A stretch of DNA of 57,079 nucleotides, filler included, from Sluysia triapertura (taxonomy: Eukaryota), in assembly GCA_046118255.1 (NCBI GenBank). It is 4 parts of 4 records of this genome, joined end to end, with 100 filler letters (N's around TTAATTAATTAA, not from the genome) between each part and the next. Parts side by side here need not be neighbours in the genome. Positions count along the whole stretch, not along the records: positions 1 to 18,702 come from JBJNIA010127519.1; positions 18,803 to 32,494 come from JBJNIA010024620.1; positions 32,595 to 44,719 come from JBJNIA010137062.1; positions 44,820 to 57,079 come from JBJNIA010124856.1. One strand, written 5' to 3'. The notes under the pieces were generated by a model. The model searched no databases. It saw only the letters and a program-made list of their open reading frames with translations, and was not told the origin of the DNA. Position numbers and translations under genes: made by a program. The first letter of the stretch is position 1. Each line of letters opens with the position of its first letter. Shown one piece after another: positions 1-57,079 of this stretch.

Positions 1-1576
1 TTGTTTAAAATCATGTCTTAAAACTGATCAAGGCCAACAAAAATTTTATATAAATACACAACATAATTGATTTAAAAGTTACAATTAAAAACACAAATAA
101 AATCTCGACGAACAGTACTAAAGAAAAAACCGGTACAGAGTCCTTGAACAGTTTCTTTTATCCTTTTTTGTTATGCATTAGTTTATTTATATTAAGATTT
201 GATATCATCGTGATATCCCCGTAAAATACAAGAAAATATTTCTATTATTTCTTCATCTTTTATTAGATCAACGTAAAATCAATTATTAAATCATATTAAA
301 ATTAGAATTATTTTAATTCTAAGGAAAATTTTATCTATTATCATTTCTTTTTGATTGTAATTTATATAAATTCTTATATTTGTATTTAATACAAATTTCA
401 ACAATCACGACTTTTTCTTTTAAATAGTTTCAACTATAAAATTTTTACATAGTTTCCTGTAGTTGGATTTAATTCCAATTTCGTAAAATAATTTTTAACG
501 ATCCTTTTCATATGATCACTGCAAAACCTCCAGAAAGTTTTTAAAAATAGCATCAACGAAAGAAGCTTTACTTCTTAATTAACGTCGTAGCTCTTTTACT
601 CTTATCTACAAAATCCAACGTCTGGCCCTAACTGGTGAGTCCAGTAGGTTGGTGAACTCACTTTAAGTTAAGTTTTATTCTACTTGCTTTACTTTTCTCA
701 TAAATGAAACGATTATACTAATTGGAGTTCGCCCGTAATCCAAGACTTACATCAAATGGCTTGTCCACAGGATTTATAGAATAAAAAGTCTAAAAAACTG
801 AAGGTAAAATAATATTTCTCTCAAACGTGTAAGTATATATGTGAATCATGCTATTAACATATGTAACTCAACAGTGGTACTTTAATGCTAAAATTTATAT
901 ATTGATTTTATTCTAGTATATCTCTATTTAAAATAAGAGTTTCAAATAATAATATATTCTGAAGATTTATTCCACTATATAAAATATGGATTTATAAGCC
1001 AAGCCACATTTTAAGGCTTTAATAATAACCTTTAATAATAAAGTTATTCACTCGGTAAAAGTCGTAGATAAAAGTTGCAGAGAACTTAAGTTGATAATTT
1101 AATAATTTAAAGATGAATTTTTTACTTTTTTATTTGTTAATTTTAATTAAGATTTAACTCCCTATTTAAAATGGCAGTACAAAGATTTACAAAAATAATT
1201 GATATGTTAGTTGTGCCACTTATTTAAAATATAGCGAAAAATTATAATTAAATCGAACTAACGTCAAAATTTTACACTATCATAGGAGATTATCCTAATG
1301 ATACGATTTTGTATTATCTTTGGAAATTGTAGTCAGTTATGTAAAAAAAGTGATCCCTTTATATTCAATTTTGATTAAAAAAACTATCTGACGAAGACTA
1401 TCCTAAAAATTGGCACTTTGAATTTTAAAAATTATCAGACGAAGAATTCCTGTGTACTTTTTTTATTTCGTACCGAAATAGTGATCTTTAATTTGTGTTT
1501 TTGCGCTTCTTCGAGTATTTTTTTGCATGCATCGTGTTGAGTTATAATATCAATGATCACTTTAAAAGGTCTTAAT

Positions 1577-1578
<2 letters not shown>

Positions 1579-1641
<63 letters not shown>

Positions 1642-1644
1642 CAT
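1579..1644. repeat. (ATT)n microsatellite
   Basis: About 21 ATT units. Explains the poly-Ile ORF 1435..1644. Confidence 0.95.
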
Positions 1645-2708
1645 CCGTTATAATTTTATTATTAGTACCATTACTTTATATTTCAATGTTATTATTATTA
1701 TTATTTAAATATTATTACACTATAAGATGGATGAGGTTCGCTCTTAACACAGATGTTAGTTCCTTACAAAATAAGTAACCTAACAATTTCGGCTTTTAAA
1801 TAAGTAGCTTTTAAATTATCGTAAATAAACCAAAACAAAAAAACCATTTCTAAATTTAAGATGATAATAATCTTACTCGAACAAAACCATAATACATTAT
1901 AATCAACCATTCAGATCATTCAAAACGAATAGTTAACCACTACTAAACAATTTGTTCGAACTAAATTAGCACGAACATATATTTACTGTTAATGCATCCA
2001 TTATTTGTCAATACTTTTAAAAAATCATACATAATTGAATTATTTCATCAAATAAATGTTACCTTCGTTTTAACAAAATAAAAAATATATGTTAAATATT
2101 ATTTATGAAAATTAATATATTTCATCTATGAAAATATGTAATAATAATAATAATAATAATAATTATAATAATAATAATAATAATAATTTTTCGTTTAATA
2201 ATTTTTAATAATTTCAATTTTTAAAAACAATCAATAACTGAAAATTGTTTTCCCTGAAATATTGAATTGATTTTATGTAATTTTAATTCAAATATTTTGT
2301 TAAAACTCATTTTATCAAAGCTGATATAAATAATAAAATATTATTATTATTAGAGAAAATGTTAAAATGCGAAAAAGGTAACAAAATTAATTACTAGTTG
2401 AGAATGAAAACAGAAAAATATGAGTAAATACAGCAAAAAAAGTGAATCCTCATAAATGTCAAGAGTTCTTCACTTAGTGATTCTGCACTTCAATAACGTT
2501 ACGAGAATAATGTGCTTTATCTTTTTCTATGATTAATTCCAATAAAATATAATTTTACTGTGTTTCTATTGGTGTATTTGTTTTATTAACATAATAACAA
2601 AATATTAAATTTATTATTGACAAATAATTATAGATGCATATTATATTTATTTATGAGATGTTGAAGAAATGCTATTTTCGGTTTTTTAACTAATAATTTA
2701 ACTTTGTA

Positions 2709-2722
2709 TATTATTATTATTA

Positions 2723-2772
<50 letters not shown>
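2709..2772. repeat. (ATT)n microsatellite
   Basis: Near-pure ATT run. A similar (AAT)n run lies at about 2139-2187. Confidence 0.9.
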
Positions 2773-2775
<3 letters not shown>

Positions 2776-2866
2776 TACACAGAACTATAAATACTTAAAA
2801 CAATGTAAAATTAAATTAATAAAATTAATTTACTGCAAAAATTTTTATATAAATTTTATTATTATT

Positions 2867-3085
2867 AAATTATTAGACTAAAACAGGAAAAATCTGCTTT
2901 TATTTGGTTTTCTTAATATTTACTTCCCTTGACTGGAAACTATCCAGACATGAATCCCATAGAAAATGTGAGGGAGATTGTCAAAAGGAGAGTTTCTAAC
3001 TATAAACCAACCACTAGGACGGAACTTATTGAAACCCTGATAAAAGTATGACATCACGATGACGAGATGAAAGACTTGTGCCTCA
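2867..3085 (+). mobile_element. Tc1-family transposon remnant (internally deleted)
   Basis: Translates as LPLTGNYPDMNPIENVREIVKRRVSNYKPTTRTELIETLIKV*HHDDEMK, matching the Tc1 WPxNSPDLNPIENxW motif. Closely similar to 33350-33550 (minus), including the TIR-proximal AAATTATTAGACTAAAAC. Confidence 0.85.
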
Positions 3086-3950
3086 TTAATTAATATTATT
3101 ATTAATATTATGTAAGTCGCAGACGCCAAAATAGTATAAATTTATAATTTTATAAAATTAATATCAAATTATAAAATTATTATAAAATTATTATTATAGA
3201 AAATAATAAAATGCGAAAAAGGTAACAAAATTAATTACTAATTATTGATAAATGTTTTTAAAGGGTTATAGAGTACTATGTAATAATAAAGAGTATTAAT
3301 CGAACACATATTCCTAATGCAAAATTACGCAAGGTTAAGAATAAATAGTAGGTAAAAAAATAGAGTTTTTATCAACAAAATAAGCAAGAATAATGCATCT
3401 ATAATTAGTTAGACCTTTTTAGTCTGATACGTGCAAAAAAATCCTATAGGTACGTCTTTCGTAAGAATGTAAACCCATAATAGTGAATAATCTATTTTCC
3501 GTTTAAATTGAGGAATCGGTGTATTTTAATAAACTCATTAATGCTAATTATAGTGGGTTCTATGAAATTTATAGTCTTAAACCTACAGCATGATTGTATT
3601 ATTATTAGATTATTAAAATTTAATTTAAGCTTAAGGCCTTGAATATAACTAGTTAAATCATGAATTATTGTCGAAATATAATAAAATTTTGTCTATTTTT
3701 TGATATTGAAATTGTTTAACATTAAACAAAATCCTTACATGTTACTTGAAAGGTTAAACGTCAGCTTAAGGTCGTAAAAAATAATTAATAATTTTAATAT
3801 TAACAAAGCAAACAATTCAAAATGAATTCAAATAAATCTTAATACACCAAGTCTGAAATGCGTTACAATAAATTGATTCCCAAATGCGAATAAGATTAAA
3901 AGTGACATTATATAGAATATATTGTTTTTGGCAAAATATGAAGCAGTTAT

Positions 3951-5560
3951 TGTAGTGACCCACCTTAATAACCACTAAAATTTTATTGAAAATTAATTTT
4001 TTCTTCATTTCATCACATCTCAACAGCCATACATCCATTTACTACATATTCTTTAAAATCAAATTATATTCACAACTCCACAGCACCTAAATTACATTCA
4101 ACATTACCAATTCATGTTAACTAATTCATCAGAGACATTACTCGACAATCACAATAATCCAACAACAAACACATTCGAAGTAATCCAATTAATACTTTCG
4201 AATCCTTTAATTTACACTACATTTTAACAATCAATACCTAATAATTAATAACATTTATTCAATAACATTTATTCAAATAACATTTATTTGCTCAAACTAA
4301 GTCACAATCATAAACTTATAACACATAAACCACAATGACATCTAATACCATTCCATTACACTAATAAATCTACTCCAAACGCAAAAATATACCCACTTCA
4401 CACCTTTGAATCAAGTACATTTCAAATGCACTATTCATCAATGCATAATCATCATCAACACAGAACTACAACACCGTAAACATCAAACAAATCAATTACA
4501 CAAAACATAGTATAATAACACCTTAAATATACAAAGAGTTGTATTGCAAATATTCTTAGATTCATTAAATTAAAATCTTCTCAATAAACCTTTTTATCCA
4601 TGATATTTCAGTACATAAAATTTGTTTTCAAATATGAACTTCAATCAGTATCGAAGAACTTATTCTAACATTCTTTATTTCACTTCAAGACTTATACCAA
4701 TTACTATATCTTCAAAGGTTAAATATATTTATCAATTCTTTCGAAACAATTTCTAATCAGTAATTTAGTTTCAAATACATTTTAATTTATTTCAACATAT
4801 TAAAATTTTATAAGAATGTGGTGGTCAACACTTATAACCTCAAAAAATTTATTAAAATTCAACAACATCCAAATCACAGTCATATTCAACAATATCAATT
4901 TACATTAACTATTTCACAAAAATCATAACTCGACACTTACAACAAACCAACAATTAACTCATTCCAAATAATACATCTAATACCCCCAAACCCCCACCTT
5001 ACACTTCATTTTGGCAATTGATATCTAATATTTGATAACATTCATTCAATAGTTTATTCTCTTAAATCGAACCACAATTATAAACTTACAACATAGAAAC
5101 CACAAACACATTTAATACTATTCCACAACATCAACAAATATACTTGAAACATAGAAAGCACCTACTTCACGTCTTCGAATCAAGTACAACATTTCAAATA
5201 CACTATTCATCAATGCATAATCATCATTAACACAGAACTTCAACACTAAAAACACCAAACAAAATAATCACATAAAACATAGCATAATAACATCTTAAAT
5301 ATACAAATAGTTATATTGTAATAGCCCTTTTAAATTTAACTAATCTCGATCTCCTCAATAAACCTTATCCATTATATTTCAATGCATAAGACTTGTTTTC
5401 AAATATAAAAGCTTCAATCAATTTAGAAGAACTTATCCTAACATTCTTTATTTCATAGTTTAACTATATTTAACAATCCTTTCGAAACAAATATAGCTCA
5501 GTAGCTTATTTCAAAATACATTTTAATTCATTCCAACATACTTAAATCCTTCAAAAATTT
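3951..5560 (+). repeat. Tandem pair of G-poor cassette leader sequences (unit 1 3951-4816, unit 2 4817-~5560)
   Basis: The units start TGTAGTGACC and TGTGGTGGTC and share long diverged blocks (e.g. TTCACACCTTTGAATCAAGTACA / TTCACGTCTTCGAATCAAGTACA). Homologous to 13212-13770. Confidence 0.85.
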
Positions 5561-5870
5561 AATATAAATCTAACACAGCTCTAAAGAGTTAATTTTATAA
5601 AACGAAGCACCAACGATAATTCGAGCATTGTGTACTCTATCATCGTTACTTCTTCACAGATATCAACGATCTTTAGTTCAGTTTATCTTTTATATGTAAG
5701 AAATAACGATTGTATAAAGAAAAGTTCATGTCTTTTGTAGAGAAAGTTTATGCGTTTCTCTTTCATTAATAATAATAATAATATGATTATTGTTATTATT
5801 ATTATTCTTATTATTATAATTATAAACTACCAAAACCATTTTTCGAAATCTTTAATACGAACAGTTGCTC

Positions 5871-6044
5871 CCATCACCAGTATTGACATAGCCTGTTAAA
5901 ATTCTCATTATTCTATCAATACTGATGATGGCTAATCATCAGCAACTACATTTTGCTACAGTGAAATTGATTTCTGCACGTCACCCAATCAGAGTCGATG
6001 TTGTTTAATGTTCTTTCTCGAGGCTCTGATTGGATGACCAATCA
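5871..6044 (+). promoter_or_regulatory. Double inverted-repeat module, copy 1
   Basis: Stem 1: CCATCACCAGTATTGA (5871) / TCAATACTGATGATGG (to 5931). Stem 2: CCAATCAGAG (5985) / CTCTGATTGG (6024-6033), then CCAATCA (6038-6044). Confidence 0.75.
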
Positions 6045-6117
6045 ACCATCATAAGTATCAATATAATTTTAAAAATTTACATTTTATTTCGGTAACAATA
6101 ACACTCAGAGGATTCTC

Positions 6118-7795
6118 GTGGTAAATTTTTTTAAAAAATTTTTTGGTATCACTATGAGATATATTTATAAAACTGAGAGAGATCTGTTGTGCTTTGGACC
6201 AAATGAAACAAGAGAAAAATTTATTTATCAGACAGTAATCTTAATATACAGCGATATCGAATATCAAGAAAATGTTAAAACACCTACGTTTTTAGTTTAT
6301 TCTTTTGGCTGGAATATAAATTGGGATCGAGTAGTACCTCAAACATTATTATTGCCCAATACGTCATTTTATAAACAATTGAAGAAGATGATTGATAAAG
6401 TTGTGAGAAGAAAAGCAAAATCATAGTCGTCGTAAATTGATTGATACAATTTTAGAATTAGCGAACATTGTTAGGCATGAGCGGAAGTGTATTTTAGAAG
6501 AGAATATGATAATCCTTCAATCCGTGATCGATAGTAAACTACGTGAATTAATCATAAATGATGTTCCGAATGAAGTTATAAAGTATTACCATGACAAACC
6601 TGTTAAAGATGTATATAAAATTAGGTTATACATCTTTTACTGTTTGAAAGTCGTGATTGGATGGCCAACCACAATCGACTTCGTATGAGTTAAAAATAGT
6701 TATTTATTTTCTTTATAACAAGATTGCAAAACAAAAAAATCAAGTACAGTATTGCTATTCAAAAATTTTTCATTTTTTTGATATTGAATGTCTAAATTGA
6801 AAAGCTAACATAATCGAAATTAATTTAATTTCATAAAAATTATCATGGCAAACAATGTTCTAAAACAATTTATCCATGATTTCGAGTTTAATAGTAGAAC
6901 CCGTTGTCCTGATCGTCAGTCTATTGTGAACAAATCGTATCAGCTATAGATAGTAAAGATAACATCGCTGTAGATATAGAATCAACATCAAATTTTGAAT
7001 ATCAAGTATATTGCCGAAGCATAGAATGTCAAGATAAAATATTGATGTATTTTAAATATGTAAATACCTTTGACGTAACAAATTTTTTGTCTGTTGATGA
7101 AAAACAAAATGGCAAACATCACTACATTGTTCATATATCCTTGAAAACACATATGCGTAGATCATATAAGAACCAAAGATGGAGCGTAAGACCAATACGT
7201 TATTGTTCTGGCCAGATATCACGACGTGAAATAAGATATCGTAAAGATACCATAGATGTAACAAACCTATTGTCGGATGATAAAAAAGAAAACACTGATG
7301 AAATAACGAAAACATTTTTATTCACAATTGATCCACCTAGATACAACCTAGATAAAATTTGTTATCGATTCGTCATACACTATGAAACAAAATTTGAGAT
7401 TAGAATTTAAAAGTCGTACCGTCAAAATTCGTATGAGTAATGTGGAAAATCTCAGTGAGACACATAATCATATTTTATGGATAAGAGTGCACGGTGGTCG
7501 AATTGGTTTAATCTTGGTCACAGAATTTAAGTTATGGTCTATATCCGATTCTATCATCAAAGCATCTTCAGTTTATGTACACCAGTTTAAGGATTGGTCT
7601 GACAAAGGATGGCTCCCTTATGCAAGAATTAATTATAGATTTATATCGTTTTTTACTTTAGATGATAAACACAATTCTGGGTTCAACGGAATGCAACACG
7701 ATGCAATAATGGATTTTGACGTAACGATATTAAAATTAGTTTTCAAAATTAAATATAATTGTTTATTCAATAAAATTGTCTTAGTTAACTTATAA
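6118..7795 (+). pseudogene. Fragmented, apparently intronless orphan ORF downstream of module copy 1
   Basis: Chain of same-strand ORFs (6118, 6437, 7042, 7382) broken by stops and frameshifts, with AATAAA near 7769. No recognisable domain. Confidence 0.5.
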
Positions 7796-10700
7796 ATAAT
7801 TTTGTATTGTAATATGAAAATTTTAAATTCAGTAATAATTGTATTGAAACCCTTGAATTTTAATATGAATTACAGTAAAGAAATATCTTCAGGTTAACTT
7901 TGAAATATAATTTTAATTATTCTTTTTCCGAGTTCATAAGTCCTGACTTTAATAATTCTAAACCTAGGTCTGTATATATTATGATATTAATCAATACTAT
8001 ACGTTTAAAAATTAAACTAAAGTCAGTCACTTTAACTCTCCATTCAATCTTTCTAACTAATACTCTGATGATTAATTGTTATTTCAGTACTATAATAAAA
8101 CCTAGATCATCCAATCAACCGGTAAGCAATATACAACATAAGAACTATTTTCATCCTCTTAGCAATATAAATTACTTAATTAAGTATCTAACACTTGAAG
8201 CTTACAAAACTATAAATTGGTTTGAATTGCTCAAATTTCAACATCTAAAAGTGTACTTAGTTTCCGAATATAAACTTTTAAATTTGCCCCATGTTTTCAA
8301 AATAAAATTTCCAAATTGTGTATTAAAATAATTTACCTAAATTAGCAATTGAGAAGTTATTGAAAAATACCACGTACATTGCATCTAAGTGGTAAGGAAT
8401 TCTTTTATACAGCATTCTTCACTAAAAATCCTGTGAGTACGTCTTTCACGCGATATAAACCGTGCATCACAGGCGAACCCGTAAATTTAATAATTTCATA
8501 ATTGTTCATAACTCAGAAAAAGTTGAACATAATTGTATCTATATATAGTGATAATATTATATCGTCCGTTTTGAATTGTAATAATGTTATGATCTCATAC
8601 CGACTATGTACATTCAGAGTACTTATGCACGCCCAACGAAAGGGAATTAAATATCGTTTTAAAAGACTAATGAAAGTTTTAGAAGGTATCACTTTAAAGT
8701 AAGTTTGAATGATCGGTATAAGAGAAGATTGGTATATTAATTCGCATGCCTCTGCCATGAAGCTTTTAGGCTGAGAACAATTAGAACTTATAAAAAACTT
8801 GTAATAATAATGACCATAAAAGTTTGATAATTTATTTTTCAAATTTATGGACAAAATTCTTTTCGATTTATATTTCAATAAAATATTATTTAAAGTTTTA
8901 ATTATCCTAAAGTAAGACTTATTATTACTAATTAAATTTAAAATTTTAACTAATGCATTTATTCAACATAGCATTATGATTAAATATTAAATTAAAGAAA
9001 TTTTCTAAAAGATAAAATATTGTTCGTACTTAATGGTTTATAATTATTGTTCTTGGACCAGACATGTTAATTGATTGTGTAGTACTGTGGAAAGCTATCT
9101 TCAAGATCGTCTATGAAATGTATTTTATTTAAATTTATCATTAGTTTGAAGTAATTTATCACAAACCATAGAGTTCTTAAATGTATCTAAAACGGGGAGG
9201 GTAGGAGTGTCTAGTATTTCACATTCTGGTTTAAATTCATTTCACAATTCATCTTCTGTCCATCACCTTGATGTTTTACTTTTAAATTAATAGATTGTCT
9301 CTGTCTAATTTTCTCAATTTGACATTTGAAATTAAATTTCATTTCGATTTTAACTTCTTTTTCCTCAAAGTTAAATCGATAATTCACCAGAAATCCCAAA
9401 AATTCCAGAGTAGAAATTCAACAAAATCAAATTTTCAAAAAGGAGATTTACAAACGGTGATTTTCACTAAACTGACGCTAGTTTATATACAAGTCATCAG
9501 CCAATAGGAATCGATTCTAAAAGCTTCTATTCTATTTTTAGGAGTGAATTTTCTTTTTTCGAAATTTTATTTTTAAAGTGATTTTAAAATGATTTTAGAT
9601 GGTTGAAATGACAACCTAACACTGCTTTCTTTTTGAAATCTCAAAGCCTAGAAGCTAACTTCAAATTTTATATTTTTTGTGTAACTAATTTTGAAAAAGA
9701 TTTTAGTTTAAGTACTTCATTTCGAATATAAAAACCGAAAATTAAATCCAAAATAAAATTAAATTTTCTTATTACTGTTATCAAAATAAAATGTTACTTA
9801 AAAAATGCATTATTAAAATAAAATGTTACTTAAAAATAAAAATTGTTTATAAAAATACAATTTTCTTAGGCATCACATAACAATTTTTTTCAACCGTTTA
9901 GTTAAAATCATCCACCTTACCTTTTACGGGCATAAAATTGCATAAATATTTTATCATCCAACCATGGACGATAACCGTGCAATGATTATTTCTGACGAAT
10001 GTGTAAATGGAACATCTACATAGACCATTTTAATTCACATTGTATTATCAATATGATTTTGTAAGTCACAATAACACGGGCAAAATTTTAATAGCTTTGA
10101 ATAATACTTTAAAATAAATAATGCACATTACTTATCTTAGTTTTCACTATTTTTCAAATTTAATTTGCGTAATGATTTAATATTAAAATTCAGTGAAGTA
10201 GAAGTTTCAGGAGATCATTTTTGCTTCGAGTTCATAACAATTAATAATTATAATAATATTATTAACACATTATATTATTATTATCATTACATTTTTAAAT
10301 GATTTATTGCTTACTTAATTTTAGCGTCACTTTAAAATCAATAAAGGTTTATCCACGTCAGCACTTGAAATTTCAAAATGTCGAAAAATTTCTTTTTTTG
10401 AATGAGGTTTGTCGAGTTTATTTATAGTTTATTATAGTAAATAGTATTTCATTACAAGATTTTAGATATTTTTATTAATGTTGTGAGAACTATTAAATTT
10501 ATAAAATTATAATAATAAAATCAAAAAAATAAAATGTAAATAAATCTAACATCATAAGTAATATTAAAATAAAATTCTAACAAAAAGTAAATCTGAAATC
10601 TGAAGTATATTTAATTTTATTAAAATATATTAGAATGACGATTTAAAGGAATGAGACTTATAATGCTAATGAATGATTGTTAATGAAACCTAAATGAATG

Positions 10701-12834
10701 ATCAATTGTTAAAATTCTGATAAATGAATATCTGAAAAATAATTGTTTGATTATGTTAATAAATACCTAAATGTACGATAAATATTAAGTCAATAATATA
10801 AATAATAAATCTATTGATAAATCTATTGATGTATGTAAGATAATAAATCTATTGATGTCATAACCATCGAACATAACTATTAATGTATAATGATTGTTTA
10901 ACATTTTATTTGTTTAAATTATTTACATTATTATTGGAATTATTGATTTTTTCTTATTTTGAAAAATTAATATTTTAAAAGTACGTTATTTAGAATTTTT
11001 AAATTATTTTGATTTTTTACGTAATCCTAAATATAATAAACGAATTTTAATTATTATAAATTAATTATTATTTTAAATATTATTTTGTTTGTTTTAATCA
11101 AAATGAAACAAAACCAAAAATTTTTGTTTATAACTTTCAAAATCTTTATAAATTTTGTTCGAGAGTCAGTTATACAAAATCTTGTTTTCAATTATCATTC
11201 GAGATACAAAACAGATCTTTCAATTCGTTTATATTGGGATTGCGTTAGTTTAGTTTTTATAAGACAAGATATTCACAGAATATCGTAAGTAAAATACACG
11301 TAAAATCATTATTTTTAATTTGGATCTTATAAAGATGTAAGGTAAAATATTTCTAAAATCTTGTGACATTGGTAAAAACTAATTAAATTAGATTAGTTGC
11401 ACGAAAAATCTATATTTATTATTATATTAATTATCCTCCAATCTATTGTACATGTTAATTTATATTGCTAATAATGTCTTCAATTATTGTTCAAATTTTA
11501 TTATTATAGTTTTAAAATCTTAAATTTGATCATTTATCAGCTTTTATATAGTAGAAGTTAATTCTAGTTAAAATCTATTTTTTCTGAATCGACGAAACCT
11601 GATAATTCAATTGATTAAATTTGTTACATAACTAATTTTTCAAGAATTTGCCTCCAGAATTAAGGAGTTAAGAAAAATCTTCATAGTTTAAAGTTAAGTA
11701 TCATTTTTCTTACGTTAAAATCCAACGGCTGGCCCTCGCTGGTGAACTCACGTTAATTTTTATTAATTTATATTTATTCTAACTCATTTCTTACAATAAT
11801 AATAAATGATGAGCCAATATAGATTATCTTAATGAATGTTGATATATATTGAACATAAATAAATATTAAATCATGCTAATAAATTTTAATTATTTTAATA
11901 TTTTAATGAATGAAAATGTTGCGTGCTGAATAATAATGTTGACTGTTGAAATGATTGTATGCAGTAGACAAATTTTAATTAGTGAATTGTATAAATATTG
12001 ATAACTTTGTATACAAAAATGAAATCATTAAATTTTTATATTGAGAGTAAATGGTTATTTAATTAATTGAACAGTTTCTCATTTTAGTAACAATTGATCA
12101 ATTTATAAAAGTGAGTCGCTCTATTGTTTTCCTGCAGAAATTCTGTAATATTAAACTTTCATTTTTTGAATAAATAAATTATATACTTCTGTAAAATGAA
12201 AATAAATAAAAAATTTTTATATATGGTTCGAGGTGTGTCTGCTTTTTTCTTGTTAATAATTAGGGGTTCGGAAGGTGAGATTTTTTAAGTATTAAAAATA
12301 ATAGTTTATAAAATTCTAATTAGTACTTCCATCTTTAAGAATTGAGACGATTATAGAACTAAACCTCCGAATAAAGATTAAAGAAAAAGAGAATCTAGTA
12401 CTAAATAAAAGTAACGAATAAGTCTTGAATAAACGAAACTAAATTATCTAAGAGGTTGCAATAGTAAACTAATAAGAAAATGGTATATTAGAAAAAATTA
12501 CACTTGCGATTAATAATTTGATATTAAGAAGTATAAAGATAAACATTAAATAAGATATTATTAGATTTTCACGTCAAAACTAGAGAGGAGAATAGTATAT
12601 TAAAATAACATAGAATAAGTCTTAAATAAAATAATAAAAGAGAACTTAATAATAAAATAATAATTGTATTGTTATTTGAGTTAGATTTAAATTACATTAA
12701 GGTTCCAGATCTAAAGAATAAATTTTGAGTTAAAAGAATTAAAAGGGCATGAAGTCTCAACAAAAAACTAAATTAACTTACACTCAATCAAAACTATTTG
12801 CATTCATGAAAAGCATATACACATAAGTTATGAG

Positions 12835-12906
12835 TAGAGTGACTAGACTTCCCGGATTGTGCGGAACAGTCCGGGATTTTATTCATTGTCCGATTTGTCC
12901 CAGATT
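12835..12906 (+). mobile_element. Probable hAT (Tip100-like) transposon terminus
   Basis: TAGAGTGACTAGACTTCCCGGATTGTGCGGAACAGTCCGGGATTTT resembles the YAGGGTGACCAGA..TCCCG..GGGACAGTCCCG terminal pattern. The other end was not found. Confidence 0.55.
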
Positions 12907-13211
12907 AGTCAGTTATATTTTTTAGAATGTTGCAATTACTAATAAAAAGATTGGTTGCATATAATTACATTGTTATACCAATAAGACAGAGCGCGCACTA
13001 TAGATACATCAATATTAAGGCATCGTGAGCGCTCTGTTTCGCCTAAGCATAGCTAGCAAATACTTTGTGCATGCGCATATTTTTATCGTGCATACTAACA
13101 TACTACATACATACATGTGCACAGTGTCTTAGAAACGGCTGATGCTGAATTAGTGTACTTGTTTTTCTTATGATGGTTAGTTGTATCAAATCAAAACCTA
13201 CATAAAAAAAG

Positions 13212-13770
13212 TATAGTGGATAACTGTTATAACTCCTAAAACTTTAAAAGAAAAAATTAATTAAACCTCATACACACTCACAAAACAGTTCATTTGTCTA
13301 AACTAAACCATATTCACAATTTCATAATATACAAACCACAGTTAAATCCAATACCATAAACTTTCACCAACAAACCTACCAAAAACATGTAACTCAATAT
13401 CCACTACAACCAAATAATTTCCTCATTTAAAATTATTTACTTCACGCCTTCGAATCAATTACAACACCTTAAATTCACCATTTGTCTCAGCATATTCACC
13501 AATAACACAATACAATACAACTCAAAGACAACAAATAAACAAATCACATACAACATTACACAAAATATTTCAAATATACCAAGAGTTGTATTGTAATTTA
13601 TCCTTTTACACTACCCTACCACATTCGTCTTAGTGCATCTCTTCACAATAACCTTTCAATATTTAAATATTACTTTCAATCAAGAACTTAAATCACCATT
13701 TAAGAATTCACTCTAACATTCTACATTTTACTGCATAACAAAAGCATTCTTACCATATCACATTACGACA
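13212..13770 (+). repeat. G-poor cassette leader (same subfamily as 3951-5560)
   Basis: Starts TATAGTGGATAAC. Shares TTCACGCCTTCGAATCAATTACAAC and AAATATACCAAGAGTTGTATTG blocks with the 4-5 kb units. Confidence 0.8.
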
Positions 13771-14051
13771 AAGATATACGCAAAAATCTTTAGTTTAAAT
13801 ATGTGCAAATTTTATTTCTTTGTTGATTTAAAATATGTTAAGAATTAAAAGAACAAGACAGAAAGGTCGTACATACTTAATACAATAAATTTATGCATTT
13901 TGTTGTCATTATTGCTACTATTATTACCAATTCTATCATTTAATTCGTTATTATTATCAAATTATCATTATATTTTTTATTATTACCATCATTATCGACA
14001 TTTTAATTTTAATTATTGGTTGACTAAAATTATACACAAATCAGTATCTAC

Positions 14052-14212
14052 CACTATCAATAATTAATTCCTGCCAATACATTTTAATTAACATCACTAC
14101 TGATAGTGCTTAGTTCGATAATGTGCACTATAAAATTTTACTCTTCCTGGCATCCAACCAGAATTAAATTCATTTTTGTTCTACCAAACGATTCTGGTTG
14201 GATGACCAATCA
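14052..14212 (+). promoter_or_regulatory. Double inverted-repeat module, copy 2
   Basis: Stem 1: CACTATCA (14052) / TGATAGTG (14101-14108). Stem 2 is a perfect 14 bp: CATCCAACCAGAAT (14151) / ATTCTGGTTGGATG (14191-14204), then ACCAATCA. Confidence 0.75.
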
Positions 14213-14466
14213 CCGTACAACAGACAAGTGGTATCAATGTTGACGCGATGATTGTCACAATTTTTTTAACAAGTATTTTTTTGATACAATCTACGAATCG
14301 CTACTTGCTAATCATAAAGAAATAGCTATAAACGGCGTTTACCATTTATTCGGTATACTGGAATCCAGCTTATATCTTAGTAATACATTGTTCATCGAAT
14401 TCTAGAAAGAAACAATTCAGTTTAACGATTTTAGCAGTGCATGCACCGCTGTAAAAGATTTAACTG

Positions 14467-15262
14467 TTGCCAATATGTCACTCGAAGATCAACATCAGAA
14501 AGATTATAAACCAATATCAACAACTAGTCATCACGTTTATGAATCGATATTATGTGTTCGTTGGAAAGCATAATCGAAGTCAGAGGATAAGACCGAAATT
14601 TAATTTAGAGCCAATTAAGTTGATTATATCTGTTAATCCAATTTCAAATGTTTGTAACATGGAATTAAATGCTAAACCAGACCATTTTGTTAGACTATAT
14701 TCTGATAATGAAATTCAACGTGAAAACTCGGTCGAACTAATTTTATGTAATATCAATAATTTCTACTCAAAAAATGTAAATGATCGTTCCCTTCTGGTCA
14801 TGACCAACGACAAATTTAAAATAAAATTCTTTATACTCAATTTTCAAGAAAATGGTAAAGTTAACAAGTATAGTAATTCTAATTTTATATTTGTTTCTTA
14901 TATACGTTCATTTATGTATTTTTGTTATTGAATCACTGAATTCACTTAATAATAACGAGTCTAGTTTTGTCACATTTTCTACTTTTAGTTTAGAAATTGA
15001 TCATATTAATGTATACTTTGTTTCTGAAATCGATTTTAAATTAGTTGATAGAGTCATACTGTACATGCCCAAACTATTAGTTTCTATGAAGAATTCTAGT
15101 CTCAAAAGAGATCACATCTCTAAAGAGTATATTTATATTATTGTGAACAAAGGTATGACTTTTGTAGACGTGTTTAGAAATAATTTTAAAGGCCAGTATA
15201 TAACGAATTATGAGAGTAACATTAAATCTAAACATATGAATTACCTAACTACGACGCAATAG
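14467..15262 (+). pseudogene. Fragmented orphan ORF downstream of module copy 2
   Basis: Overlapping ORFs 14467..14931 and 14852..15262 (frameshift-like). No recognisable domain. Followed directly by piggyBac-like ends. Confidence 0.45.
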
Positions 15263-15372
15263 TGATACTTAACCCCTTAACTCGAGCGAAGTAAACCCTC
15301 TGAAATGAGAACACTCGAGTTAATTCGAGCGTCAACACTTTTCGTATTACTTTAATAATCACAATCGTTTAA

Positions 15373-15478
15373 CCCCTTAACGTTCAATTTTTTGTAAATA
15401 TCACACTAAAATATAGTTTAGTAAATAATGCAGCAATAAAAAATGAGTTTTTTTGAAAAAAAATTGAACGTTAAGGGG
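15373..15478. mobile_element. piggyBac-type MITE (106 bp)
   Basis: TIRs CCCCTTAACGTTCAATTTTTT / AAAAAATTGAACGTTAAGGGG, flanked by TTAA on both sides. A related orphan end TTAA-CCCCTTAAC sits at 15269. Confidence 0.85.
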
Positions 15479-16479
15479 TTAATAATTGTGTCACACTTGT
15501 CAATAAATGGATTTTTAAAGATGTCATCATTATCGCTGATATCCAATACTTCATTACTACTAGATTTGATTACATTTTTTAAAATTATTTATTCGCTCAA
15601 ACTTTGACTTAATAGTACTAATTTATCATACTTTAATTTATCAATAAGTTTATTTATTTATTTTGTTTAAATTTTGGACACAGTATATAATAATCTGAAG
15701 AATATTTTAGTTATCATTATATCTGACTGCGACCAAATGATTGATATTTTCTTTATTTTAATTTGCAGAACAAATTGATAATTTTATGAACAATTCATTT
15801 AATTTTTGTACAAGTTATTGAATGATTTTCTAATTACGTCAATTTATATATAGATTTTTTTATTTGATAACTTATTTAAATTGATGGAGTAGTCATCCGT
15901 TTTAAATGTGAATTTTTTTGGTTCACACAATTGAAATTGTTTCTTGCATCTCATGACTCGTTATATATAATTTGAAAAAATAACCAATGAATAATCTTTT
16001 AAATTGTTTTGGTTTCCATTGATTAAATCTTAAAACGTGTCCTTTTTAGTTTATACTTGCTGATGTAACAATAATTGAATAAATAAATATTTATACATAT
16101 TTTCTCTCTAGATACCATATTGTATTTTCTACTGAATCATTTTTAAATAATAAATAAGAACAAGAGAATTTAAATATAAAGAATGTGGTAATAATAACAA
16201 AATTAAATTTATCAATACAATCTCATATGTTGTACTAAATGTGCCATTGTTGCTACCACAAAACAATAAATATGATGAGGAAAATCATCGTTTTCTTAGG
16301 CAAATAAGTTGATAATTTTCTCCATTCACGTCTTGACGATTAAAACAAGTCAAATTATTCTGTGACTTATACAGTTAAAAACACATTTTATATAATGTTT
16401 TTTTACTGTTATAAGCAAAAAATGTTTCTCAATTCTATTCTATAATAATTTCTTCATAATTAATTTTTCACTAGATAAT

Positions 16480-16970
16480 CAATTTTACATATAATAAAAT
16501 GTAGAATTTAATCTTATTCCATATGTTTTTGTTGCATCTTTTTGCTTAATAATAATAACAAATTAATATCGATTAATCTATTTAACAAAACCTCCGTAAT
16601 TAATCACTAAATTCAATATAAAATTATCATAATTTCCCTTATTTCGACGATGTTATTTATTCAACCCAAAGATTAAGTTTTTTTAATAAAATAAACAACA
16701 ATTTAATAATTTAAAGATTACAATGAAATCAAATACAAATTACTGTTATAAGACTTTGCTAAACAACATAAAATGACAAAAACTACAGGAGTAACAATAA
16801 CATTTATAATAGTGTCAAGAATATGACATTCTACATGAAGAAACCAGGAGTGACGCAACAAACTAAAAAAACAATATATATAAAGTGAAGAATAATGCTG
16901 CCAAAATATTTCTAGACAGCTTAACCAAACGTAATTACAATTAAATATTATAACAAAAATTTGGGCAGAT
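16480..16970 (+). repeat. Unclassified dispersed repeat, segment C
   Basis: Core AAACCAGGAGTGACGCAACA. Reverse-complement copies at about 39100-39510 and 50350-50800. Confidence 0.7.
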
Positions 16971-17439
16971 ATTCTTCCTAAAATTTAACAGTAATAATAA
17001 AATGCGTATTGTATCTCACAAAACTAATCTTAAAGTCCCAAAAACATAAATTACAAAGGGAGTCTCCCACCTTTATGATATTAAAATCCCTTAAAAATAA
17101 ATTTAATATTTTAAAATAAATTGCAAAGACAGTCTTCCTCTGAACTACAAAATTTAAGAGTAGTCCCACAAAAAAATCAAATGATAATAATCAAAATAAT
17201 ACTCAAAAATAATAATATTAAAATAATAAAATAAAATATGTAATCTTCACCCAAAGCATGGATTTTCTCAATGAGCCCTGTTTTTTTGTAGTGTGATTGT
17301 GTAATTGTGTTGTAAAAATTTAGAAATTTTTATTTTATACTCTCATCGTCCAATCAATTCCCAGTCTTACAACCAAACACTCTGACACAAATCATCCAAA
17401 CTTCTGAAAATCAAACCGACAATAACATTGATAATTACA

Positions 17440-18405
17440 TGGTTAGGTCTGTCAAACCTTATTAGGTACAAAACATAGAAATCTGATTTATTATCATCCA
17501 TCACTTCCTTTTACTCAACTTAATCTACTTTTACTTAAATTACTTCTCACATTAAAATAACAATCAATAATATTATTAACATGCATAAAAATAATGAATT
17601 TAATTGAACTTTTTTATTATTTAATTAATTTTTTATTTTCACATCCAATTTTCTAATGAAAAACGTTTTAAAGTTCTTATTCTCAAAAGAACCATTTTAC
17701 AAACATTTCGAGTTCACTTATAGATTTTCCTCTTTCATCTCATAAACCATTCATCATTTTTGCATCACTCTAAGTATTAAAAATTCAACATTCCATAATT
17801 AAAAATTAATTAAAATTTGACTTTGCTCAATATTAAGGCTTTCCTTGCACAAGCTCGGTCAAATCATATCTTCATCATATCTTCTGCATTCATAAAAACG
17901 TACATTTTCTTAATTAAGTTATTAAGATGTTTAATTAGTTAATCTATTTTTAGACTTAATCTTATTTTATGTTTAAAGGTTTATTGAGGTTCTAAAATTT
18001 TTTAGTAGTTCATAAGGCATTCAGGAAGCTCTAGATGTTTTCACCTTCACTTCTCTTACTTCTTTTTCTACTTCATGTTAATTATTACCATATTAAACTT
18101 ATATTTATTATTTGAACAATGATTATATTTCTCAAATATTTTAAAGATTTTAATACACTTTATTACTCGAAGATCTTTGATGCTTATCAAGGTTTCAGGA
18201 ATACTTAAAGGTAATAAGATCGCAAATAATCTCAATGTTCACAAGCTCAAAAGTACTCTAATACTTTCAAAGATTTTTCAACTCCATTTCAAGTTTCCAC
18301 AAGATCTCAACACATTATATAGGTCTCTAAGATATTCTTCAGCTGCTAGCTTTATTATAAATGTTTTTATTTTCATGATTCCAACTCCGACAATGCTCTA
18401 TCTAT
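17440..18405 (+). repeat. Unclassified dispersed repeat, segment B
   Basis: Homologous to about 27020-27950 (-), 32620-32925 (+) and 38905-39095 (-), e.g. the TCAAGTTTCCA..GTCTCAA..TATATAGGTC block. Confidence 0.75.
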
Positions 18406-18639
18406 CACAGTGAATCCCAAACTTTTCGGTCATACCGCCCCCTTTTCAGAATAAATATTACTTAGTGCCCCCAAGCAAACCCACACCAAATTTTTTTAAA
18501 CTTTTAGAAGCAATTTATATAAAAATCTTAATGTCATTATTTTTTTCATTAAATATATTAAAAATATAAAAAATTATACAATATGACGTTTTGTTTAAAT
18601 AATATTTGTTATGAACTACATTAACTTTTCAATAGGGAC

Positions 18640-18661
18640 CTGACTTTTAGGACACCCTGTA
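18640..18661 (-). mobile_element. Isolated Tc1/mariner-type terminal inverted repeat
   Basis: Minus strand reads TA-CAGGGTGTCCTAAAAGTCA, a typical Tc1/mariner end. No partner end was found. Confidence 0.45.
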
Positions 18662-18702
18662 AAAACGACTATAACAATATTTATATAACTCTATATATTA
18701 TG

Positions 18703-18802
18703 NNNNNNNNNNNNNNNNNNNNNNNNNNNNNNNNNNNNNNNNNNNNTTAATTAATTAANNNNNNNNNNNNNNNNNNNNNNNNNNNNNNNNNNNNNNNNNN
18801 NN
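18703..18802. other. Artificial contig linker (N44-TTAATTAATTAA-N44)
   Basis: Identical 100-bp spacer occurs three times. TTAATTAATTAA gives stops in all six frames. Confidence 0.95.
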
Positions 18803-19029
18803 CATCTTTAAATGGTCCACATCAAAAATGTTGGGCAACTGAAATATTTTCGCGTACACAAACCGGCAGTGGCGATATAGTGGAAATTTATCCTGTTTTT
18901 ATAGCAATAAGACGAGAATATTTCGAAATTATATAAACTTTATTACATCAAAATTTATTTTATATTCAACAACGATTAGATGTTCAATACGAAAGTAGAA
19001 AGTTAAATAAGACGTTTAGATATCGTGAT

Positions 19030-20420
19030 TCTTTACAGTATGCTTTAGATACATTAAAAAAACGCGGCAATTTACCAGTAGGACGTTTAATAGAATTATT
19101 TATCATCATATTTATATTTATAGTATGTTCTTGATATAGCTTAAATCGTAGAACGTACATACTGTAAAGAGGAGTATAAGATGCTGTTGCCTGTAAAAGT
19201 TGATGGAAGATGAAGAATGATAAGAAATATGTGAAATTATTCGTTTAGGTTTGAATAACCGCATTCAGCATCAGAGTACAATTGCATTTTTTAAAATCAA
19301 ATTAGTTATATGTCAATCTTATATTTTGATTTAGTCAGTAACGAAACATGAATCAATGCTTCAAATTCTCATAATTATGTAATTAGTCATCAGTGATTGG
19401 CAGACCAAAGATTCAAATAATTTTATTATAGACGAATATTGTATTGGCCAAGTGAAGTTATTTTCAATAAAAATGATCAAGTTATTTTATTAGAAAATAC
19501 TGGAAGACTTAAAATATCACAAAATGTCTAGAATTCGTTGATGCAACAGAATTTGAAATCATTCAGCTATCCTTGACGACTTTATTTATTTATTTTGAAT
19601 ATTTAGTGTATTAGTGTTACTAGTCACAGGACCAACTTTTAAAGAAATTACTGTACATATGTATTCTATATTAATTATAAAATTATAATATTTAGCAATA
19701 TTGATTTGTTTATAATTGCACGAAAATAGAATGTTCATATTTTTATATTACACTTTTATCTTGACAATTTATATTATTTTATCAGAATACGAGGTAATAA
19801 ACTTACGCAATTTATTAAATGAGGATCTTTATAAGATGATTTTAAGAAATAAATCAATTCCGGTTTTGAATTCATACTTATTGGTGAAGCTTTTGTCATT
19901 AAACTAGCAAAGAGTTTCTACGAATTTAATGATGGCAGTCAAAAACCACTTTTTACGATTAATGCAATAAATATAGGCAAAGATAGTCTGGTGGAATTCC
20001 TAAATGTTTCCAAAATCGTAATTAATATCAATCAAGTACGTAATCTTACATGTGGTGTTACTTTTGAACTGGTTATAGCAAGAGAAGGTATGGTGTTTTA
20101 CACGTCTAAAACCACATAATAAATGGAAATCGCGATATAATGTTTATATAAATATCTATAGTAAAAATGCATTTAATTTATCGCTTCTCTTTTACGAAAC
20201 TACTATAGAGAACAGATTTCCAGATAAAAGATTTTATGCCGTTCAAACTTTAGGTAGCATGATAATGATGTTCAACGTCTCACAAATTTGTGATTGTGAA
20301 AGTTTGTCGATATTTAATTTAACGGATACGTTTATTTCTAAGCTTAACACCTTAGTGTCGTTTTATTCAGAAAATATTAGACCAAACTTAACCTACTCGT
20401 ATAATGATTATGGAGGCATA
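19030..20420 (+). CDS. Possible spliced gene or pseudogene of unknown product
   Basis: Several TAG|...|GT-bounded open segments separated by 30-45 bp AT-rich gaps, e.g. 19908-20087 KSFYEFNDGSQKPLFTINAINIGKDSLVEFLNVSK...TCGVTFELVIARE. No confident family and the model is not resolved. Confidence 0.25.
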
Positions 20421-20469
20421 CAATATTTGAAGACTTTCGAAACCAATGTTTTAATCCAAGTTATAATTA

Positions 20470-20720
20470 TGTATTTATTATATTATTGTTTAAATGTTAT
20501 TTTTTACATGTTAACAGATTTTGCTAATTTATTAAATTTATTAATTATGTTATTGTTTTTAATTGTTTCAGGCCTTAAGTCTATGTTGATAAAGACAAAA
20601 ATAATATTTTCAAATTGTTATAATTCAGTCGTAATTTATTTAAAATAATTTTTAATATAAACAAAAATAAAAATAATTCTAAATTTATTAAATTAAAATA
20701 TACATTGCCCTCCACACAAG
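20470..20720 (+). repeat. Unclassified dispersed repeat, family D
   Basis: Reverse-complement copy at 32210-32490. Both end in ..TGCCCTCCACACA. Confidence 0.8.
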
Positions 20721-21654
20721 GTATATCCTATTACATTCTCATGAAAACATTTTGTATTAATAACATCGTCAGCATGCCAAAGTTCTGGATTACGTTCATT
20801 TGTAAGACAGAATACTTTATTAATATTTACATGTACTTTACAAATAAGCCTTTAAAAACGATATTTTCTGTTTCATCTTTTATAATGCACTGTTACATTA
20901 ACATCTCTCTTTTGACCTACTGACTATTTTATATGATGTAATATTAGATACTGAACTCCGGCTCGGATATTTGTCGGTTATTTGATTAACTTTATTAAGA
21001 TTAATTTTTATGTTCTTTATAATCCTTTTGCTGATTTCATTTAAGTTTTCTGAACTCATGATTTTAATATATACGATAAAGGAAGGTCGGCCTGCCCTAA
21101 GGTCGAAATAAACTAGATATACATATAATGCAAAACATTTATAATCACAAAAATTTAGATATATCAAACGTTTAATTTGTTTTTTAATAATTTTACTATA
21201 ATTTTCGGGTGGCGTTTATAACGTTACTGAAGCATTGCTCATTTTCAATTCGGCATCACTTTGAATTTCGTTGTAATTTATTTGATGAGACTTTGGAGCA
21301 CTTAATTACTGCATTTTACGATCTTTCATATATTTTACTTGTTTCCTATAAATCTTTTTATTAATATCATCTAGGCAATATTTCTTGAATCTGAATTATA
21401 AAATTGCTGATGTAATTTTTGAACTTTCTTATTCTAATTAAACGTATTTGATCTTCAATTTCTAACATAACTGTTGTACGATTATTTGCATTAAGATGAA
21501 AGACATTTAATCGTTGATTTAATATTGGCTCTAATGAGACGGGTTTTGGTAATGGTTCATAAACATTTGTTAGTGGGAAAAAATGGATTTGAATATGGCT
21601 TATTATTTACAGTGACGATGATAGTAAGTGCAATCATTGCAGATGAACCAGTGG

Positions 21655-22250
21655 TGTGGTAGCCAACCCATTATCATAATAAACTTTATTAAAAATTTAT
21701 TTAAATATATTCCACATTTCCAAAAATTCATCCAAAATAATTCATCTTTCATCTCTCAACAATTCAATTTCAACCACATTTGAAGTTAACCATCAAATAT
21801 CTTCAAACTAATTCAAACACCCCAAATTCATAATCAGCATCATTTAATTTTCAATAACACATAAAGACATCACTACTTAAACATATCAAGAAAATAAATC
21901 ACATTCTTAACATTCTATAACTATTCTTGCAAACATACTAAAACTTACACCATAACTTACCTTTTTATTCTCGAAATCATTCTCTTTTAACATACTTTTA
22001 ACTCACGATCTACTAACACCTAAATAACATCTCCACCCGTTAAAAGCATTTAAACACATAACCCCATAACATTAAACCACAATAAAATCGTAAACCATTA
22101 AATCACATAAATTTATCTAAAATATTTTGTCTTTTACCCCAAAACAATCACGATCACATTCGAGAGTAATCAACAAACATCTTCAAAAACATCCAAACAT
22201 TATAAATTCACTTTCAACACATCCTCATATTTAACATCATAAATTCACAT
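21655..22250 (+). repeat. G-poor cassette leader (second subfamily)
   Basis: Starts TGTGGTAGCCAACC. Shares the TTAAACCACAA..CATTAAAT..CTAAAATATT..CAAAACAA block with 45818-46200. Confidence 0.75.
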
Positions 22251-22608
22251 TTTTTTTCTATTATTCTATTTCAATAGATTTAAATATGTTAAGAATATCT
22301 TTAAGAACATAAAAGAAAGTTTATGCTTAATTCAAAAGATAAAAACTTTGTGTTTTCAAGACAGTAATAAAAATAGCACCTTCGTTATTATTATTATTAT
22401 CACCATTTTTATCTTCATCTTTGTCACTGTATCTATTCTATTTCTAAATTCTAAATATGTCGAGAAAATAAATAAAAAAGGAAGAAATGTTTTGTGATTT
22501 AAGAGAAATGTAGAAATTTATGTTTTGTTATTATTATTATTATCATTTTTATCATTGTCATTTTATTTTGTTAATTCTATTTTTAATTCTGAATTAAATT
22601 AGTAATTA

Positions 22609-22765
22609 CCACCATCAATGTTGACATTACTAATCACTATGTATAAATGCATGTCAACATTGATGATGGCTCACCTCTCATTCACTTGGCAATAAACATT
22701 ATTAATGGTCGTCCAACCAGAGTTATCATCACTATTTTATATTTCTCTGGTTGGACGGCAAATCA
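22609..22765 (+). promoter_or_regulatory. Double inverted-repeat module, copy 3
   Basis: Stem 1 matches 18/19: CCACCATCAATGTTGACAT (22609) / ATGTCAACATTGATGATGG (22651-22669). Stem 2 is a perfect 13 bp: CGTCCAACCAGAG (22710) / CTCTGGTTGGACG (22745-22757). Confidence 0.75.
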
Positions 22766-22952
22766 GATGCATAACACACTTACTTTTCCTAAATATTGGC
22801 AGCAAAGTATGATCACATTTTCATAATAATTACTAATTGGCAGCAATTTTTCATACACATTTTCGTAAAAATTACATTAATATTATTGGCAGTGTTATCA
22901 TTATTAGACTTTAACTACAAGTATCTGACATTGCTAAAAAATTTTGTAAAAA

Positions 22953-23610
22953 TTGAAAATTAAAGATAATATAGACTTATTGATGTTATCTCCTAAATCT
23001 AAAAGTTACGGGAAACTTGATTCTGAAAATAAATCCATAAACGACAATGATGTTCTTAAAGAGCATAAAGATAATGGCGATGATGAAAAAAATTATAAAG
23101 ATGATGATCATAAAGTTGAAGACCATAAAGAAAATGGCAACGAGGTTAAACACTATAAAGATAATGATTACCAATCTAACTATTATAAAGATCATGACCA
23201 TAAAGTTAAAGAGTATAAAGATAATGACGATGATGTAAAAGAGTATAAAGATGATCATAAAGTTGAACATTATAATGATGGTGTCAATGAGATCAAACAC
23301 TATAAAGATGATGATTACCAATCTAACTATTATAAAGATTGACCATAAAGTTAAAGATTATAAAGATAATGACGAGGATGCAAAAGGCTATAAAGATGGT
23401 GATTATAAAGTTAAACGTAATAGTAAATGATGTGAATGATATGAATTGCTTTATTATGAAGGTTGTAAGACATGTAGTGTAAGAAAGGCTGAGAAATGAT
23501 TATGTAATTTAACTGGGAATTTTGTTAATTATGCCATGAGTTATATGTTTATTACATGAGTTGGGCCACCGCAGAGGGTTTGCACTAGTGGCCGATCAAA
23601 TATGTAATTT
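22953..23610 (+). pseudogene. Asp/Lys/His/Tyr tandem-repeat ORF downstream of module copy 3, frameshifted
   Basis: About 30-bp units encoding YKD(D/N/H)D(H/D)xxxx. The repeat continues past the stop at 23342 after an apparent 2-nt deletion (GAT-TGAC vs GATCATGAC). Confidence 0.55.
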
Positions 23611-26165
23611 TTAAACTTTGTTTTTTAACTAATTAACCCTTGGCAATACCCCAATGAATTTAATTAATTTAATGATAAATATAAATATATTTTCAAATGA
23701 AAATGAATTTAAATATTTTAAACATCTTTATTATGATTAATACAAGAGATTTTCATATATGGTTCATTTTAACATACTATTTGTACTTGTAACAATGTGC
23801 TGAAATTTTCAGCGCACTTCACATACAAACTTTTACAGTTTCTGTATGTTGTTTTTAACTTTTTAACATAATATCTTGCACGTTTCTTAGACAAATTTAT
23901 TCGCTCAAGTTTATGTTTTACATCTAAACACTTCATGACAAATCCAATTATATTGAGAATTAAAATGCTTAAGGATGTAACTACAAATAGCTAGTGGCAA
24001 TTTTGCCGAAATACTCAAATAAACAAGTTATTGTATATCTGTGATCTTCAAGGGATCCCGCATGAACATTTAATTAATATACAAATATTAATCCACCAAA
24101 GCAACAAGTTAATGTCTTATTATAATTATTACATCGCTACATCATTTATTTATGTATATTTCCATTTTGGCCAATAATATTTACTCTAGAAAGCGTTTTC
24201 CTATGTGAAAGATGACAACCAAGTTGTCAATCATGAAACTGTATTAGTAATGGCGATGTGAACTCAATCCTAAAACATAACAATATTAAAGAAATTCATA
24301 AACTAACTAACACCACTTTTAAAAACTCAAAAAATTACATAACGAAGATATTAACTTAGATGACAATGTAGAGATAATAAAGCTAATGAGTATTAGAATA
24401 ACAGCTGCTCTTCAATCTGAATCCAGTTTTTAAAACCAATTTTGCATAATCAATTATTTAGCCAATTTTTAAATCACCTGAAGAAAGTGATAACACAAAT
24501 GAATTTGGAAATCAATAACTAAAGAAAAACAATTTTCAAATTTTACTGCATTACGCATTAAAGAATTTTTACAAAATTGTTTTTTATGTACATTTAAAAT
24601 TATCTTTCATAAGCTTATCAATTTATTTAATTTTTATTTTCTTTAGTTTAGCGAAATGGCTTGTTCGTGATTTAAATGAAATTAATTTTATGCAGTATAT
24701 TTTTATTAATTATTCTAGTGTTCTCGTCATTAAGATTGTTTTTTCTGCTAGTTTAGTAAGTTGGTCTAAAGCAAGTGAGTTTTCTACATCATCAAGATGA
24801 TGTTTTATTATTTCCATAGGATCTTCAACCTTACCAGAAATATTCGTAATTTGAGACATATTCGAATTGGATGATATGACTACAATTAAAGATATAAATA
24901 ACAAAGTGTGGATTTTCAAAAGATTGAAAGCTGTATTATCGAGTCAGATAGTGATGTTAAAATAGGTGCTGCAATGTATGTGTGTACTAATAAAAGTGAT
25001 AATAATGGTTGAAGAATGATAAAAATAAAGATATGTAAAGATTTTGATAGGATGTACTAATAGGCGTGGCATGAAATTAATAAGGTGTAACGTATTTAAA
25101 GATATGCAAGATGAGGTGATATAAATATAAGGTTATTAAATATTTGATTAGGAAGAATATCATAAGTAATGATAATTTAATAGGATTTGATATGTAAATT
25201 AAAACATGAAATAATACTGGTCATGGTATGAAAGCTGTGAATTATTAGATTGTGAAAATTTTTTAATGTATAACACATTTAATGCGGTATGTGATAGTCT
25301 GAATTCCCGCATATTATGTTGAAATTATGTAAATTAAAAGTGATAATAATTACAATTCTTCTTTGTAATTTTTTATTTACTCATAATTGCAGTTGTTGCT
25401 TGAAATTCCACATGATGTGAATTCATGTCATCTGTCCTCAATGTGTTAAAAATAACGAATGATGTAATGTTTTCTTATGAGATTAAACAGAAAGTATTTT
25501 ATACTAATAATTTTATTAAATCAGATTTTAAACTCTAGATAAATTCCTTAATTTATCATAATTTCTTCGAAACTCCATCTCTGAATCCTCTTAAAACTGA
25601 ACGCTTTGTCATAACTACCACTGAATTACAATGCAATACTTTTCTACATTATTTTCCTTTTTTTATCGAGCATAACTTACTACTCCGATTATAAACAACT
25701 TCTCATGTTTATTCCTGCTTAAATCTTAGAGCCTTTTGTGCTTTCCGTTCCATGATTATCAAGGAATGAATGTGCAATTACGTAAAAGTTACGCAATTAG
25801 AGAATCTAAAGTTGTACAATTAGTAATATAGGGCTCGTGAATTATGAATTATAATCGATTGAATAAATATTATTTAACCTTTTTTCACGTGTGAGTGTTA
25901 AGGGATTAATGAAAAGATATATTCTGAATATATGTGAAACAGTTACTTCATTAAAACAAATTTACTTTAAATAATTTAAATAAAATTTCATAGATATTTG
26001 GAAATTTATTTTAACGATGATGCAATTGTTTAATATCTAATTAAATAATTATTTATGCACTGTTTTTTCGAAATTACATATTGTTATTATTATGTATATA
26101 TTTATATATTTATTATTTTATAATGAACACTTGTTATAAGTGACTGTTGAATCTATAATATTTAG

Positions 26166-26674
26166 GTATAAAATATGCTTGGTTTACCTTACGCAAAAAA
26201 TATCATCATTTAGTATCAAAAAAGTCATTTATTCATTGGTTTGTCGGTGAAGGTTTAGAAGAAAGTGATTTTATTGAAGCTAACGAAGACATCCAGGTAC
26301 TAGAAAAAGATTATGAAGAACTAAGTGAAAGTACAGAAAATACAGAGGAAACTTCAACACCGAAAAAAGTTAAGCAGAGTAAAAATCAAAATAATTGTGC
26401 TACTACTAATATCGCTTCTGGTTTAAGTTCAAATAATGGTGCAGGTAAAACTGAAGTAATTCAAAGTACGAAAAATATTTCTAATGAAACTGTTGTGGTA
26501 GAAAATTCCAATACTACTTCGTATTGTCAACAACTCTACGATGATATTGTTACAACACTTGATCATAAAATACAAAATACAAATACAAAAATGTACCGTA
26601 AGTTACAGAAATTGCAACATAAACTAAATCAAATCAATAAAATTTACAATTGCAATACCACAACAACCTCTGAA
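26166..26674 (+). CDS. Exon encoding a divergent alpha-tubulin C-terminus with a long extension (no upstream exons found; may be a pseudogene)
   Basis: TTTAG|GT ATA... reads IKYAWFTLRKKYHHLVSKKSFIHWFVGEGLEESDFIEANEDIQVLEKDYEEL, versus alpha-tubulin [49 protein letters not shown]. Donor GAA|GTAAGT at 26675. Confidence 0.75.
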
Positions 26675-27019
26675 GTAAGTTTAAGTTACATTTATTGCTA
26701 ATTATATTAATCCTTTTGTTTTATGTAGAAGAGCATATTTTATGTTTTACTAATAAACGGGTTCGTCCATAATGGAATACAGGCAAAATTTAGCTTACTT
26801 ATACAATTTCATTTTAATTTTCTACTTATATGTAGATGGTCTTTGTGTGATGATATAAATTTGGGTAATATTTTAGAAGTTAGAATTGTGCATTGGTGTT
26901 GATGGGATTGCACAATTACGGAATAGTAAATGAGTAAGGAATATTTGGAACTAAAAATGTAGTAAGAATTCATACAAAAACATGGGTAGAGCATAATAAA
27001 ACATTTAAAGATGAAGGCA

Positions 27020-27950
27020 TCTATGATCATTCTGGATTTTGAGGAATGATTTGGAGATGAAACCCTCGAGGAGGCATTTGAGTATCCTTGAGCTCTTGAG
27101 CCCTGGGTCCATTTGAGACTTCATCAACTTATAAGAATCTTTAAGAAATTTTAGTAGCATTATAAGGTGTTTGAAATATTTGAGAAGTAAAGCTATTAAC
27201 CTAATAATTAACGTAAATAAGTATAAAAAGGAATCAAGGAATTAAAGCTTTTAGAATCCCCCGAGTGGCTTATAAAGTACCAAACAACTTTAACCCTTTC
27301 AATTCTACGGGGATACATAAGTCCCAGAGAATGTTCAAAAATTTCAAAATCCGAAATTATGTAAACATGTTCCTTTACTTATTTACAGCACATTTAATTC
27401 AGTTATACAGAAATATCTTCACTGGCCAAAAGTCGTATTGAAAGGGTTAAATATAATAAGTCAAAAATGGATTAGTTAATTAAAATCTTAATTAATTTAA
27501 TTAAGGAAAAGTACGTTTTTTTGAATAACGTTTGAATTCGGAATACTATGTATGTTTTACAAAGATATTTTTGAAAATATGGTTTGACTGAGCTTTAATA
27601 TTGAATTAAGTCAAATTTTAATTAATTCTCAATTATGAAATGTTGAATTTTTAATATTTGGATTGATTAAAAGAGAATGAATGATTGCTGTGAAAGAGGA
27701 GAATCTGGAGGTAAGTGGTTTGTTTAAGAATAAAAACCTTAAACATTTTTCATTAGCAAATTCGGTGTGAAATATTGAAAATCAATTAAACTCTAAAAAC
27801 TAAAGTTAAATTCATTTTTTATGTACGTCGACAGTACCGATGGTTATTTTAATGTCTTAAGCAATATTTTACTTAAGTAAAATACATCGAGCAGAATAAA
27901 AGAAAAGTAATGGCTTATCGTTGATCATTTTTGTGTTTTGTACCTGTTCA
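27020..27950 (-). repeat. Dispersed repeat segment B, interrupted by a MITE
   Basis: Reverse complement aligns with 17440-18400. Confidence 0.7.
27294..27446. mobile_element. piggyBac-type MITE (153 bp)
   Basis: TTAA-CCCTTTCAAT ... ATTGAAAGGG-TTAA. Confidence 0.8.
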
Positions 27951-30059
27951 ACTTTTGCTAAGTTTAAAACAATTATAATATTAATGTGATATGGGTCCGC
28001 CTGCGTAATACGATTTATCTTACGAAAAGGACGTATCCACAGGTAATGTCAAGTCTGCGAAAGAGTAGCTTAATCTTTGGAGTGATGAAACGAAGGTCAA
28101 TATATTAACTTTTAGTTTTATTTCTCTTTATAAATTAATTCCCACGTTAAAATTAATCGTTTGAAAGAATCTATCTCTTTTATTAAGTTGTTTAACAATT
28201 TAAATTAAAGCTATCTCTTCAAATATGTAACTTTAAGGGTGTAACAATTGTAAGTAGCTTTATAATTCTTTATAGTTGTCAAAAAACACTGATCTTTTCT
28301 TAATTTTACAGTAGTTTATCTTTCCAAAGAAAAATCAATTTAGAAACAGTAAAATTATTTATTCAGTAGTCAACAATAATATGATAATTTTTTTAGAAAG
28401 TCGATTCAAATAAAAAGAAATAACAAAATAATAATATAATGATAATGACACATAATGCAAAAATATTACAAATTTATAATTCAGATTTTAATATGGATTT
28501 TGATCCAGGCTAATGCTTAGATTTTAAATTGAAGGGTATTTTAAGTCTGATTTTAATGCAAGATATCTATGCACAAATTTCTAACAAGAATGAGCTTACT
28601 TATTGGTATAATACATTAAAAAACCTCCAATTTGTGGATATTCCAATAATTTGATTAAGATAAAATCCTGTTTGAACGAATTCTTCCTTTGAAAATTATA
28701 ATCTCGATTAGTTACTTTACTTCTATTGTCAGCTATTTATATGATTTCAAAGGTCGAATGATTGGCAGATAAGTAATTGTTTAATATTTATAAATAAATA
28801 ATGATTAATTATTATTTTCGTAATTTATAAATTCGTAATAAGTCCACATAAATGATGACTGATTATTATTTTCATAATTTAATAAGTTCACATAAATAAT
28901 GACTAATTTTTATAAAAGTGCGGAATAAATTTGATTTTTACTAATTTTAATTAATTTACAGATTTAATTAATTACAAAAATTCAAAATTTCAGTTTTTTA
29001 ATTTACAAATTTGATTTTATAATTTTATAGTATTTACAATATTAATTTATTAATTTACAAATTTAATTACAAAAATTCTTATACATTTTACAAATTTACA
29101 CTTCTATATAGTATTTACATACCTAATAAAGTCTAATTTACCGTGCCATGAAATTATCGAAGCTGTTATTGTTGGTTTAAGTCTCAAAGGAGTTTCTAAT
29201 GAACTTACAAATTATTAGTATGATAATTACACGAATTTAAAATGTAGTTAAAATTCTCACATTTTCTAAAGTCGATTTAATGAAGCTTAAAATTTAAAAA
29301 ATTAAATTAAGTCGAAAATTTTTCATTTATAGTGTGAAAATTTAATTTTACTTTAACCTTGGCTTTGTATCTATGTGTTAATGTGAGTCCTCTATGATAT
29401 TGGGTTTACACACTTAAGGGCCAATTCATAGATGTCAGCGTAAAAAGGATGTTGAAAGCCTTATGGAGGTAATCATAGCAAATATTCAAATGGTTATAAT
29501 TCAGATCCGCTATTTAGCGAGAAATTTATATGAGATCTAAAATGATACAATGTGTACAAATGTTTAATTTATTATAACAAACTTGTAATTTATTATGGTT
29601 GTAAATTACTTTAAGGGTATTTTGCAACTATATAAATTAATTAACTATCGTTAAGATTGTCTTAAGACTAACTAATACCAAAGAAGGTAAATACGTATTA
29701 ATATTACAACATATGGAATAAAATTTGAATAATTTATTAACAAAAGTAATAAGGTTGTGTATTACAATAATAATCTTATAATAGTTTATTTACAAACACA
29801 AAAATAGTAAGAAAAATAGTAACGTTATAGTGGTATAATATTCGAATAACAAAATCGGAAATGTTACAACGTTCAATATTACAGTATTATAAGATAAATG
29901 TTAATGTTAAAATTACGATATTTCATATTATAATACTTAGGAAAAAGTAAGTGTGATAATCAGTAATGTTGCAGCGTGAACTCAATTTGTAATCACAATA
30001 TAATATTAATGTTTATAATTCGTGAATAATAAAAAAATTAAATATTATTGTTCAACAAT

Positions 30060-30335
30060 AATGCTAGACTTCATAAAATGGGCTCACCGGGGACCTCTCG
30101 ATGCTCTACTCACTAAGCTATCAGCCCCGTCTAACAATTTTTAGATTATTATAGTCAACCATACCAAATGGTACCTTAGGCCTATATCCCAACATATTTC
30201 ACCCAATTCAAATATGTTTGTCCTTAAACATCTTGTAAATCATTTAATGCAACATCAGAAGGGTATTCGATATGTTACCAAATGTTAGACTTCATAAAAT
30301 GGGCTGACTGGGATCGAATCCTGTGCTCTAGTCAC
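30060..30335 (-). repeat. tRNA-derived repeat (two degenerate tRNA-like heads in tandem; SINE-like or pseudo-tRNA)
   Basis: Minus strand has GGGCTGATAGCTTAGTGAGTAGAGCA (A box) and GATTCGATCCCAGTCAGCCCA (B box; acceptor arms GGGCTGA/TCAGCCC). Both heads are followed by TTTTATGAAGTCTA. The anticodon arm is missing. Confidence 0.7.
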
Positions 30336-32209
30336 AATGTTCTTAGTCAATATTGTAAAAGAAAAGATTTGCTTATAAACTGTATTTACGTACGAACCTT
30401 TTGTTAAAGTTAAAATATTTGCTTGCGTTCAGCTACAATCAAAGTAAAGTAGGTGTGTCTATAGCTATGACGACAATTATGTAACGCATATGTTAATGAA
30501 TTAAACACTGATACTTATAATTTTAAGTGGTATAGATACTGGAAATGCATATCAAATTAATCACAAAAACATAATAGTTGACACAAAATTAATATTTTCA
30601 ATACACATTTTGTTATTTGTACAATAAGTTTATAATAATGGTAATTGTCGAGTATTACAATTAAAACGCAAAATATTGAAGAAAATGATTCGTCTATAAT
30701 GAATGTCTTATAACATATTGGCATGTACCCCTCTGGGATTTTTCTTATTAATTTTAAATGGCAAATTAAACTATGCAGTTAATACTTTTGAGTATGTCAA
30801 CTTTTATGTTATCTTAAAGTGCGAAGCTAAATATTTCTGAATATCTATTCAAAGTCCTTATTCCATTTAAACTAAATAGTAATTCAGTGCTTTTAATGAT
30901 TCAAATTTATCTGTCCAAAATACGTAATCAAACTTCTATTTTCTCGAAAAATGCGTTCTAGGTTGTTTATGGCAACAGTAAACGTTAATTATAAAGTTAT
31001 GTGTGTTACCTACTTGCTTAAGGTAATAACAATAGTGAACAGCTCCTTTGCGAGATTAAATAAATTATTTGGTTGATTAAGACAATTTAGAAAAATTATA
31101 ATTTCAATGTACGAAAGTAACAAAATAACTATGAGACTAAAAAACAATGAAAACACAGTAATTATAAATATTTTCAGAATATTAAAGTAAATTTAACATT
31201 CGTAATTTTAGAATTTTAATTTTTAAACTACTAAAATAAATATTGATATTTTAAGTGGATTTTAGAACCTTGATTAACCAATGTAAAACTGTCAAATAGT
31301 TTGGTTTGTGTATTGATTGTCAAATAACAATGTTCCACTGTGGTTCTAAACGCTTTTATTAGTGAGTACAACTTAAATAATGTCGTTTCTAGTAGAGTGG
31401 TATTAGGTTGAATAAATTAGTGAACCTTTTGATTTCACATATAGTGATGTAATTACTGTAGATAATCTTTTTGTTACTACAAGTATTAATACAATAATTT
31501 TATTGTGACATTTGTACTTCGAGTCGAGGAAAAACCTATGTAACTGCTGAGTTAATTTTGCGTTCAAGATTTTTTATTTCAAAAAAGGTACGACATCCTA
31601 AATAACGCATTTATTTTTAAAATTATTTAGTAACATGGACGTGACTTCACGTTCATTTATGCTTTAAGAATAAAAATCAATGAAAAATTTGTAATTAAAA
31701 GCCCTTTGCATTTGTAATTAAAAGCTTTCATTCAATCAAGTTGAAAACATTGATAAGATTGCTTAATTATAATTTTAAGGTTTACTTTTAGAAAACCAAA
31801 ACACTTGTCCACAGGGTTTTGGTAAAATAAACAGAGGTTTAAATTCTGTTTATTTAGTCATTTATCATTTTGCAATGGTTTGTAAGGCTACATTAAATGA
31901 ACTCTTAATGTTATAATGCTTGTAAATTTTATTGTTTTGGTTTTCTAAAAATGAATATATAGTAGATTGTGAGCTTCAATAACGCCGTAAATTACAATGT
32001 AATTCTTGTTTGAAGATTTGTTAGGTTTTCGTCATATTAATAAATAAAATTTGTCCTTTATACTATGTAATGTTACGCAGCTGATTATTTTAAAACTTAT
32101 TTCAGCTGTTTTTTCAAAATTATTTTATTATTTCAGCTGTAAAATTATTGCAATTGATTATTTCTGTGATTTTAAAATTGATACAGCTGATTTTTAAAAT
32201 TAAAAGTAT

Positions 32210-32490
32210 TTATAAGTGTGTGGAGGGCAGTGCGTAATTTAATTCAATAAATTCTGAAATAATTCTATTTTTACTTACATGTAAGATTACTTTAAAATAA
32301 TAAATTACGGTTAAATTAACATAATTTAAACATATTATTTTTTTCTTTATAAACATAGGCTTAATGCCTGAAACAATTAAAAACAAACACGTAATTATTA
32401 AATTTAATAAACTGACAAAATCTGTAAACATAAAAATATAAACGTTTATACAATAGTATAATAAATATAGAGATAAAAATTGAATAAAAT
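32210..32490 (-). repeat. Dispersed repeat family D
   Basis: Copy of 20470-20720. Confidence 0.8.
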
Positions 32491-32494
32491 TAAC

Positions 32495-32594
32495 NNNNNN
32501 NNNNNNNNNNNNNNNNNNNNNNNNNNNNNNNNNNNNNNTTAATTAATTAANNNNNNNNNNNNNNNNNNNNNNNNNNNNNNNNNNNNNNNNNNNN
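32495..32594. other. Artificial contig linker
   Basis: N44-TTAATTAATTAA-N44. Confidence 0.95.
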
Positions 32595-32619
32595 CAAAGT
32601 TGGGCAATCCCAACAATAA

Positions 32620-32925
32620 CAATTAATTTATTTCTCAAATATGTTAAAGACTTTAAATACTAAAGGAAGTCAAATGCTTGTCGATGTTCCAAGAGTACTT
32701 AAAGGTTACTAAGGTCTTAAATGATCTAATGGTTCACAAGTTCAAAGGTGCCTTGATGATTCGAAAGGTTTTCCAAGTCCATCTCAAGTTTCCATAAAGT
32801 CTCAAAACCTTATATAGGTCTTTGGAACTCCAAGGTATTCTTTAGCTGTTAACATTATTATATATGTTTTCACTTTCATGATTCTTATTCCAAACATGTA
32901 TATCATGTTCAATCCATCATCTTGT
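32620..32925 (+). repeat. Dispersed repeat segment B (3' part)
   Basis: Aligns with 18130-18400. Confidence 0.75.
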
Positions 32926-33013
32926 ATAAGTTTTTCCTTCATTTATAGTCCTATACATTTCTAACTCATCTATTTATTAACAGTTTAGCAATCCCTATAA
33001 ATATATATATATA

Positions 33014-33562
33014 CAGTGTTGGCCAAATTATTAGACTTAATACCATTTTTATGATAAAATTCAACATTTTTCAAGGATACTATGAAACTATTAATCAAAA
33101 GCGTATAAAAACATTGTTACGGAAAAGTGTAAAATGTTGGAAAATAACTACTTTCTCTAAAGTAAAATAATAGATAAATAATAAGTAAAATAATAATAAA
33201 ATAATAAATAATAGGTTAAATAATAAATCAAAAACATACAGAAATTTTATTCATGTAGAATGATAAAATTTACTACAAATCAAATATGTACTTTACTTGC
33301 CCTCCTTTATTATCAAATAATTTCCTGATCCTTAAAGACATACACGGATGATCTCGTCATCGTGATGCCACAATTTTATCAGGGTTTCAATAAGTTCTGT
33401 GCTGGTGGTTGGTCTACGGGTAGAAACTTTCCTTTTGACAATCTCCTATAGACTTTCTATTGGATTCATGTATGCAGAGTTTCCAGGCCAGGGTAGCAAA
33501 TATTAAGAAAACCAAATAAAACATACTTTTCCCGTTTTAGTCTAACAATTTAGCTACCACTG
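33014..33562 (-). mobile_element. Non-autonomous Tc1 element (549 bp)
   Basis: TIRs CAGTGTTGGCCAAATTATTAGACT / revcomp CAGTGGTAGCTAAATTGTTAGACT, with TA on both sides. Residual transposase LPWPGNSAYMNPIESL*EIVKRK. Confidence 0.9.
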
Positions 33563-34511
33563 TATATAAATACATAAAATTTTTATTAAAAGTTAACAAT
33601 GTTTATACGTAGTTAATTACCTGTTTACTTTATTAAATATAATTTTAGTTTGTGTTTATACCTTATTTTATAAAGTCATTTATTTTATTCTTTTATATTA
33701 TTAATCTTCGTTATGTAATAAATCTCCGTTTTTGTTGTGAATTAATAGTTTAAAAAATAATTAAAGAGTTTAATTGAAAGCATTGAATTTTACTTGATTA
33801 AAATTTACTTTATACGGAACATTTACAAAGAATTTTAATTTCGTTCTCCAAGGAATTCAATAAGTCAGTTTTAAGTGAAATAAAATTCAAAAAAATTCAG
33901 TTGAGAACTGCATTTAACTTAATAAGATATTCAGTACGATTAAGAAGAGTTTCATCATCTAAAAATATAATTAAGAGGCGAATTATTTACGTACACGTCG
34001 CCTTGAACATTAACTGTGGAACGTAAGTGAACCCATTAAGTATTTAAGTAATTTATATTGATTTATAATTTTTATATTCGTTATTTCATTGAGATTCGAT
34101 TTTTCTTATTGTTGTTATATAATTGGTTCTATTAATTTAATATAAGAACATTTACGAACTGTTTCGATTTAAACTTAAATTAAAATAATTTTGAGTACTA
34201 CGAACATCAATGAAATTTTTTTAAGATAAGATGATAGGCGAGACTTCTTCCTTTTTGTACCATAATGCGCAAAAGTTTTCTAGCATTTTAACTTTGATAT
34301 TAACATTTTTTAGCAATACAATTAATAATGGCTTCAATTTTTATTTTTCGCCTCTAAAATTTTATTACTGTCACTTTTTCTTTCATTAGTCATCAAATAC
34401 TTATTACAAAACTATTTGTGAACATACGCGGTACGATTAATTTTATAATGCAAAATCTGAAAAACAAAACCATTGATTTATTAAAACTATATCATAAATT
34501 TGATTAATATT

Positions 34512-35706
34512 TTAGTCCACAACTTCCATTTTATTTTCATTATTTTCTCGCTTCGCTTTTCGTCGATTTGCCGATAGTTCTTCTGCTTTTTCCACTAAAC
34601 CAGACAATTTTCCTTCTTCGGCTAATATTTTCAACAATTCAACAATAAAAGGAACATAATTGTGACGTCGACGAATGTTTTCAATTCGATATTTTTCATG
34701 CTTATTCTTTTCTACTTGAATACTGGAAATTATTTGTGGTATTTGTTCTTCCTAAAAAAAGATAAATATTTTTTTAGAAATTTAATTTAATGTAATTAGA
34801 ATATGAATACGACTTTTTCGTTCTAATTTACATTTAATTTAGTCATCAATTTCTGAAACTATGTGAAACATTAACTCAAACGTTTTCATATGTCACTGAT
34901 TTATAAAACAATTTTTACCGGATCACCAGCTTCCTGCAATAGTTTTAATTGTTTCTCTAACAACTCCAGTTTATCGGGAACTAATGCCATTATATTGAAA
35001 AATGTGTTTGAATATTTATTCATTCGTTCAACAATAACTGGTTTAATTGTTTCAATCCACGTTTTACCTTCTGAAATTTCACCCAAATCAATAGGACCAT
35101 CTTGTAAACCATCTAGCTCATATAATCTACCTCCAATAGGCATATACCCAATAAAATGATACACGTCCTGATTATCACAATAACTTTTATCTTCTAATTC
35201 ATAAAACGTTGTTGACCTGAAACTATTATGAACTTTACGAATTTCATCAGAATTCGATATTGTTAAACCTTTAGTCTAAATCCAAATACTATAGAAGAAT
35301 AAATCTTACACAAGAATCAAATGTTGAACAAAATTCTTTTAAGTCTTGTAATGTTTTGCCTAATTCAGCATCTTTTAAATTAAATAAAATATTCAATATA
35401 GCCTGTGTTGCACATGCGTTTGTAATAACCTTAAAATTAACATTAAATTTAAAATATGCAAACCTGCTTTGCAAAAAATATGTTCTCTAATTTATCTTGG
35501 TCAGTAATTTCTCGTTTGGTGTTCAATTCTTTTTCCCATTTAAATAAAAATATTATTCCATATGGTTCCGACATATTATTCATATAATCCAAATCAATTA
35601 TTTCTTCGCATTCAATACCATTTACTCCAAATCCTTTAATAATTTCTGTAAAAACTCCTGGGTCACTTTCAATTAAGCACCATTCTCCTGTATCTCGAAT
35701 AGCCAT
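34512..35706 (-). CDS. UCHL5: Ubiquitin carboxyl-terminal hydrolase L5 (UCH37), 4 exons: 35706-35464, 35429-35310, 35275-34919, 34751-34512 (319 aa)
   Basis: Motifs GEWCLIESDPGVFTE, FFAKQVITNACATQA (catalytic Q/C), YHFIGY..LYELDGL (H/D) and C-terminal ENIRRRHNYVPFIVELLKILA. Three phase-0 GT-AG introns (34, 34, 167 bp) give an open 960-nt CDS. Confidence 0.96.
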
Positions 35707-36430
35707 TCAAATAATTTTCAAAAATATAAAATATTAAAAAATTACATCAAAGTTTATAATAAATAAACTGAAATTATAAAATACAATATAAAGTTTAAAT
35801 ACTACAATTTAATTTATTATTTTAAAAATACAATACTAAAAATTATACTATCTACATGTACTAAAAATTTAATTAAAAAATTATACTAAAACAAACACAT
35901 AAATCATTAGATATAAAAAATATTTTTTATTTTCCAAAAACTACAATTTAAAAAAATAAGGAGATTTTCTGAATAACAATTACAAAATTGTCAAAAATGT
36001 AGAATTTTATTTTACGACATAACTTAAACTTATATTTTATTAATATTATTATATTACATTTTATATTTTATTATATTTTATATTATTATTATTATTGCTA
36101 GTTCTTTCTTACTCTAACAAAACATAATTAATATATTACGGGTTCCCCTAGAGTACAAATACTTGTTGCGAATTCGAGATCGAATTAATATAATTATTAT
36201 AAGCAAACACCAACACAACTTACATAAACAAGTTATTAAATAAGCTACATCTAAACCATTAAATAAAACTCAAGCATAGTTCTAATAATATGTTTGATTA
36301 AACCTTGTCCGTTATTGATATTGCAAGACTTGTTATACTTTTCATTACTGTCTTTATCCAAGTTAAAATTGAAATAATTTCTCCGAAATTATTTTTTCAA
36401 ATAAATACTGATTCTGATATGTTTTATATA

Positions 36431-37482
36431 ACAGAAAACATCAAATAATATGTGGACATCAGATAGTAGGTGTAACAAATTGTAGGTGGAGTTTAAAAAA
36501 TTTTTTACACCTACTATTTTAACAGTAAATTGTTTTTGTTTAATAATACAGGTCCTATTAATACAATTTTGAATTAGTTCTTGTCATCAACCCCACTACC
36601 ATGACGAAAAGAACATTCAGCATAGCTTTCAAGTCACAGTATTTATGGAGACAGGCAACACGGCCTATTCCGCAGCGAAGCACTTCTCTATTCGAGACAA
36701 AGTCGAGTATGCGGATACAGTATTTAAACAATGGTTCAATAATAAGGAAAGAATTCAAAAACAACAAAAGAGTTTCGGTTGCAGGTAGAAAGCGTATAGT
36801 GTGGGATTTATGCAGAGCCCACATATCCGAAAAGGTTAAAGATCACTGTGGAAGGAGAAATATTCATTTGATAGTTATTCCCGACGGTCTCACATCATAT
36901 CTTCAAGCGAGCGATATTGGAGTGAATAAGGAATTTAAGGATAAAGTTTTTGAAAAGATAAACCAGTGGAAGAACTCGAATTCCGTTCAATACACAAGAG
37001 TCGGTAATCCCAGACCGCCCGAACATGACGTGGTGAATTCCTGGATTAGTATTGCTTGGAATGTACTATCCATCAACATCATTCAAAGATCAATCAATGC
37101 AGCAGGATTTTCTGCAAATTATTCTGATTGGCATATAGCAAACCATGATATATATGGTGAAGCTTCCTTTGAAAAGTATCTATCAGAAGTTAACGAAGAC
37201 AATAACCACGCAACAACGAAGAAATGCTCGATGATGATGAGTTTGTTATAATTGATGAATAAATGTCATTGTATTTTTTAATCTTCTATATAAAAGCTTC
37301 TACCTAAGATTTTATTTGTTTAAGAATAATTTTAGTTTTTCAAATTCTTGTTGAATACAACTTTATTTATTGCACTTTTTTATGAAAGCATCGAATAATA
37401 GGTATAATCAAATAATAGGTGCATTTTTAAAAATACATCTATTATTTAAATAGAATGACACCTACTATTTGATGTTTTCCGT
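36431..37482 (+). mobile_element. pogo-family DNA transposon, internally deleted (about 1.05 kb)
   Basis: TIRs ACAGAAAACATCAAATAATATGTG / revcomp ACGGAAAACATCAAATAGTAGGTG, with TA flanks. Subterminal TAGGTG/CACCTA repeats. Confidence 0.88.
36601..37251 (+). CDS. Truncated pogo/DDE_1 transposase
   Basis: IVWDLCRAH...VIPDGLTSYLQASDIGVNKEFK matches the DDE_1 pattern LxxDxxxxH...IPxGxTxxLQPxDxxVNxxFK. The HTH region and first catalytic D appear to be missing. Confidence 0.8.
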   Translation: MTKRTFSIAFKSQYLWRQATRPIPQRSTSLFETKSSMRIQYLNNGSIIRKEFKNNKRVSVAGRKRIVWDLCRAHISEKVKDHCGRRNIHLIVIPDGLTSYLQASDIGVNKEFKDKVFEKINQWKNSNSVQYTRVGNPRPPEHDVVNSWISIAWNVLSINIIQRSINAAGFSANYSDWHIANHDIYGEASFEKYLSEVNEDNNHATTKKCSMMMSLL

Positions 37483-38904
37483 TAGTATTTGAAAGTTTTA
37501 TGAAATTTGGACTTATGTGCAAGAAATAAATCGTTGAACAGGATAAATTTATTAAGTATGTTCTATTTGAAAACATTATTTATTGTTTATTGACACTTTC
37601 ATATTTTTGAGGAAGTATATAATATTATAATATTATAATATTATAATACAGAATAATAATCCTGTAAATAATTTTTCAAATATAAAAGATAATATACTAT
37701 ACTAATTTGTATATCGTTAATATCTAAAATGAAATATTTATTTAAAAGCATTTAAGGTATATTATTCATTGTAATAATTAATGAATATAAAATATTTTGT
37801 CTTAAATATTTCGTAATATTACACTTATTTGAAACCTATCATTGTGTCGACTGCATAAGTTGTAATTTTTTTCGTATTTTTTATTATTCTTAGTTAGGAC
37901 TTTCATAACATAAGCATTTTCATTTTAATTCTACTCTTGATTTTATTGTACACTTTAAGATAAGATTTCTTAGATTGTAAAATTATTCTTACTAATTGAT
38001 TCAATAGTAATTGTAATTTTCTCTTATTCATTCACGGACTTATTATAATCTGTATTAATCGCATTCAACGATTGGCAATATTATTATTTTTTTATCATCA
38101 TTATTATTATTATTTTGAATATCATTATTATTATTATTATTATCTTCACTATTATTAATTTCATTATTTGTTAATTATTAGCTACTGATAATAATTATTA
38201 GTTATTGGCTAATAATTAACAAAATTATTAAATAAAATTATTATTATTATTAAATAATAAATAATAATAAAATAATATATTAATTAAATAACATGTTGCC
38301 TAAGCATATTCAAGAATGGAACGATACAAAAATGTGTTATAAAACTGATCTAAATCTCATTAGTTTTGCAGCTTTTCTTTGCCTAATTATAAATATTATT
38401 AAATATCATTTTGGAAGAGAAGATATTATATTCAAACCTTATGAAGGACTAAAATATATTTTGATCAAACTTAGTATTATAGAAATTACTGAAGATATTT
38501 TTTCGTTACAAGCTGATAATACTAGTTTGTTTTTATCATTGTTGATACCGTTTCAATTAGTTATAATCTTATTTCGTATGCAATTTAATAATTGGTTTTC
38601 ACTCTGTTTCAATTTAATGCTACTTGTGCAATACCAATAATAAAAAATAATTTAGACAATTGTTTAATAATAAATTTAATATAAAGTGAAAAGTCCTCCA
38701 AGAGGCTTAATTAATTATTGGCATCAATCGCGATCATCATCAGCTTGGTCTAATTCACAAACATCGAACACAAGTATAAGTAGTAATTATTATGTTTTAG
38801 GACTGTTTTATAATATAATCTTTGTTTTTTATTGTTGGTATTGTCCAACTGTGAATCTGGAGATGAACGAAAACATATAAAATCATAAAATGAAAAAAAA
38901 ACTG

Positions 38905-39510
38905 ATACAAAGTGATGAATTGAACATGATAAGCATTGTTGAAATAAGAATCATGAAAGAGAAAATATTTATAATAATCTTAACAGCTAAATAATATATT
39001 AAGGTTTCAAGGACCTATATAGGGTTTGAGACCTTATGGAAGCTTGAGATGGACTTGAAAAACCTTTAGAAGCATTAAAGTACCTTTGAACTTTTGTGAC
39101 GTTGGCCTAAAATATTTAAATAACATAATTACCATTAATTTTCTGGATATTATTAGTGTCCGATGCGTCACTCCTGGTTGTTTTGTCTTAATTGGATTGT
39201 AATTTCTTTGATTTTATTGTAAACGCTATTGTTATTTTTGTCGTTTTAGTGATTCTCATCATTTAGTAAAGATATTTATTGATAATAAATTATGTTACGA
39301 ATTTTTGTTTAATAGTACATTATTGTCTTGGCTTTGATTTTGATAGTCAAGAACTTAAATGTGCGATATTAGTTATTAATATTATAAAAGAGGATTACCA
39401 CAAAATCATAGTTTACATTTTGTTTTCTTAAATTATTAAGATTCTTTTAAGCTAATTAAGATAATATTGAGTTATCATAACTAATAAATTTTAAAGACGC
39501 AACAGATAAA
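38905..39510 (-). repeat. Dispersed repeat segments C and B joined
   Basis: 39510-39100 matches segment C and 39095-38905 matches the end of segment B, in the same order as at 16.5-18.4 kb. Confidence 0.7.
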
Positions 39511-41091
39511 ACTTATAGAATTAAAACTAATGGTTACAATTATAAATCTTTTAAAAGTTCCATGTGTCAGCTAAGAGAAGTTATCACCAAATCCTTAGTA
39601 GCTATCTGGCAAGAGCAATTTTACTTGTGTTTAGTTGACGTTTGTCCTAAACCTTATATCGTTGATTTTTGATTTAACCTTGAGGTTTAATTAAGCAAAA
39701 TTATTTTCTCTACTTCAATTAAACAAAATTTTGTTTTCTCTAAACTTTAAATTTTAGATACTCATTAAATTAGAATAAAAATTAAAATAAAAATACATAC
39801 TTTCAAATATATAATCCAAATAATTTATTAATTAAATTTCAAAAGTTGTATTAATAAATTCAAAGTATACACATTATAAATCGATAAAGATTAAAATCAC
39901 ATTCATATAAAAATCAATAAAGTCACAATTACATACAACAAAATCTTTATTACACAAAAGGTTTTAATTATAAAGTATTAATTTTTTATTCTTGCTAGTC
40001 TTTGGTTCTTGTTATTATTGTTTATTAATCAGTTTATTAATAACATTTCATTTTAGTTACCTTTTCTTGATTAATCGTTAATTCCAGATATACTTACTAA
40101 ATTATTTTGTTAAGAGTTAAGACCTTCTAATTTAAAGAAATATGGAATTAAACTATACACAAACATAATATTTAATCTTGCCAGCATACAAATGCATCAC
40201 CATAAATTGTAGGCTGTAAGTGAATCTATTTTATGTACTTTGTGAGTTAGGATAAAATACTTGCAGATGTGAATAAGAAATTACTACAATAAAGTTAAAT
40301 ATCAAATTACCGGTGTTCATGGTGAAATAAACCTAAGCAAAATTTAGTGACGAATATTTTTTCAAATAAAATTATAGTTAAAATGTCAGATACAAAAAAA
40401 TCTTATTATCTTTGTTGAATACATAACAAGATAATAATAATACATGAAATTAAGAAGTTGAGCACTTTATATAATAACATGTTTACATATTAATAAGGCT
40501 TCTAGCTCACTATCTTTATAAATGTACTTAATTTAGAACTAAACCATCCTGACAATAAATGTAAAGTATTTTCGCAATGACTTTATAATATGTGCCAGTA
40601 CCATCCCAGTACTATCACATTCTCTAATAAACCTTTAATTTCTATAAATTTAACCATACAAAAGGGTGAAATATTTATATCTTTGAATTTATTCAAGAAT
40701 CAGGTAGAGAAATACACATTGAATAGAAAGTTGATGATAATAATTCATTTTGTGCCCAGTTTCTATTTTAATCACATACACTGCTTTAGTTTTAGGTAGC
40801 TTCCTTGAAAATATTCAACTAAATACTGATAATAATAAATCATAAACTGTAATATGTTACATTAATAACAATTTTTTAAATAAGATTTTTAAAATATTAC
40901 TTAATAATAAAAGAGAATAAAATAAAATATTAACTTATAGCGTGAGCTAATGGCAAGAAATTAATTTTTTTAAAATTATTCATTTGTTGTATTTTAAAAT
41001 TGCTACAATATATTTTTCTAAATTCTATTTGATATTAAACAAACAGAAAAAAATTTATATAAAAATACAAAAAAATTAGTTTAATGATAAA

Positions 41092-42084
41092 ATGAAAGTT
41101 GAAGAATTACCGTCGTTTATAAAACCAGCTTTTTCAGATTCACCATTATTTATGGCCATTCGAATTTTTATTGTTTTAATTGGTATTTTAGCAAATATAT
41201 CACTATTGTTGTTTTTAGTAAATCATAAAATCGGTTCAGTAAAAAGTAGTTTATTGGTTCGACTTCAGACAATATTAGATACCATTACACTTTTTGGTGT
41301 AATAGGGGCTATGTTTACAAATGTGAAAATCATTCCATTAAAAATCTTATGGCTATATCGTATATATTGTGCTGCATTCCACAACAACATAATATTTTGG
41401 ATGTCTTCTTTATGTTCTTCATATGTGCTCGTTTTAACTTCAATCGATCGGCTTTTAGTGGTAGTATTTCCGTTTAAATATCGAGATGTAACAATAGTTT
41501 ATTACAGAATTGGAATTGTAATTGCTGTTATGATCGCTATATTATTTAATATACCGTCATTTTTTGAAGGCAGTGCCCAAGTAATTGGTAATGGCACTTT
41601 ATACTGTCAATTTGAATGGGAAAAAGAATCATATTCTGATTTTTGGAAGGTACATTCGTACTTGTGGTTAACTATTTCTACTTTTATACCAGTTAGCATA
41701 TTAGTAATAATGTATATTCGTATTATAATTAGTTTACGAAGTACAAATAAAATAGTAGAAAATGATAAAATAAAGCAAATTAAACAAAAATTATCAATTC
41801 GATTTACTATTGCTTCTTTGATTATTTGCGCTTTTTATATTGTAACATATATAAGTGATGCTACTATTTACATGTTAAATGTGCTAGCAATTATAGATTT
41901 AAATTTAGCAAATCGATATTATTATTATTGTAACTTCTCACTTGGTTTTAATGCAATGATAAATCCATTCGTTTATCTTCTTTTAATGAAAAATTATAAA
42001 AACTATATTGTAAAATATCTATATTGTTGCAATAAAAAATCGAAAGAAGTGAACGAAATTACTGAAAATACTGAAGAAATGTGA
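41092..42084 (+). CDS. Class A (rhodopsin-family) GPCR, intronless, 330 aa
   Basis: Seven hydrophobic segments. GILAN (TM1), Cys at the top of TM3, SIDR (DRY variant), TM4 Pro, ECL2 Cys, FIP (TM5), INPFVY (NPxxY), C-terminal CC. Confidence 0.93.
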   Translation: MKVEELPSFIKPAFSDSPLFMAIRIFIVLIGILANISLLLFLVNHKIGSVKSSLLVRLQTILDTITLFGVIGAMFTNVKIIPLKILWLYRIYCAAFHNNIIFWMSSLCSSYVLVLTSIDRLLVVVFPFKYRDVTIVYYRIGIVIAVMIAILFNIPSFFEGSAQVIGNGTLYCQFEWEKESYSDFWKVHSYLWLTISTFIPVSILVIMYIRIIISLRSTNKIVENDKIKQIKQKLSIRFTIASLIICAFYIVTYISDATIYMLNVLAIIDLNLANRYYYYCNFSLGFNAMINPFVYLLLMKNYKNYIVKYLYCCNKKSKEVNEITENTEEM

Positions 42085-42889
42085 TTATATTGATAATGTT
42101 TTATATTAATTACTTTTTCTTACCACTTTATTTAGAAATTAAGGTAATGTAATATTTATTAAAATACTAATCAATAACATTTCAAAATCAATTTTATTTA
42201 AATTTTAAGTTATTTAATGTTCTATAAAATATGAATAAAAATACATAATATAATAAAAGTGGTGTGAAAGTGTAAAAGTTCCACATTTTTATTACACTTT
42301 TGTCTAAGCACGTCGCACGATAAATTTCATAATATAAAATGCAGTACATTTTAAAATTTTAAATTTTTAAATTACAATTAATATGTTAGATCGAGTTCGC
42401 AGAAAATTTAAAAATGTATTTTTTAATTTAGATTGCTTAATAATTTTTAGAGTGTCCCTTCTGAAAGTTTAAAAGCAAAAAATTTCGTTTGCATGTTTTA
42501 AATTTAAATTGTTACATCATTTATCATTCGAAGAAAAATAAAAGTGTTGAAATGATGTACAATCATAATTTTTCAATATGACAATAGGCAAAAAAATGCC
42601 AAATTTGCACAATAAAGACCAACAAACAGTAAGATTTTCAATAAACAGCTTTTAACAATCACTTTCTTAAATTCATCAAGGAGTGGTAGTCCAAAATAAA
42701 ATAATGATGAGAAAAGCAAATAAATGTTTTAATCAAGAAATGTTAAATCATAAATCAATTAATTTTATAGAGCACTAATAATATAAAAATTATGTTTAAA
42801 TAAGAAAAATTTAATAATATTCTAAGATTGAAAATAATAACAATATCATTATTATTAGATTAGCAAGGATGAAATTTGTAGTTAATAAC

Positions 42890-43065
42890 ATTGTTGAGGT
42901 ACAGACCTAAAAAGCCATTTAGAATAATGATAGTATAATTGACTTTAATAATGTAAAATTGTTATATGGAGCTTATAGCTTAGTGATCACGTTGGGTTCA
43001 CCAAATGTTAGATATCATTAAGTAGACTGACTGGATTCGAACCCGGGACCTCTTACCTCACTGCT
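42890..43065. repeat. tRNA-derived repeat, internally inverted
   Basis: Plus strand 42890-42985 matches the 30200-30112 spacer plus A box (TAGCTTAGTG). Minus strand 43055-43005 has GAGGTCCCGGGTTCGAATCCAGTCAG (B box) plus tail. Confidence 0.65.
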
Positions 43066-44719
43066 GTACAGTTTGATGAATTTAATACATGTATTTTAAA
43101 ATTATGACAAGTATTTACACGAATAGTAATAATATGTATAAATAAATATAAGGGATCAAAATAAATGTAAATTAGAATGTTTGGTCCACGATCACATATA
43201 TATTGTCTACGGTGCTTCTGTTACTGCTGGTACTGCTGTTTCTGTTGAATGAAGTACGTTCAAGATTATTTATATATACATTCATAAAGAGCAACACAGT
43301 TAAATTATATAGAAAAATTAAAATATATAAAGGCTATACAAACATTCATGAAAATAGGTGCACATTCACGGAGAGAAAAAGAAGTCAAAGTATTATTTAA
43401 TTATAGGTATACAAACAATACAAGCATTCACAAAAGTGGATGAAAATATTGGAATAATTTTGGAATAATAATCATTATAGAAAAGTAAAAATGGGAAGAT
43501 ATATAAACTTTCATATAAGAAGAGGTAATTGTGGTTGTCGTATTGGCAAATTCAAAAGATTAAAGAAGAAAATGTAAAAAGCACAAAAAAGGAAAGGAAA
43601 CCCCAAGGTAAGAGAAATTATAGTTACGTGAGATATTGAAGGGAATGGTCCTTATAGGTATTAAAGGAGGATTCTAGGAATAGCTTGATGCACTGGCGTG
43701 CTAAACCAGTAATATCAGCCTTAAGGAAGCCTAACCTTTCAACTACAGATCATTTTCTGGATCCCAAGGCCGGGGAAAAGGACATTTTAATTGGTCTTGG
43801 AGTTTTGCCTCTGGTAATATTAAATGTTAGGGACGACTGAAAGTTTTCGTAGTCATCATTATGGGATATGATGATTATGAGAAAGAGTTGTGAAGAATTA
43901 GTAGATTGCTATTGAATATCCGGTCTCATATATTCTCCAAATAGGAGAGTTTTGGTATCTTTTTTGACCGAGAAGCCAATTTGTTTTAGTTTACTAAGTA
44001 ATAATTTTACTGTAAGGCCAGTGATGGTATTTTGGCAAGAATTCGAAACCGCACCAATGAGGTAAGAGGAAGATTAAGTCGAATGTTTTGGGAATAAAAA
44101 TTAAGTTTCAGAATATTGTTCCTGGCTCTAGTCATGAAAATCCAACACTGGTTACTTAATTGTAGGGAAAAGGACGACCAGATAGAGGACTTTTCATGAA
44201 ACATTCGACAAAGTGACCTTTACCTTTACGGGATTTCAAGGAATTTGTGTTAGCAAGGATACTCAGCTCATGCAGATATTTTCAACTTTATCTTTTTTGG
44301 GATGAGTTAAGGATAAGAAGAAACATAAGGGTCATAACTCAAGATAACGAAATAAAAGAAACATCATTAAAGAATTAAGATAAGATATTATGATGCATTG
44401 TAATGGCAAAATAAGCATCTAAAATTCTTGAATCAAAACACAAGAATGAGAAATACGAAGAAATAACCATTTACAGAGTTTTCTTTGTTAAAATGTTAAA
44501 GTACATTTGTTAATTAAAATTTATTTAATTTGATAACTTAATAAAAAAATGTTTGCTCATTATATAATGATATTAGATTTAGTGTGTAATTATGAGTTTT
44601 CTTAGTATTTTTAATGATGAAGTATTACGAAGCACGTGGACTTAGATAAAGAAAAAATTAGTTATTTTAATTAATTTTTATAATTTAAAATTAAAATTAA
44701 ATGTTACAAATTTAAGTAT

Positions 44720-44819
44720 NNNNNNNNNNNNNNNNNNNNNNNNNNNNNNNNNNNNNNNNNNNNTTAATTAATTAANNNNNNNNNNNNNNNNNNNNNNNNN
44801 NNNNNNNNNNNNNNNNNNN
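44720..44819. other. Artificial contig linker
   Basis: N44-TTAATTAATTAA-N44. Confidence 0.95.
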
Positions 44820-45026
44820 ATAGTTCATGATAGTTAGATGGGATGGTCGTGTTTACTTTTGAATGAGTTTAGTAGTTCGTTTAATAGTTTGTGTATATGT
44901 GTAGCGTTTTTAAGCGATGGATTGTGATGAACTATATGTGATGAGTTATGATGAATATTATGTGATGAATTATGGTGAATACTATATGACGAGTTCCCTA
45001 CAATAAGCAAATAGTAATTATTTTCA

Positions 45027-45480
45027 ATGTTTGAACTGGAATATGTACACACATATTTCAAAATGCGTTTCAATGGTAGATGGATTCGAGCTATTATTGA
45101 TAACAGAGCTACCACATCTGTAATAAATTATAATTTTTTAACTACATGGGAACTTCTGTTTATGGATCCGCCACAAGCAATACTTTATAATGTACCAATA
45201 AATATGAATGGATAAATGGGTAAATGATTATATTTACGTTTGGGGAGATTCACCTTTTAATTTAATAATTGGTTTAGATATACTTGATAAGTTGGATGAC
45301 GTAGTTATACATAGTAAGTATGGTCTTATAAAATTTCCGCAATGTGCACAATTGCTACTTCCTCAGGTTGTTGTTCTATATCTTAACAATGACATTTCTC
45401 CGATTCATATTCCAACACCTTGTCCAGTATTACCACCTGGTCAGTTATGGATATATCATCTACTGACTCATGAATGTTAG
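45027..45480 (+). pseudogene. Degenerate retropepsin (LTR-retrotransposon-type aspartic protease), frameshifted
   Basis: MRFNGRWIRAIIDNRATTSVIN (ALIDSGA-type motif, mutated) and, in the next frame, FNLIIGLDILDKL (ILGxDFL motif). Confidence 0.75.
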
Positions 45481-46557
45481 CTGAAAAAGTGAAAGTAATT
45501 ATAAGATTAAGAAATCATCCTGGACACCGTTACTAGTATTAATGATTCTGTTTTAAACTCTAAATGGTATTTTTAAATCAATAGATATCGTAGAGGATGA
45601 GGAATATAGAAATATATGCAGCAATTAATTTAATGGAAAAGAAAAGTATATCGATTACAAATATTTACAATGAATATTTGGAAACAAAGTTTAGTTCAAA
45701 TTTGATATTTACTGCATTTACTTAGAACCTCAATTTATTGGTAAACCACATCATGTAGATAAAATTCCACGTTATCTGCAATATGCATATAGACCAATGC
45801 TAATAGCATTCGCATTGTGTGGTGGTCAACCTTTCACATTTTATAAAAATCCCTTTTCACAATATTACAAAACCATATAAACACTCAAAATATACAATTC
45901 ATATTCAAAAGTCAATATAAAACAATATCAAATCAAACCAACACATTATACATAAAACCTTATCCTTAAACATTTTAACATTCTCACGTTTATCTCCTCT
46001 ACATTCACCAAAACAATTCATCTACTAAAGTCATTTTATATCCACAGTCTCATAATATTTAAACCACAACAGCATTCTAAATCATTAAATTACATTAAAA
46101 AGTTACCTAAAATATTGTATCTCTCATCTCAAAACAACTCAAGCATAATCATATTCCAAAGTATTTAGACCATAATCACTTACATGTTAATAACATATCA
46201 GCTAGAAACATTATCTCAACATTAGAACGAGGTATCATTAAGACTGGTAAGTTAATCAGAAAAACCAAAGATACAAGAAAATATCATGTTCCTTCTTTAC
46301 CTATAACTTTTACATATGTTAAAAATGTTAAGACATAATAGAAAGATCGTGTTTATTAAAAGAGATATAAGAATTTCTGTGATTTTGGATAATAATAATG
46401 TTAACATTTTTTAATTTTTATTATTTTTATTTACAATTAAAAATATAAATTTGTTTTTAAACTACATTGATTTACAATGACAATGGTTTAGTGATAGTGG
46501 TTTACACATCAATCATATGGTTCATCTCTCAATTAATTAGTTCTCGATCTTTATTGT

Positions 46558-46619
46558 TGGTCGTCCAATCAGAGTTATTCTAATCATTAATTTTGTACGT
46601 TTCTCTGGTTGGACGGCCA
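46558..46619 (+). promoter_or_regulatory. Inverted-repeat module, copy 4 (stem 2; stem 1 degenerate at about 46460-46515)
   Basis: TGGTCGTCCAATCAGAG / CTCTGGTTGGACGGCCA. Confidence 0.75.
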
Positions 46620-46799
46620 GAGAAAATTTCTAATAAAATTTTTAGAAAATTTTTATTAGTAACAGCTGTTAAAAATATAAAGAATTTTTCTTACACAATT
46701 ATCACTGGTTAGACGATAAAAATTAATTATACTAATAAAAGAAACGAAACAAAAAAAGATTCAGATTATAAAATTAAAGAAAACGAAGAAATCGTTTAC

Positions 46800-47779
46800 A
46801 TGAGTTATTCAATTGATTACAGTAGACCTTTAGATTCACTGAAATTAACTGTAATTAGAAATTCTACTGTTAATCATGATAATGATGTAACTAAAAGATT
46901 GAAAAGTTATTTCACAAATGATGATGATGATAAAAATATCAACGAGATTAATAAGGAAGATGATGAAGAGAACGACGACGATGGCGATGGAAATATCAAT
47001 AAAAATAATAATGAAGATGATGGAGAAGATGAAGATTATGATCAAGAAAATTTTAAAAGTGATTTGGAAACTAATGCGAATAATAATAATAATTATAATA
47101 GGAATCAATTCACACCATCAAGTTCCTCACAAAACACCTTGGTCGATATACGTTTAAAGAATGTCATTCATGAACAAGATATTAAATTATATGATTATAG
47201 ACTATGCGCAGAAAAGATGCATGAAATATCATTACAAAGATAAAGCAATTTGATGATGATAAAATTACTGAGAAAACTGTTAGCATGTGAAATCTTATCC
47301 AACGGAAGGATCCAGCTATTAATTCTGTTGGCACGCAAAATAACAAAACATATTCAATACTATGTACTTATAATGCTAACCTGTATGGAGTATGTTCGAG
47401 ATTCAGATTTACGTGTACACGTGCACATACAATCAGTCAGATGCAGGAATTAGTATCAAACAACGATCAACAGCTAACTCATAGAAACAGGATGCATCAA
47501 TTATTAATGTCATTATATGACAATTCAACCGATGAAAAATTCGATTCGAAGACCAAATTGAATAGTCAAACCAGCAGTATGAATAGGGTTAAAGTAAAAT
47601 TTTATAAATTATACCACAGTAACTTATTGGTTATATTTTTCACTTCAGATTCTAGAATTTGTTTAAATGTAGCATGGCACGCTTTGGAAAAACTTGATTT
47701 AGTAAATATAATGACATTTTTTAGTAATAAATTTAAAAAATGTGTTGTTCTTATTATATTGTATATTGCCCTCAATTAA
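46800..47779 (+). pseudogene. Acidic N-terminus plus CCCH zinc-finger ORF, fragmented
   Basis: D/E/N-rich ORF 46800..47243. In the frame of ORF 47441, 47363-47428 reads CTYNANLYGVCSRFRFTCTRAH (C-x9-C-x6-C-x3-H). Confidence 0.65.
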
Positions 47780-47955
47780 TATGTTATGCAAATAATAATT
47801 TGAGTATTTTTTATAATTTTTGTAACTTTATTGTCCTAATTAACGGAAACTTATTAGTAAAATTCCTGATAAATAATAAATTTTCACTAAATTGTATTAT
47901 ACTATAATCATTTTTTTACCATTTTTAATTTAATTTCGTTATTTAATCAGTGATT

Positions 47956-48091
47956 ACTACTATCAATGGTGGCCTTGTTAGTTGCCATTGATAGTGGTTG
48001 GCTTTTCAACGTAAAAATAATTTGTGTTATTACTGGTTGTCCAATCAGAATGGCTCTCTTCATTATTTTTATCACTCTGGTTGGCCAGCTA
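47956..48091 (+). promoter_or_regulatory. Double inverted-repeat module, copy 5
   Basis: Stem 1: ACTACTATCAATGG (47956) / CCATTGATAGTGGT (47985-47998). Stem 2: TGGTTGTCCAATCAGAATG (48034) / CACTCTGGTTGGCCAGCTA (48073-48091). Confidence 0.75.
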
Positions 48092-48306
48092 ATAGAAATT
48101 CACTGTGAGGACATATACGTGTGCAAAAATTTATACATTATCAATTTAATGGGAGTCAAAAAATGTTTGCAAAGTGAGTAATGTCTACTGCTGAGTAAAT
48201 ATAGTAGTATTTGTGTTTATCAACAAAATAATCTGGCTGTTAAAGTTTATTTTTCTTATCATAAAAGCGCAAATTATGAATTATCTATAATCATATCGTA
48301 AATACA

Positions 48307-49611
48307 ATGGATTTTCTAGATTTAATTATAGACAAACATTTCTTAAAGCGAAAATCAACTATAGATCTGAGATTGCAAATAATTAAACCTACAAATACGA
48401 ATATAACGACTTTAACAATTGAATTTCAAGCTACCAATACATTCAACACAAGTACTTTGTTAAAATCATGTAAGTATAATCGAGAATATCATGTTCAGTA
48501 ACGACAATAATGTTTATATATTAGTACTTTAGTAAAAATTAATGAATCTTTTCTAATTTATTATATTTATTTACCTACACTCTAATCCTATGTTCGATGC
48601 CAATGTCCCAGGAGAATTTATTAATCAAAATTTAGAGCAGACTATTACCTCTATAAATTGCTATGAAAATATATTTGATGTTATAAAATGTGAAATTTGC
48701 ATTTCGAGAACAATACGAACTTAAGCATTGAAAACGTTATCAGGATTTTCTCTCGTATTTATTTAATTCTAAAAGCTAAAAGATCAAATGGAAACTTGAA
48801 AGAGCATGCCTTTCATGAAATTACAATGTCGATTCGTGCAGAACTATTTGAAAATTATAAAGATGAATTTGAGATGATCCAAGGGATGTTGAGTTTCCGA
48901 ATGGAAACAGGTGCAGAGCTCGCACCAATGATTGTTTGTATAATTTACAGTTATTCCGTCACTGGTAAAGGAATACTTATGGCCGATATACGATTGAAAG
49001 AGGATAATCTACTAAACACTAATATCATCAAAATGTTTATAACAAGATCAATGAATACAGGCTTAAATTTAATTTCAGACGAACTTCTACTAATAAATAT
49101 ATCCCAATTATATATTGAATATAAAGAAAAATGTAAAGAAGATTCTAAAAAAATTTCTGTATGTCATTATACTATTCCTTCTAAGTGTCATCGTTTTAGC
49201 CATATATCGAAGAGTATAATATGTATTCCATCAGTTCCTAGCAATTCAATGTTTCGTAAATAGTCCAATAAAGCATTAATTACAAGTCAACGCATTAGAA
49301 CTGCATTTTGCCCATATAGAAGTAACCTAAATGGTAGGTATACGAAATTCGGAATCAATTGTTTATGTGCGCAAACGATGAATCAGCTGGTGAATCATGG
49401 AGCCGAATGTACTTATTGCATGGATCACTTGTTCAGACTTACGAACTTGATGAATTGTATTGAAATAACAACTTCGAAAATATATAACAAAGTTAATTAT
49501 ACTGATTATAATAAAGTAATTTCCTTTTATTATCACACCAAAAACAATTTGATTTTCATTTTCTTTTTTGATAGCGAAACGTGGATGACCAAGAGCACCG
49601 AAGACATTTAA
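48307..49611 (+). pseudogene. Fragmented ORF with a degenerate CCCH finger, downstream of module copy 5
   Basis: ORFs 48307, 48697 and 49378. The last two are in frame across one TAG. 49309-49374 reads CPYRSNLNGRYTKFGINCLCAQ. AATAAA near 49649. Confidence 0.6.
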
Positions 49612-50349
49612 AGTTTTAAATATCCATATTTTTAAATTTTATATTTTGAATAAAAATTTTAGTTTATAAATTTTCTTTGTTCAATCATAAACTTTTAAAC
49701 TCAATTTTATATTTAAGATCGTTGAACATTAATTTAAGAATGGAAATTTTAGAATTTAAGATAATAAAAGGTTGCATTATCTTAAATCTATTAACCTATT
49801 TTCGTATAAATTAAAACCATATTTAGTAACAAAACATTTTTATCCACAACAAATGTCAAAGCTGTTATTGTCGGTCTGATTCTCAAATAAGTTTGGATGA
49901 TTTGTTTGAGACTAGGAATTGACTGGATGATGAGAGAGTATAAAATAAAAATTTCTAAATTTTTACAACACAGTAACAATGACAATTATGCAATTTCCAG
50001 TAAAGATCCATGCATATGGTAATGTTCTTGTTTATTTTTATTTTTGTTATTTTATTATTTTAAAATTAAAATAAGATAATTAATTGATTTTCTTTTAACT
50101 TTATTTTTGATTTTATTTTAATATAATTTTAATATAAGTTAATTTTGTGCTACTTTTGTTGTAAGTTTTTTATTTTATTTTCAGCCATTTTTAGAGTATT
50201 TTTGTGAGGAACTCTAAACAATTTTTGTAAAAGATTAAATTTGATTTTCAGCCATTTTCGAACTAGATTTGTGTGAAACACCCTACGCAATTTATTTTAT
50301 CGAAACATTAAATATTTCTACTTTAAATATTAATGTTAAGTTTTAGAAA

Positions 50350-50800
50350 GGATCTCTGCCCAAAAATTTTTATTATAATTGTGATTGTTCTTAGTTACGT
50401 TAACTAAAAATATTTAAGTAGAATAATTATTATTAACTTTCTAGATATTGATATTGTTAGTGTTTGTTGTGTCACTCCTGGTTTTTCAGTTAGATCGGAG
50501 TATTTTTAATATTATTATAAACGCTATAGTTAATTTTGTCATTTTAGTTATTTTTGGTATTGTTTGATGGAAAGTCATACTAATAACAATAAATTCTAAT
50601 TTGTTTTTTGTTTAATGGTAAATTATTGCCTTATTTTTGATTTGATTTTAAGAGCTTAATTTTGAGGAATAGTTATTAATATTAAGAGAATTACTGCAAA
50701 ATTACACTTGCTATAGTGACTACTTAAATTTTTAAGATTCTTTTAAGTTAATCAAGATAATATTGAGTTATCATAACTAATAATATTTAAAGACGCAGCA
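50350..50800 (-). repeat. Dispersed repeat segment C
   Basis: GTCACTCCTGGTT core and AAGATAATATTGAGTTATCATAACTAATAA shared with 39100-39510. Confidence 0.75.
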
Positions 50801-51240
50801 GTAATTCGAATTTAAATTTAATTTTACAGTCTTAAAATTTTCGATATTTGTTACCATTACGCCCAATTGCCATTATAACTTCAACGCAATCTAACAAAAA
50901 AACTTCACATTAACGAACATGTATAAAACACAAACACGATCTTTACAGCACGTCTCACTTTAACAATTATGCACAATTGTATAATCGTCATTATGAACAT
51001 TGTTGCCATTATTCTATTTTCTCTTATTATTGTTACTGCTCTATTTATGATTTTTATATTTTCTACTCGTGTATGTACGTATTAATAACAACTCTTGTCA
51101 TAATCTTTAACAAAATCAATCAATAAACAATCAAAATAAAAATGTGACACTAAAAAACAACAATTAATTTAATTGAATTATAATCAGAATCAGAATTTTT
51201 AAATTCAATTATCATAACTAGAAGTAACTGCCAATAGCAT

Positions 51241-51641
51241 CAAACTCCTGATTTAATGGATAAGATGTGTAATTTTGTTAACATCAATTCTTACAAAGAT
51301 GAAATGATACTAAAGAAATTATTTCACTGGTTTAATTGGCTTAATATACCTCAATGTCAAAGTGTTCTGATTCATATCAATTTATTGATTAATCCAAATC
51401 GTGAGAAAAGTAAACGTTGAACAACAAATGTGGAAATTTATAAATTTAGCTGCAGTTGCATTATGAGTTGAAATTACTTCATATTATTTATACCGTTTTC
51501 GAACTTACAGTGATCCGAAAATTCTACGAACAACTAAAACTGGTCGATGTGGAGAGTGGGTTGATTGCTTCAGATTAATTTTAATTATTTCTTGTAGCAC
51601 GTTATGTTACGGATTTGGTCGATCATGTGTGGTGTGAAGTT
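51241..51641 (+). pseudogene. NGLY1: Peptide:N-glycanase (PNGase) transglutaminase-domain fragment
   Basis: LKKLFHWFNWLNIPQC, RFRTYSDPKILRTTKTGRCGEWVDCF and RYVTDLVDHVWCEV match PNGase LLxWFK..FxWVN, RFPRYNxPxxLLxTRxGRCGEWANCF and RYVxDxxDHVWTEV. In-frame TGA at about 51418, plus deletions. Confidence 0.85.
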
Positions 51642-51704
51642 AATGGAAAACAATAGGTAAATTCAGTTCATCGATTAACTCGAGATGAAATTAAAGAACT
51701 ACTA

Positions 51705-51910
51705 TGCAATTGTGTGTTATCTGTGTTTCAGGTACAGAATGATAATATAATTTTGATAGTGGATAATGAATCATTATATAATTCATGTGTAAAACGACTT
51801 TTCATACATCAACCTACATTAAATAAAATAAATCGTATTATTTTTCAAACTATAAATTCATTTACTTTGTTATGCATTTTGTTTTCCACTAAATCAATTA
51901 GATTCTTAAA
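51705..51910 (+). pseudogene. Divergent alpha-tubulin internal fragment
   Basis: NCVLSV..IVDNESLYNSCVKRLFIHQPTLNKINRIIFQTINSFT..SIRF versus alpha-tubulin [42 protein letters not shown]. Confidence 0.75.
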
Positions 51911-52306
51911 TTTTGAGCAAGTTTGTTTGCCAGGCTTTAATTTATTAAAAATATAGGAATTTGGATATAAATTAAAAACGTAAGCAAATTTATAAATAAT
52001 TTTTCTTTTATGTTTCTAACTGGACAATGGGTTCTGTTTTCTTCTTTAATGGAAATTATCTTCGATTAATAATTTTGTTAGTTATTTGTCCGTCTGTTAT
52101 TTAATGAATTTCTTAATCTATTTAATTTAATTTATTATTAATTATGTTAGTTCACAATACATTTTATTATTAAATTCAATTAACAATACATATTAAATTT
52201 ATTAATTTATAATTTCTGTTAATATTAAATTTATTATCAATAATTTACTAATAACATTATGTTAGTTCATATTCACAATAAATGAATTATAATCATAGTA
52301 ACAATA

Positions 52307-52338
<32 letters not shown>

Positions 52339-53329
52339 GTTAGTATTCACATTTTAACTGATTTCTGGTGTTATATTTGCATCTATTTTGATTCGTGGTG
52401 TTTCTGGAAGTGAATTAAGATTGAAAGATTCGTAGTCATACTTACTTCTGATACTTTTTGATGTTTAAAAAGATATACTTTGCGTTTTTATCATTTTTTG
52501 AGTTGTAAAGTGAATTTTCATATATAATTTGATATTTTTAATCTTGTAAATGATGGAGATACAATACATTCGAATGTTTTTATTTTCATGGCATTTTCAA
52601 CAACATTTACATTTTCGAAATATTTCTTTCAACAGGCTGAATGAGGAGTCCGAGAATGAATGCATTTGAAATGATTTATTATGAAATACACTGAAAAATG
52701 TAATAAAATCTGTTTTATTTTGATTTAGCAAGAAGTCAAGAAACATTATGGTTGTGATGCTTATGATTCCGTTGACATAGAAAATGTTGGAAATAGTGGA
52801 TCTGCATATTCGCATTTCGACGAATTTATTGCTCATGTTAGTTTAGAATGTTCTTCCTATTGTAATATAATTATAATTAATACGAGGATTCAGTAGTCCA
52901 TTATGAATGACAGTATCGACGAATACAACAAGTAATATTTTCATAGACGAATGAGGTAATTCCGGAAAAAAATCGATATTAATTAATTTTAATTATTAAT
53001 AAATTTAATAGGTGCAAGACAAATAATCAAAGATTGGTTAGAAAGCATTGCACATGTCACAGTTATAGTTGAACTTATTAAAATGGTCACTTTTGATTTA
53101 TTAATACACGAAGATGTTCAGTAACCATGGTGGCATGATGCAGAAACAAAGCCAAAGTCGTCAAAAGAAGACAAAAGATGAGATGAGAGAAAATGTGAAG
53201 TGTTTAAAATAAAAGTATAATCAATTGAAAGAATTAAATTATAAGACACAATAAGTAAAAATTAGTGATATAATAGAGATAAAGAAGTTTTGAATAAAGT
53301 TGTTGACTCTATTCGTAATTCTCAATAAA

Positions 53330-54770
53330 TTATTTGTAACTAACATTCAACTTATATAAACTCGATAATGCATTAATAATTTGTTTACAATAAAGCTCGA
53401 CCATCCTGTTTTTTGTCATTGCATCGTCATCGTCAGGATCGGTTTCAATATTGAATCTAACTAACATGTGACCATAAAAGACAACTGTAATTTTGTGATC
53501 AGAATTGGTTCCATAAGGAGTACATAGGTAACATAGTGATTCATACTTGAGAAACTGTGGCATTTCACATTGATCATTTTGCCGATTATCAAAATTACTC
53601 GACTAAGTTCTGAGAAATCCCCTACTTAAGTACTAATATTGTCTGCAATGCTATGTTTGAATTCCTTCATTATTATGTCGACCGATATTCTATGTTTCAC
53701 ATCTAAATGTAAGTTGTTGAAATAAGCAGTGATGTTGTTATGTAATTTCTGACTCAATTTGGCTACTTCAGGTCGGATTAACACTTTTATATTAGTTTTA
53801 TTCACCGCGAAAATTTCGTGACTAGCTTCCAGAGTTTCATCTTTAGACTAGATGACGTTATTAAATATTTGATCTATGTGAATGCTCGGACAAAAAGATA
53901 AAACTACTCTGATACGATTACCAATCAAACTATTATGGTAATCTAAACAGATAGAAGTCATAACCGAGTGTAAAATTTCACTTAAGTAATCAGGTAGTGT
54001 TGTTTTCATGATTTCTTCTTCCATCATTCCGTCGTACTTATCCATATGACTTCGATTCTCTTTAATAATTGCTTTACTTTTTATATGGGTAGATGCAGAT
54101 ATTTTAGAAGTCTTATAAACCTTTGGACTGACAGTAACAATTTCTTTCGCCATCGAAATGATAAGTTGAATAGGCGATTGATTTGTAAAAATTGCAATAA
54201 AATTTGATTCAGAAACATTACCAAATTCATAATAGCTTTGATCATTAACAATTACCGACACGATTAAATGCAATTTAAATCTACTTATATTTAACCTTCT
54301 TTCTGTTGCTGATTTTTTACTAAATATTCTTGAATTCCTTGATAAATATCAATTAAATTGACAATCATTTTGTTGTCACCATCATAAATATCATCTGCTG
54401 AAATACAAGACAACAATACAATTAAAATTTGTTGAAATAATACTTCGATAAGCCTATTGATATTAAGTATACTAGAAGATTTATCATTGAATTATAGATG
54501 AATATCATTGAGCAAAGAATTAAAAATTTGTTTATGAATTCGAATTAATAACTTATCTCCTACATTCTTTAAATCACTTATACAAGTATACTTTTCTTCA
54601 TCTTTGAAACAATTATCTGATAAAATTAATAAAATGAGTCGTACTGTTGTGTTGCAACACAGACTTGAACAACATATTCGATAAAAATACGTAATTATTT
54701 TTTGAGCACCGACTATAATTTTTGTAGTAATATTGTCCAATCCAAATAAGTTTAATTTTAGTATTGATAT
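53330..54770 (-). pseudogene. Fragmented orphan ORF downstream of module copy 6
   Basis: Chain of minus-strand ORFs (54492-54794, 53848-54273, 53330-53563) broken by stops. No confident domain. Confidence 0.45.
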
Positions 54771-54773
54771 AAC

Positions 54774-54937
54774 ATTGATTGGACGTCCGATCAATTTCTA
54801 TATTTAGGGAGCCACATAATTATATAGGCACGTATGCAATTATGATGTAACACTGATCATATTGAATGTAATTAACTGTCATCAGTCGACAGTCAAGTGA
54901 CATGCTGGATAATTTATCAACTGTCGACTGGTGACAG
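54774..54937 (-). promoter_or_regulatory. Inverted-repeat module, copy 6 (minus strand)
   Basis: Stem 1 matches 17/18: CTGTCATCAGTCGACAGT (54876) / ACTGTCGACTGGTGACAG (54920-54937). The minus strand then reads TGATCGGACGTCCAATCA (cf. TGATTGGATGACCAATCA in copy 1). A TAT-rich spacer lies upstream at 54960-55060. Confidence 0.65.
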
Positions 54938-55319
54938 AGTAATATAATTACATAAAATTTTAGCCAAATGATAATGACCATATTACTGGTCGTAGTAATG
55001 AAAATAACAGTAATGATAATAAAATGATAAAATAAGAATGTTTTTAATGCTAATAATAGTACAATTTGACAAAATACCAATTAAAATGTGACCAGATTAC
55101 CGAACTTTATCTCTGTATAACTTGGTGTCTAACTAAATGTACCTAAATAATTCTGAGTGTTGTGATAATGATATGTTAAAGGACATTATCATGATCCTTA
55201 TTTTAACATCGCTACAATTAAATAAATTTATTATTTAATAGGTTTATTCGAATTTAGTAATATTAAAAATGTTTGTTTAACAAAATTATGTTCTTTGCAC
55301 ATTAAATTAATTTTTTACT

Positions 55320-56909
55320 TTATTCCTTAACAAAGAAAATAGAATAGCAACAGCTGAAACTATTTATTGTATACAAGTATTTAATGTTTGAATTTGAATT
55401 TTGATAAAAATTATCCTTCTTCCGAATATGCCTCGTCATTCTACAAAATTTGGATATTGTAAATATGTAAGTGATTTTATAATAAATTAAATCAAAACTT
55501 GATATTACATTAAGGTCCTGTTGATACTTGATGTCCGCCAACAAGTGTTGATTCTAAGAATATGGTCGGATGATGAATATAGGTTGGATGATGAACCAAA
55601 GAGAGCAATAGTTTCAAAAGCATCATGACTGTAGATACAATCTCCGCCATATCTGTAACATTGTCCATTTTGTAATCTTTCGTATAGACACAAGCCATAT
55701 TTATAATATTTGAATTGATGACCATAAGGTTTTACGTTTTCAGATGATAACATGTCATCACCATAATAATGTTTTAAATTTACAATTCTTGTTTTCGCTT
55801 TTGTCTTAATATTCATTAATGACATACTTTTATTTGTCGTAAATCGATATCGATGGGAACATGTATAGGTTCATCCTTTTCTATCTCGATATAATTTAAA
55901 ATATTAAGATAATTGGTATAGAATCGTTTCATTTGCAAGTTACGAGATATCTAACTAAACATGTTTCTAACTAATGATATCATTTTATTACGTATGAATC
56001 AACATCGATGAGGAACAGTATACTTTTATCTATTTTTATTAAGATATGAAATGAATTATTAATTTGGTTGGTATCTAATCGTTTTATTTGAAAGTCATGG
56101 GATATCTCGATAAATTTTCTTGTAACATCTTGTTTTGCATTTTGTTTGTCTATTAAGTTTAGCATACAATTTAGCATACAACTGATTTCGATAAGTTTCA
56201 CAAATTTCAATTCTATAATCGGTTCTTTAACAAATTTAAATGCTAATTGATCAAACTGTTCCATTAAGCAAAATTTTAACAAAATATTATCCAAAAGTTC
56301 ATGTTTAGATAGCATTGTTTCCATAATAATGACTTTATGCGAGAATAATCTTAAAATTTAATATAAGTTTCTAGATATTCTGTTAAAAGATAATTAACTA
56401 ATAAACTCAATTATGGGGTTGTTGTATGTGTTTGTTTGAAAATTAAAATGATTTAGAATCTTTAGAAGAGTCATTGAGGGCGTATCATTATAAAACAACC
56501 GAACGTGTTGACGAATTTTAGACTTATTAACATAATGAGTGAAATTTAAAGACTTGAGTACTTTAAAGTTACACCATGAAAAAATTGGATCATTTGCATT
56601 CTTAAATAATATAAGTTTATTTTGAATAATTATATGCTCGTCGATACAACACATTTCATATTGAGAAAGTTTAATTAAAATTTTGTAATTTTTGTATTTT
56701 AATTCTTTTATAATTGTGATGTATTTAATTTCTTGAAAACTCTTATAAAACTTTTGCCTTTTGTAGAAATTATTAATTTTTTTAGATCTTTCGTTATTTA
56801 ATCTTAAAATCTTTAGGCTTTTCTTATTATTACATTGAGGAGATTTATGAACATTATACGAACAAAGAGAAATAAAAGATTTAAATTTAATATCTATTAA
56901 TCTACACAA
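55320..56909 (-). pseudogene. Fragmented ORF chain containing an intact CCCH zinc finger
   Basis: ORF 55505..55825 has YKYGLCLYERLQNGQCYRYGGDCIYSH (C-x9-C-x6-C-x3-H, 55625-55690). Same-strand ORFs 56394-56909 and 55980-56324 lie upstream. Confidence 0.6.
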
Positions 56910-57079
56910 AATTTGTATTATACTAAATAATGTTTTTAATATTATTGATAGATGGCACGTCTCTTGCTCCTTGGATCCATTTTCATTCTTTAAAAAGATA
57001 AGTTTTCTAAAAAAGATAATATAATGATAATAATTGTTTATAAAAATATAAATAAACTTTGTTATAAAATTTTTACTTT

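Follow-up and report, generated by a model that had tools for sequence, protein, structure and literature searches.

Double-palindrome modules in front of variable ORFs are internal parts of larger, multicopy units with TG...CA-type ends in Sluysia triapertura

The window and its genes

The window analysed here is a stretch of 57,079 bases of Sluysia triapertura, in which three N gaps with a six-frame-stop linker mark four joined contigs. It contains an intron-bearing UCHL5 gene (best match 61%), which does not place the host, and a single GPCR gene with two matches only (46-47%), both to Schmidtea proteins; because the GPCR matches Schmidtea proteins only, the host, a fast-evolving invertebrate, is probably a flatworm. 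Host introns are 34 bp long. A domain scan of the 92 ORFs in the window gave a pogo-type DDE_1 ORF as the sole transposase, and no gag, RT, integrase, tyrosine recombinase, integron integrase or viral domain.

Six double-palindrome modules

A preliminary description had placed six copies of a noncoding two-stem module in this window, and all six were found at those coordinates, with the correction that stem 2 of the most divergent copy continues to about position 54735, past the end at 54774 given before.

Module 1, 5871-6044, + strand: stem 1 at 5871-5931, stem 2 at 5980-6038 with inverted CCAAT pair
Module 2, 14052-14212, + strand: stem 1 weak, stem 2 strong
Module 3, 22609-22765, + strand: seen by folding, inverted-repeat scan and stem-2 pattern
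Module 4, 46460-46619, + strand: stem 1 weak, seen by folding and stem-2 pattern
Module 5, 47956-48091, + strand: no leader, TAT-rich spacer only
Module 6, 54735-54937, − strand: most divergent copy

The stem-2 pattern (CCAAYC-N28-42-GRTTGG) matches six times in the 57,079 bases, once per module, against a chance expectation of 0.02, and none of 100 shuffles reached six matches. Module stems make up eight of the ten strongest inverted repeats of the window, where four shuffles contained none or one such repeat, and all six modules fold better than shuffled sequence (z −2.4 to −8.2 on both strands, with RNA and DNA parameters). Leave-one-out nhmmer searches recovered modules 1 to 5 (E ≤ 2.2e-7) and missed module 6 (E about 6), which was nevertheless the top match outside the five training loci of a covariance model built from modules 1 to 5 (26.1 bits, rough E 0.007, versus 14.6 bits for the next unrelated match). 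This model found no seventh module in the window, and neither the model nor the stem-2 pattern placed one near UCHL5 or the GPCR gene, as the preliminary description had stated.

In the alignment of modules 1 to 5, 86.6% of 149 cells pair, and changes on both sides occur at 9 of 31 pairs, a count matched by none of 500 shuffles, with the structure derived from the same sequences. Both stems covary, and to this extent the proposed two-stem layout holds, while stem 1 is weak in modules 2 and 4, where it does not pass a strict inverted-repeat scan. G.T-type mismatches in the stems occur on both strands, and a DNA palindrome therefore fits better than one RNA strand. Known structured RNAs (hammerhead, miRNA, snoRNA, tRNA) were rejected, as Rfam gave two matches only in the window, both far below the gathering score and neither a ribozyme, and ARAGORN found 0 tRNAs. 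The CTGATGA word in modules 1 and 6 recalls the hammerhead ribozyme, but the remaining core is absent by eye.

Palindrome 2 is an inverted CCAAY pair spanning 42-49 bp, with a CCAA-C core that is invariant in all six modules and a variable spacer. The module is most likely a promoter, although it resembles an NF-Y-type promoter in part only: the fifth CCAAT base is T in only 6 of the 12 arms and C in 6, and module 3 lacks any intact CCAAT; a fifth base other than T weakens NF-Y binding. One study reports an enrichment of CCAAT boxes and of A/T trinucleotide repeats in the tissue-specific promoters of planarians (PMC10558129).

In metagenomes the stem-2 pattern was found at 72 loci, at which similarity to the module is confined to stem 2 and none of which match leader or cargo; one viral contig also matches the pattern. 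A palindromic MITE-like family with 47 members has a nearby ORF at only 7 of 61 sides.

The modules lie within larger units with TG...CA-type ends

The modules are internal parts of larger units with TG...CA-type ends. A unit consists, in this order, of a 14-bp motif starting with TG, an A/C-rich leader of 550-800 bp, a purine block, a TAT spacer, palindromes 1 and 2, one or more ORFs, and the motif in inverted orientation.

Leader copy 1a, 3951-4816, + strand: degenerate left terminal motif, A/C-rich (G 5%), truncated at the purine block, where unit 1b starts
Unit 1b (1857 bp), 4817-6673, + strand: left motif at 4817, leader, spacer, module 1, cargo, inverted motif ending at 6673
Unit 2, 13265-16260, + strand: 5'-truncated leader, module 2, cargo, inverted motif ending at 16260
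Unit 3 (1919 bp), 21655-23573, + strand: left motif, leader, module 3, cargo, inverted motif ending at 23573
Unit 4, left part, 45818-46345, + strand: left motif at an insertion boundary, leader, purine block

The left motif is common to four leader starts, and in leave-one-out comparisons it ranked first among 2946 TG sites for each of the four leaders. Three inverted copies score at least 16, against 0.05 expected, with one downstream of each of modules 1 to 3, and six of the seven ends (four left and three right motifs) read TGTNR. Complementarity from end to end stops at about 14 bp, and the sequences before the three right ends share no homology past the terminal motif. This motif is itself half-palindromic and similar to the 3' arm of stem 2, so that eroded modules could account for the right ends, and the ORF chain at 6845-7795 continues past the right end of unit 1b. 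For units 4 and 6 the window holds no right end, and that of unit 4, sought via empty-site sequence, was not found. With regard to target-site duplications, the flanks of unit 3 match at 3 of 4 bases and those of unit 1 at none, units 2, 4 and 6 having one end missing. A primer-binding TGG is absent after all three right ends, and there are no near-identical paired units or paired LTRs in the window.

Leaders 1a and 1b are 80% identical over 694 bp, the leader of unit 3 has an internal repeat of about 385 bp, and similarity of the unit 1 leader to those of units 3 and 4 is marginal. The leader was rejected as a coding gene, having stops in all frames and an ORF excess that is absent in two of the four leaders and marginal in two. 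Tandem cassettes had also been described, and indeed module 5 has no leader, and 4-5 and 7-6 form tandem cassettes without one. A second repeat family in the window is built like an LTR, with one strand A/C-rich over about 1 kb and the same CRTCCAATCA word; one of its copies has an ACA/TGG junction, at which another copy stops; the leaders show no similarity to this family beyond that of shuffles.

Units of this build might be non-autonomous cut-and-paste DNA transposons with Ginger/IS3-type TG...CA ends that captured DNA by gap filling or template switching, as Pack-TIRs do, with stem 2 as transposase site or promoter, an origin we regard as possible though on balance unlikely. The TGTNR ends would suit it, as would the constant left part and variable inside of the 1.86 and 1.92 kb units, the facing pair of stem-2 arms resembling the terminal motif, the failure to find a primer site or paired LTR, and the same CCAATCAGA palindrome at the centre of the unrelated MITE-like family (47 of the 72 loci); multicopy Pack-TIRs moreover exist in animals, going by the part of the source used (PMC8277862). 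However, the inverted ends are about 14 bp long versus 40-270 bp in Ginger, a 4-bp duplication was not found, the cargo is apparently intronless, the sole transposase of the window is of the pogo type, and ORF chains of 0.5-1.6 kb compare with a median capture of 224 bp given in the same source (PMC8277862).

Cargo ORFs

Downstream of each module the same strand was said to carry a chain of ORFs, which is borne out by a sense-strand ORF content exceeding that of all 200 shuffles in 8 of 8 downstream regions.

Cargo 1, 6154-6426, + strand: MSL3 chromodomain ORF, 90 aa (Pfam PF22732, E 4.4e-14)
Further ORF chain, 6845-7795, + strand: past the inverted motif at 6673, without full module, family not found
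Cargo 2, 14464-15262, + strand: two overlapping ORFs, no family matched
Cargo 3, 22950-23430, + strand: D/K/Y/H-rich ORF built of 30-bp repeats
Cargo 4, 46713-47779, + strand: acidic N-terminal ORF and C-terminal ORF with CCCH finger
Cargo 5, 48307-49611, + strand: broken ORF chain, C-terminal part related to cargo 4
Cargo 6, 53330-54650, − strand: CH-like domain (DUF5745), then sequence matching no known family
ORF chain upstream of module 6 (7 in the 7-6 tandem), 55505-57077, − strand: UNK-like CCCH finger, runs off the window

The cargo is not all different, as had been described, nor of unknown family throughout: ORFs 4 and 5, two of the three CCCH zinc-finger ORFs, are related to each other in a C-terminal CCCH region (E 4e-5 in pairwise comparison), and three pieces match ordinary eukaryotic domains. 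The first of these, in cargo 1, also matches human MSL3 in the PDB (E 1.8e-7), while a second, overlapping ORF of 93 aa (6407-6688) is MRG-like by eye only and gave no match. The CH-like domain of cargo 6, which we take to be CEP95-type, and the finger upstream of module 6 both lie under their Pfam cut-offs (PF19016, E 1.2e-5, 25.5 bits, cut-off 27; PF25427, E 1.2e-5, 25.6 bits, cut-off 31.1). Outside its CH-like domain cargo 6 has no credible relative, the one match of its middle part being a repetitive protein. Judged by these matches, some gene pieces derive from ordinary host genes, and the cargo pieces are single domains attached to sequence unrelated to them. The mean pLDDT of two AlphaFold models, each made from a single sequence, was 43.6 and 39.1.

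The cargo had further been called decaying; its chains are broken, but at three breaks related contigs of SRA run X1 (see below) read otherwise. Of 16 breaks, nine have no GT-AG rescue, whereas a small intron is plausible at four, and no break interrupts the MSL3 domain; given that host introns measure 34 bp, the cargo appears intronless. Arrays of several intronless ORFs that repeat one upstream signal might come from fragments of an endogenous DNA virus with a palindromic promoter per gene, and behind a weak Atlas lead for cargo 4 (0.87) ranks 2 and 3 were viral clusters, at 0.83 and below evidence level. This origin, also among those first proposed, now finds hardly any credence with us: no viral domain occurs in the 92 ORFs, no homologue of cargo 5 was found, viral contigs included, the CCCH alignment has no relative among viral contigs, and the units, at less than 2 kb, have their own ends.

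Copies and an insertion boundary in SRA run X1

SRA run X1 may be the window's own sample, and its depth does not equal copy number. Positions 44820-57079 are multicopy in this run (leader and cargo 4-7), with 11,208 contigs on 12.3 kb, 7,916 of which are less than 95% alike. Contig cover is 50-65 at the listed leader sites versus 6-37 at the listed cargo sites, and more contigs fall on leader 4 than on cargo 4. The start of leader 4 is a sharp insertion boundary, as the repeat upstream of it continues differently behind 45817 in 21 X1 contigs, exactly at the TG.

High-copy repeat hosting the unit 4 insertion, 45018-45817, + strand: 21 contigs with a loose end behind 45817; words resembling retropepsin, noticed by eye only

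The protease-like ORFs of this repeat gave no Pfam or PDB match. The multicopy status, the boundary, the excess of leader 4 over cargo 4 contigs and the TG...CA-type ends all agree with the preliminary description, which envisaged a family of mobile cassettes combining a portable signal with cargo that varies. They bear as well on a cluster of host genes spread by segmental duplication, which would share a tissue-specific promoter and have no mobility of its own. Eukaryotic host domains in the cargo and the CCAAT and TAT repeats that mark planarian tissue-specific promoters in the text consulted (PMC10558129) speak for such a cluster, and some lesions, absent from X1, may reflect polymorphism or misassembly. 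A TG-starting boundary inside another repeat, a common terminal motif with inverted copies, single domains joined to unrelated sequence and an intron-bearing UCHL5 without module make it very improbable.

In one X1 contig, at depth 21, the 5' half of module 5 stem 2 is joined to the 3' half of module 4. Modules might accordingly be crossover sites at which recombination excises, duplicates and swaps module-plus-ORF cassettes within a larger element, as in integrons, which would also suit the leaderless tandems, the invariant inverted core with variable spacer and the leaders outnumbering cargo 4. We hold this to be distinctly improbable: the joint occurs in one contig only and could represent a third module that resembles both, the 92 ORFs include no recombinase, ordinary tandem duplication explains the paralogy of cargo 4 and 5, and the 42-49 bp span contrasts with the 11-13 bp arms and 6-8 bp spacer that the available text gives for tyrosine-recombinase sites (PMC3212892). 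The integron-like array raised earlier thus has this chimera in its favour and the missing recombinase against it. Improbable too, if slightly less so, is a modular gene array in which each double-palindrome module would be promoter and crossover site at once, cassettes would be added, duplicated and swapped in integron-like fashion with some cargo intact and expressed, and captured chromatin-reader and RNA-binding domains would be among the cassettes.

A possible LTR origin of the units

Among the options first put forward, a gene-carrying transposon or giant LTR fits best, given the TG...CA-type ends, the multicopy status and the insertion boundary. We tentatively favour, as the leading but by no means secure reading, a derivation of these oversized, non-autonomous units from the LTRs of a Gypsy-type retrotransposon, with a palindromic CCAAT-like promoter that drives captured intronless ORFs. 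Each unit would be a long terminal repeat of unusual size, either solo or orphaned, and its short TG...CA ends would be recognised by an integrase of retroviral type provided in trans. The module would serve as promoter core at the DNA level; pieces of host mRNA (MSL3, CH-domain, CCCH) would enter the transcribed half via template switching during reverse transcription; and module-plus-ORF blocks (4 and 5) would later duplicate in tandem.

An LTR origin is suggested by TGTNR at six of seven ends and complementarity far below that of Ginger, by the ranks of the terminal motif, its three inverted copies, the boundary of leader 4 at TG and the multicopy X1 contigs, and by the presence of a second LTR-like family. 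The uninterrupted MSL3 domain and the nine breaks without GT-AG rescue, in a host with such short introns, point to capture at the RNA level, against which the four breaks with a plausible small intron can be set, and the both-strand mismatches, the planarian CCAAT and A/T-repeat promoters and the planarian giant Gypsy elements are also consistent with the LTR reading. Against it count the target-site duplication, primer-binding TGG, near-identical unit pair and gag, RT and integrase that were not found, right ends that are possibly eroded modules or, for units 4 and 6, not in the window, leaders unlike the second LTR-like family and only marginally alike between unit 1 and units 3 and 4, and the differing 3' contents, which are unusual among LTRs of one family.

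If the LTR reading is true, this would be an undescribed gene-capturing family with cargo inside an LTR-like unit and one conserved promoter module per ORF, and by amplifying parts of host regulators (MSL3 chromodomain, CCCH fingers) it could influence the silencing of the element or give rise to new genes. Were the module also an exchange site, cassette arrays would, surprisingly, have an equivalent in eukaryotes. An autonomous partner can be probed for directly with the terminal motif and the module.

Comparison with known systems

Gene capture by transposons is already known, and the family stands near Pack-TIRs, LTR-mediated retrocopies and planarian giant Gypsy elements because of its TG...CA termini and the host origin of part of its cargo. 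Other classes fit poorly. Helitrons start with 5'-TC and end with a 3' hairpin and CTRR, whereas the mapped boundary starts with TG and the hairpins are internal; no integron integrase beside the cassette array occurs among the 92 ORFs; and the ends of the pogo family differ in type from the TG...CA ends found here. Cryptons, which according to the text at hand have no TIRs, 4-6 bp terminal direct repeats and a tyrosine recombinase (PMC3212892), are excluded by the inverted ends and the lack of a recombinase in the 92 ORFs.

Gypsy-type LTRs are expected to show a 4-6 bp target-site duplication, and a gag-pol, carried by the element or by an autonomous partner sharing its ends, of which the 92 ORFs gave no trace. 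Their TG...CA ends with a short imperfect inverted repeat are found here; a pair of near-identical LTRs enclosing an internal region that bears a primer site and a polypurine tract is not found in the window; solo LTRs likewise have no primer site, polypurine tract or paired LTR. TGTNR is the terminal pattern of Gypsy and Ginger in the passages drawn on (PMC2836005), and Ginger1 and Ginger2 share with our units these termini and host-type extra domains; they differ in their TIRs of 40-270 bp, 4-bp duplications and integrase ORF. No Gypsy-like integrase ORF is among the 92 in the window; a partner elsewhere is possible. Rotifer terminons, as portrayed in part of one source (PMC6431247), resemble the units in their tandem multi-ORF chains, repeated structured motif and captured host genes, but the motif repeated in terminons is a hammerhead ribozyme, placed 3' and at telomeres, while ours lies 5' of the ORFs and has no Rfam ribozyme.

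Pack-TIRs and Pack-MULEs, for example Ssk-FB4, are like our units non-autonomous, have inverted ends and amplify host gene pieces in animals, and host-derived sequence between ends is found here too, the MSL3 chromodomain lying inside unit 4817-6673. They have, in the sections consulted, known superfamily ends, target duplications and DNA-level capture (PMC8277862), whereas here 14-bp TG...CA ends without a duplication found enclose longer, apparently intronless ORFs behind a conserved module.

In LTR-mediated retrocopies, partial chimeric pieces of host mRNA likewise sit in non-autonomous LTR elements with an element promoter and can multiply, but there, in the text available, the retrocopy replaces internal ORFs between two LTRs (PMC5131818). 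Our cargo lies between a promoter-like module and a 14-bp inverted end, a second LTR is absent and each tandem ORF has its own module; LTR-element sequence was not found on both sides of the cargo, as the sequences before the right ends share the terminal motif only. Such retrocopies would be expected to have lost the introns of the parental gene and to show microhomology at their junctions; of the 16 cargo breaks here, the nine without GT-AG rescue would suit such a loss and the four with a plausible intron would not.

The giant Gypsy elements of planarians contain accessory ORFs as well as host-like domains, and Burro/GYPSM1, compared by description only, resembles our units in these respects and in its probable flatworm host, Gypsy type and multi-kilobase ends (PMC6431247). 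Its domains (MATH, BIR, BCL2, ankyrin, SUMO-like), which lie mainly in a polyprotein of about 4,900-5,100 aa, were not found here, nor was gag-pol, and the part of this source used describes no repeated module per ORF for Burro.

Literature searches, covering mainly open papers and not Repbase or Dfam, met no description of the module or family, which appears to be undescribed. New beyond the preliminary description are the termini, the inverted copies, the larger units, their multicopy status in run X1 and the likely host origin of part of the cargo, and these would, if the LTR reading is true, add to the picture given by Burro, Pack-TIRs and LTR retrocopies.

Module conservation and the inverted word pair

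Six conserved double inverted-repeat modules had been proposed in the preliminary description, and these are borne out: the stem-2 pattern CCAAYC-N28-42-GRTTGG has six matches in the window, one in each of modules 1 to 6 (m1-m6, noncoding signals of two palindromic stems lying 5' of ORF chains), with 0.02 expected by chance, and the ten strongest inverted repeats in the window include eight module stems. Leave-one-out profiles recovered m1-m5 and missed m6, and a covariance model of m1-m5 searched against the window gave m6 as top match outside the training loci and no seventh copy. Both sides have changed in 9/31 pairs (five in stem 1, four in stem 2), with the structure taken from the same sequences, while the CCAA-C / G-TTGG core is unchanged in all six modules and the fifth base of the CCAAT is C in 6/12 arms. 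Would-be G.U mismatches are found on either strand, and folding with RNA parameters is better on the antisense strand for m1-m3 and m6 and on the sense strand for m4 and m5; neither RNA strand is preferred across the modules, which fits a DNA palindrome. No structured RNA or tRNA came out of the Rfam and tRNA scans of the window.

A palindromic repeat family, seen at 47 of the 72 metagenome loci matching the stem-2 pattern, has the paired CCAATCAGA palindrome at its centre too, mostly with no ORFs nearby, and since the pair is central to this ORF-poor, unrelated family, it alone is no proof of a promoter. This family (L001, L002, L003 and 44 more) is AT-rich, palindromic and MITE-like, with TTAA near its ends and a central inverted GTCCAATCAGA pair, and is otherwise unrelated to the window. 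Six loci of one record series (L014, L029, L037, L045, L046 and L047) have the inverted word pair in surroundings which are alike by eye, and showed no grouping on clustering.

Unit ends, copy number and insertion

The 14-bp motif TGTRGTRRYCMACM opens four of the five copies of the leader, the A/C-rich stretch 5' of the module (at 3951, 4817, 21655 and 45818), and the 5' part of leader 2 is missing. Each left motif ranks first of 2946 TG sites when excluded from the matrix, and the top three minus-strand matches (6673, 16260 and 23573) lie one downstream of each of m1-m3, where 0.05 such inverted matches were expected. Together these delimit units of 1857 bp, 1919 bp and approximately 3 kb (5'-truncated), to be read with caution as the motif is half-palindromic and similar to the 3' arm of stem 2, and as an ORF chain runs on past 6673. 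The unit ends read TGTNR, and their complementarity stops at about 14 bp; a further caution is that no target duplication is clearly visible at them. A DNA-type Pack-TIR element (compare the available text of PMC8277862) is a less probable reading than the LTR one favoured below. Neither a primer site nor a paired LTR turned up in the window, and neither did gag-pol or an integrase. A virus is a most improbable source.

One SRA run (X1), which may be the window's own sample, contains the sequence (0.61 of words), and the multicopy evidence covers 44820-57079, with modules 4-6. Here 11,208 contigs were placed, 7,916 of them less than 95% alike, and the family represented is multicopy. Exact-match pieces have a depth of 8-26, and summed depth, which is not copy number, amounts to 6,388 for the bin that spans the beginning of leader 4, to 147-2,127 across modules and cargo, and to 47-98 within 50955-51772, with up to 65 contigs per site on the leader and up to 37 on cargo 5. 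In 21 contigs the upstream repeat is followed by other sequence behind 45817, precisely at the start of the TG motif, and therefore unit 4 is an insertion; host segmental duplication is a very unlikely origin for copies with such a boundary. A single chimeric contig combines the 5' half of module 5 stem 2 with the 3' half of module 4, and a role of the module as cassette exchange site is considered quite unlikely.

Cargo ORFs

The domain scan took 92 of 104 ORFs of at least 62 aa, excluding 12 low-complexity or shadow frames. Cargo 1, the same-strand ORF chain behind m1, is an MSL3 chromodomain (E 4.4e-14; human MSL3 in PDB, E 1.8e-7). Two further matches were below the cut-off: a CH-like DUF5745 domain at the start of cargo 6 (slightly below, E 1.2e-5) and an UNK-like CCCH finger in the ORF chain upstream of m6 (E 1.2e-5). 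A CCCH region at the C-terminus is common to cargo 4 and cargo 5 (26% over 96 aa), and no relatives of the remaining cargo sequence were found in the homology searches made. Sense-strand ORF content exceeds 200 shuffles in 8/8 cargo regions. Under a strict intron filter, which was also applied to both UCHL5 introns as controls and accepted one, nine of 16 cargo breaks are incompatible with small introns and four compatible. Two cargo 5 stops are contradicted by the entire depth across them (7 and 15 contigs), and twelve contigs disagree with the final frame break in cargo 6; these breaks are private to the window copy, polymorphic or assembly errors. Divergent alpha-tubulin fragments at 26159-26701 (+; PDB E 2.6e-14, with a novel 120-aa tail) and 51657-51956 (+; E 6.5e-6) may be additional captured pieces or pseudogenes.

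Host and other repeats

The window has a GC content of 26%, and its N gaps (18703-18802, 32495-32594 and 44720-44819) carry the six-frame-stop linker TTAATTAATTAA; as four contigs are joined, the order across these gaps may be artificial. One host gene contains introns:

34515-35706 (-), UCHL5, two 34-bp introns

Introns of 34 bp are typical of some flatworms. The closest UCHL5 relative is at 61%, and the other host gene, an intronless GPCR, gave only two matches, Schmidtea mediterranea receptors at 46-47%; the host is likely a flatworm. A second, very high-copy repeat family has an LTR-like build with an A/C-rich part of approximately 1 kb:

16470-18402 (+), second repeat family
49854-50990 (-), second repeat family
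38888-39540 (-), second repeat family
27457-28043 (-), second repeat family
32618-32944 (+), second repeat family
8430-8529 (+), second repeat family

It contains TCGTCCAATCA near 17345 and an ACA|TGG junction near 17440, and the copy at 49854 ends at this junction, solo-LTR-like. It has an A/C-rich strand and the same CRTCCAATCA word, and no alignable sequence was found between it and the leaders; it looks like an ordinary LTR family. The window also contains a pogo-type DDE_1 transposase remnant (36562-37251, +, E 3.1e-9) with a 96-bp palindrome nearby (37384-37479), an 86% identical inverted repeat pair (2866-3068 / 33351-33552) resembling a Tc1/mariner transposase C-terminus by eye, small MITE-like inverted repeats upstream of truncated leader 2 (12850-13037) and within unit 2 (15369-15482, 25-bp perfect arms), and a third dispersed repeat, inverted and 79% identical (20450-20718 / 32217-32489).

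Possible origin and relation to known elements

At a little under even confidence, we tentatively take the unit to be an LTR that is enlarged and non-autonomous, in which an integrase supplied in trans would act on the TG-type ends, the module would be a putative promoter core, and host mRNA pieces would be brought in by template switching, as the available text of PMC5131818 describes for LTR retrocopies. This reading is based on the TGTNR ends, common to Gypsy LTRs and Ginger transposons (PMC2836005, in part), the limit of about 14 bp, the LTR-like second repeat, and the enrichment of CCAAT boxes and A/T trinucleotide repeats in planarian tissue-specific promoters (PMC10558129, in part). The failure to find a primer site, a paired LTR, gag-pol or an integrase in the window weighs against it, as does the C at the fifth CCAAT base in half of the arms. 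Under the LTR, Pack-TIR or exchange-site reading alike, the family is very probably mobile and carries captured ORFs.

No published description of the module was found in the literature, with Repbase and Dfam entries and the primary Burro paper outside the comparison, and the units are a real, apparently undescribed variant of gene-capturing mobile elements, assigned to no single family. Ginger TIRs are 40-270 bp long in the available text of PMC2836005, in contrast to the present ends of about 14 bp, and the units lack the Crypton features given in the accessible parts of PMC3212892 and PMC13465315. The systems closest to the present family are LTR-mediated retrocopies, the Burro elements of planarians (reviewed in PMC6431247 and also mentioned in the available part of PMC11410931), Pack-TIRs and Ginger.

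Follow-up and report, generated by a model that had tools for sequence, protein, structure and literature searches.

A covarying hairpin inside the long, gene-bearing LTRs of a Ty3/gypsy retrotransposon family in Sluysia triapertura

Stem 1, the hairpin studied here, lies within the long terminal repeat (LTR) of a high-copy Ty3/gypsy retrotransposon family, an identification of the host repeat that we regard as close to certain. The stem sits 0.7-1.1 kb inside an LTR of 2.1-2.8 kb, whose parts follow in the order C/A-rich arm, stem 1, another hairpin termed stem 2, a reading frame specific to the subfamily and an AATAAA placed 113 nucleotides before the end. The complete element reads LTR, primer site, long gag with CHCC motifs, protease (PR), RT (reverse transcriptase), RNase H (RH), integrase (IN), polypurine tract (PPT), LTR. 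Its internal region measures 6-6.5 kb, in which env was not seen, and most of the copies examined are lone or truncated LTRs.

The window, the whole stretch of DNA that was analysed, comprises 57,079 nucleotides of AT-rich eukaryotic DNA, several contigs being joined by runs of N. An earlier note had quoted the arms of stem 1 in four copies, and all eight arms were recovered, once each and in place, at 5871/5916 (copy 1), 22609/22651 (copy 3), 47956/47985 (copy 5) and, on the minus strand, 54937/54893 (copy 6). A strict scan of the window found seven inverted repeats of the stem 1/stem 2 class, of which four are stem 1 and three stem 2; the average over 20 locally shuffled windows was 0.1. Stem 2 begins about 40 nucleotides past stem 1, stem 1 is decayed in copies 2 and 4, and no LTR start was found in the window for copy 6 (Table 1).

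Table 1. Coordinates in the window of the LTR copies and their parts
Feature	Position	Strand	Remarks
LTR 5' end TGTGGTAGCCAACC (copy 3)	21655..21668	+	family motif TGTRGTGGYCAA
C/A-rich arm, then AT/ATT-rich tract (copy 3)	21669..22608	+	72-79% match to PPT-preceded LTRs L332 and L333; U3-like position suggested
Stem 1 (copy 3)	22609..22669		19-bp arms, 23-nt loop, 61-nt span; minus strand folds better
Stem 2 (copy 3)	22707..22766		inverted CCAAY-CAG boxes, core 22710-22757, then CCAATCA-like third box
Short TTGGCAGC repeats	22795..22895	+	between stem 2 and LTR reading frame
LTR reading frame start (copy 3)	22983..23415	+	ATG 22983, stop 23342; 30-bp tandem repeat
Reversed LTR start	23425..23573	-	truncates copy 3, whose own right end is missing
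Copy 1	4817..6426	+	LTR start 4817; second arm 3951-4816; stem 1 5871-5931; stem 2 5980-6038; MSL3 chromodomain-like frame 6073-6426
Copy 2	13212..14204	+	arm, decayed stem 1 (about 14048-14110), stem 2 14151-14204
Copy 4	45818..46619	+	LTR start 45818; stem 1 lacks its left arm; stem 2 46558-46619
Copy 5	47956..48093	+	shortened stem 1 (47956-47998) and stem 2
Copy 6, stem 1	54876..54937	-	element on minus strand

Several other features share the window. A CCCH-finger frame at 55505-55870 on the minus strand occupies the place upstream of the copy 6 stem 1 where the arm would be expected, and is probably what remains of another LTR copy; a distinct GC-rich hairpin of 13 bp lies upstream of copy 2 at 12986-13037. 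We also noted an intact-looking, intron-less GPCR (41080-42084) with one homologue, Schmidtea GCR089, at 46%, which makes a triclad flatworm host likely, a DDE_1 transposase piece (36562-37251), a ubiquitin hydrolase exon (34901-35275), an alpha-tubulin-like C-terminus recognised by eye (26159-26701), and a 114-bp element bounded by TTAA with inverted repeats of 27-32 bp, a piggyBac-like MITE in appearance (15369-15482). Scans of the window with Rfam and ARAGORN gave no match.

Boundaries and enzyme of the host element

Own-genome searches returned 1073 and 1969 first-look candidates, 40 of each being scored. The left boundary of the repeat is sharp and common to its copies: the flanks of 84 distinct left ends are unrelated, except for one nested pair. 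Copies cease to resemble one another at ...CACAACA, 2.1-2.3 kb past the left end, and the LTR ends read TGTRGTGG ... CCACAACA/ACAACA, that is, TG..CA with short inverted repeats whose symmetry extends over about 8 bp. Among 31 loci with a right end, 15 lacked one end and were dropped. Five of the 16 two-ended copies kept carry an exact 5-bp target site duplication (TSD), one of the five (L218) in low-complexity sequence, against 0.20 expected from mismatched pairs; the remaining 11 have no exact duplication by this rule. Other lengths stay at background (4-bp, 1 versus 0.73; 6-bp, 0 versus 0.13), and one more duplication, at L079, was spotted by eye after a variant end.

Upstream of the LTR, the pattern GGGG-N0-5-LTR start gave 110 matches (some places counted twice) versus none in the control, mostly as GGGGGCTGA joined to TGT. 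Of 32 contigs with the complete PPT context, 23 have integrase no more than 1.5 kb upstream, compared with 2 of 7 others, and the integrase usually stops about 200 nucleotides before the LTR. At L145, the RNase H-integrase region is decayed, and after it come a purine tract, the family left end, the arm and stem 1. Copy 1 itself, over 4817-6078, is colinear through both stems (67.5%) with the LTR of L325 that has integrase and a PPT before it. The pol of the family contains RT, RNase H and a DDE integrase in PR-RT-RH-IN order and has gypsy-type relatives.

Downstream, the junction of LTR end and primer site, ACAACA-N0-4-TGGTGTCAG, gave 32 matches versus 6 in the control. A version with one mismatch marks the end of L220, an LTR of the CCCH subfamily; no gag was found within 3.5 kb of that end. 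L328 holds, in order, the LTR start, both stems, 1.7 kb more, the primer site TGGTGTCAGGAGT and gag. Gag lies 2.3-2.7 kb downstream in 8 of 13 primer-site loci, 7 of those 8 having been fetched through the gag search. It contains two CX2HX9CX3C motifs, and its core is preceded by a long region. The primer site, which we take to be of the tRNA-Leu type, complements 44 tRNA-like 3' ends in the genome versus none in the control. In the two tRNA-like loci that were cut out, ARAGORN and Rfam recognised no whole tRNA, and a relaxed ARAGORN run returned noise. One of the 44 ends, L397:105-155, is a tRNA-like 3' half with CCA attached; such halves may be retro-copied tRNA halves. The AATAAA is kept 113 nucleotides before the LTR end in 25 of 30 right ends, a placement expected for animal gypsy LTRs from the description in PMC3601003.

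The first primer-site pattern, TTTACCACAACA-N0-12-TGG, was uninformative, with 23 matches versus 15 in the control. Comparison of all flanks against each other (84 left, 19 right) revealed no common internal sequence, because few of the flanks were internal junctions. Of the top 20 integrase contigs, mostly from other families, two held an LTR start, neither of them clearly linked. No intact pol was found with a copy-3-type LTR immediately next to it. Two interpretations were discarded. A minus-strand orientation of the LTR is ruled out by the positions of the PPT and primer site. A Ginger-like element with terminal inverted repeats (TIRs) ending at 23573 was rejected: that end is the reversed LTR start, and the flanks AGTGG/GAGGG are not a duplication. 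The described Ginger1 and Ginger2 DNA transposons do have TGT...ACA ends as here, but are characterised by TIRs of 40-270 bp and an integrase without RT (PMC2836005), whereas our family has a symmetry of about 8 bp, RT, PPT and primer site.

Only two contigs hold a gag-pol with an LTR both before and after it. The paired LTRs are no more than 66-83% alike in their aligned stretches and differ in their stems, the contigs being short; the flanking LTRs of L328/L325 (G000:C65850) and of L345 (G000:C16859) come from different subfamilies. Such unlike pairs may be due to subfamilies having recombined, or to assembly bias. LTR starts often lie inside, beside or facing other LTRs (window 23425-23573 and 3951-4817; L062, L095, L098, L102), a placement that may reflect insertion preference or dense clustering. 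Internally deleted copies were also seen (L329, L331, L335, L343), which have lost most of the stretch from RT to integrase, keep gag, protease and purine tract, and break in similar regions.

The earlier note had proposed, among other roles, an attC-like DNA hairpin for stem 1, and had allowed that the stems might prove to be the terminal repeats of an independent tiny MITE; the size of about 60 nucleotides, the C-A mismatches on one strand and the differing downstream frames would all suit such an origin. Both versions now look extremely improbable. Stem 1 keeps a constant place in an element that has a PPT, primer site, pol and a 5-bp TSD of its own; an attC-like DNA hairpin finds no support in this LTR retrotransposon, whose enzymes are RT, RNase H and a DDE integrase. 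The stem is not flanked by a duplication (5- or 8-bp flanking repeats in 0 of 67 copies, 3-bp repeats in 2 of 67), the copies share no common boundary there, and no cassette boundary was observed at stem 1, the place proposed for cassette breakpoints.

Pairing, covariation and fixed size of stem 1

Of 85 stem-2 sites across the genome that have a C-rich arm upstream, 65 possess stem 1, as compared with 10 of 80 control windows, so that most copies do possess the complementarity whose general lack would have told against a kept structure. Several of the 20 sites without it are wrongly oriented stem 2 matches or decayed copies. For pairing counts we used 67 genomic copies, left after 5 of 72 stem candidates had been dropped as mis-calls or off-register; this set was chosen for having a stem, and the figure of 65 in 85 is the unbiased one. 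Within the set, 925 of 1072 cells in the first 16 pairs are Watson-Crick (86%).

The claim that structure is kept while sequence changes is borne out by this pairing and by covariation. On a rough tree built from flanks without the stem letters, with 6 of the 67 copies left out, stem 1 shows 55 double changes. In 24 diverse copies, 10 of 18 pairs have changed on both sides, with 46 such cells versus 14 after shuffling, a count that relatedness inflates. The span of 58-61 nucleotides has a standard deviation (SD) of 1.0 around 16 unrelated loop groups (63 copies with a span of at least 58, four short-span copies having been removed), whereas the gap between stem 1 and stem 2 ranges over 17-54 nucleotides (SD 9.7). 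A constant span, unrelated loop letters and a variable gap together argue that a fold of fixed size is maintained. The noted span of about 60 nucleotides describes most copies, 57 of 67 measuring 60-61 nucleotides, but not copy 5, at 43.

Conservation within stem 1 falls in two motifs, CCAYCAYCA and TGACA, separated by variable sequence, and the seed-position pairs 4 and 5 vary among the 67 copies. Each of copies 1, 3 and 6 has, as reported, a single C-A mismatch, at pair 7 in copies 1 and 6 and at pair 4 in copy 3; the stem of copy 5 has a T-G wobble, opposite to that type. In some subfamilies a third hairpin, 'stem 0', with arms of about 19 bp, lies about 270 nucleotides upstream of stem 1 (L337:5036-5090, L304, and L345 about 650 nucleotides past the LTR start).

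Which strand folds, and possible roles of stem 1

Our preferred reading, to which we assign a probability of roughly 45%, is that stem 1 functions as a folded antisense-strand RNA hairpin, with stem 2 as the probable two-way promoter from which it is transcribed. Under this model the CCAAT promoter at stem 2 would fire both ways, forward to drive the LTR reading frame and backward to drive a short transcript through stem 1. Host small-RNA or double-stranded-RNA machinery would recognise the hairpin by length and shape, and such recognition would account for span and pairing being kept while the letters of stem and loop drift.

The antisense stem folds better in 48 of 67 copies, including copy 3 (z of -6.9 on the minus strand and -4.2 on the plus strand). 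At pair 7 the 67 copies have T-A 50 times and C-A 17 times, never T-G or C-G, and the pair is mismatched in 11 of 24 diverse copies. The earlier remark that such mismatches become G-T on the opposite strand therefore holds for pair 7, but does not extend to all pairs, for which the two types are balanced as tree events (41 versus 31, p=0.29); the raw excess of C-A-type over G-T-type breaks, 56 versus 30, is carried mainly by pair 7. Base composition also matters: the sense C/A-rich arm is 3% G over 21655-22280, and the G/U-rich antisense strand would fold better in any case. Evidence for the antisense strand is modest.

The sense strand also folds far beyond chance, with z from -4.2 to -6.3 in copies 1, 3, 5 and 6, and this suits a different role, as a cis signal in the sense RNA of the element or in its minus-strand cDNA, acting in packaging, export or dimerisation or as a template-switch pause; in the last version the pause would promote the swapping of LTR reading frames. 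A packaging or other cis signal is plausible because stem 1, being within the LTR, is therefore part of the genomic RNA, and long R regions have been linked to stem-loops (PMC3601003). A G-T wobble would fit minus-strand cDNA too, and the reading frames differ immediately after the stems. Against a cis signal, pair 7 of the sense strand accepts C-A and never T-G. Moreover, no breakpoint is seen at stem 1, since the subfamilies diverge in the upstream arm and still match through stem 2. We consider a cis signal unlikely, though the strongest competitor of the antisense hairpin.

Stem 2 covaries as well as stem 1 in the 67 copies, and we infer that it is a promoter. Its boxes are CCAATCAG-like, and a reading frame comes next; 56 of 67 copies have a third, CCAATCA-like box adjoining stem 2. 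CCAATCAG may resemble an NF-Y site and TGACA a TALE site. Both stems might be promoter palindromes acting at the DNA level, that is, inverted factor-binding motifs at fixed spacing whose fold is not under selection and whose arms stay alike through copying on a hairpin template while the element is reverse-transcribed. Copying from arm to arm could explain the equal covariation of the two stems, the conserved letters of stem 1 are themselves two motifs flanking a variable middle, and wobble events are symmetrical on the tree. However, the change between CCAAT and CCAAC in stem 2 strikes both arms jointly (43 versus 21, with only 2 wobbles), which a fixed site would not need; the mismatch that persists at pair 7 is one that copying would erase; and the loop of stem 1 is fixed in length with unrelated letters. 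Promoter palindromes are in our judgement somewhat less probable still than a cis signal, and the antisense RNA hairpin ranks above both.

Resemblance to a pre-miRNA, also proposed earlier, is upheld for size and falls short in other respects. Animal pri-miRNAs have a conserved lower stem and about 33-35 bp in total. The antisense hairpin with its lower stem reaches a median of 32 pairs, and at least 30 in 41 of 67 copies, scarcely above shuffled flanks; the lower stem has 8.7 versus 7.0 pairs and a mean z of -0.4 to -0.5 relative to those flanks. A Pol III terminator (T run) follows stem 1 in 1 of 67 copies in sense, and a T4 in 6 of 67 in antisense. Antisense AATAAA is not clearly enriched (49 of 67 copies versus 41.8 expected), and Rfam gave no match on stem 1 at the gathering score, the best hit scoring 27 bits against a cut-off of 70. 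In the foamy-virus U3 region, dumbbell pri-miRNA cassettes, and in BLV, Pol III hairpins, are described as neighbouring LTR hairpins of miRNA size (PMC6950176), like those here, and they likewise occupy the variable part of the LTR beside accessory reading frames (PMC6950176). According to the same source, these hairpins form terminator-bearing Pol III units that sequencing has confirmed, and they lie downstream of bel2/bet (PMC6950176). In our family the T4 runs are few, the stems are 17-86 nucleotides apart and stand upstream of the frame, and the antisense strand is favoured. By analogy, the foamy-virus U3 miRNA cassette appears to be the closest working parallel, one for which the terminator test fails here.

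Reading frames, relatives and meaning of the LTRs

The frame of copy 3 lacks the UNK-like CCCH finger into which it continues in other copies; in the copy-3 subfamily the 30-bp repeat frame ends in that finger. The CCCH frame was placed between TSD-bounded LTR ends and in L220, which a primer site bounds. Stem 2 is followed by a chromodomain-like frame (E 4e-14; 36 matches on 26 contigs) in a separate subfamily, whose right LTR end was searched for and not found. Other subfamilies have a myotubularin piece (E 3e-11) or weak Ras-like frames after stem 2. The Ras-like frames of L261 and L093 can be placed after stem 2 only, since the primer-site-like match of each is distrusted: that of L261 aligns with coding-like sequence, and that of L093 is not followed by gag. 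At L328 and L383, frames of 110-180 codons without a Pfam match lie between stem 2 and the primer site. Most frames downstream of stem 2 are interrupted by stops. No homologue of the CCCH frame was found at E 0.001 among 7 candidates, and protein-atlas scores for the chromodomain frame were all below 0.9. At L345, a myotubularin-like frame is fused directly into gag, without LTR end or primer site.

The element type is known: it is a Ty3/gypsy retrotransposon that appears close to the CsRn1 clade, although the closest pol matches carry no clade names. Similar to CsRn1, PwRn1 and AgCR, the family has the CX2HX9CX3C (CHCC) gag motif (PMC2582038), and it shares with the clade as described there the PR-RT-RH-IN order, a PPT before the 3' LTR, no env seen, and flatworm hosts, as is likely here. 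Unlike that clade, it has two CHCC motifs and a long pre-core gag region, a 5-bp rather than a 4-bp TSD, LTRs of 2.1-2.8 kb as against 381 bp in PwRn1, and a primer site (TGGTGTCAGGAGT, taken to be of the tRNA-Leu type) that differs from the tRNA-Trp site reported for the clade (PMC2582038). Hairpins and reading frames inside the LTR further separate it from the CsRn1 clade as portrayed in PMC2582038.

Very long LTRs with extra coding capacity are described for plant Ogre (LTR 1.9-6.5 kb) and for Burro, which has a planarian host (PMC6431247). The extra frames of those elements are described in the internal region; in our family that region measures 6-6.5 kb, and env was not seen in it. Two sets of separate retroelements were observed in the genome. 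At L260 (G000:C18410), a match to a Monjiviricetes-type fusion glycoprotein precedes a gypsy pol, the env-before-pol order described for Burro (PMC6431247). L248, L249, L250 and L266 (G000:C11142, C200353, C199542, C260035) have long open frames and a retrovirus-like pol with a second RNase H; an MLV-type integrase C-terminus is present in two and a TLV_coat env match in three, and gag follows env in a tandem array. By blastn, these four are unrelated to the stem-1 LTR family.

The host-like frames, namely the chromodomain, myotubularin and weak Ras-like ones, can be likened to LTR-mediated chimeric retrocopies, which are intron-less host-like frames lying in sense within LTR-element sequence (PMC5131818). 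As described, such retrocopies are flanked by discontinuous element sequence (PMC5131818), whereas here at least the CCCH frame is enclosed by both ends of a single LTR, together with which it is amplified.

What had appeared as recurring 'cassettes' and 'gene-front hairpins' of this genome are the LTRs of one retrotransposon family, whose orientation, ends and enzyme are now fixed. What appears new is the very long, gene-bearing and hairpin-bearing LTR, which exceeds several-fold the LTR length described for the nearest relatives and is provided with frames and strongly covarying hairpins. We found no published description of such an LTR family; Repbase and subscription journals were outside the scope of the search, and the family may already have a name there. 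A bolder and improbable reading is that a flatworm gypsy LTR could serve as a self-contained two-way expression unit, with a swappable gene on one side, partly host-derived (CCCH RNA-binding finger, chromodomain, myotubularin- or Ras-like), and small RNAs on the other. If so, each lone LTR would spread a gene together with a miRNA-like locus that the retrotransposon encodes, and would parallel, in an invertebrate, the LTRs of foamy viruses. Should the hairpins give rise to small RNAs, this would be a retrotransposon that encodes its own regulatory RNAs inside its LTR; should they not, the lone LTRs would still be a route by which host-like genes are multiplied.

Follow-up and report, generated by a model that had tools for sequence, protein, structure and literature searches.

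Single, enzyme-less copies with TG...CA ends, a short imperfect inverted repeat, and promoter-like and poly(A)-like signals are known as solo LTRs of Gypsy (Metaviridae) elements; they have a 4–6-bp TSD from one target, except in the class that is a product of recombination between elements, which lacks a TSD, in which unmatched flanks are expected, and which in pear makes up 552 of 7,247 elements (PMC4668562). Giant Gypsy elements include Burro/GYPSM1 of planarians, where regulatory accessory domains are fused in a polyprotein of roughly 4,900 aa in an AT-rich invertebrate host, and the Ogre elements of plants with LTRs of 1.9–6.5 kb (PMC6431247). Ginger1 and Ginger2/Tdd, 2.6–7 kb in size, combine TGTNR termini and 4-bp TSDs with TIRs of 40–270 bp, CCGG/CCGT or RTATAY targets and an integrase-like transposase (PMC2836005). 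IS481EU elements have TGT...ACA ends, TIRs mostly below 50 bp, 4-bp TSDs in some families, a single transposase ORF and non-autonomous members, and the excerpted report knows them from parabasalids only and describes no cassette cargo (PMC10045372). Pack-TIRs, LARDs and LTR-mediated retrocopies are non-autonomous elements that can amplify; the pieces of host-like genes in them lie between TIRs or two LTRs, behind a terminal promoter (PMC8277862; PMC5131818; PMC6431247). These characterisations follow excerpts of the cited reports.

Our window (the whole stretch of 57,079 nucleotides analysed, from Sluysia triapertura) contains a unit bounded by two different repeats:

45818..49851, plus strand: whole unit, TGT...ACA, 4,034 bp
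45818..45829, plus strand: left terminus TGTGGTGGTCAA
49840..49851, plus strand: right terminus TTATCCACAACA, inverted match to the left end 9/12
45018..45817, plus strand: left flank X, a multi-copy repeat that contains a broken ORF of retropepsin-like type and is cut at ATTG (45814-45817)
49852..50801, plus strand: right flank Y, the 3' portion of a repeat that is very abundant; cut at 49852-49854

Start, end and flanking 4-mers (ATTG at 45814-17, AATG at 49852-55) were all found where the earlier note had placed them. In a public run, 21 contigs track the left-flank repeat to 45817 and then diverge, and 65 enter the right-flank repeat at 49854 from other sequence, as read from the best 6 of 1,255 loose-end rows; both ends of the unit are exact cut points of multi-copy flank repeats, which confirms the termini independently. 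Left-end-like sites (at least 9/12, ending in ACA) occur at only 19 of 113,474 positions, so that the right end would fall within 5 bp of the repeat-Y cut by chance with a probability of about 0.0008. A zero-difference contig (49526-49883) crosses the right junction. Starts of the same kind as at 45818 lie at 3951, 4817, 13212 and 21655, so that five copies in the window share the left end, preceded by TTAT, AGAA, AAAG, GTGG and ATTG. The other four leader copies show no convincing end with a TSD within 12 kb, leaving a single right end known in the window, which shows no enrichment of the consensus end pattern (4 matches, 2.1 expected). Related public-run contigs reach 49742 (13 contigs) and 49775 (4); the loose-end rows listed, 6 of 1,255, do not include their ends. 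The 4-kb unit is a real mobile unit, multi-copy and bounded. The sharp contig cuts in two repeats, at TGT and at ACA, largely refute the view that there is no mobile unit here but a host gene family, dispersed and sharing an upstream region, that is bounded by two repeats through chance. That view would suit the CCCH and MSL3 chromo domains found here, which are ordinary host domains, but it is hardly credible given also that one leader is nested within another at 4817, that one leader heads unrelated cargo, and that broken ORFs stand amid many related contigs.

With Ginger1 and Ginger2/Tdd the unit shares the TGTNR termini (TGTGG on the left; TGTTG on the right, reverse strand) and the size class, and a 4-bp TSD had been claimed for it. 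The inverted repeat between the ends is 9/12, and 10/20 and 21/40 further in, in AT-rich DNA; on this TIR and on the target 4-mers Ginger membership is rejected, and the unit contains no integrase-like transposase.

The flanks are not those of a single target. AATG matches ATTG at 3/4 positions (chance 0.084), and the flanks run into different sequence; the 4-bp TSD that had been taken to mark one clean insertion is not confirmed. The repeat-Y copies elsewhere in the window lie at 16669-18402 (minus strand), 38888-39505 and 29120-29195; the last of these contains the site which the earlier note had regarded as an empty-site paralogue:

29120..29195, plus strand: site claimed as empty, a piece of repeat Y without interruption and not a pre-insertion copy of the 45818-49851 locus

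Its match lies wholly inside the right-flank repeat, and the sequence upstream of 29153 resembles that upstream of the copy at 17427 (p 0.006 in a 60-bp test) and not the left flank (p 0.39 for 29153 and 0.69 for 17427 in the same test). In a 200-bp test the left flank gave p 0.009 against 29153, from a gappy AT-rich alignment, and p 0.29 against 17427. We therefore reject 29153 as an empty site and regard it as another copy of repeat Y. Contigs departing at 45817 continue in letters other than the right flank, and this continuation has no convincing match anywhere in the window. Because X and Y are different repeats, and the contigs leaving 45817 are not Y, the flanks show just what the earlier note had itself named as speaking against its claim, namely unrelated repeats on the two sides. 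One contig links Y (50137) to X (45123), which is too thin to place X and Y in one element. The retropepsin-like ORF of X scores E 0.012 for Pfam Asp_protease and E 0.093 for RVP, neither reaching the cut-off, and is DDI1-like against PDB (E 0.38); a homologue search with its first piece gave no match.

We read the unit as a gene-carrying LTR-like element, decayed and brought in by an integrase, and probably as a large solo LTR that remained after two insertions had recombined; we give this reading a probability of about 45%, and 'giant solo LTR' is the best single label. The locus would then be a recombinant of an insertion in repeat X with another in repeat Y, and removal of the DNA between them would explain the unmatched flanks, the likeness of ATTG and AATG being chance or mild target preference. 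Solo LTRs without TSD show that such products exist, and the unit's 3/4 match lacks the single-target TSD of the remaining solo LTRs. The view of two random insertions is strained by repeat Y in the public-run contigs, which reads ATTG at the cut, the exact left 4-mer (chance 0.0064); the two copies in the window read ATTA.

This 4-mer bears on the foremost rival to the LTR-like reading, a non-autonomous DNA transposon of the cut-and-paste type that has very short TIRs, mobilised in trans by an IS481/IS3-related DDE enzyme and packing cassettes in a Pack-TIR-like manner. Under that explanation ATTG was a true duplication, a later one-end transposase cut produced a flanking deletion, and repair at ATTG microhomology joined the unit to another repeat, which accounts for a breakpoint exactly at the terminus and for ATTG on both sides. 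The unit also has the TGT...ACA ends and very short TIR of IS481EU, whose TIRs and 4-bp TSDs would fit (PMC10045372), and is without an LTR pair or PBS/PPT. We nevertheless judge this explanation unlikely: a 9/12 TIR is very short and falls outside the 40–270 bp of Ginger; IS481EU is tied to parabasalids in the excerpted account (PMC10045372), whereas the host genes here (a rhodopsin-type GPCR, and a UCH-L5 whose best named matches are arthropods at 53–55%) point to an animal; and the unit has neither an IS481-like nor any other matching transposase. The sole DDE match in the window, at 36562, is to pogo-type DDE_1, a family with a TA target.

The junctions could also be an artefact, two near-identical insertions having been collapsed so that the left flank of one was joined to the right flank of the other. 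The assembly is gapped (6 N runs in the window), the public run contains only 0.54 of sampled words, and, since no listed contig spans the unit, a chimeric assembly is conceivable. Among the best 8 of 9,405 pieces, however, zero-difference contig depth is 12.6 and 10 in the unit and 8.7 and 8.5 in the left flank, which is not double, and related contigs differ by 10–20%. Such an artefact is improbable, and it would leave the nature of the element unchanged.

Inside the unit, a leader is followed by two tandem cassettes and a tail:

45818..46340, plus strand: C/A-rich leader with TGTRG start, GC skew -0.52, no ORF of at least 100 aa
46450..46625, plus strand: module 1, two palindromes, the second with its stem at 46558-46619 and CCAATCAGAG...CTCTGGTTGG
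46800..47779, plus strand: cassette 1 ORF, an acidic D/E/N-rich N-part, then a CCCH finger (from 47363) and the shared C-terminal motif
47940..48100, plus strand: module 2, two palindromes, the second with CCAATCAGA...TCTGGTTGG
48307..49611, plus strand: cassette 2 ORF remnants, degenerate CCCH (from 49309), C-terminal motif paralogous to cassette 1
49612..49851, plus strand: AT-rich tail, 17% GC, AATAAA at 49649 and 49763

The description of two cassettes without a recognisable transposase holds in both parts; domain searches for a transposase in the unit gave no match. The same is true of gag, RT and integrase throughout the window. There is no LTR pair, the first and last 900 bp of the unit sharing just a 50-column AT-rich match, and the leader profile gives no match at the right end. 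An adjacent PBS or PPT, to which the earlier note had looked, was not found: the 30 bp upstream of the left end hold no purine tract, and repeat Y follows directly after the right end. No stop-free frame of the unit exceeds 189 aa, the length of the longest, so that a giant polyprotein of the Burro type (gag-accessory-env-pol) is absent. The leader is not a coding remnant, each of the 30 frames of the five leaders holding 6–35 stops and no ORF being common to them. Its start pattern matched 21 metagenome loci, 0/21 of which fit the leader or module profiles.

The zinc-finger cargo proposed earlier is present: C-x9-C-x6-C-x3-H occurs in both cassettes, in degenerate form in the second. Their C-termini (26% over 96 aa, E 4e-5) are paralogous. 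Both frames are broken, that of cassette 1 near 47240 and that of cassette 2 in the interval from about 48500 to 48700 and again at 49261, by a stop, and third-codon bias of the ORFs is weak (5/8 sites, p 0.088). No homologues were found for the C-part of cassette 1 among 1.84 billion representatives or for cassette 2 among 441 candidates. An Atlas search led from cassette 1 to CCCH-bearing clusters (best 0.90), all leads for cassette 2 being under 0.9, and folding cassette 2 from its single sequence gave an unusable model (pLDDT 31.7).

Related units differ in what they carry:

3951..7795, plus strand: related unit(s), leader 3951 interrupted by leader 4817, module 5860-6055, half module 6654-6705, MSL3/MRG chromo-domain ORF near 6153-6426 (PF22732, E 2e-14), more ORFs at 6913-7795
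13212..15262, plus strand: leader, module 14035-14215, unannotated ORFs 14464-15262
21655..23430, plus strand: leader, module 22595-22770 (82% to module 1 over 67 bp), acidic/basic repeat ORF
53848..55870, minus strand: cassette array reaching the window edge, CCCH ORF 55870-55505 (zf-CCCH_UNK E 1.2e-5, under cut-off), module 54945-54725, ORFs 54797-53848

Behind leaders and modules the cargo thus varies among CCCH zinc fingers, an MSL3/MRG chromo domain and acidic repeats. Its domains are of host type (PF22732, CCCH), while homologue searches gave no parent gene.

The minus-strand array, a longer one that runs past the window end, would suit an element much larger than 4 kb (Burro/Ogre-like), in which the leader alone is the LTR or mobile end, the cassettes are an accessory-gene region, and the unit is a truncated piece whose CCACAACA at 49851 is no family terminus, Y having been joined later. 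Variant sites of the leader occur in 25–72 public-run contigs, those of cassette 1 in 6 (cassette 2 in up to 36), no second right end was found in the window, and giant Gypsy elements with accessory ORFs are known in planarians (PMC6431247). Against this, the 9/12 inverted match lies exactly at the Y cut, the leader passes into a module, the copies share no CA end or PBS, and the window is without gag, RT and integrase matches; we think this larger element quite unlikely. The LTR-like reading of the unit itself does share with Burro and Ogre the multi-kb LTR size class, element-borne regulatory accessory domains and an AT-rich invertebrate host, but has small ORFs with their own palindromic modules and no gag-pol.

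Each of the six cassettes in the window is headed by a CCAAT-containing module of two palindromes. The six fold with z of -3.3 to -6.8; in their stems 5/16 pairs are altered on both sides, with pairing in 89.6% of 96 cells. None of 500 shuffles attains their covariation score and slid controls drop, although six related sequences can beat shuffles without selection. Unrelated windows attain folding energies similar to those of the palindromes, and 4/6 palindromes fold better on the antisense strand, so that there is no RNA strand preference. A covariance model run over the window recovered only its six founding modules (next best E 0.037). A known RNA family or hammerhead was rejected, with 0 Rfam matches at gathering score in the window and the CTGATGA of some modules forming part of stem 1. 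Module patterns had 0 matches in viral contigs and 0 in metagenomes. The earlier note had described the tandem cassettes and leader copies; the two-palindrome module, the co-varying arms and the change of cargo were not part of it.

The LTR-like reading is favoured because the ends coincide with independent flank-repeat cuts and five copies share the left end, because poly(A)-like signals precede the right end, because there is neither a long TIR nor an LTR pair, and because the six modules fold and co-vary, cassettes 1 and 2 are paralogous and cargo differs between leader copies. It is weakened in that no full element with two such LTRs around gag-pol was seen and that one right end alone is known. 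Of the earlier proposal of an integrase-mobilised element or giant solo LTR, the bounded, multi-copy, enzyme-less unit with TGTNR ends and zinc-finger ORFs stands, as does the solo-LTR label; the Ginger option does not, for want of a 40–270-bp TIR. The ends resemble substrates of retroviral-type integrases (TGT...ACA, an imperfect inverted repeat of about 12 bp), and copies may have been delivered by a Gypsy-type integrase encoded elsewhere. The modules, with inverted CCAAT-like boxes, are putative internal promoters or factor-binding palindromes, and since each would serve in this way, each small ORF could be expressed separately. Cassettes may be gained, duplicated or swapped by module-to-module recombination, and the cargo (RNA-binding CCCH fingers, chromo barrel) has a putative function in serving the element against host silencing. 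Like known solo LTRs, the unit is one enzyme-less copy with TG...CA ends, a short imperfect inverted repeat and promoter-like and poly(A)-like signals. It departs from them in its 4 kb, its two separately headed ORF cassettes and its cargo changing between copies, and the parent element is unseen.

A bolder version, which we find rather doubtful, is an animal mobile-element family built as a cassette stack. Between ends of the integrase type would stand a row of self-contained expression units that can be extended, with the module as promoter and as the site where recombination adds or swaps cassettes, integron-like in logic, and with chromatin- and RNA-binding proteins as a cargo kit that counters host silencing. 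Nothing of this kind was described in the literature searched, which lacked Repbase and most subscription journals. Like Pack-TIRs, LARDs and retrocopies the unit is non-autonomous and gene-carrying, but no parent was found for its cargo, and each of its cargo ORFs stands behind a copy of a repeated internal module. We consider the unit a cargo-carrying TE in which every ORF has its own copy of a repeated palindromic head.

The locus also teaches caution with a 'TSD' that matches at 3 of 4 positions and with an 'empty site' matched on one side, since either can mislead. The host is an animal that has diverged strongly and is without a close relative in the protein collection, so that its repeats are unexplored. 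Genes captured by animal transposons are usually fragments driven from a terminal promoter; if the arrangement suggested here is true, a conserved palindromic head for each ORF, with cargo exchanged behind one shared end, would give mobile DNA a distinct route to building and testing small regulatory genes, and the family would offer a direct test of whether cargo counters silencing.

The unit (45818-49851, 4,034 bp) has TGT...ACA termini, a multi-copy modular anatomy, unmatched flanks and no enzyme; its letters and coordinates were correct on re-check, and the earlier note's statement that it lacks a recognisable transposase was borne out. A C/A-rich leader (45818-46340) is followed by a module (the two-palindrome, CCAAT-containing head of each cassette), an ORF, a second module, a second ORF and an AT-rich tail. 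The ends match as inverted repeats at 9 of 12 positions, with background level further in, and no direct repeat was found between the first and last 900 bp. Right-end-like sites (at least 9/12, ending in ACA) occur at 19 of 113,474 positions, and one would fall within 5 bp of the cut by chance with a probability of ~0.0008.

Features of the unit and of related sequences
49649 and 49763, AATAAA signals in the AT-rich tail
3951-4816, leader copy interrupted by a second leader at 4817
5860, 14035, 22595, 46450 and 47940, plus strand, and 54945, minus strand, six modules
6654, half module
6153-6426, stand-alone MSL3/MRG chromo-barrel ORF behind a module, 90 aa (E 2e-14)
53848-57079, minus strand, longer cassette array reaching the window edge
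55817-56107, 136-bp tandem duplication inside this array
55690, minus strand, third C-x9-C-x6-C-x3-H finger (zf-CCCH_UNK E 1.2e-5, under the cut-off)

The left end was found again at 3951, 4817, 13212 and 21655, and a C/A-rich leader begins at each site. Its pattern has 5 matches in the window vs 0.62 expected, an enrichment that is partly circular, as the pattern derives from the same copies. Plain similarity (46035-46137 vs 22049-22147, E 3e-11; 45994-46167 vs 13267-13439, E 3e-9) supports the leaders forming a family, with overall identities of 48–77%. The leader within a leader at 4817 suggests that this family inserted into itself; no further part of the outer copy was located. A stretch of about 1.9 kb on the minus strand (23473-25411) starts with TGTGG, has a C/A-rich 5′ part and ends in CACTACA; its flanks are unlike each other, and it has no module match.

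Four modules lie behind a leader and two behind another cassette, and an ATG frame of at least 45 aa begins 106-477 bp downstream of all six. Folding gives every module a pair of long stems (z -3.3 to -6.8). The second, CCAAYCAGA...TCTGRTTGG, is paired in 89.6% of 96 cells, with both-sided changes in 5 of 16 pairs; pairing falls to 20-44% in slid controls, and its covariation score was reached by 0 of 500 shuffles, which six related sequences can outscore without selection. Arm-to-arm correction could be an alternative source of this covariation. The antisense strand folds better in 4/6 modules, no Rfam family matched, and a DNA palindrome fits better than a structured RNA. The CCAAT box is a promoter element, and the modules may act as internal promoters.

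The cargo varies, comprising an MSL3/MRG chromo domain, unannotated ORFs, acidic repeats and CCCH proteins. The C-terminal part that both ORFs of the unit have in common (26% over 96 aa, E 4e-5) contains C-x9-C-x6-C-x3-H, although in a degenerate form in cassette 2; this agrees with the two zinc-finger cassettes proposed earlier. Cassette 1 grouped with CCCH clusters of the Atlas (best 0.90), and protein database searches found no homologues of the cassette 2 ORF or of the C-terminal part of cassette 1; both ORFs are disrupted in this copy. The longer array holds a 227-aa frame without Pfam match, a CCCH ORF, a module and further ORFs. It is unlikely that the unit is what remains, after truncation, of a larger element with accessory genes. 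The stand-alone chromo-barrel ORF is a candidate chromatin-reader decoy.

Contigs of one public sequencing run, which contains 0.54 of the sampled window words, were aligned to 44830-51200 at 80% likeness, and 9,174 were placed. This run may be the source sample, so the comparison tests repeat structure, not an independent individual, and contig depth does not equal copy number. Related contigs cover the entire unit; among the matches listed (40 of 1,087 rows), the number of contigs supporting a variant site was 25-72 for the leader, 6 for cassette 1, 3-36 for cassette 2 and 13 for position 49742. Where the frame is readable, 5 of 8 variant sites fall on third-codon positions (p 0.088; seven rows at 48443-48611, where the frame is unclear, were excluded). 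A host gene family is scarcely credible. The highest depth in the aligned region was at another C/A-rich tract (44820-45003, minus strand), which starts with TGTAGGG, is truncated by an assembly gap and probably represents one end of a different LTR-like repeat of very high abundance.

Among the matches listed (6 of 1,255 loose-end rows), 21 contigs track the left-flank repeat X (45018-45817) as far as 45817 and then diverge, and 65 join the right-flank repeat Y (49852-50801) at 49854 from elsewhere; thus, X and Y are repeats that break off where the unit begins and ends. X has a weak likeness to retropepsins (Pfam E 0.012 and 0.093, under the cut-off; PDB E 0.38). Y looks like a TGT...ACA element of about 1.8 kb, and inspection of its window copies by eye gave no clean TSD.

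Pieces of Y in the window
16669-18402, minus strand
38888-39505
32618-32944
27457-27945

The TSD argument of the earlier note was wrong: contigs following X past 45817 carry letters other than the right flank, and those entering Y arrive with letters that differ from the left flank and match the copy at 17453. The presumed empty site at 29153 is a piece of Y, because in 60-bp tests its upstream letters are shared with the 17453 copy (p 0.006) and not with the left flank (p 0.39); one of the 200-bp tests reached p 0.009, with gaps and a high AT content in its alignment. Among the matches listed (15 of 75 joints), none joined 45817 directly to 49852. One anomaly concerns the 4-mer at the cut, which is ATTG in X and in the contigs' Y, AATG on the window's right side and ATTA in two window copies of Y; chance likeness is 0.084 for 3/4 and 0.0064 for 4/4.

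We tentatively favor recombination between two insertions, which would leave unmatched flanks in the manner of a solo LTR without TSD (probability roughly 0.45). Such recombination produces solo LTRs of this kind, as in 552 of 7,247 pear elements (excerpts of PMC4668562). A DNA transposon with short TIRs, whose one-ended deletion was repaired on ATTG, accounts better for that 4-mer, yet neither an enzyme nor a TIR points to it, and it is doubtful. An assembly chimera is very unlikely. One contig with zero differences runs across the right junction; none among the matches listed (8 of 9,405 pieces) bridges the left or spans the unit.

The window has a GC content of about 25% and six N runs, and a rhodopsin-type GPCR is among its genes.

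Gaps and other annotated features
18703-18802, 32495-32594 and 44720-44819, N runs on either side of a 12-bp spacer with stops in all frames, marking joined contigs whose adjacency is not assured
34600-35710, minus strand, UCH-L5 gene with very short introns (about 40-50 bp)
36562-37251, DDE_1 (pogo-type) transposase remnant (Pfam E 3e-9)

Since the UCH-L5 piece has a top match of 62%, with named arthropods at 53-55% (62 proteins of 397 candidates), the host is, from sequence, most likely a strongly diverged animal of a poorly sampled lineage. Other elements include a 114-bp MITE-like element (15369-15482) with perfect 25-bp inverted ends starting TTAACCCC, and a 79% repeat pair (20450-20718 and 32217-32489, minus strand) with the minus-strand end TGTGTGGAGGGCA and a hydrophobic frame in common, which is another small repeat family. 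A frame at 26159-26701 opens with a motif like a tubulin C-terminus, followed by a T/N/S-rich extension, without Pfam match.

In its workings, the unit resembles a non-autonomous element that has LTR-type ends and carries cargo. As a general rule, TG...CA ends go with 4-6-bp TSDs (PMC12440569). Ginger was ruled out on TIR and target tests (excerpts of PMC2836005), and a full LTR element, a LARD and Burro (PMC6431247) were rejected as well. The repeated internal module sets it apart from LTR retrocopies and Pack-TIRs (PMC5131818 and PMC8277862), and only the end style is shared with IS481EU (excerpts of PMC10045372). Literature searches of partial coverage turned up no paper on such a cassette stack. 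Under the favored recombination reading, a retroviral-type integrase would deliver the unit in trans, recombination between modules would add and exchange cassettes, and the cargo may work against silencing. An integron-like cassette stack within an animal transposon would be the boldest interpretation and a rather improbable one; the element itself is real, and its modular design merits a genome-wide look.

Follow-up and report, generated by a model that had tools for sequence, protein, structure and literature searches.

Introduction

Proteins of the TIS11/tristetraprolin (TTP) type carry two tandem CCCH zinc fingers with C-x8-C-x5-C-x3-H spacing. CCCH fingers as a class are defined more broadly, as C-x4-15-C-x4-6/7-C-x3-H, and 79% of mouse CCCH motifs are C-x7-8-C-x5-C-x3-H, according to the accessible portion of the source (PMC2478707). 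The fingers of Unkempt come in two clusters of three, and ZnF1-3 bind A/U-rich RNA weakly, at 2.4 uM, as given in the available sections of PMC12136788. Two groups of mobile elements also serve for comparison: the DINE-1/HINE elements (non-autonomous Helentrons), whose subterminal repeat is accompanied by an inverted copy close by and which have been linked to gene duplications (PMC4067079), and the Burro elements of planarians, which bear extra domains and accessory ORFs (PMC6431247), both as described in the accessible parts of these papers. Planarian genomes are AT-rich and repeat-rich (PMC11410931, in the portion available), which we take as background only.

Here we analyse a single window, the whole 57,079-nt stretch of DNA, in which three sets of ORFs (A, B and C) each carry one CCCH finger, decayed in B, located near the C-terminus. 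A literature search whose coverage was without most subscription journals returned no paper joining Unkempt with planarians, and literature listings and the beginnings of abstracts held nothing on such a lone-finger family.

Results

Sequence setting and host

The window has a GC content of about 25% and is eukaryotic DNA, interrupted at 18703-18802, 32495-32594 and 44720-44819 by 100-nt linkers in which runs of N flank a 12-mer with stops in all frames. It probably consists of four joined contigs; as we treated the four pieces as separate contigs, order across the linkers carries no evidential weight. The finger loci all lie on the last piece. The host is probably a flatworm, given the presence of ordinary host genes, including a GPCR that is 46% identical to Schmidtea mediterranea GCR089, its nearest named relative. 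A UCHL5-type gene with two 34-nt introns lies at 34515-35706 (-), and at 26159-26701 (+) a start that looks like a tubulin tail by eye, without a Pfam match, runs into an unrelated low-complexity extension. Another noncoding repeat family, which is very abundant and bears no relation to the module described below, occupies 49863-50853 (-), 16476-18400, 39093-39551, 32618-33000 and 27457-27945.

A lone Unkempt-type CCCH finger

Scanning the window in six frames for C-x4-15-C-x4-7-C-x3-H returned exactly two matches, finger A at 47363-47428 (+) and finger C at 55625-55690 (-), both complete and both C-x9-C-x6-C-x3-H. This bears out the original prediction of a hidden finger upstream of Met 47441, with identical spacing at the second site: finger A is in the same frame as ATG 47441, upstream of it, within the stop-to-stop frame 47291-47779. 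Finger B, the RTAFC site at 49309-49374 (+), is in register with A and C and has decayed, with Tyr at the second Cys and Gln at the His. Fingers A and C thus fall within the CCCH definition given above and B outside it; A and C, moreover, sit in frames of more than 120 codons. In 100 windows simulated with an order-3 Markov model, the exact 9-6-3 spacing occurred 0.01 times per window (one of the 100 had one, none had two), and any CCCH spacing 0.51 times per window, with two in 12 of the 100. As the 9-6-3 spacing was picked post hoc from 48 possible ones, a fair chance figure is, by our own arithmetic, about 12% divided by 48. The spacing is uncommon, considering the share of mouse motifs that follow C-x7-8-C-x5-C-x3-H, yet already known. 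One contig of DNA run X1 (which may be the source sample, and is not independent) covers the region of finger C, 55606-55932, with 0 differences, so finger C is no assembly slip.

A TIS11/TTP-type finger had been proposed for comparison, but Unkempt proved closer. Finger C aligns gap-free to Unkempt (PDB 5elh_A, residues 91-124; E 0.0045-0.011), at what is presumably the third Unkempt finger, judging in part from its position in the chain. A profile of fingers A, B and C ranked 5elh_A first, again gap-free (E 0.0068), whereas the same profile reached tristetraprolin (1m9o) at E 2.8 and required gaps. Nor do the TIS11/TTP features occur here, since the spacing is 9-6-3 and there is one finger per ORF. 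In Pfam, the highest-ranking family for both A and C was zf-CCCH_UNK (PF25427), which scored C at 28.9 bits (E 1.1e-6) and A at 13.9 bits (E 0.052), each under the curated cut-off of 31.1 bits; the Pfam search gave no match for finger B, the zf-CCCH family matched none of the three, and finger A alone retrieved no finger from the PDB. Two exact matches against 0.01 expected, together with the independent Unkempt match of C, establish the predicted motif as a genuine CCCH finger.

Neither the CCCH scan of the window nor Pfam nor, for the upstream part of B, a PDB search revealed another Unkempt finger around A, B or C, a result that covers the visible part of C, whose far N-terminus lies beyond the window. 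With a single finger and no other Unkempt finger nearby, A, B and C are not classed as Unkempt orthologues. Upstream in B, a stretch that by eye could pass for the remnant of a first Unkempt finger had zero Pfam and PDB matches and was rejected.

Broken ORFs and diverged copies

In ORF set A (46800-47779 (+)), an acidic, N/D-rich frame (46713-47243) precedes the finger frame (47291-47779). The set is broken in this copy between about 47233 and 47290, none of the GT..AG stretches of 20-60 nt bridges the break singly, and in the window it is probably a pseudogene. ORF B (48694-49611 (+)) has 305 codons and one in-frame stop at 49261-49263; it is broken here and its finger is dead. ORF set C (55505-57079 (-)), opposite in orientation to A and B, is made of four segments with three frame breaks and continues past the window end. 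For each of the breaks there is a GT..AG stretch that could close it, at 56406-56350 (57 nt), 55991-55951 (41 nt) and 55827-55805 (23 nt), and C is possibly a spliced gene that is still intact; a GT..AG stretch of given phase spans about 35% of random sites, and at 23 nt the smallest candidate intron falls short of the 34 nt of the UCHL5 introns. C also contains a 155-nt tandem duplication (55983-56105 and 55828-55950 (-); 0 of 2000 shuffles), with units of 41 codons each that are 69% identical. Identity per codon position is 27, 29 and 29 of 41, with pS 0.26 and pN 0.32, values similar enough to indicate no codon-level constraint and to argue against strong selection. A third unit was considered and found to be unsupported. 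AlphaFold models were too poor for use (mean pLDDT 31.7 for B and 38.0 for the second segment of C).

That the region is multi-copy is borne out by DNA run X1, which contains 59% of the words of 46500-50000. Placed at 80% likeness, at which depth is no measure of copy number, 8834 X1 records fit 45800-57079 and cover 30 of 30 bins, and 6555 of them are less than 95% alike. Differences total 1861 and indels 258, with site-level counts drawn from the 40 and 12 listed: among these, 6 contigs differ at 47398, 38 at 48996 and 15 at 49263, the maximum at any one site inside ORF B being 38. One long diverged contig stretch, 49295-49662, has 56 differences. Taken together, the contig counts and the long diverged pieces point to many diverged copies of the region. 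At the stop of B, 15 contigs give another letter at 49263 and all of the depth differs (460/460), so that this stop either belongs to this copy alone or stems from an assembly error; near 47233, at the break in A, 6 contigs show a one-base indel difference (depth 145/235). The frame break of A and the stop of B are not common to all copies. Amid repeated DNA, a 638-nt X1 contig matches 51043-51680 with 0 differences at low summed depth, and overlaps a broken ORF-like frame at 51450-52000 (+).

An upstream module ending in an inverted repeat

Upstream of A lies a noncoding module of about 1 kb, M (45858-46617 (+)), with related copies near 4844-6034, 13100-14200 and 21600-22760 and a partial one at 47872-48098. 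Its end, upstream of A, is an inverted repeat, CCAAYCAGAR ... YTCTGRTTGG (46565-46612 (+)), which folds as a hairpin (z -4.9). A second inverted repeat (48041-48084 (+)) accompanies the partial module upstream of B, and others at 5985-6033, 14154-14201 and 22713-22754 (+) end the remaining module copies, with ORF-like DNA just downstream; weaker copies were seen at 54735-54790 and about 6655-6670. The repeat has 5 matches in the window against 0 in 100 shuffles, and its arms covary, with 9 two-sided changes across eight rows, three of them weaker (0 of 500 shuffles). The shared upstream module is therefore real, in five copies of which one is partial. The module-end repeat resembles paired CCAAT boxes, or else the pair near the ends of DINE-1/HINE elements. 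M with its inverted repeat probably acts as a promoter for the A and B cassettes; the covarying arms would suit the end of an element equally well.

What finds no support is the idea that the finger is common to the ORFs downstream of these modules, as it lies within 3 kb behind only 2 of the 5 inverted repeats; of the other three, one is followed by a chromodomain fragment, one by an unnamed ORF and one by an acidic repeat ORF. Similarity between module copies fades shortly after the inverted repeat, and a search that allowed up to 2 mismatches found no partner arm around the upstream ends of M. The chromodomain ORF, of MSL3/MRG type, stands alone at 6073-6426 (+) directly behind a module (Pfam E 4e-14) and ends soon after the domain, and an ORF at 22950-23427 (+), also behind a module copy, is built from 30-nt repeats in which K, D, Y and H abound. 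A long broken ORF at 53300-54797 (-), multi-copy in run X1, starts at a weaker inverted repeat and has a CH-like DUF5745 match (E 1.2e-5, under the cut-off).

The spread of the finger by an element, likewise proposed, is unsupported. A Pfam search (E 0.01) of 96 of the 103 ORF pieces of at least 40 codons at 42-57 kb, the remaining 7 being covered in other scans, found no transposase, RT, integrase or Rep/helicase, and the same 96 pieces gave 0 matches to gag, protease, RT or integrase near the ORFs, a result that short decayed pieces could escape. Elsewhere in the window, the 105 of 190 ORF pieces scanned held no mobility enzyme. The sole mobility enzyme seen is a DDE_1 transposase fragment at 36562-37251 (+) (E 3e-9), on another linker-joined piece. 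By eye, a broken stretch at about 45030-45300 (+) is one that we take to resemble retropepsin or DDI1; it has no Pfam match at E 0.01.

Kinship of the three ORF sets

Fingers A, B and C are alike pairwise, with 1, 5 and 15 of 2000 shuffles scoring as well, a likeness inflated by the chosen Cys register. The post-finger parts alone are not significantly alike (129, 280 and 747 of 2000), nor are most of the pre-finger parts, of which the best pair between copies, among seven such pairs, reached 43 of 2000. Between A and B, the finger with its tail matches at iE 0.001-0.004 within the window, BLASTP gave no match between the upstream parts of B and C, and the acidic start of A compares with ORF 22983 at a non-significant E of 0.17; likeness of the three beyond the finger was lost under the shuffle tests. 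As only the finger regions are significantly alike, the original prediction was fair in calling the proteins otherwise dissimilar; of the single diverging RNA-binding family that it also proposed, the likeness of the fingers stands and that of the flanks does not. A single family, and with it the common ancestry of the whole ORFs A, B and C, is something we infer: with flanks that are not significantly alike, the comparisons support a likeness of the fingers rather than a kinship of whole ORFs.

Searches for wider relatives were blank. B read through its stop had no match among 441 candidate proteins at E 0.01 (lengths 167-534 only), and the N-terminal part of C none among 2273 longer proteins, which is weak evidence. 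A three-sequence profile run against 1.84 billion representatives gave one hit, a 1659-aa tandem-repeat protein rejected as summed noise; this search, with Unkempt also unretrieved, is of limited reach. A metagenome scan yielded two loci, both rejected as GC-rich bacterial DNA matched in unrelated frames, and there were no matches in 48 viral contigs or in Rfam. An atlas comparison placed C near CCCH clusters (0.81-0.84) and unnamed viral clusters (0.85-0.86), which are leads only, and the N-terminal part of B near RAG1_ZnH2 (0.88), an assignment of low recognition that we did not accept.

Discussion

Considering the finger, its match to Unkempt, the copies and the module, we put at about even the chance that these are lineage-specific, duplicated, fast-diverging ORFs with one Unkempt-type finger near the C-terminus. 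An Unkempt finger would have been recruited into a lineage-specific gene of a flatworm-like genome, and this gene may then have multiplied by DNA-level duplication along with its promoter-like module. A and B would represent tandem cassettes, each behind an inverted-repeat module copy, and the copies would diverge fast, leaving many broken members. Perhaps, in intact members, the lone finger binds zinc and acts as a weak U/A-rich RNA contact or an interaction module, without the specificity of Unkempt. A bolder version, in which a mobile module with a palindromic end amplified a family of expressed proteins based on one Unkempt-derived finger, and these proteins diversify under positive selection and serve in stem or germ cells to modify mRNA control of the Unkempt type or as decoys for it, seems rather improbable to us, and the proposed conflict of the finger ORFs with host RNA silencing or germline RNA control is unsupported.

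Could the finger ORFs instead be cargo of M itself, a non-autonomous mobile element, perhaps of the rolling-circle kind, that carries or transduces downstream DNA, as was first suggested? M does recur, standing ahead of unrelated ORF pieces in at least 4 places, in one case a chromodomain fragment, a single site of M varies in as many as 67 contigs (among the differences listed), the inverted repeat covaries, and DINE-1/HINE elements have a similar pair and a link to gene duplication (PMC4067079, in its accessible part). However, the finger stands behind only two of the five repeats, the far end of M has no partner arm at the mismatch level searched, the ORFs appear to lie outside M, as similarity fades so soon after the repeat, neither Rep/helicase nor transposase turned up in the 42-57 kb ORFs, and the sequence upstream of C falls beyond the window; on balance, we regard such cargo as unlikely. 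We similarly doubt that three unrelated ORFs or pseudo-ORFs, forming no single family, each acquired by shuffling a short piece derived from Unkempt. This would agree with significance being limited to the finger regions and with the blank BLASTP between the upstream parts of B and C, but would leave aside the position of the finger near the C-terminus in all three ORFs, and the weak tail pattern, combined match and shared upstream repeat of A and B.

It is very unlikely that the ORFs belong, as accessory genes, to a giant Gypsy/Burro-like LTR element that has decayed. Burro elements are known for such extra ORFs and domains, and a retropepsin-like stretch can be made out by eye upstream of A; yet this stretch is blank in Pfam, nothing matching gag, RT or integrase was found in the vicinity, A and B face the opposite way to C, and the term 'CCCH' is absent from the available text of the Burro review (PMC6431247). 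Lastly, a chance Cys/His pattern in decayed repetitive DNA might be argued from finger A alone, with its Pfam E of 0.05 and no PDB finger found, but is scarcely credible against two exact matches where 0.01 are expected, the long frames around them and the independent Unkempt match of C, for which the chance reading is largely refuted.

Under the preferred reading of a duplicated, lineage-specific gene, a lone Unkempt-type finger reused in multi-copy orphan genes would exemplify domain recycling in repeat-rich flatworm genomes, and the ORF set would offer a testable candidate RNA-binding family. The value of this is moderate: the spacing is a known one, two of the three local copies look broken, and expression, selection and mobility are not indicated.

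Among the described systems, the DINE-1/HINE elements are the closest likeness of M, which is likewise noncoding and repeated, ends in an inverted pair and includes a stretch resembling a microsatellite; the spacer of M is 22-29 nt, however, as opposed to about 3-22 bp in DINE-1, and M has neither a partner repeat at its other end nor a Rep/helicase seen nearby. Burro/GYPSM1 elements share the same broad host group and are known to carry host-like domains (PMC6431247, in the text available), whereas no polyprotein, LTR pair or pol domains are seen here. For the finger itself, tristetraprolin (1m9o) offers the CCCH ligand order and a loosely similar lead-in, with an alignment that needs gaps and a tandem pair that this locus does not have. 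Unkempt (5elh_A) is nearer, sharing the C-x9-C-x6-C-x3-H spacing, the YYK-G lead-in and a Gly two residues before the second Cys. The flanks here match no part of Unkempt, and the copies are many, diverged and often broken; and whilst Unkempt acts through clustered fingers, in two groups of three (PMC12136788, available sections), the ORFs of this locus carry theirs alone.
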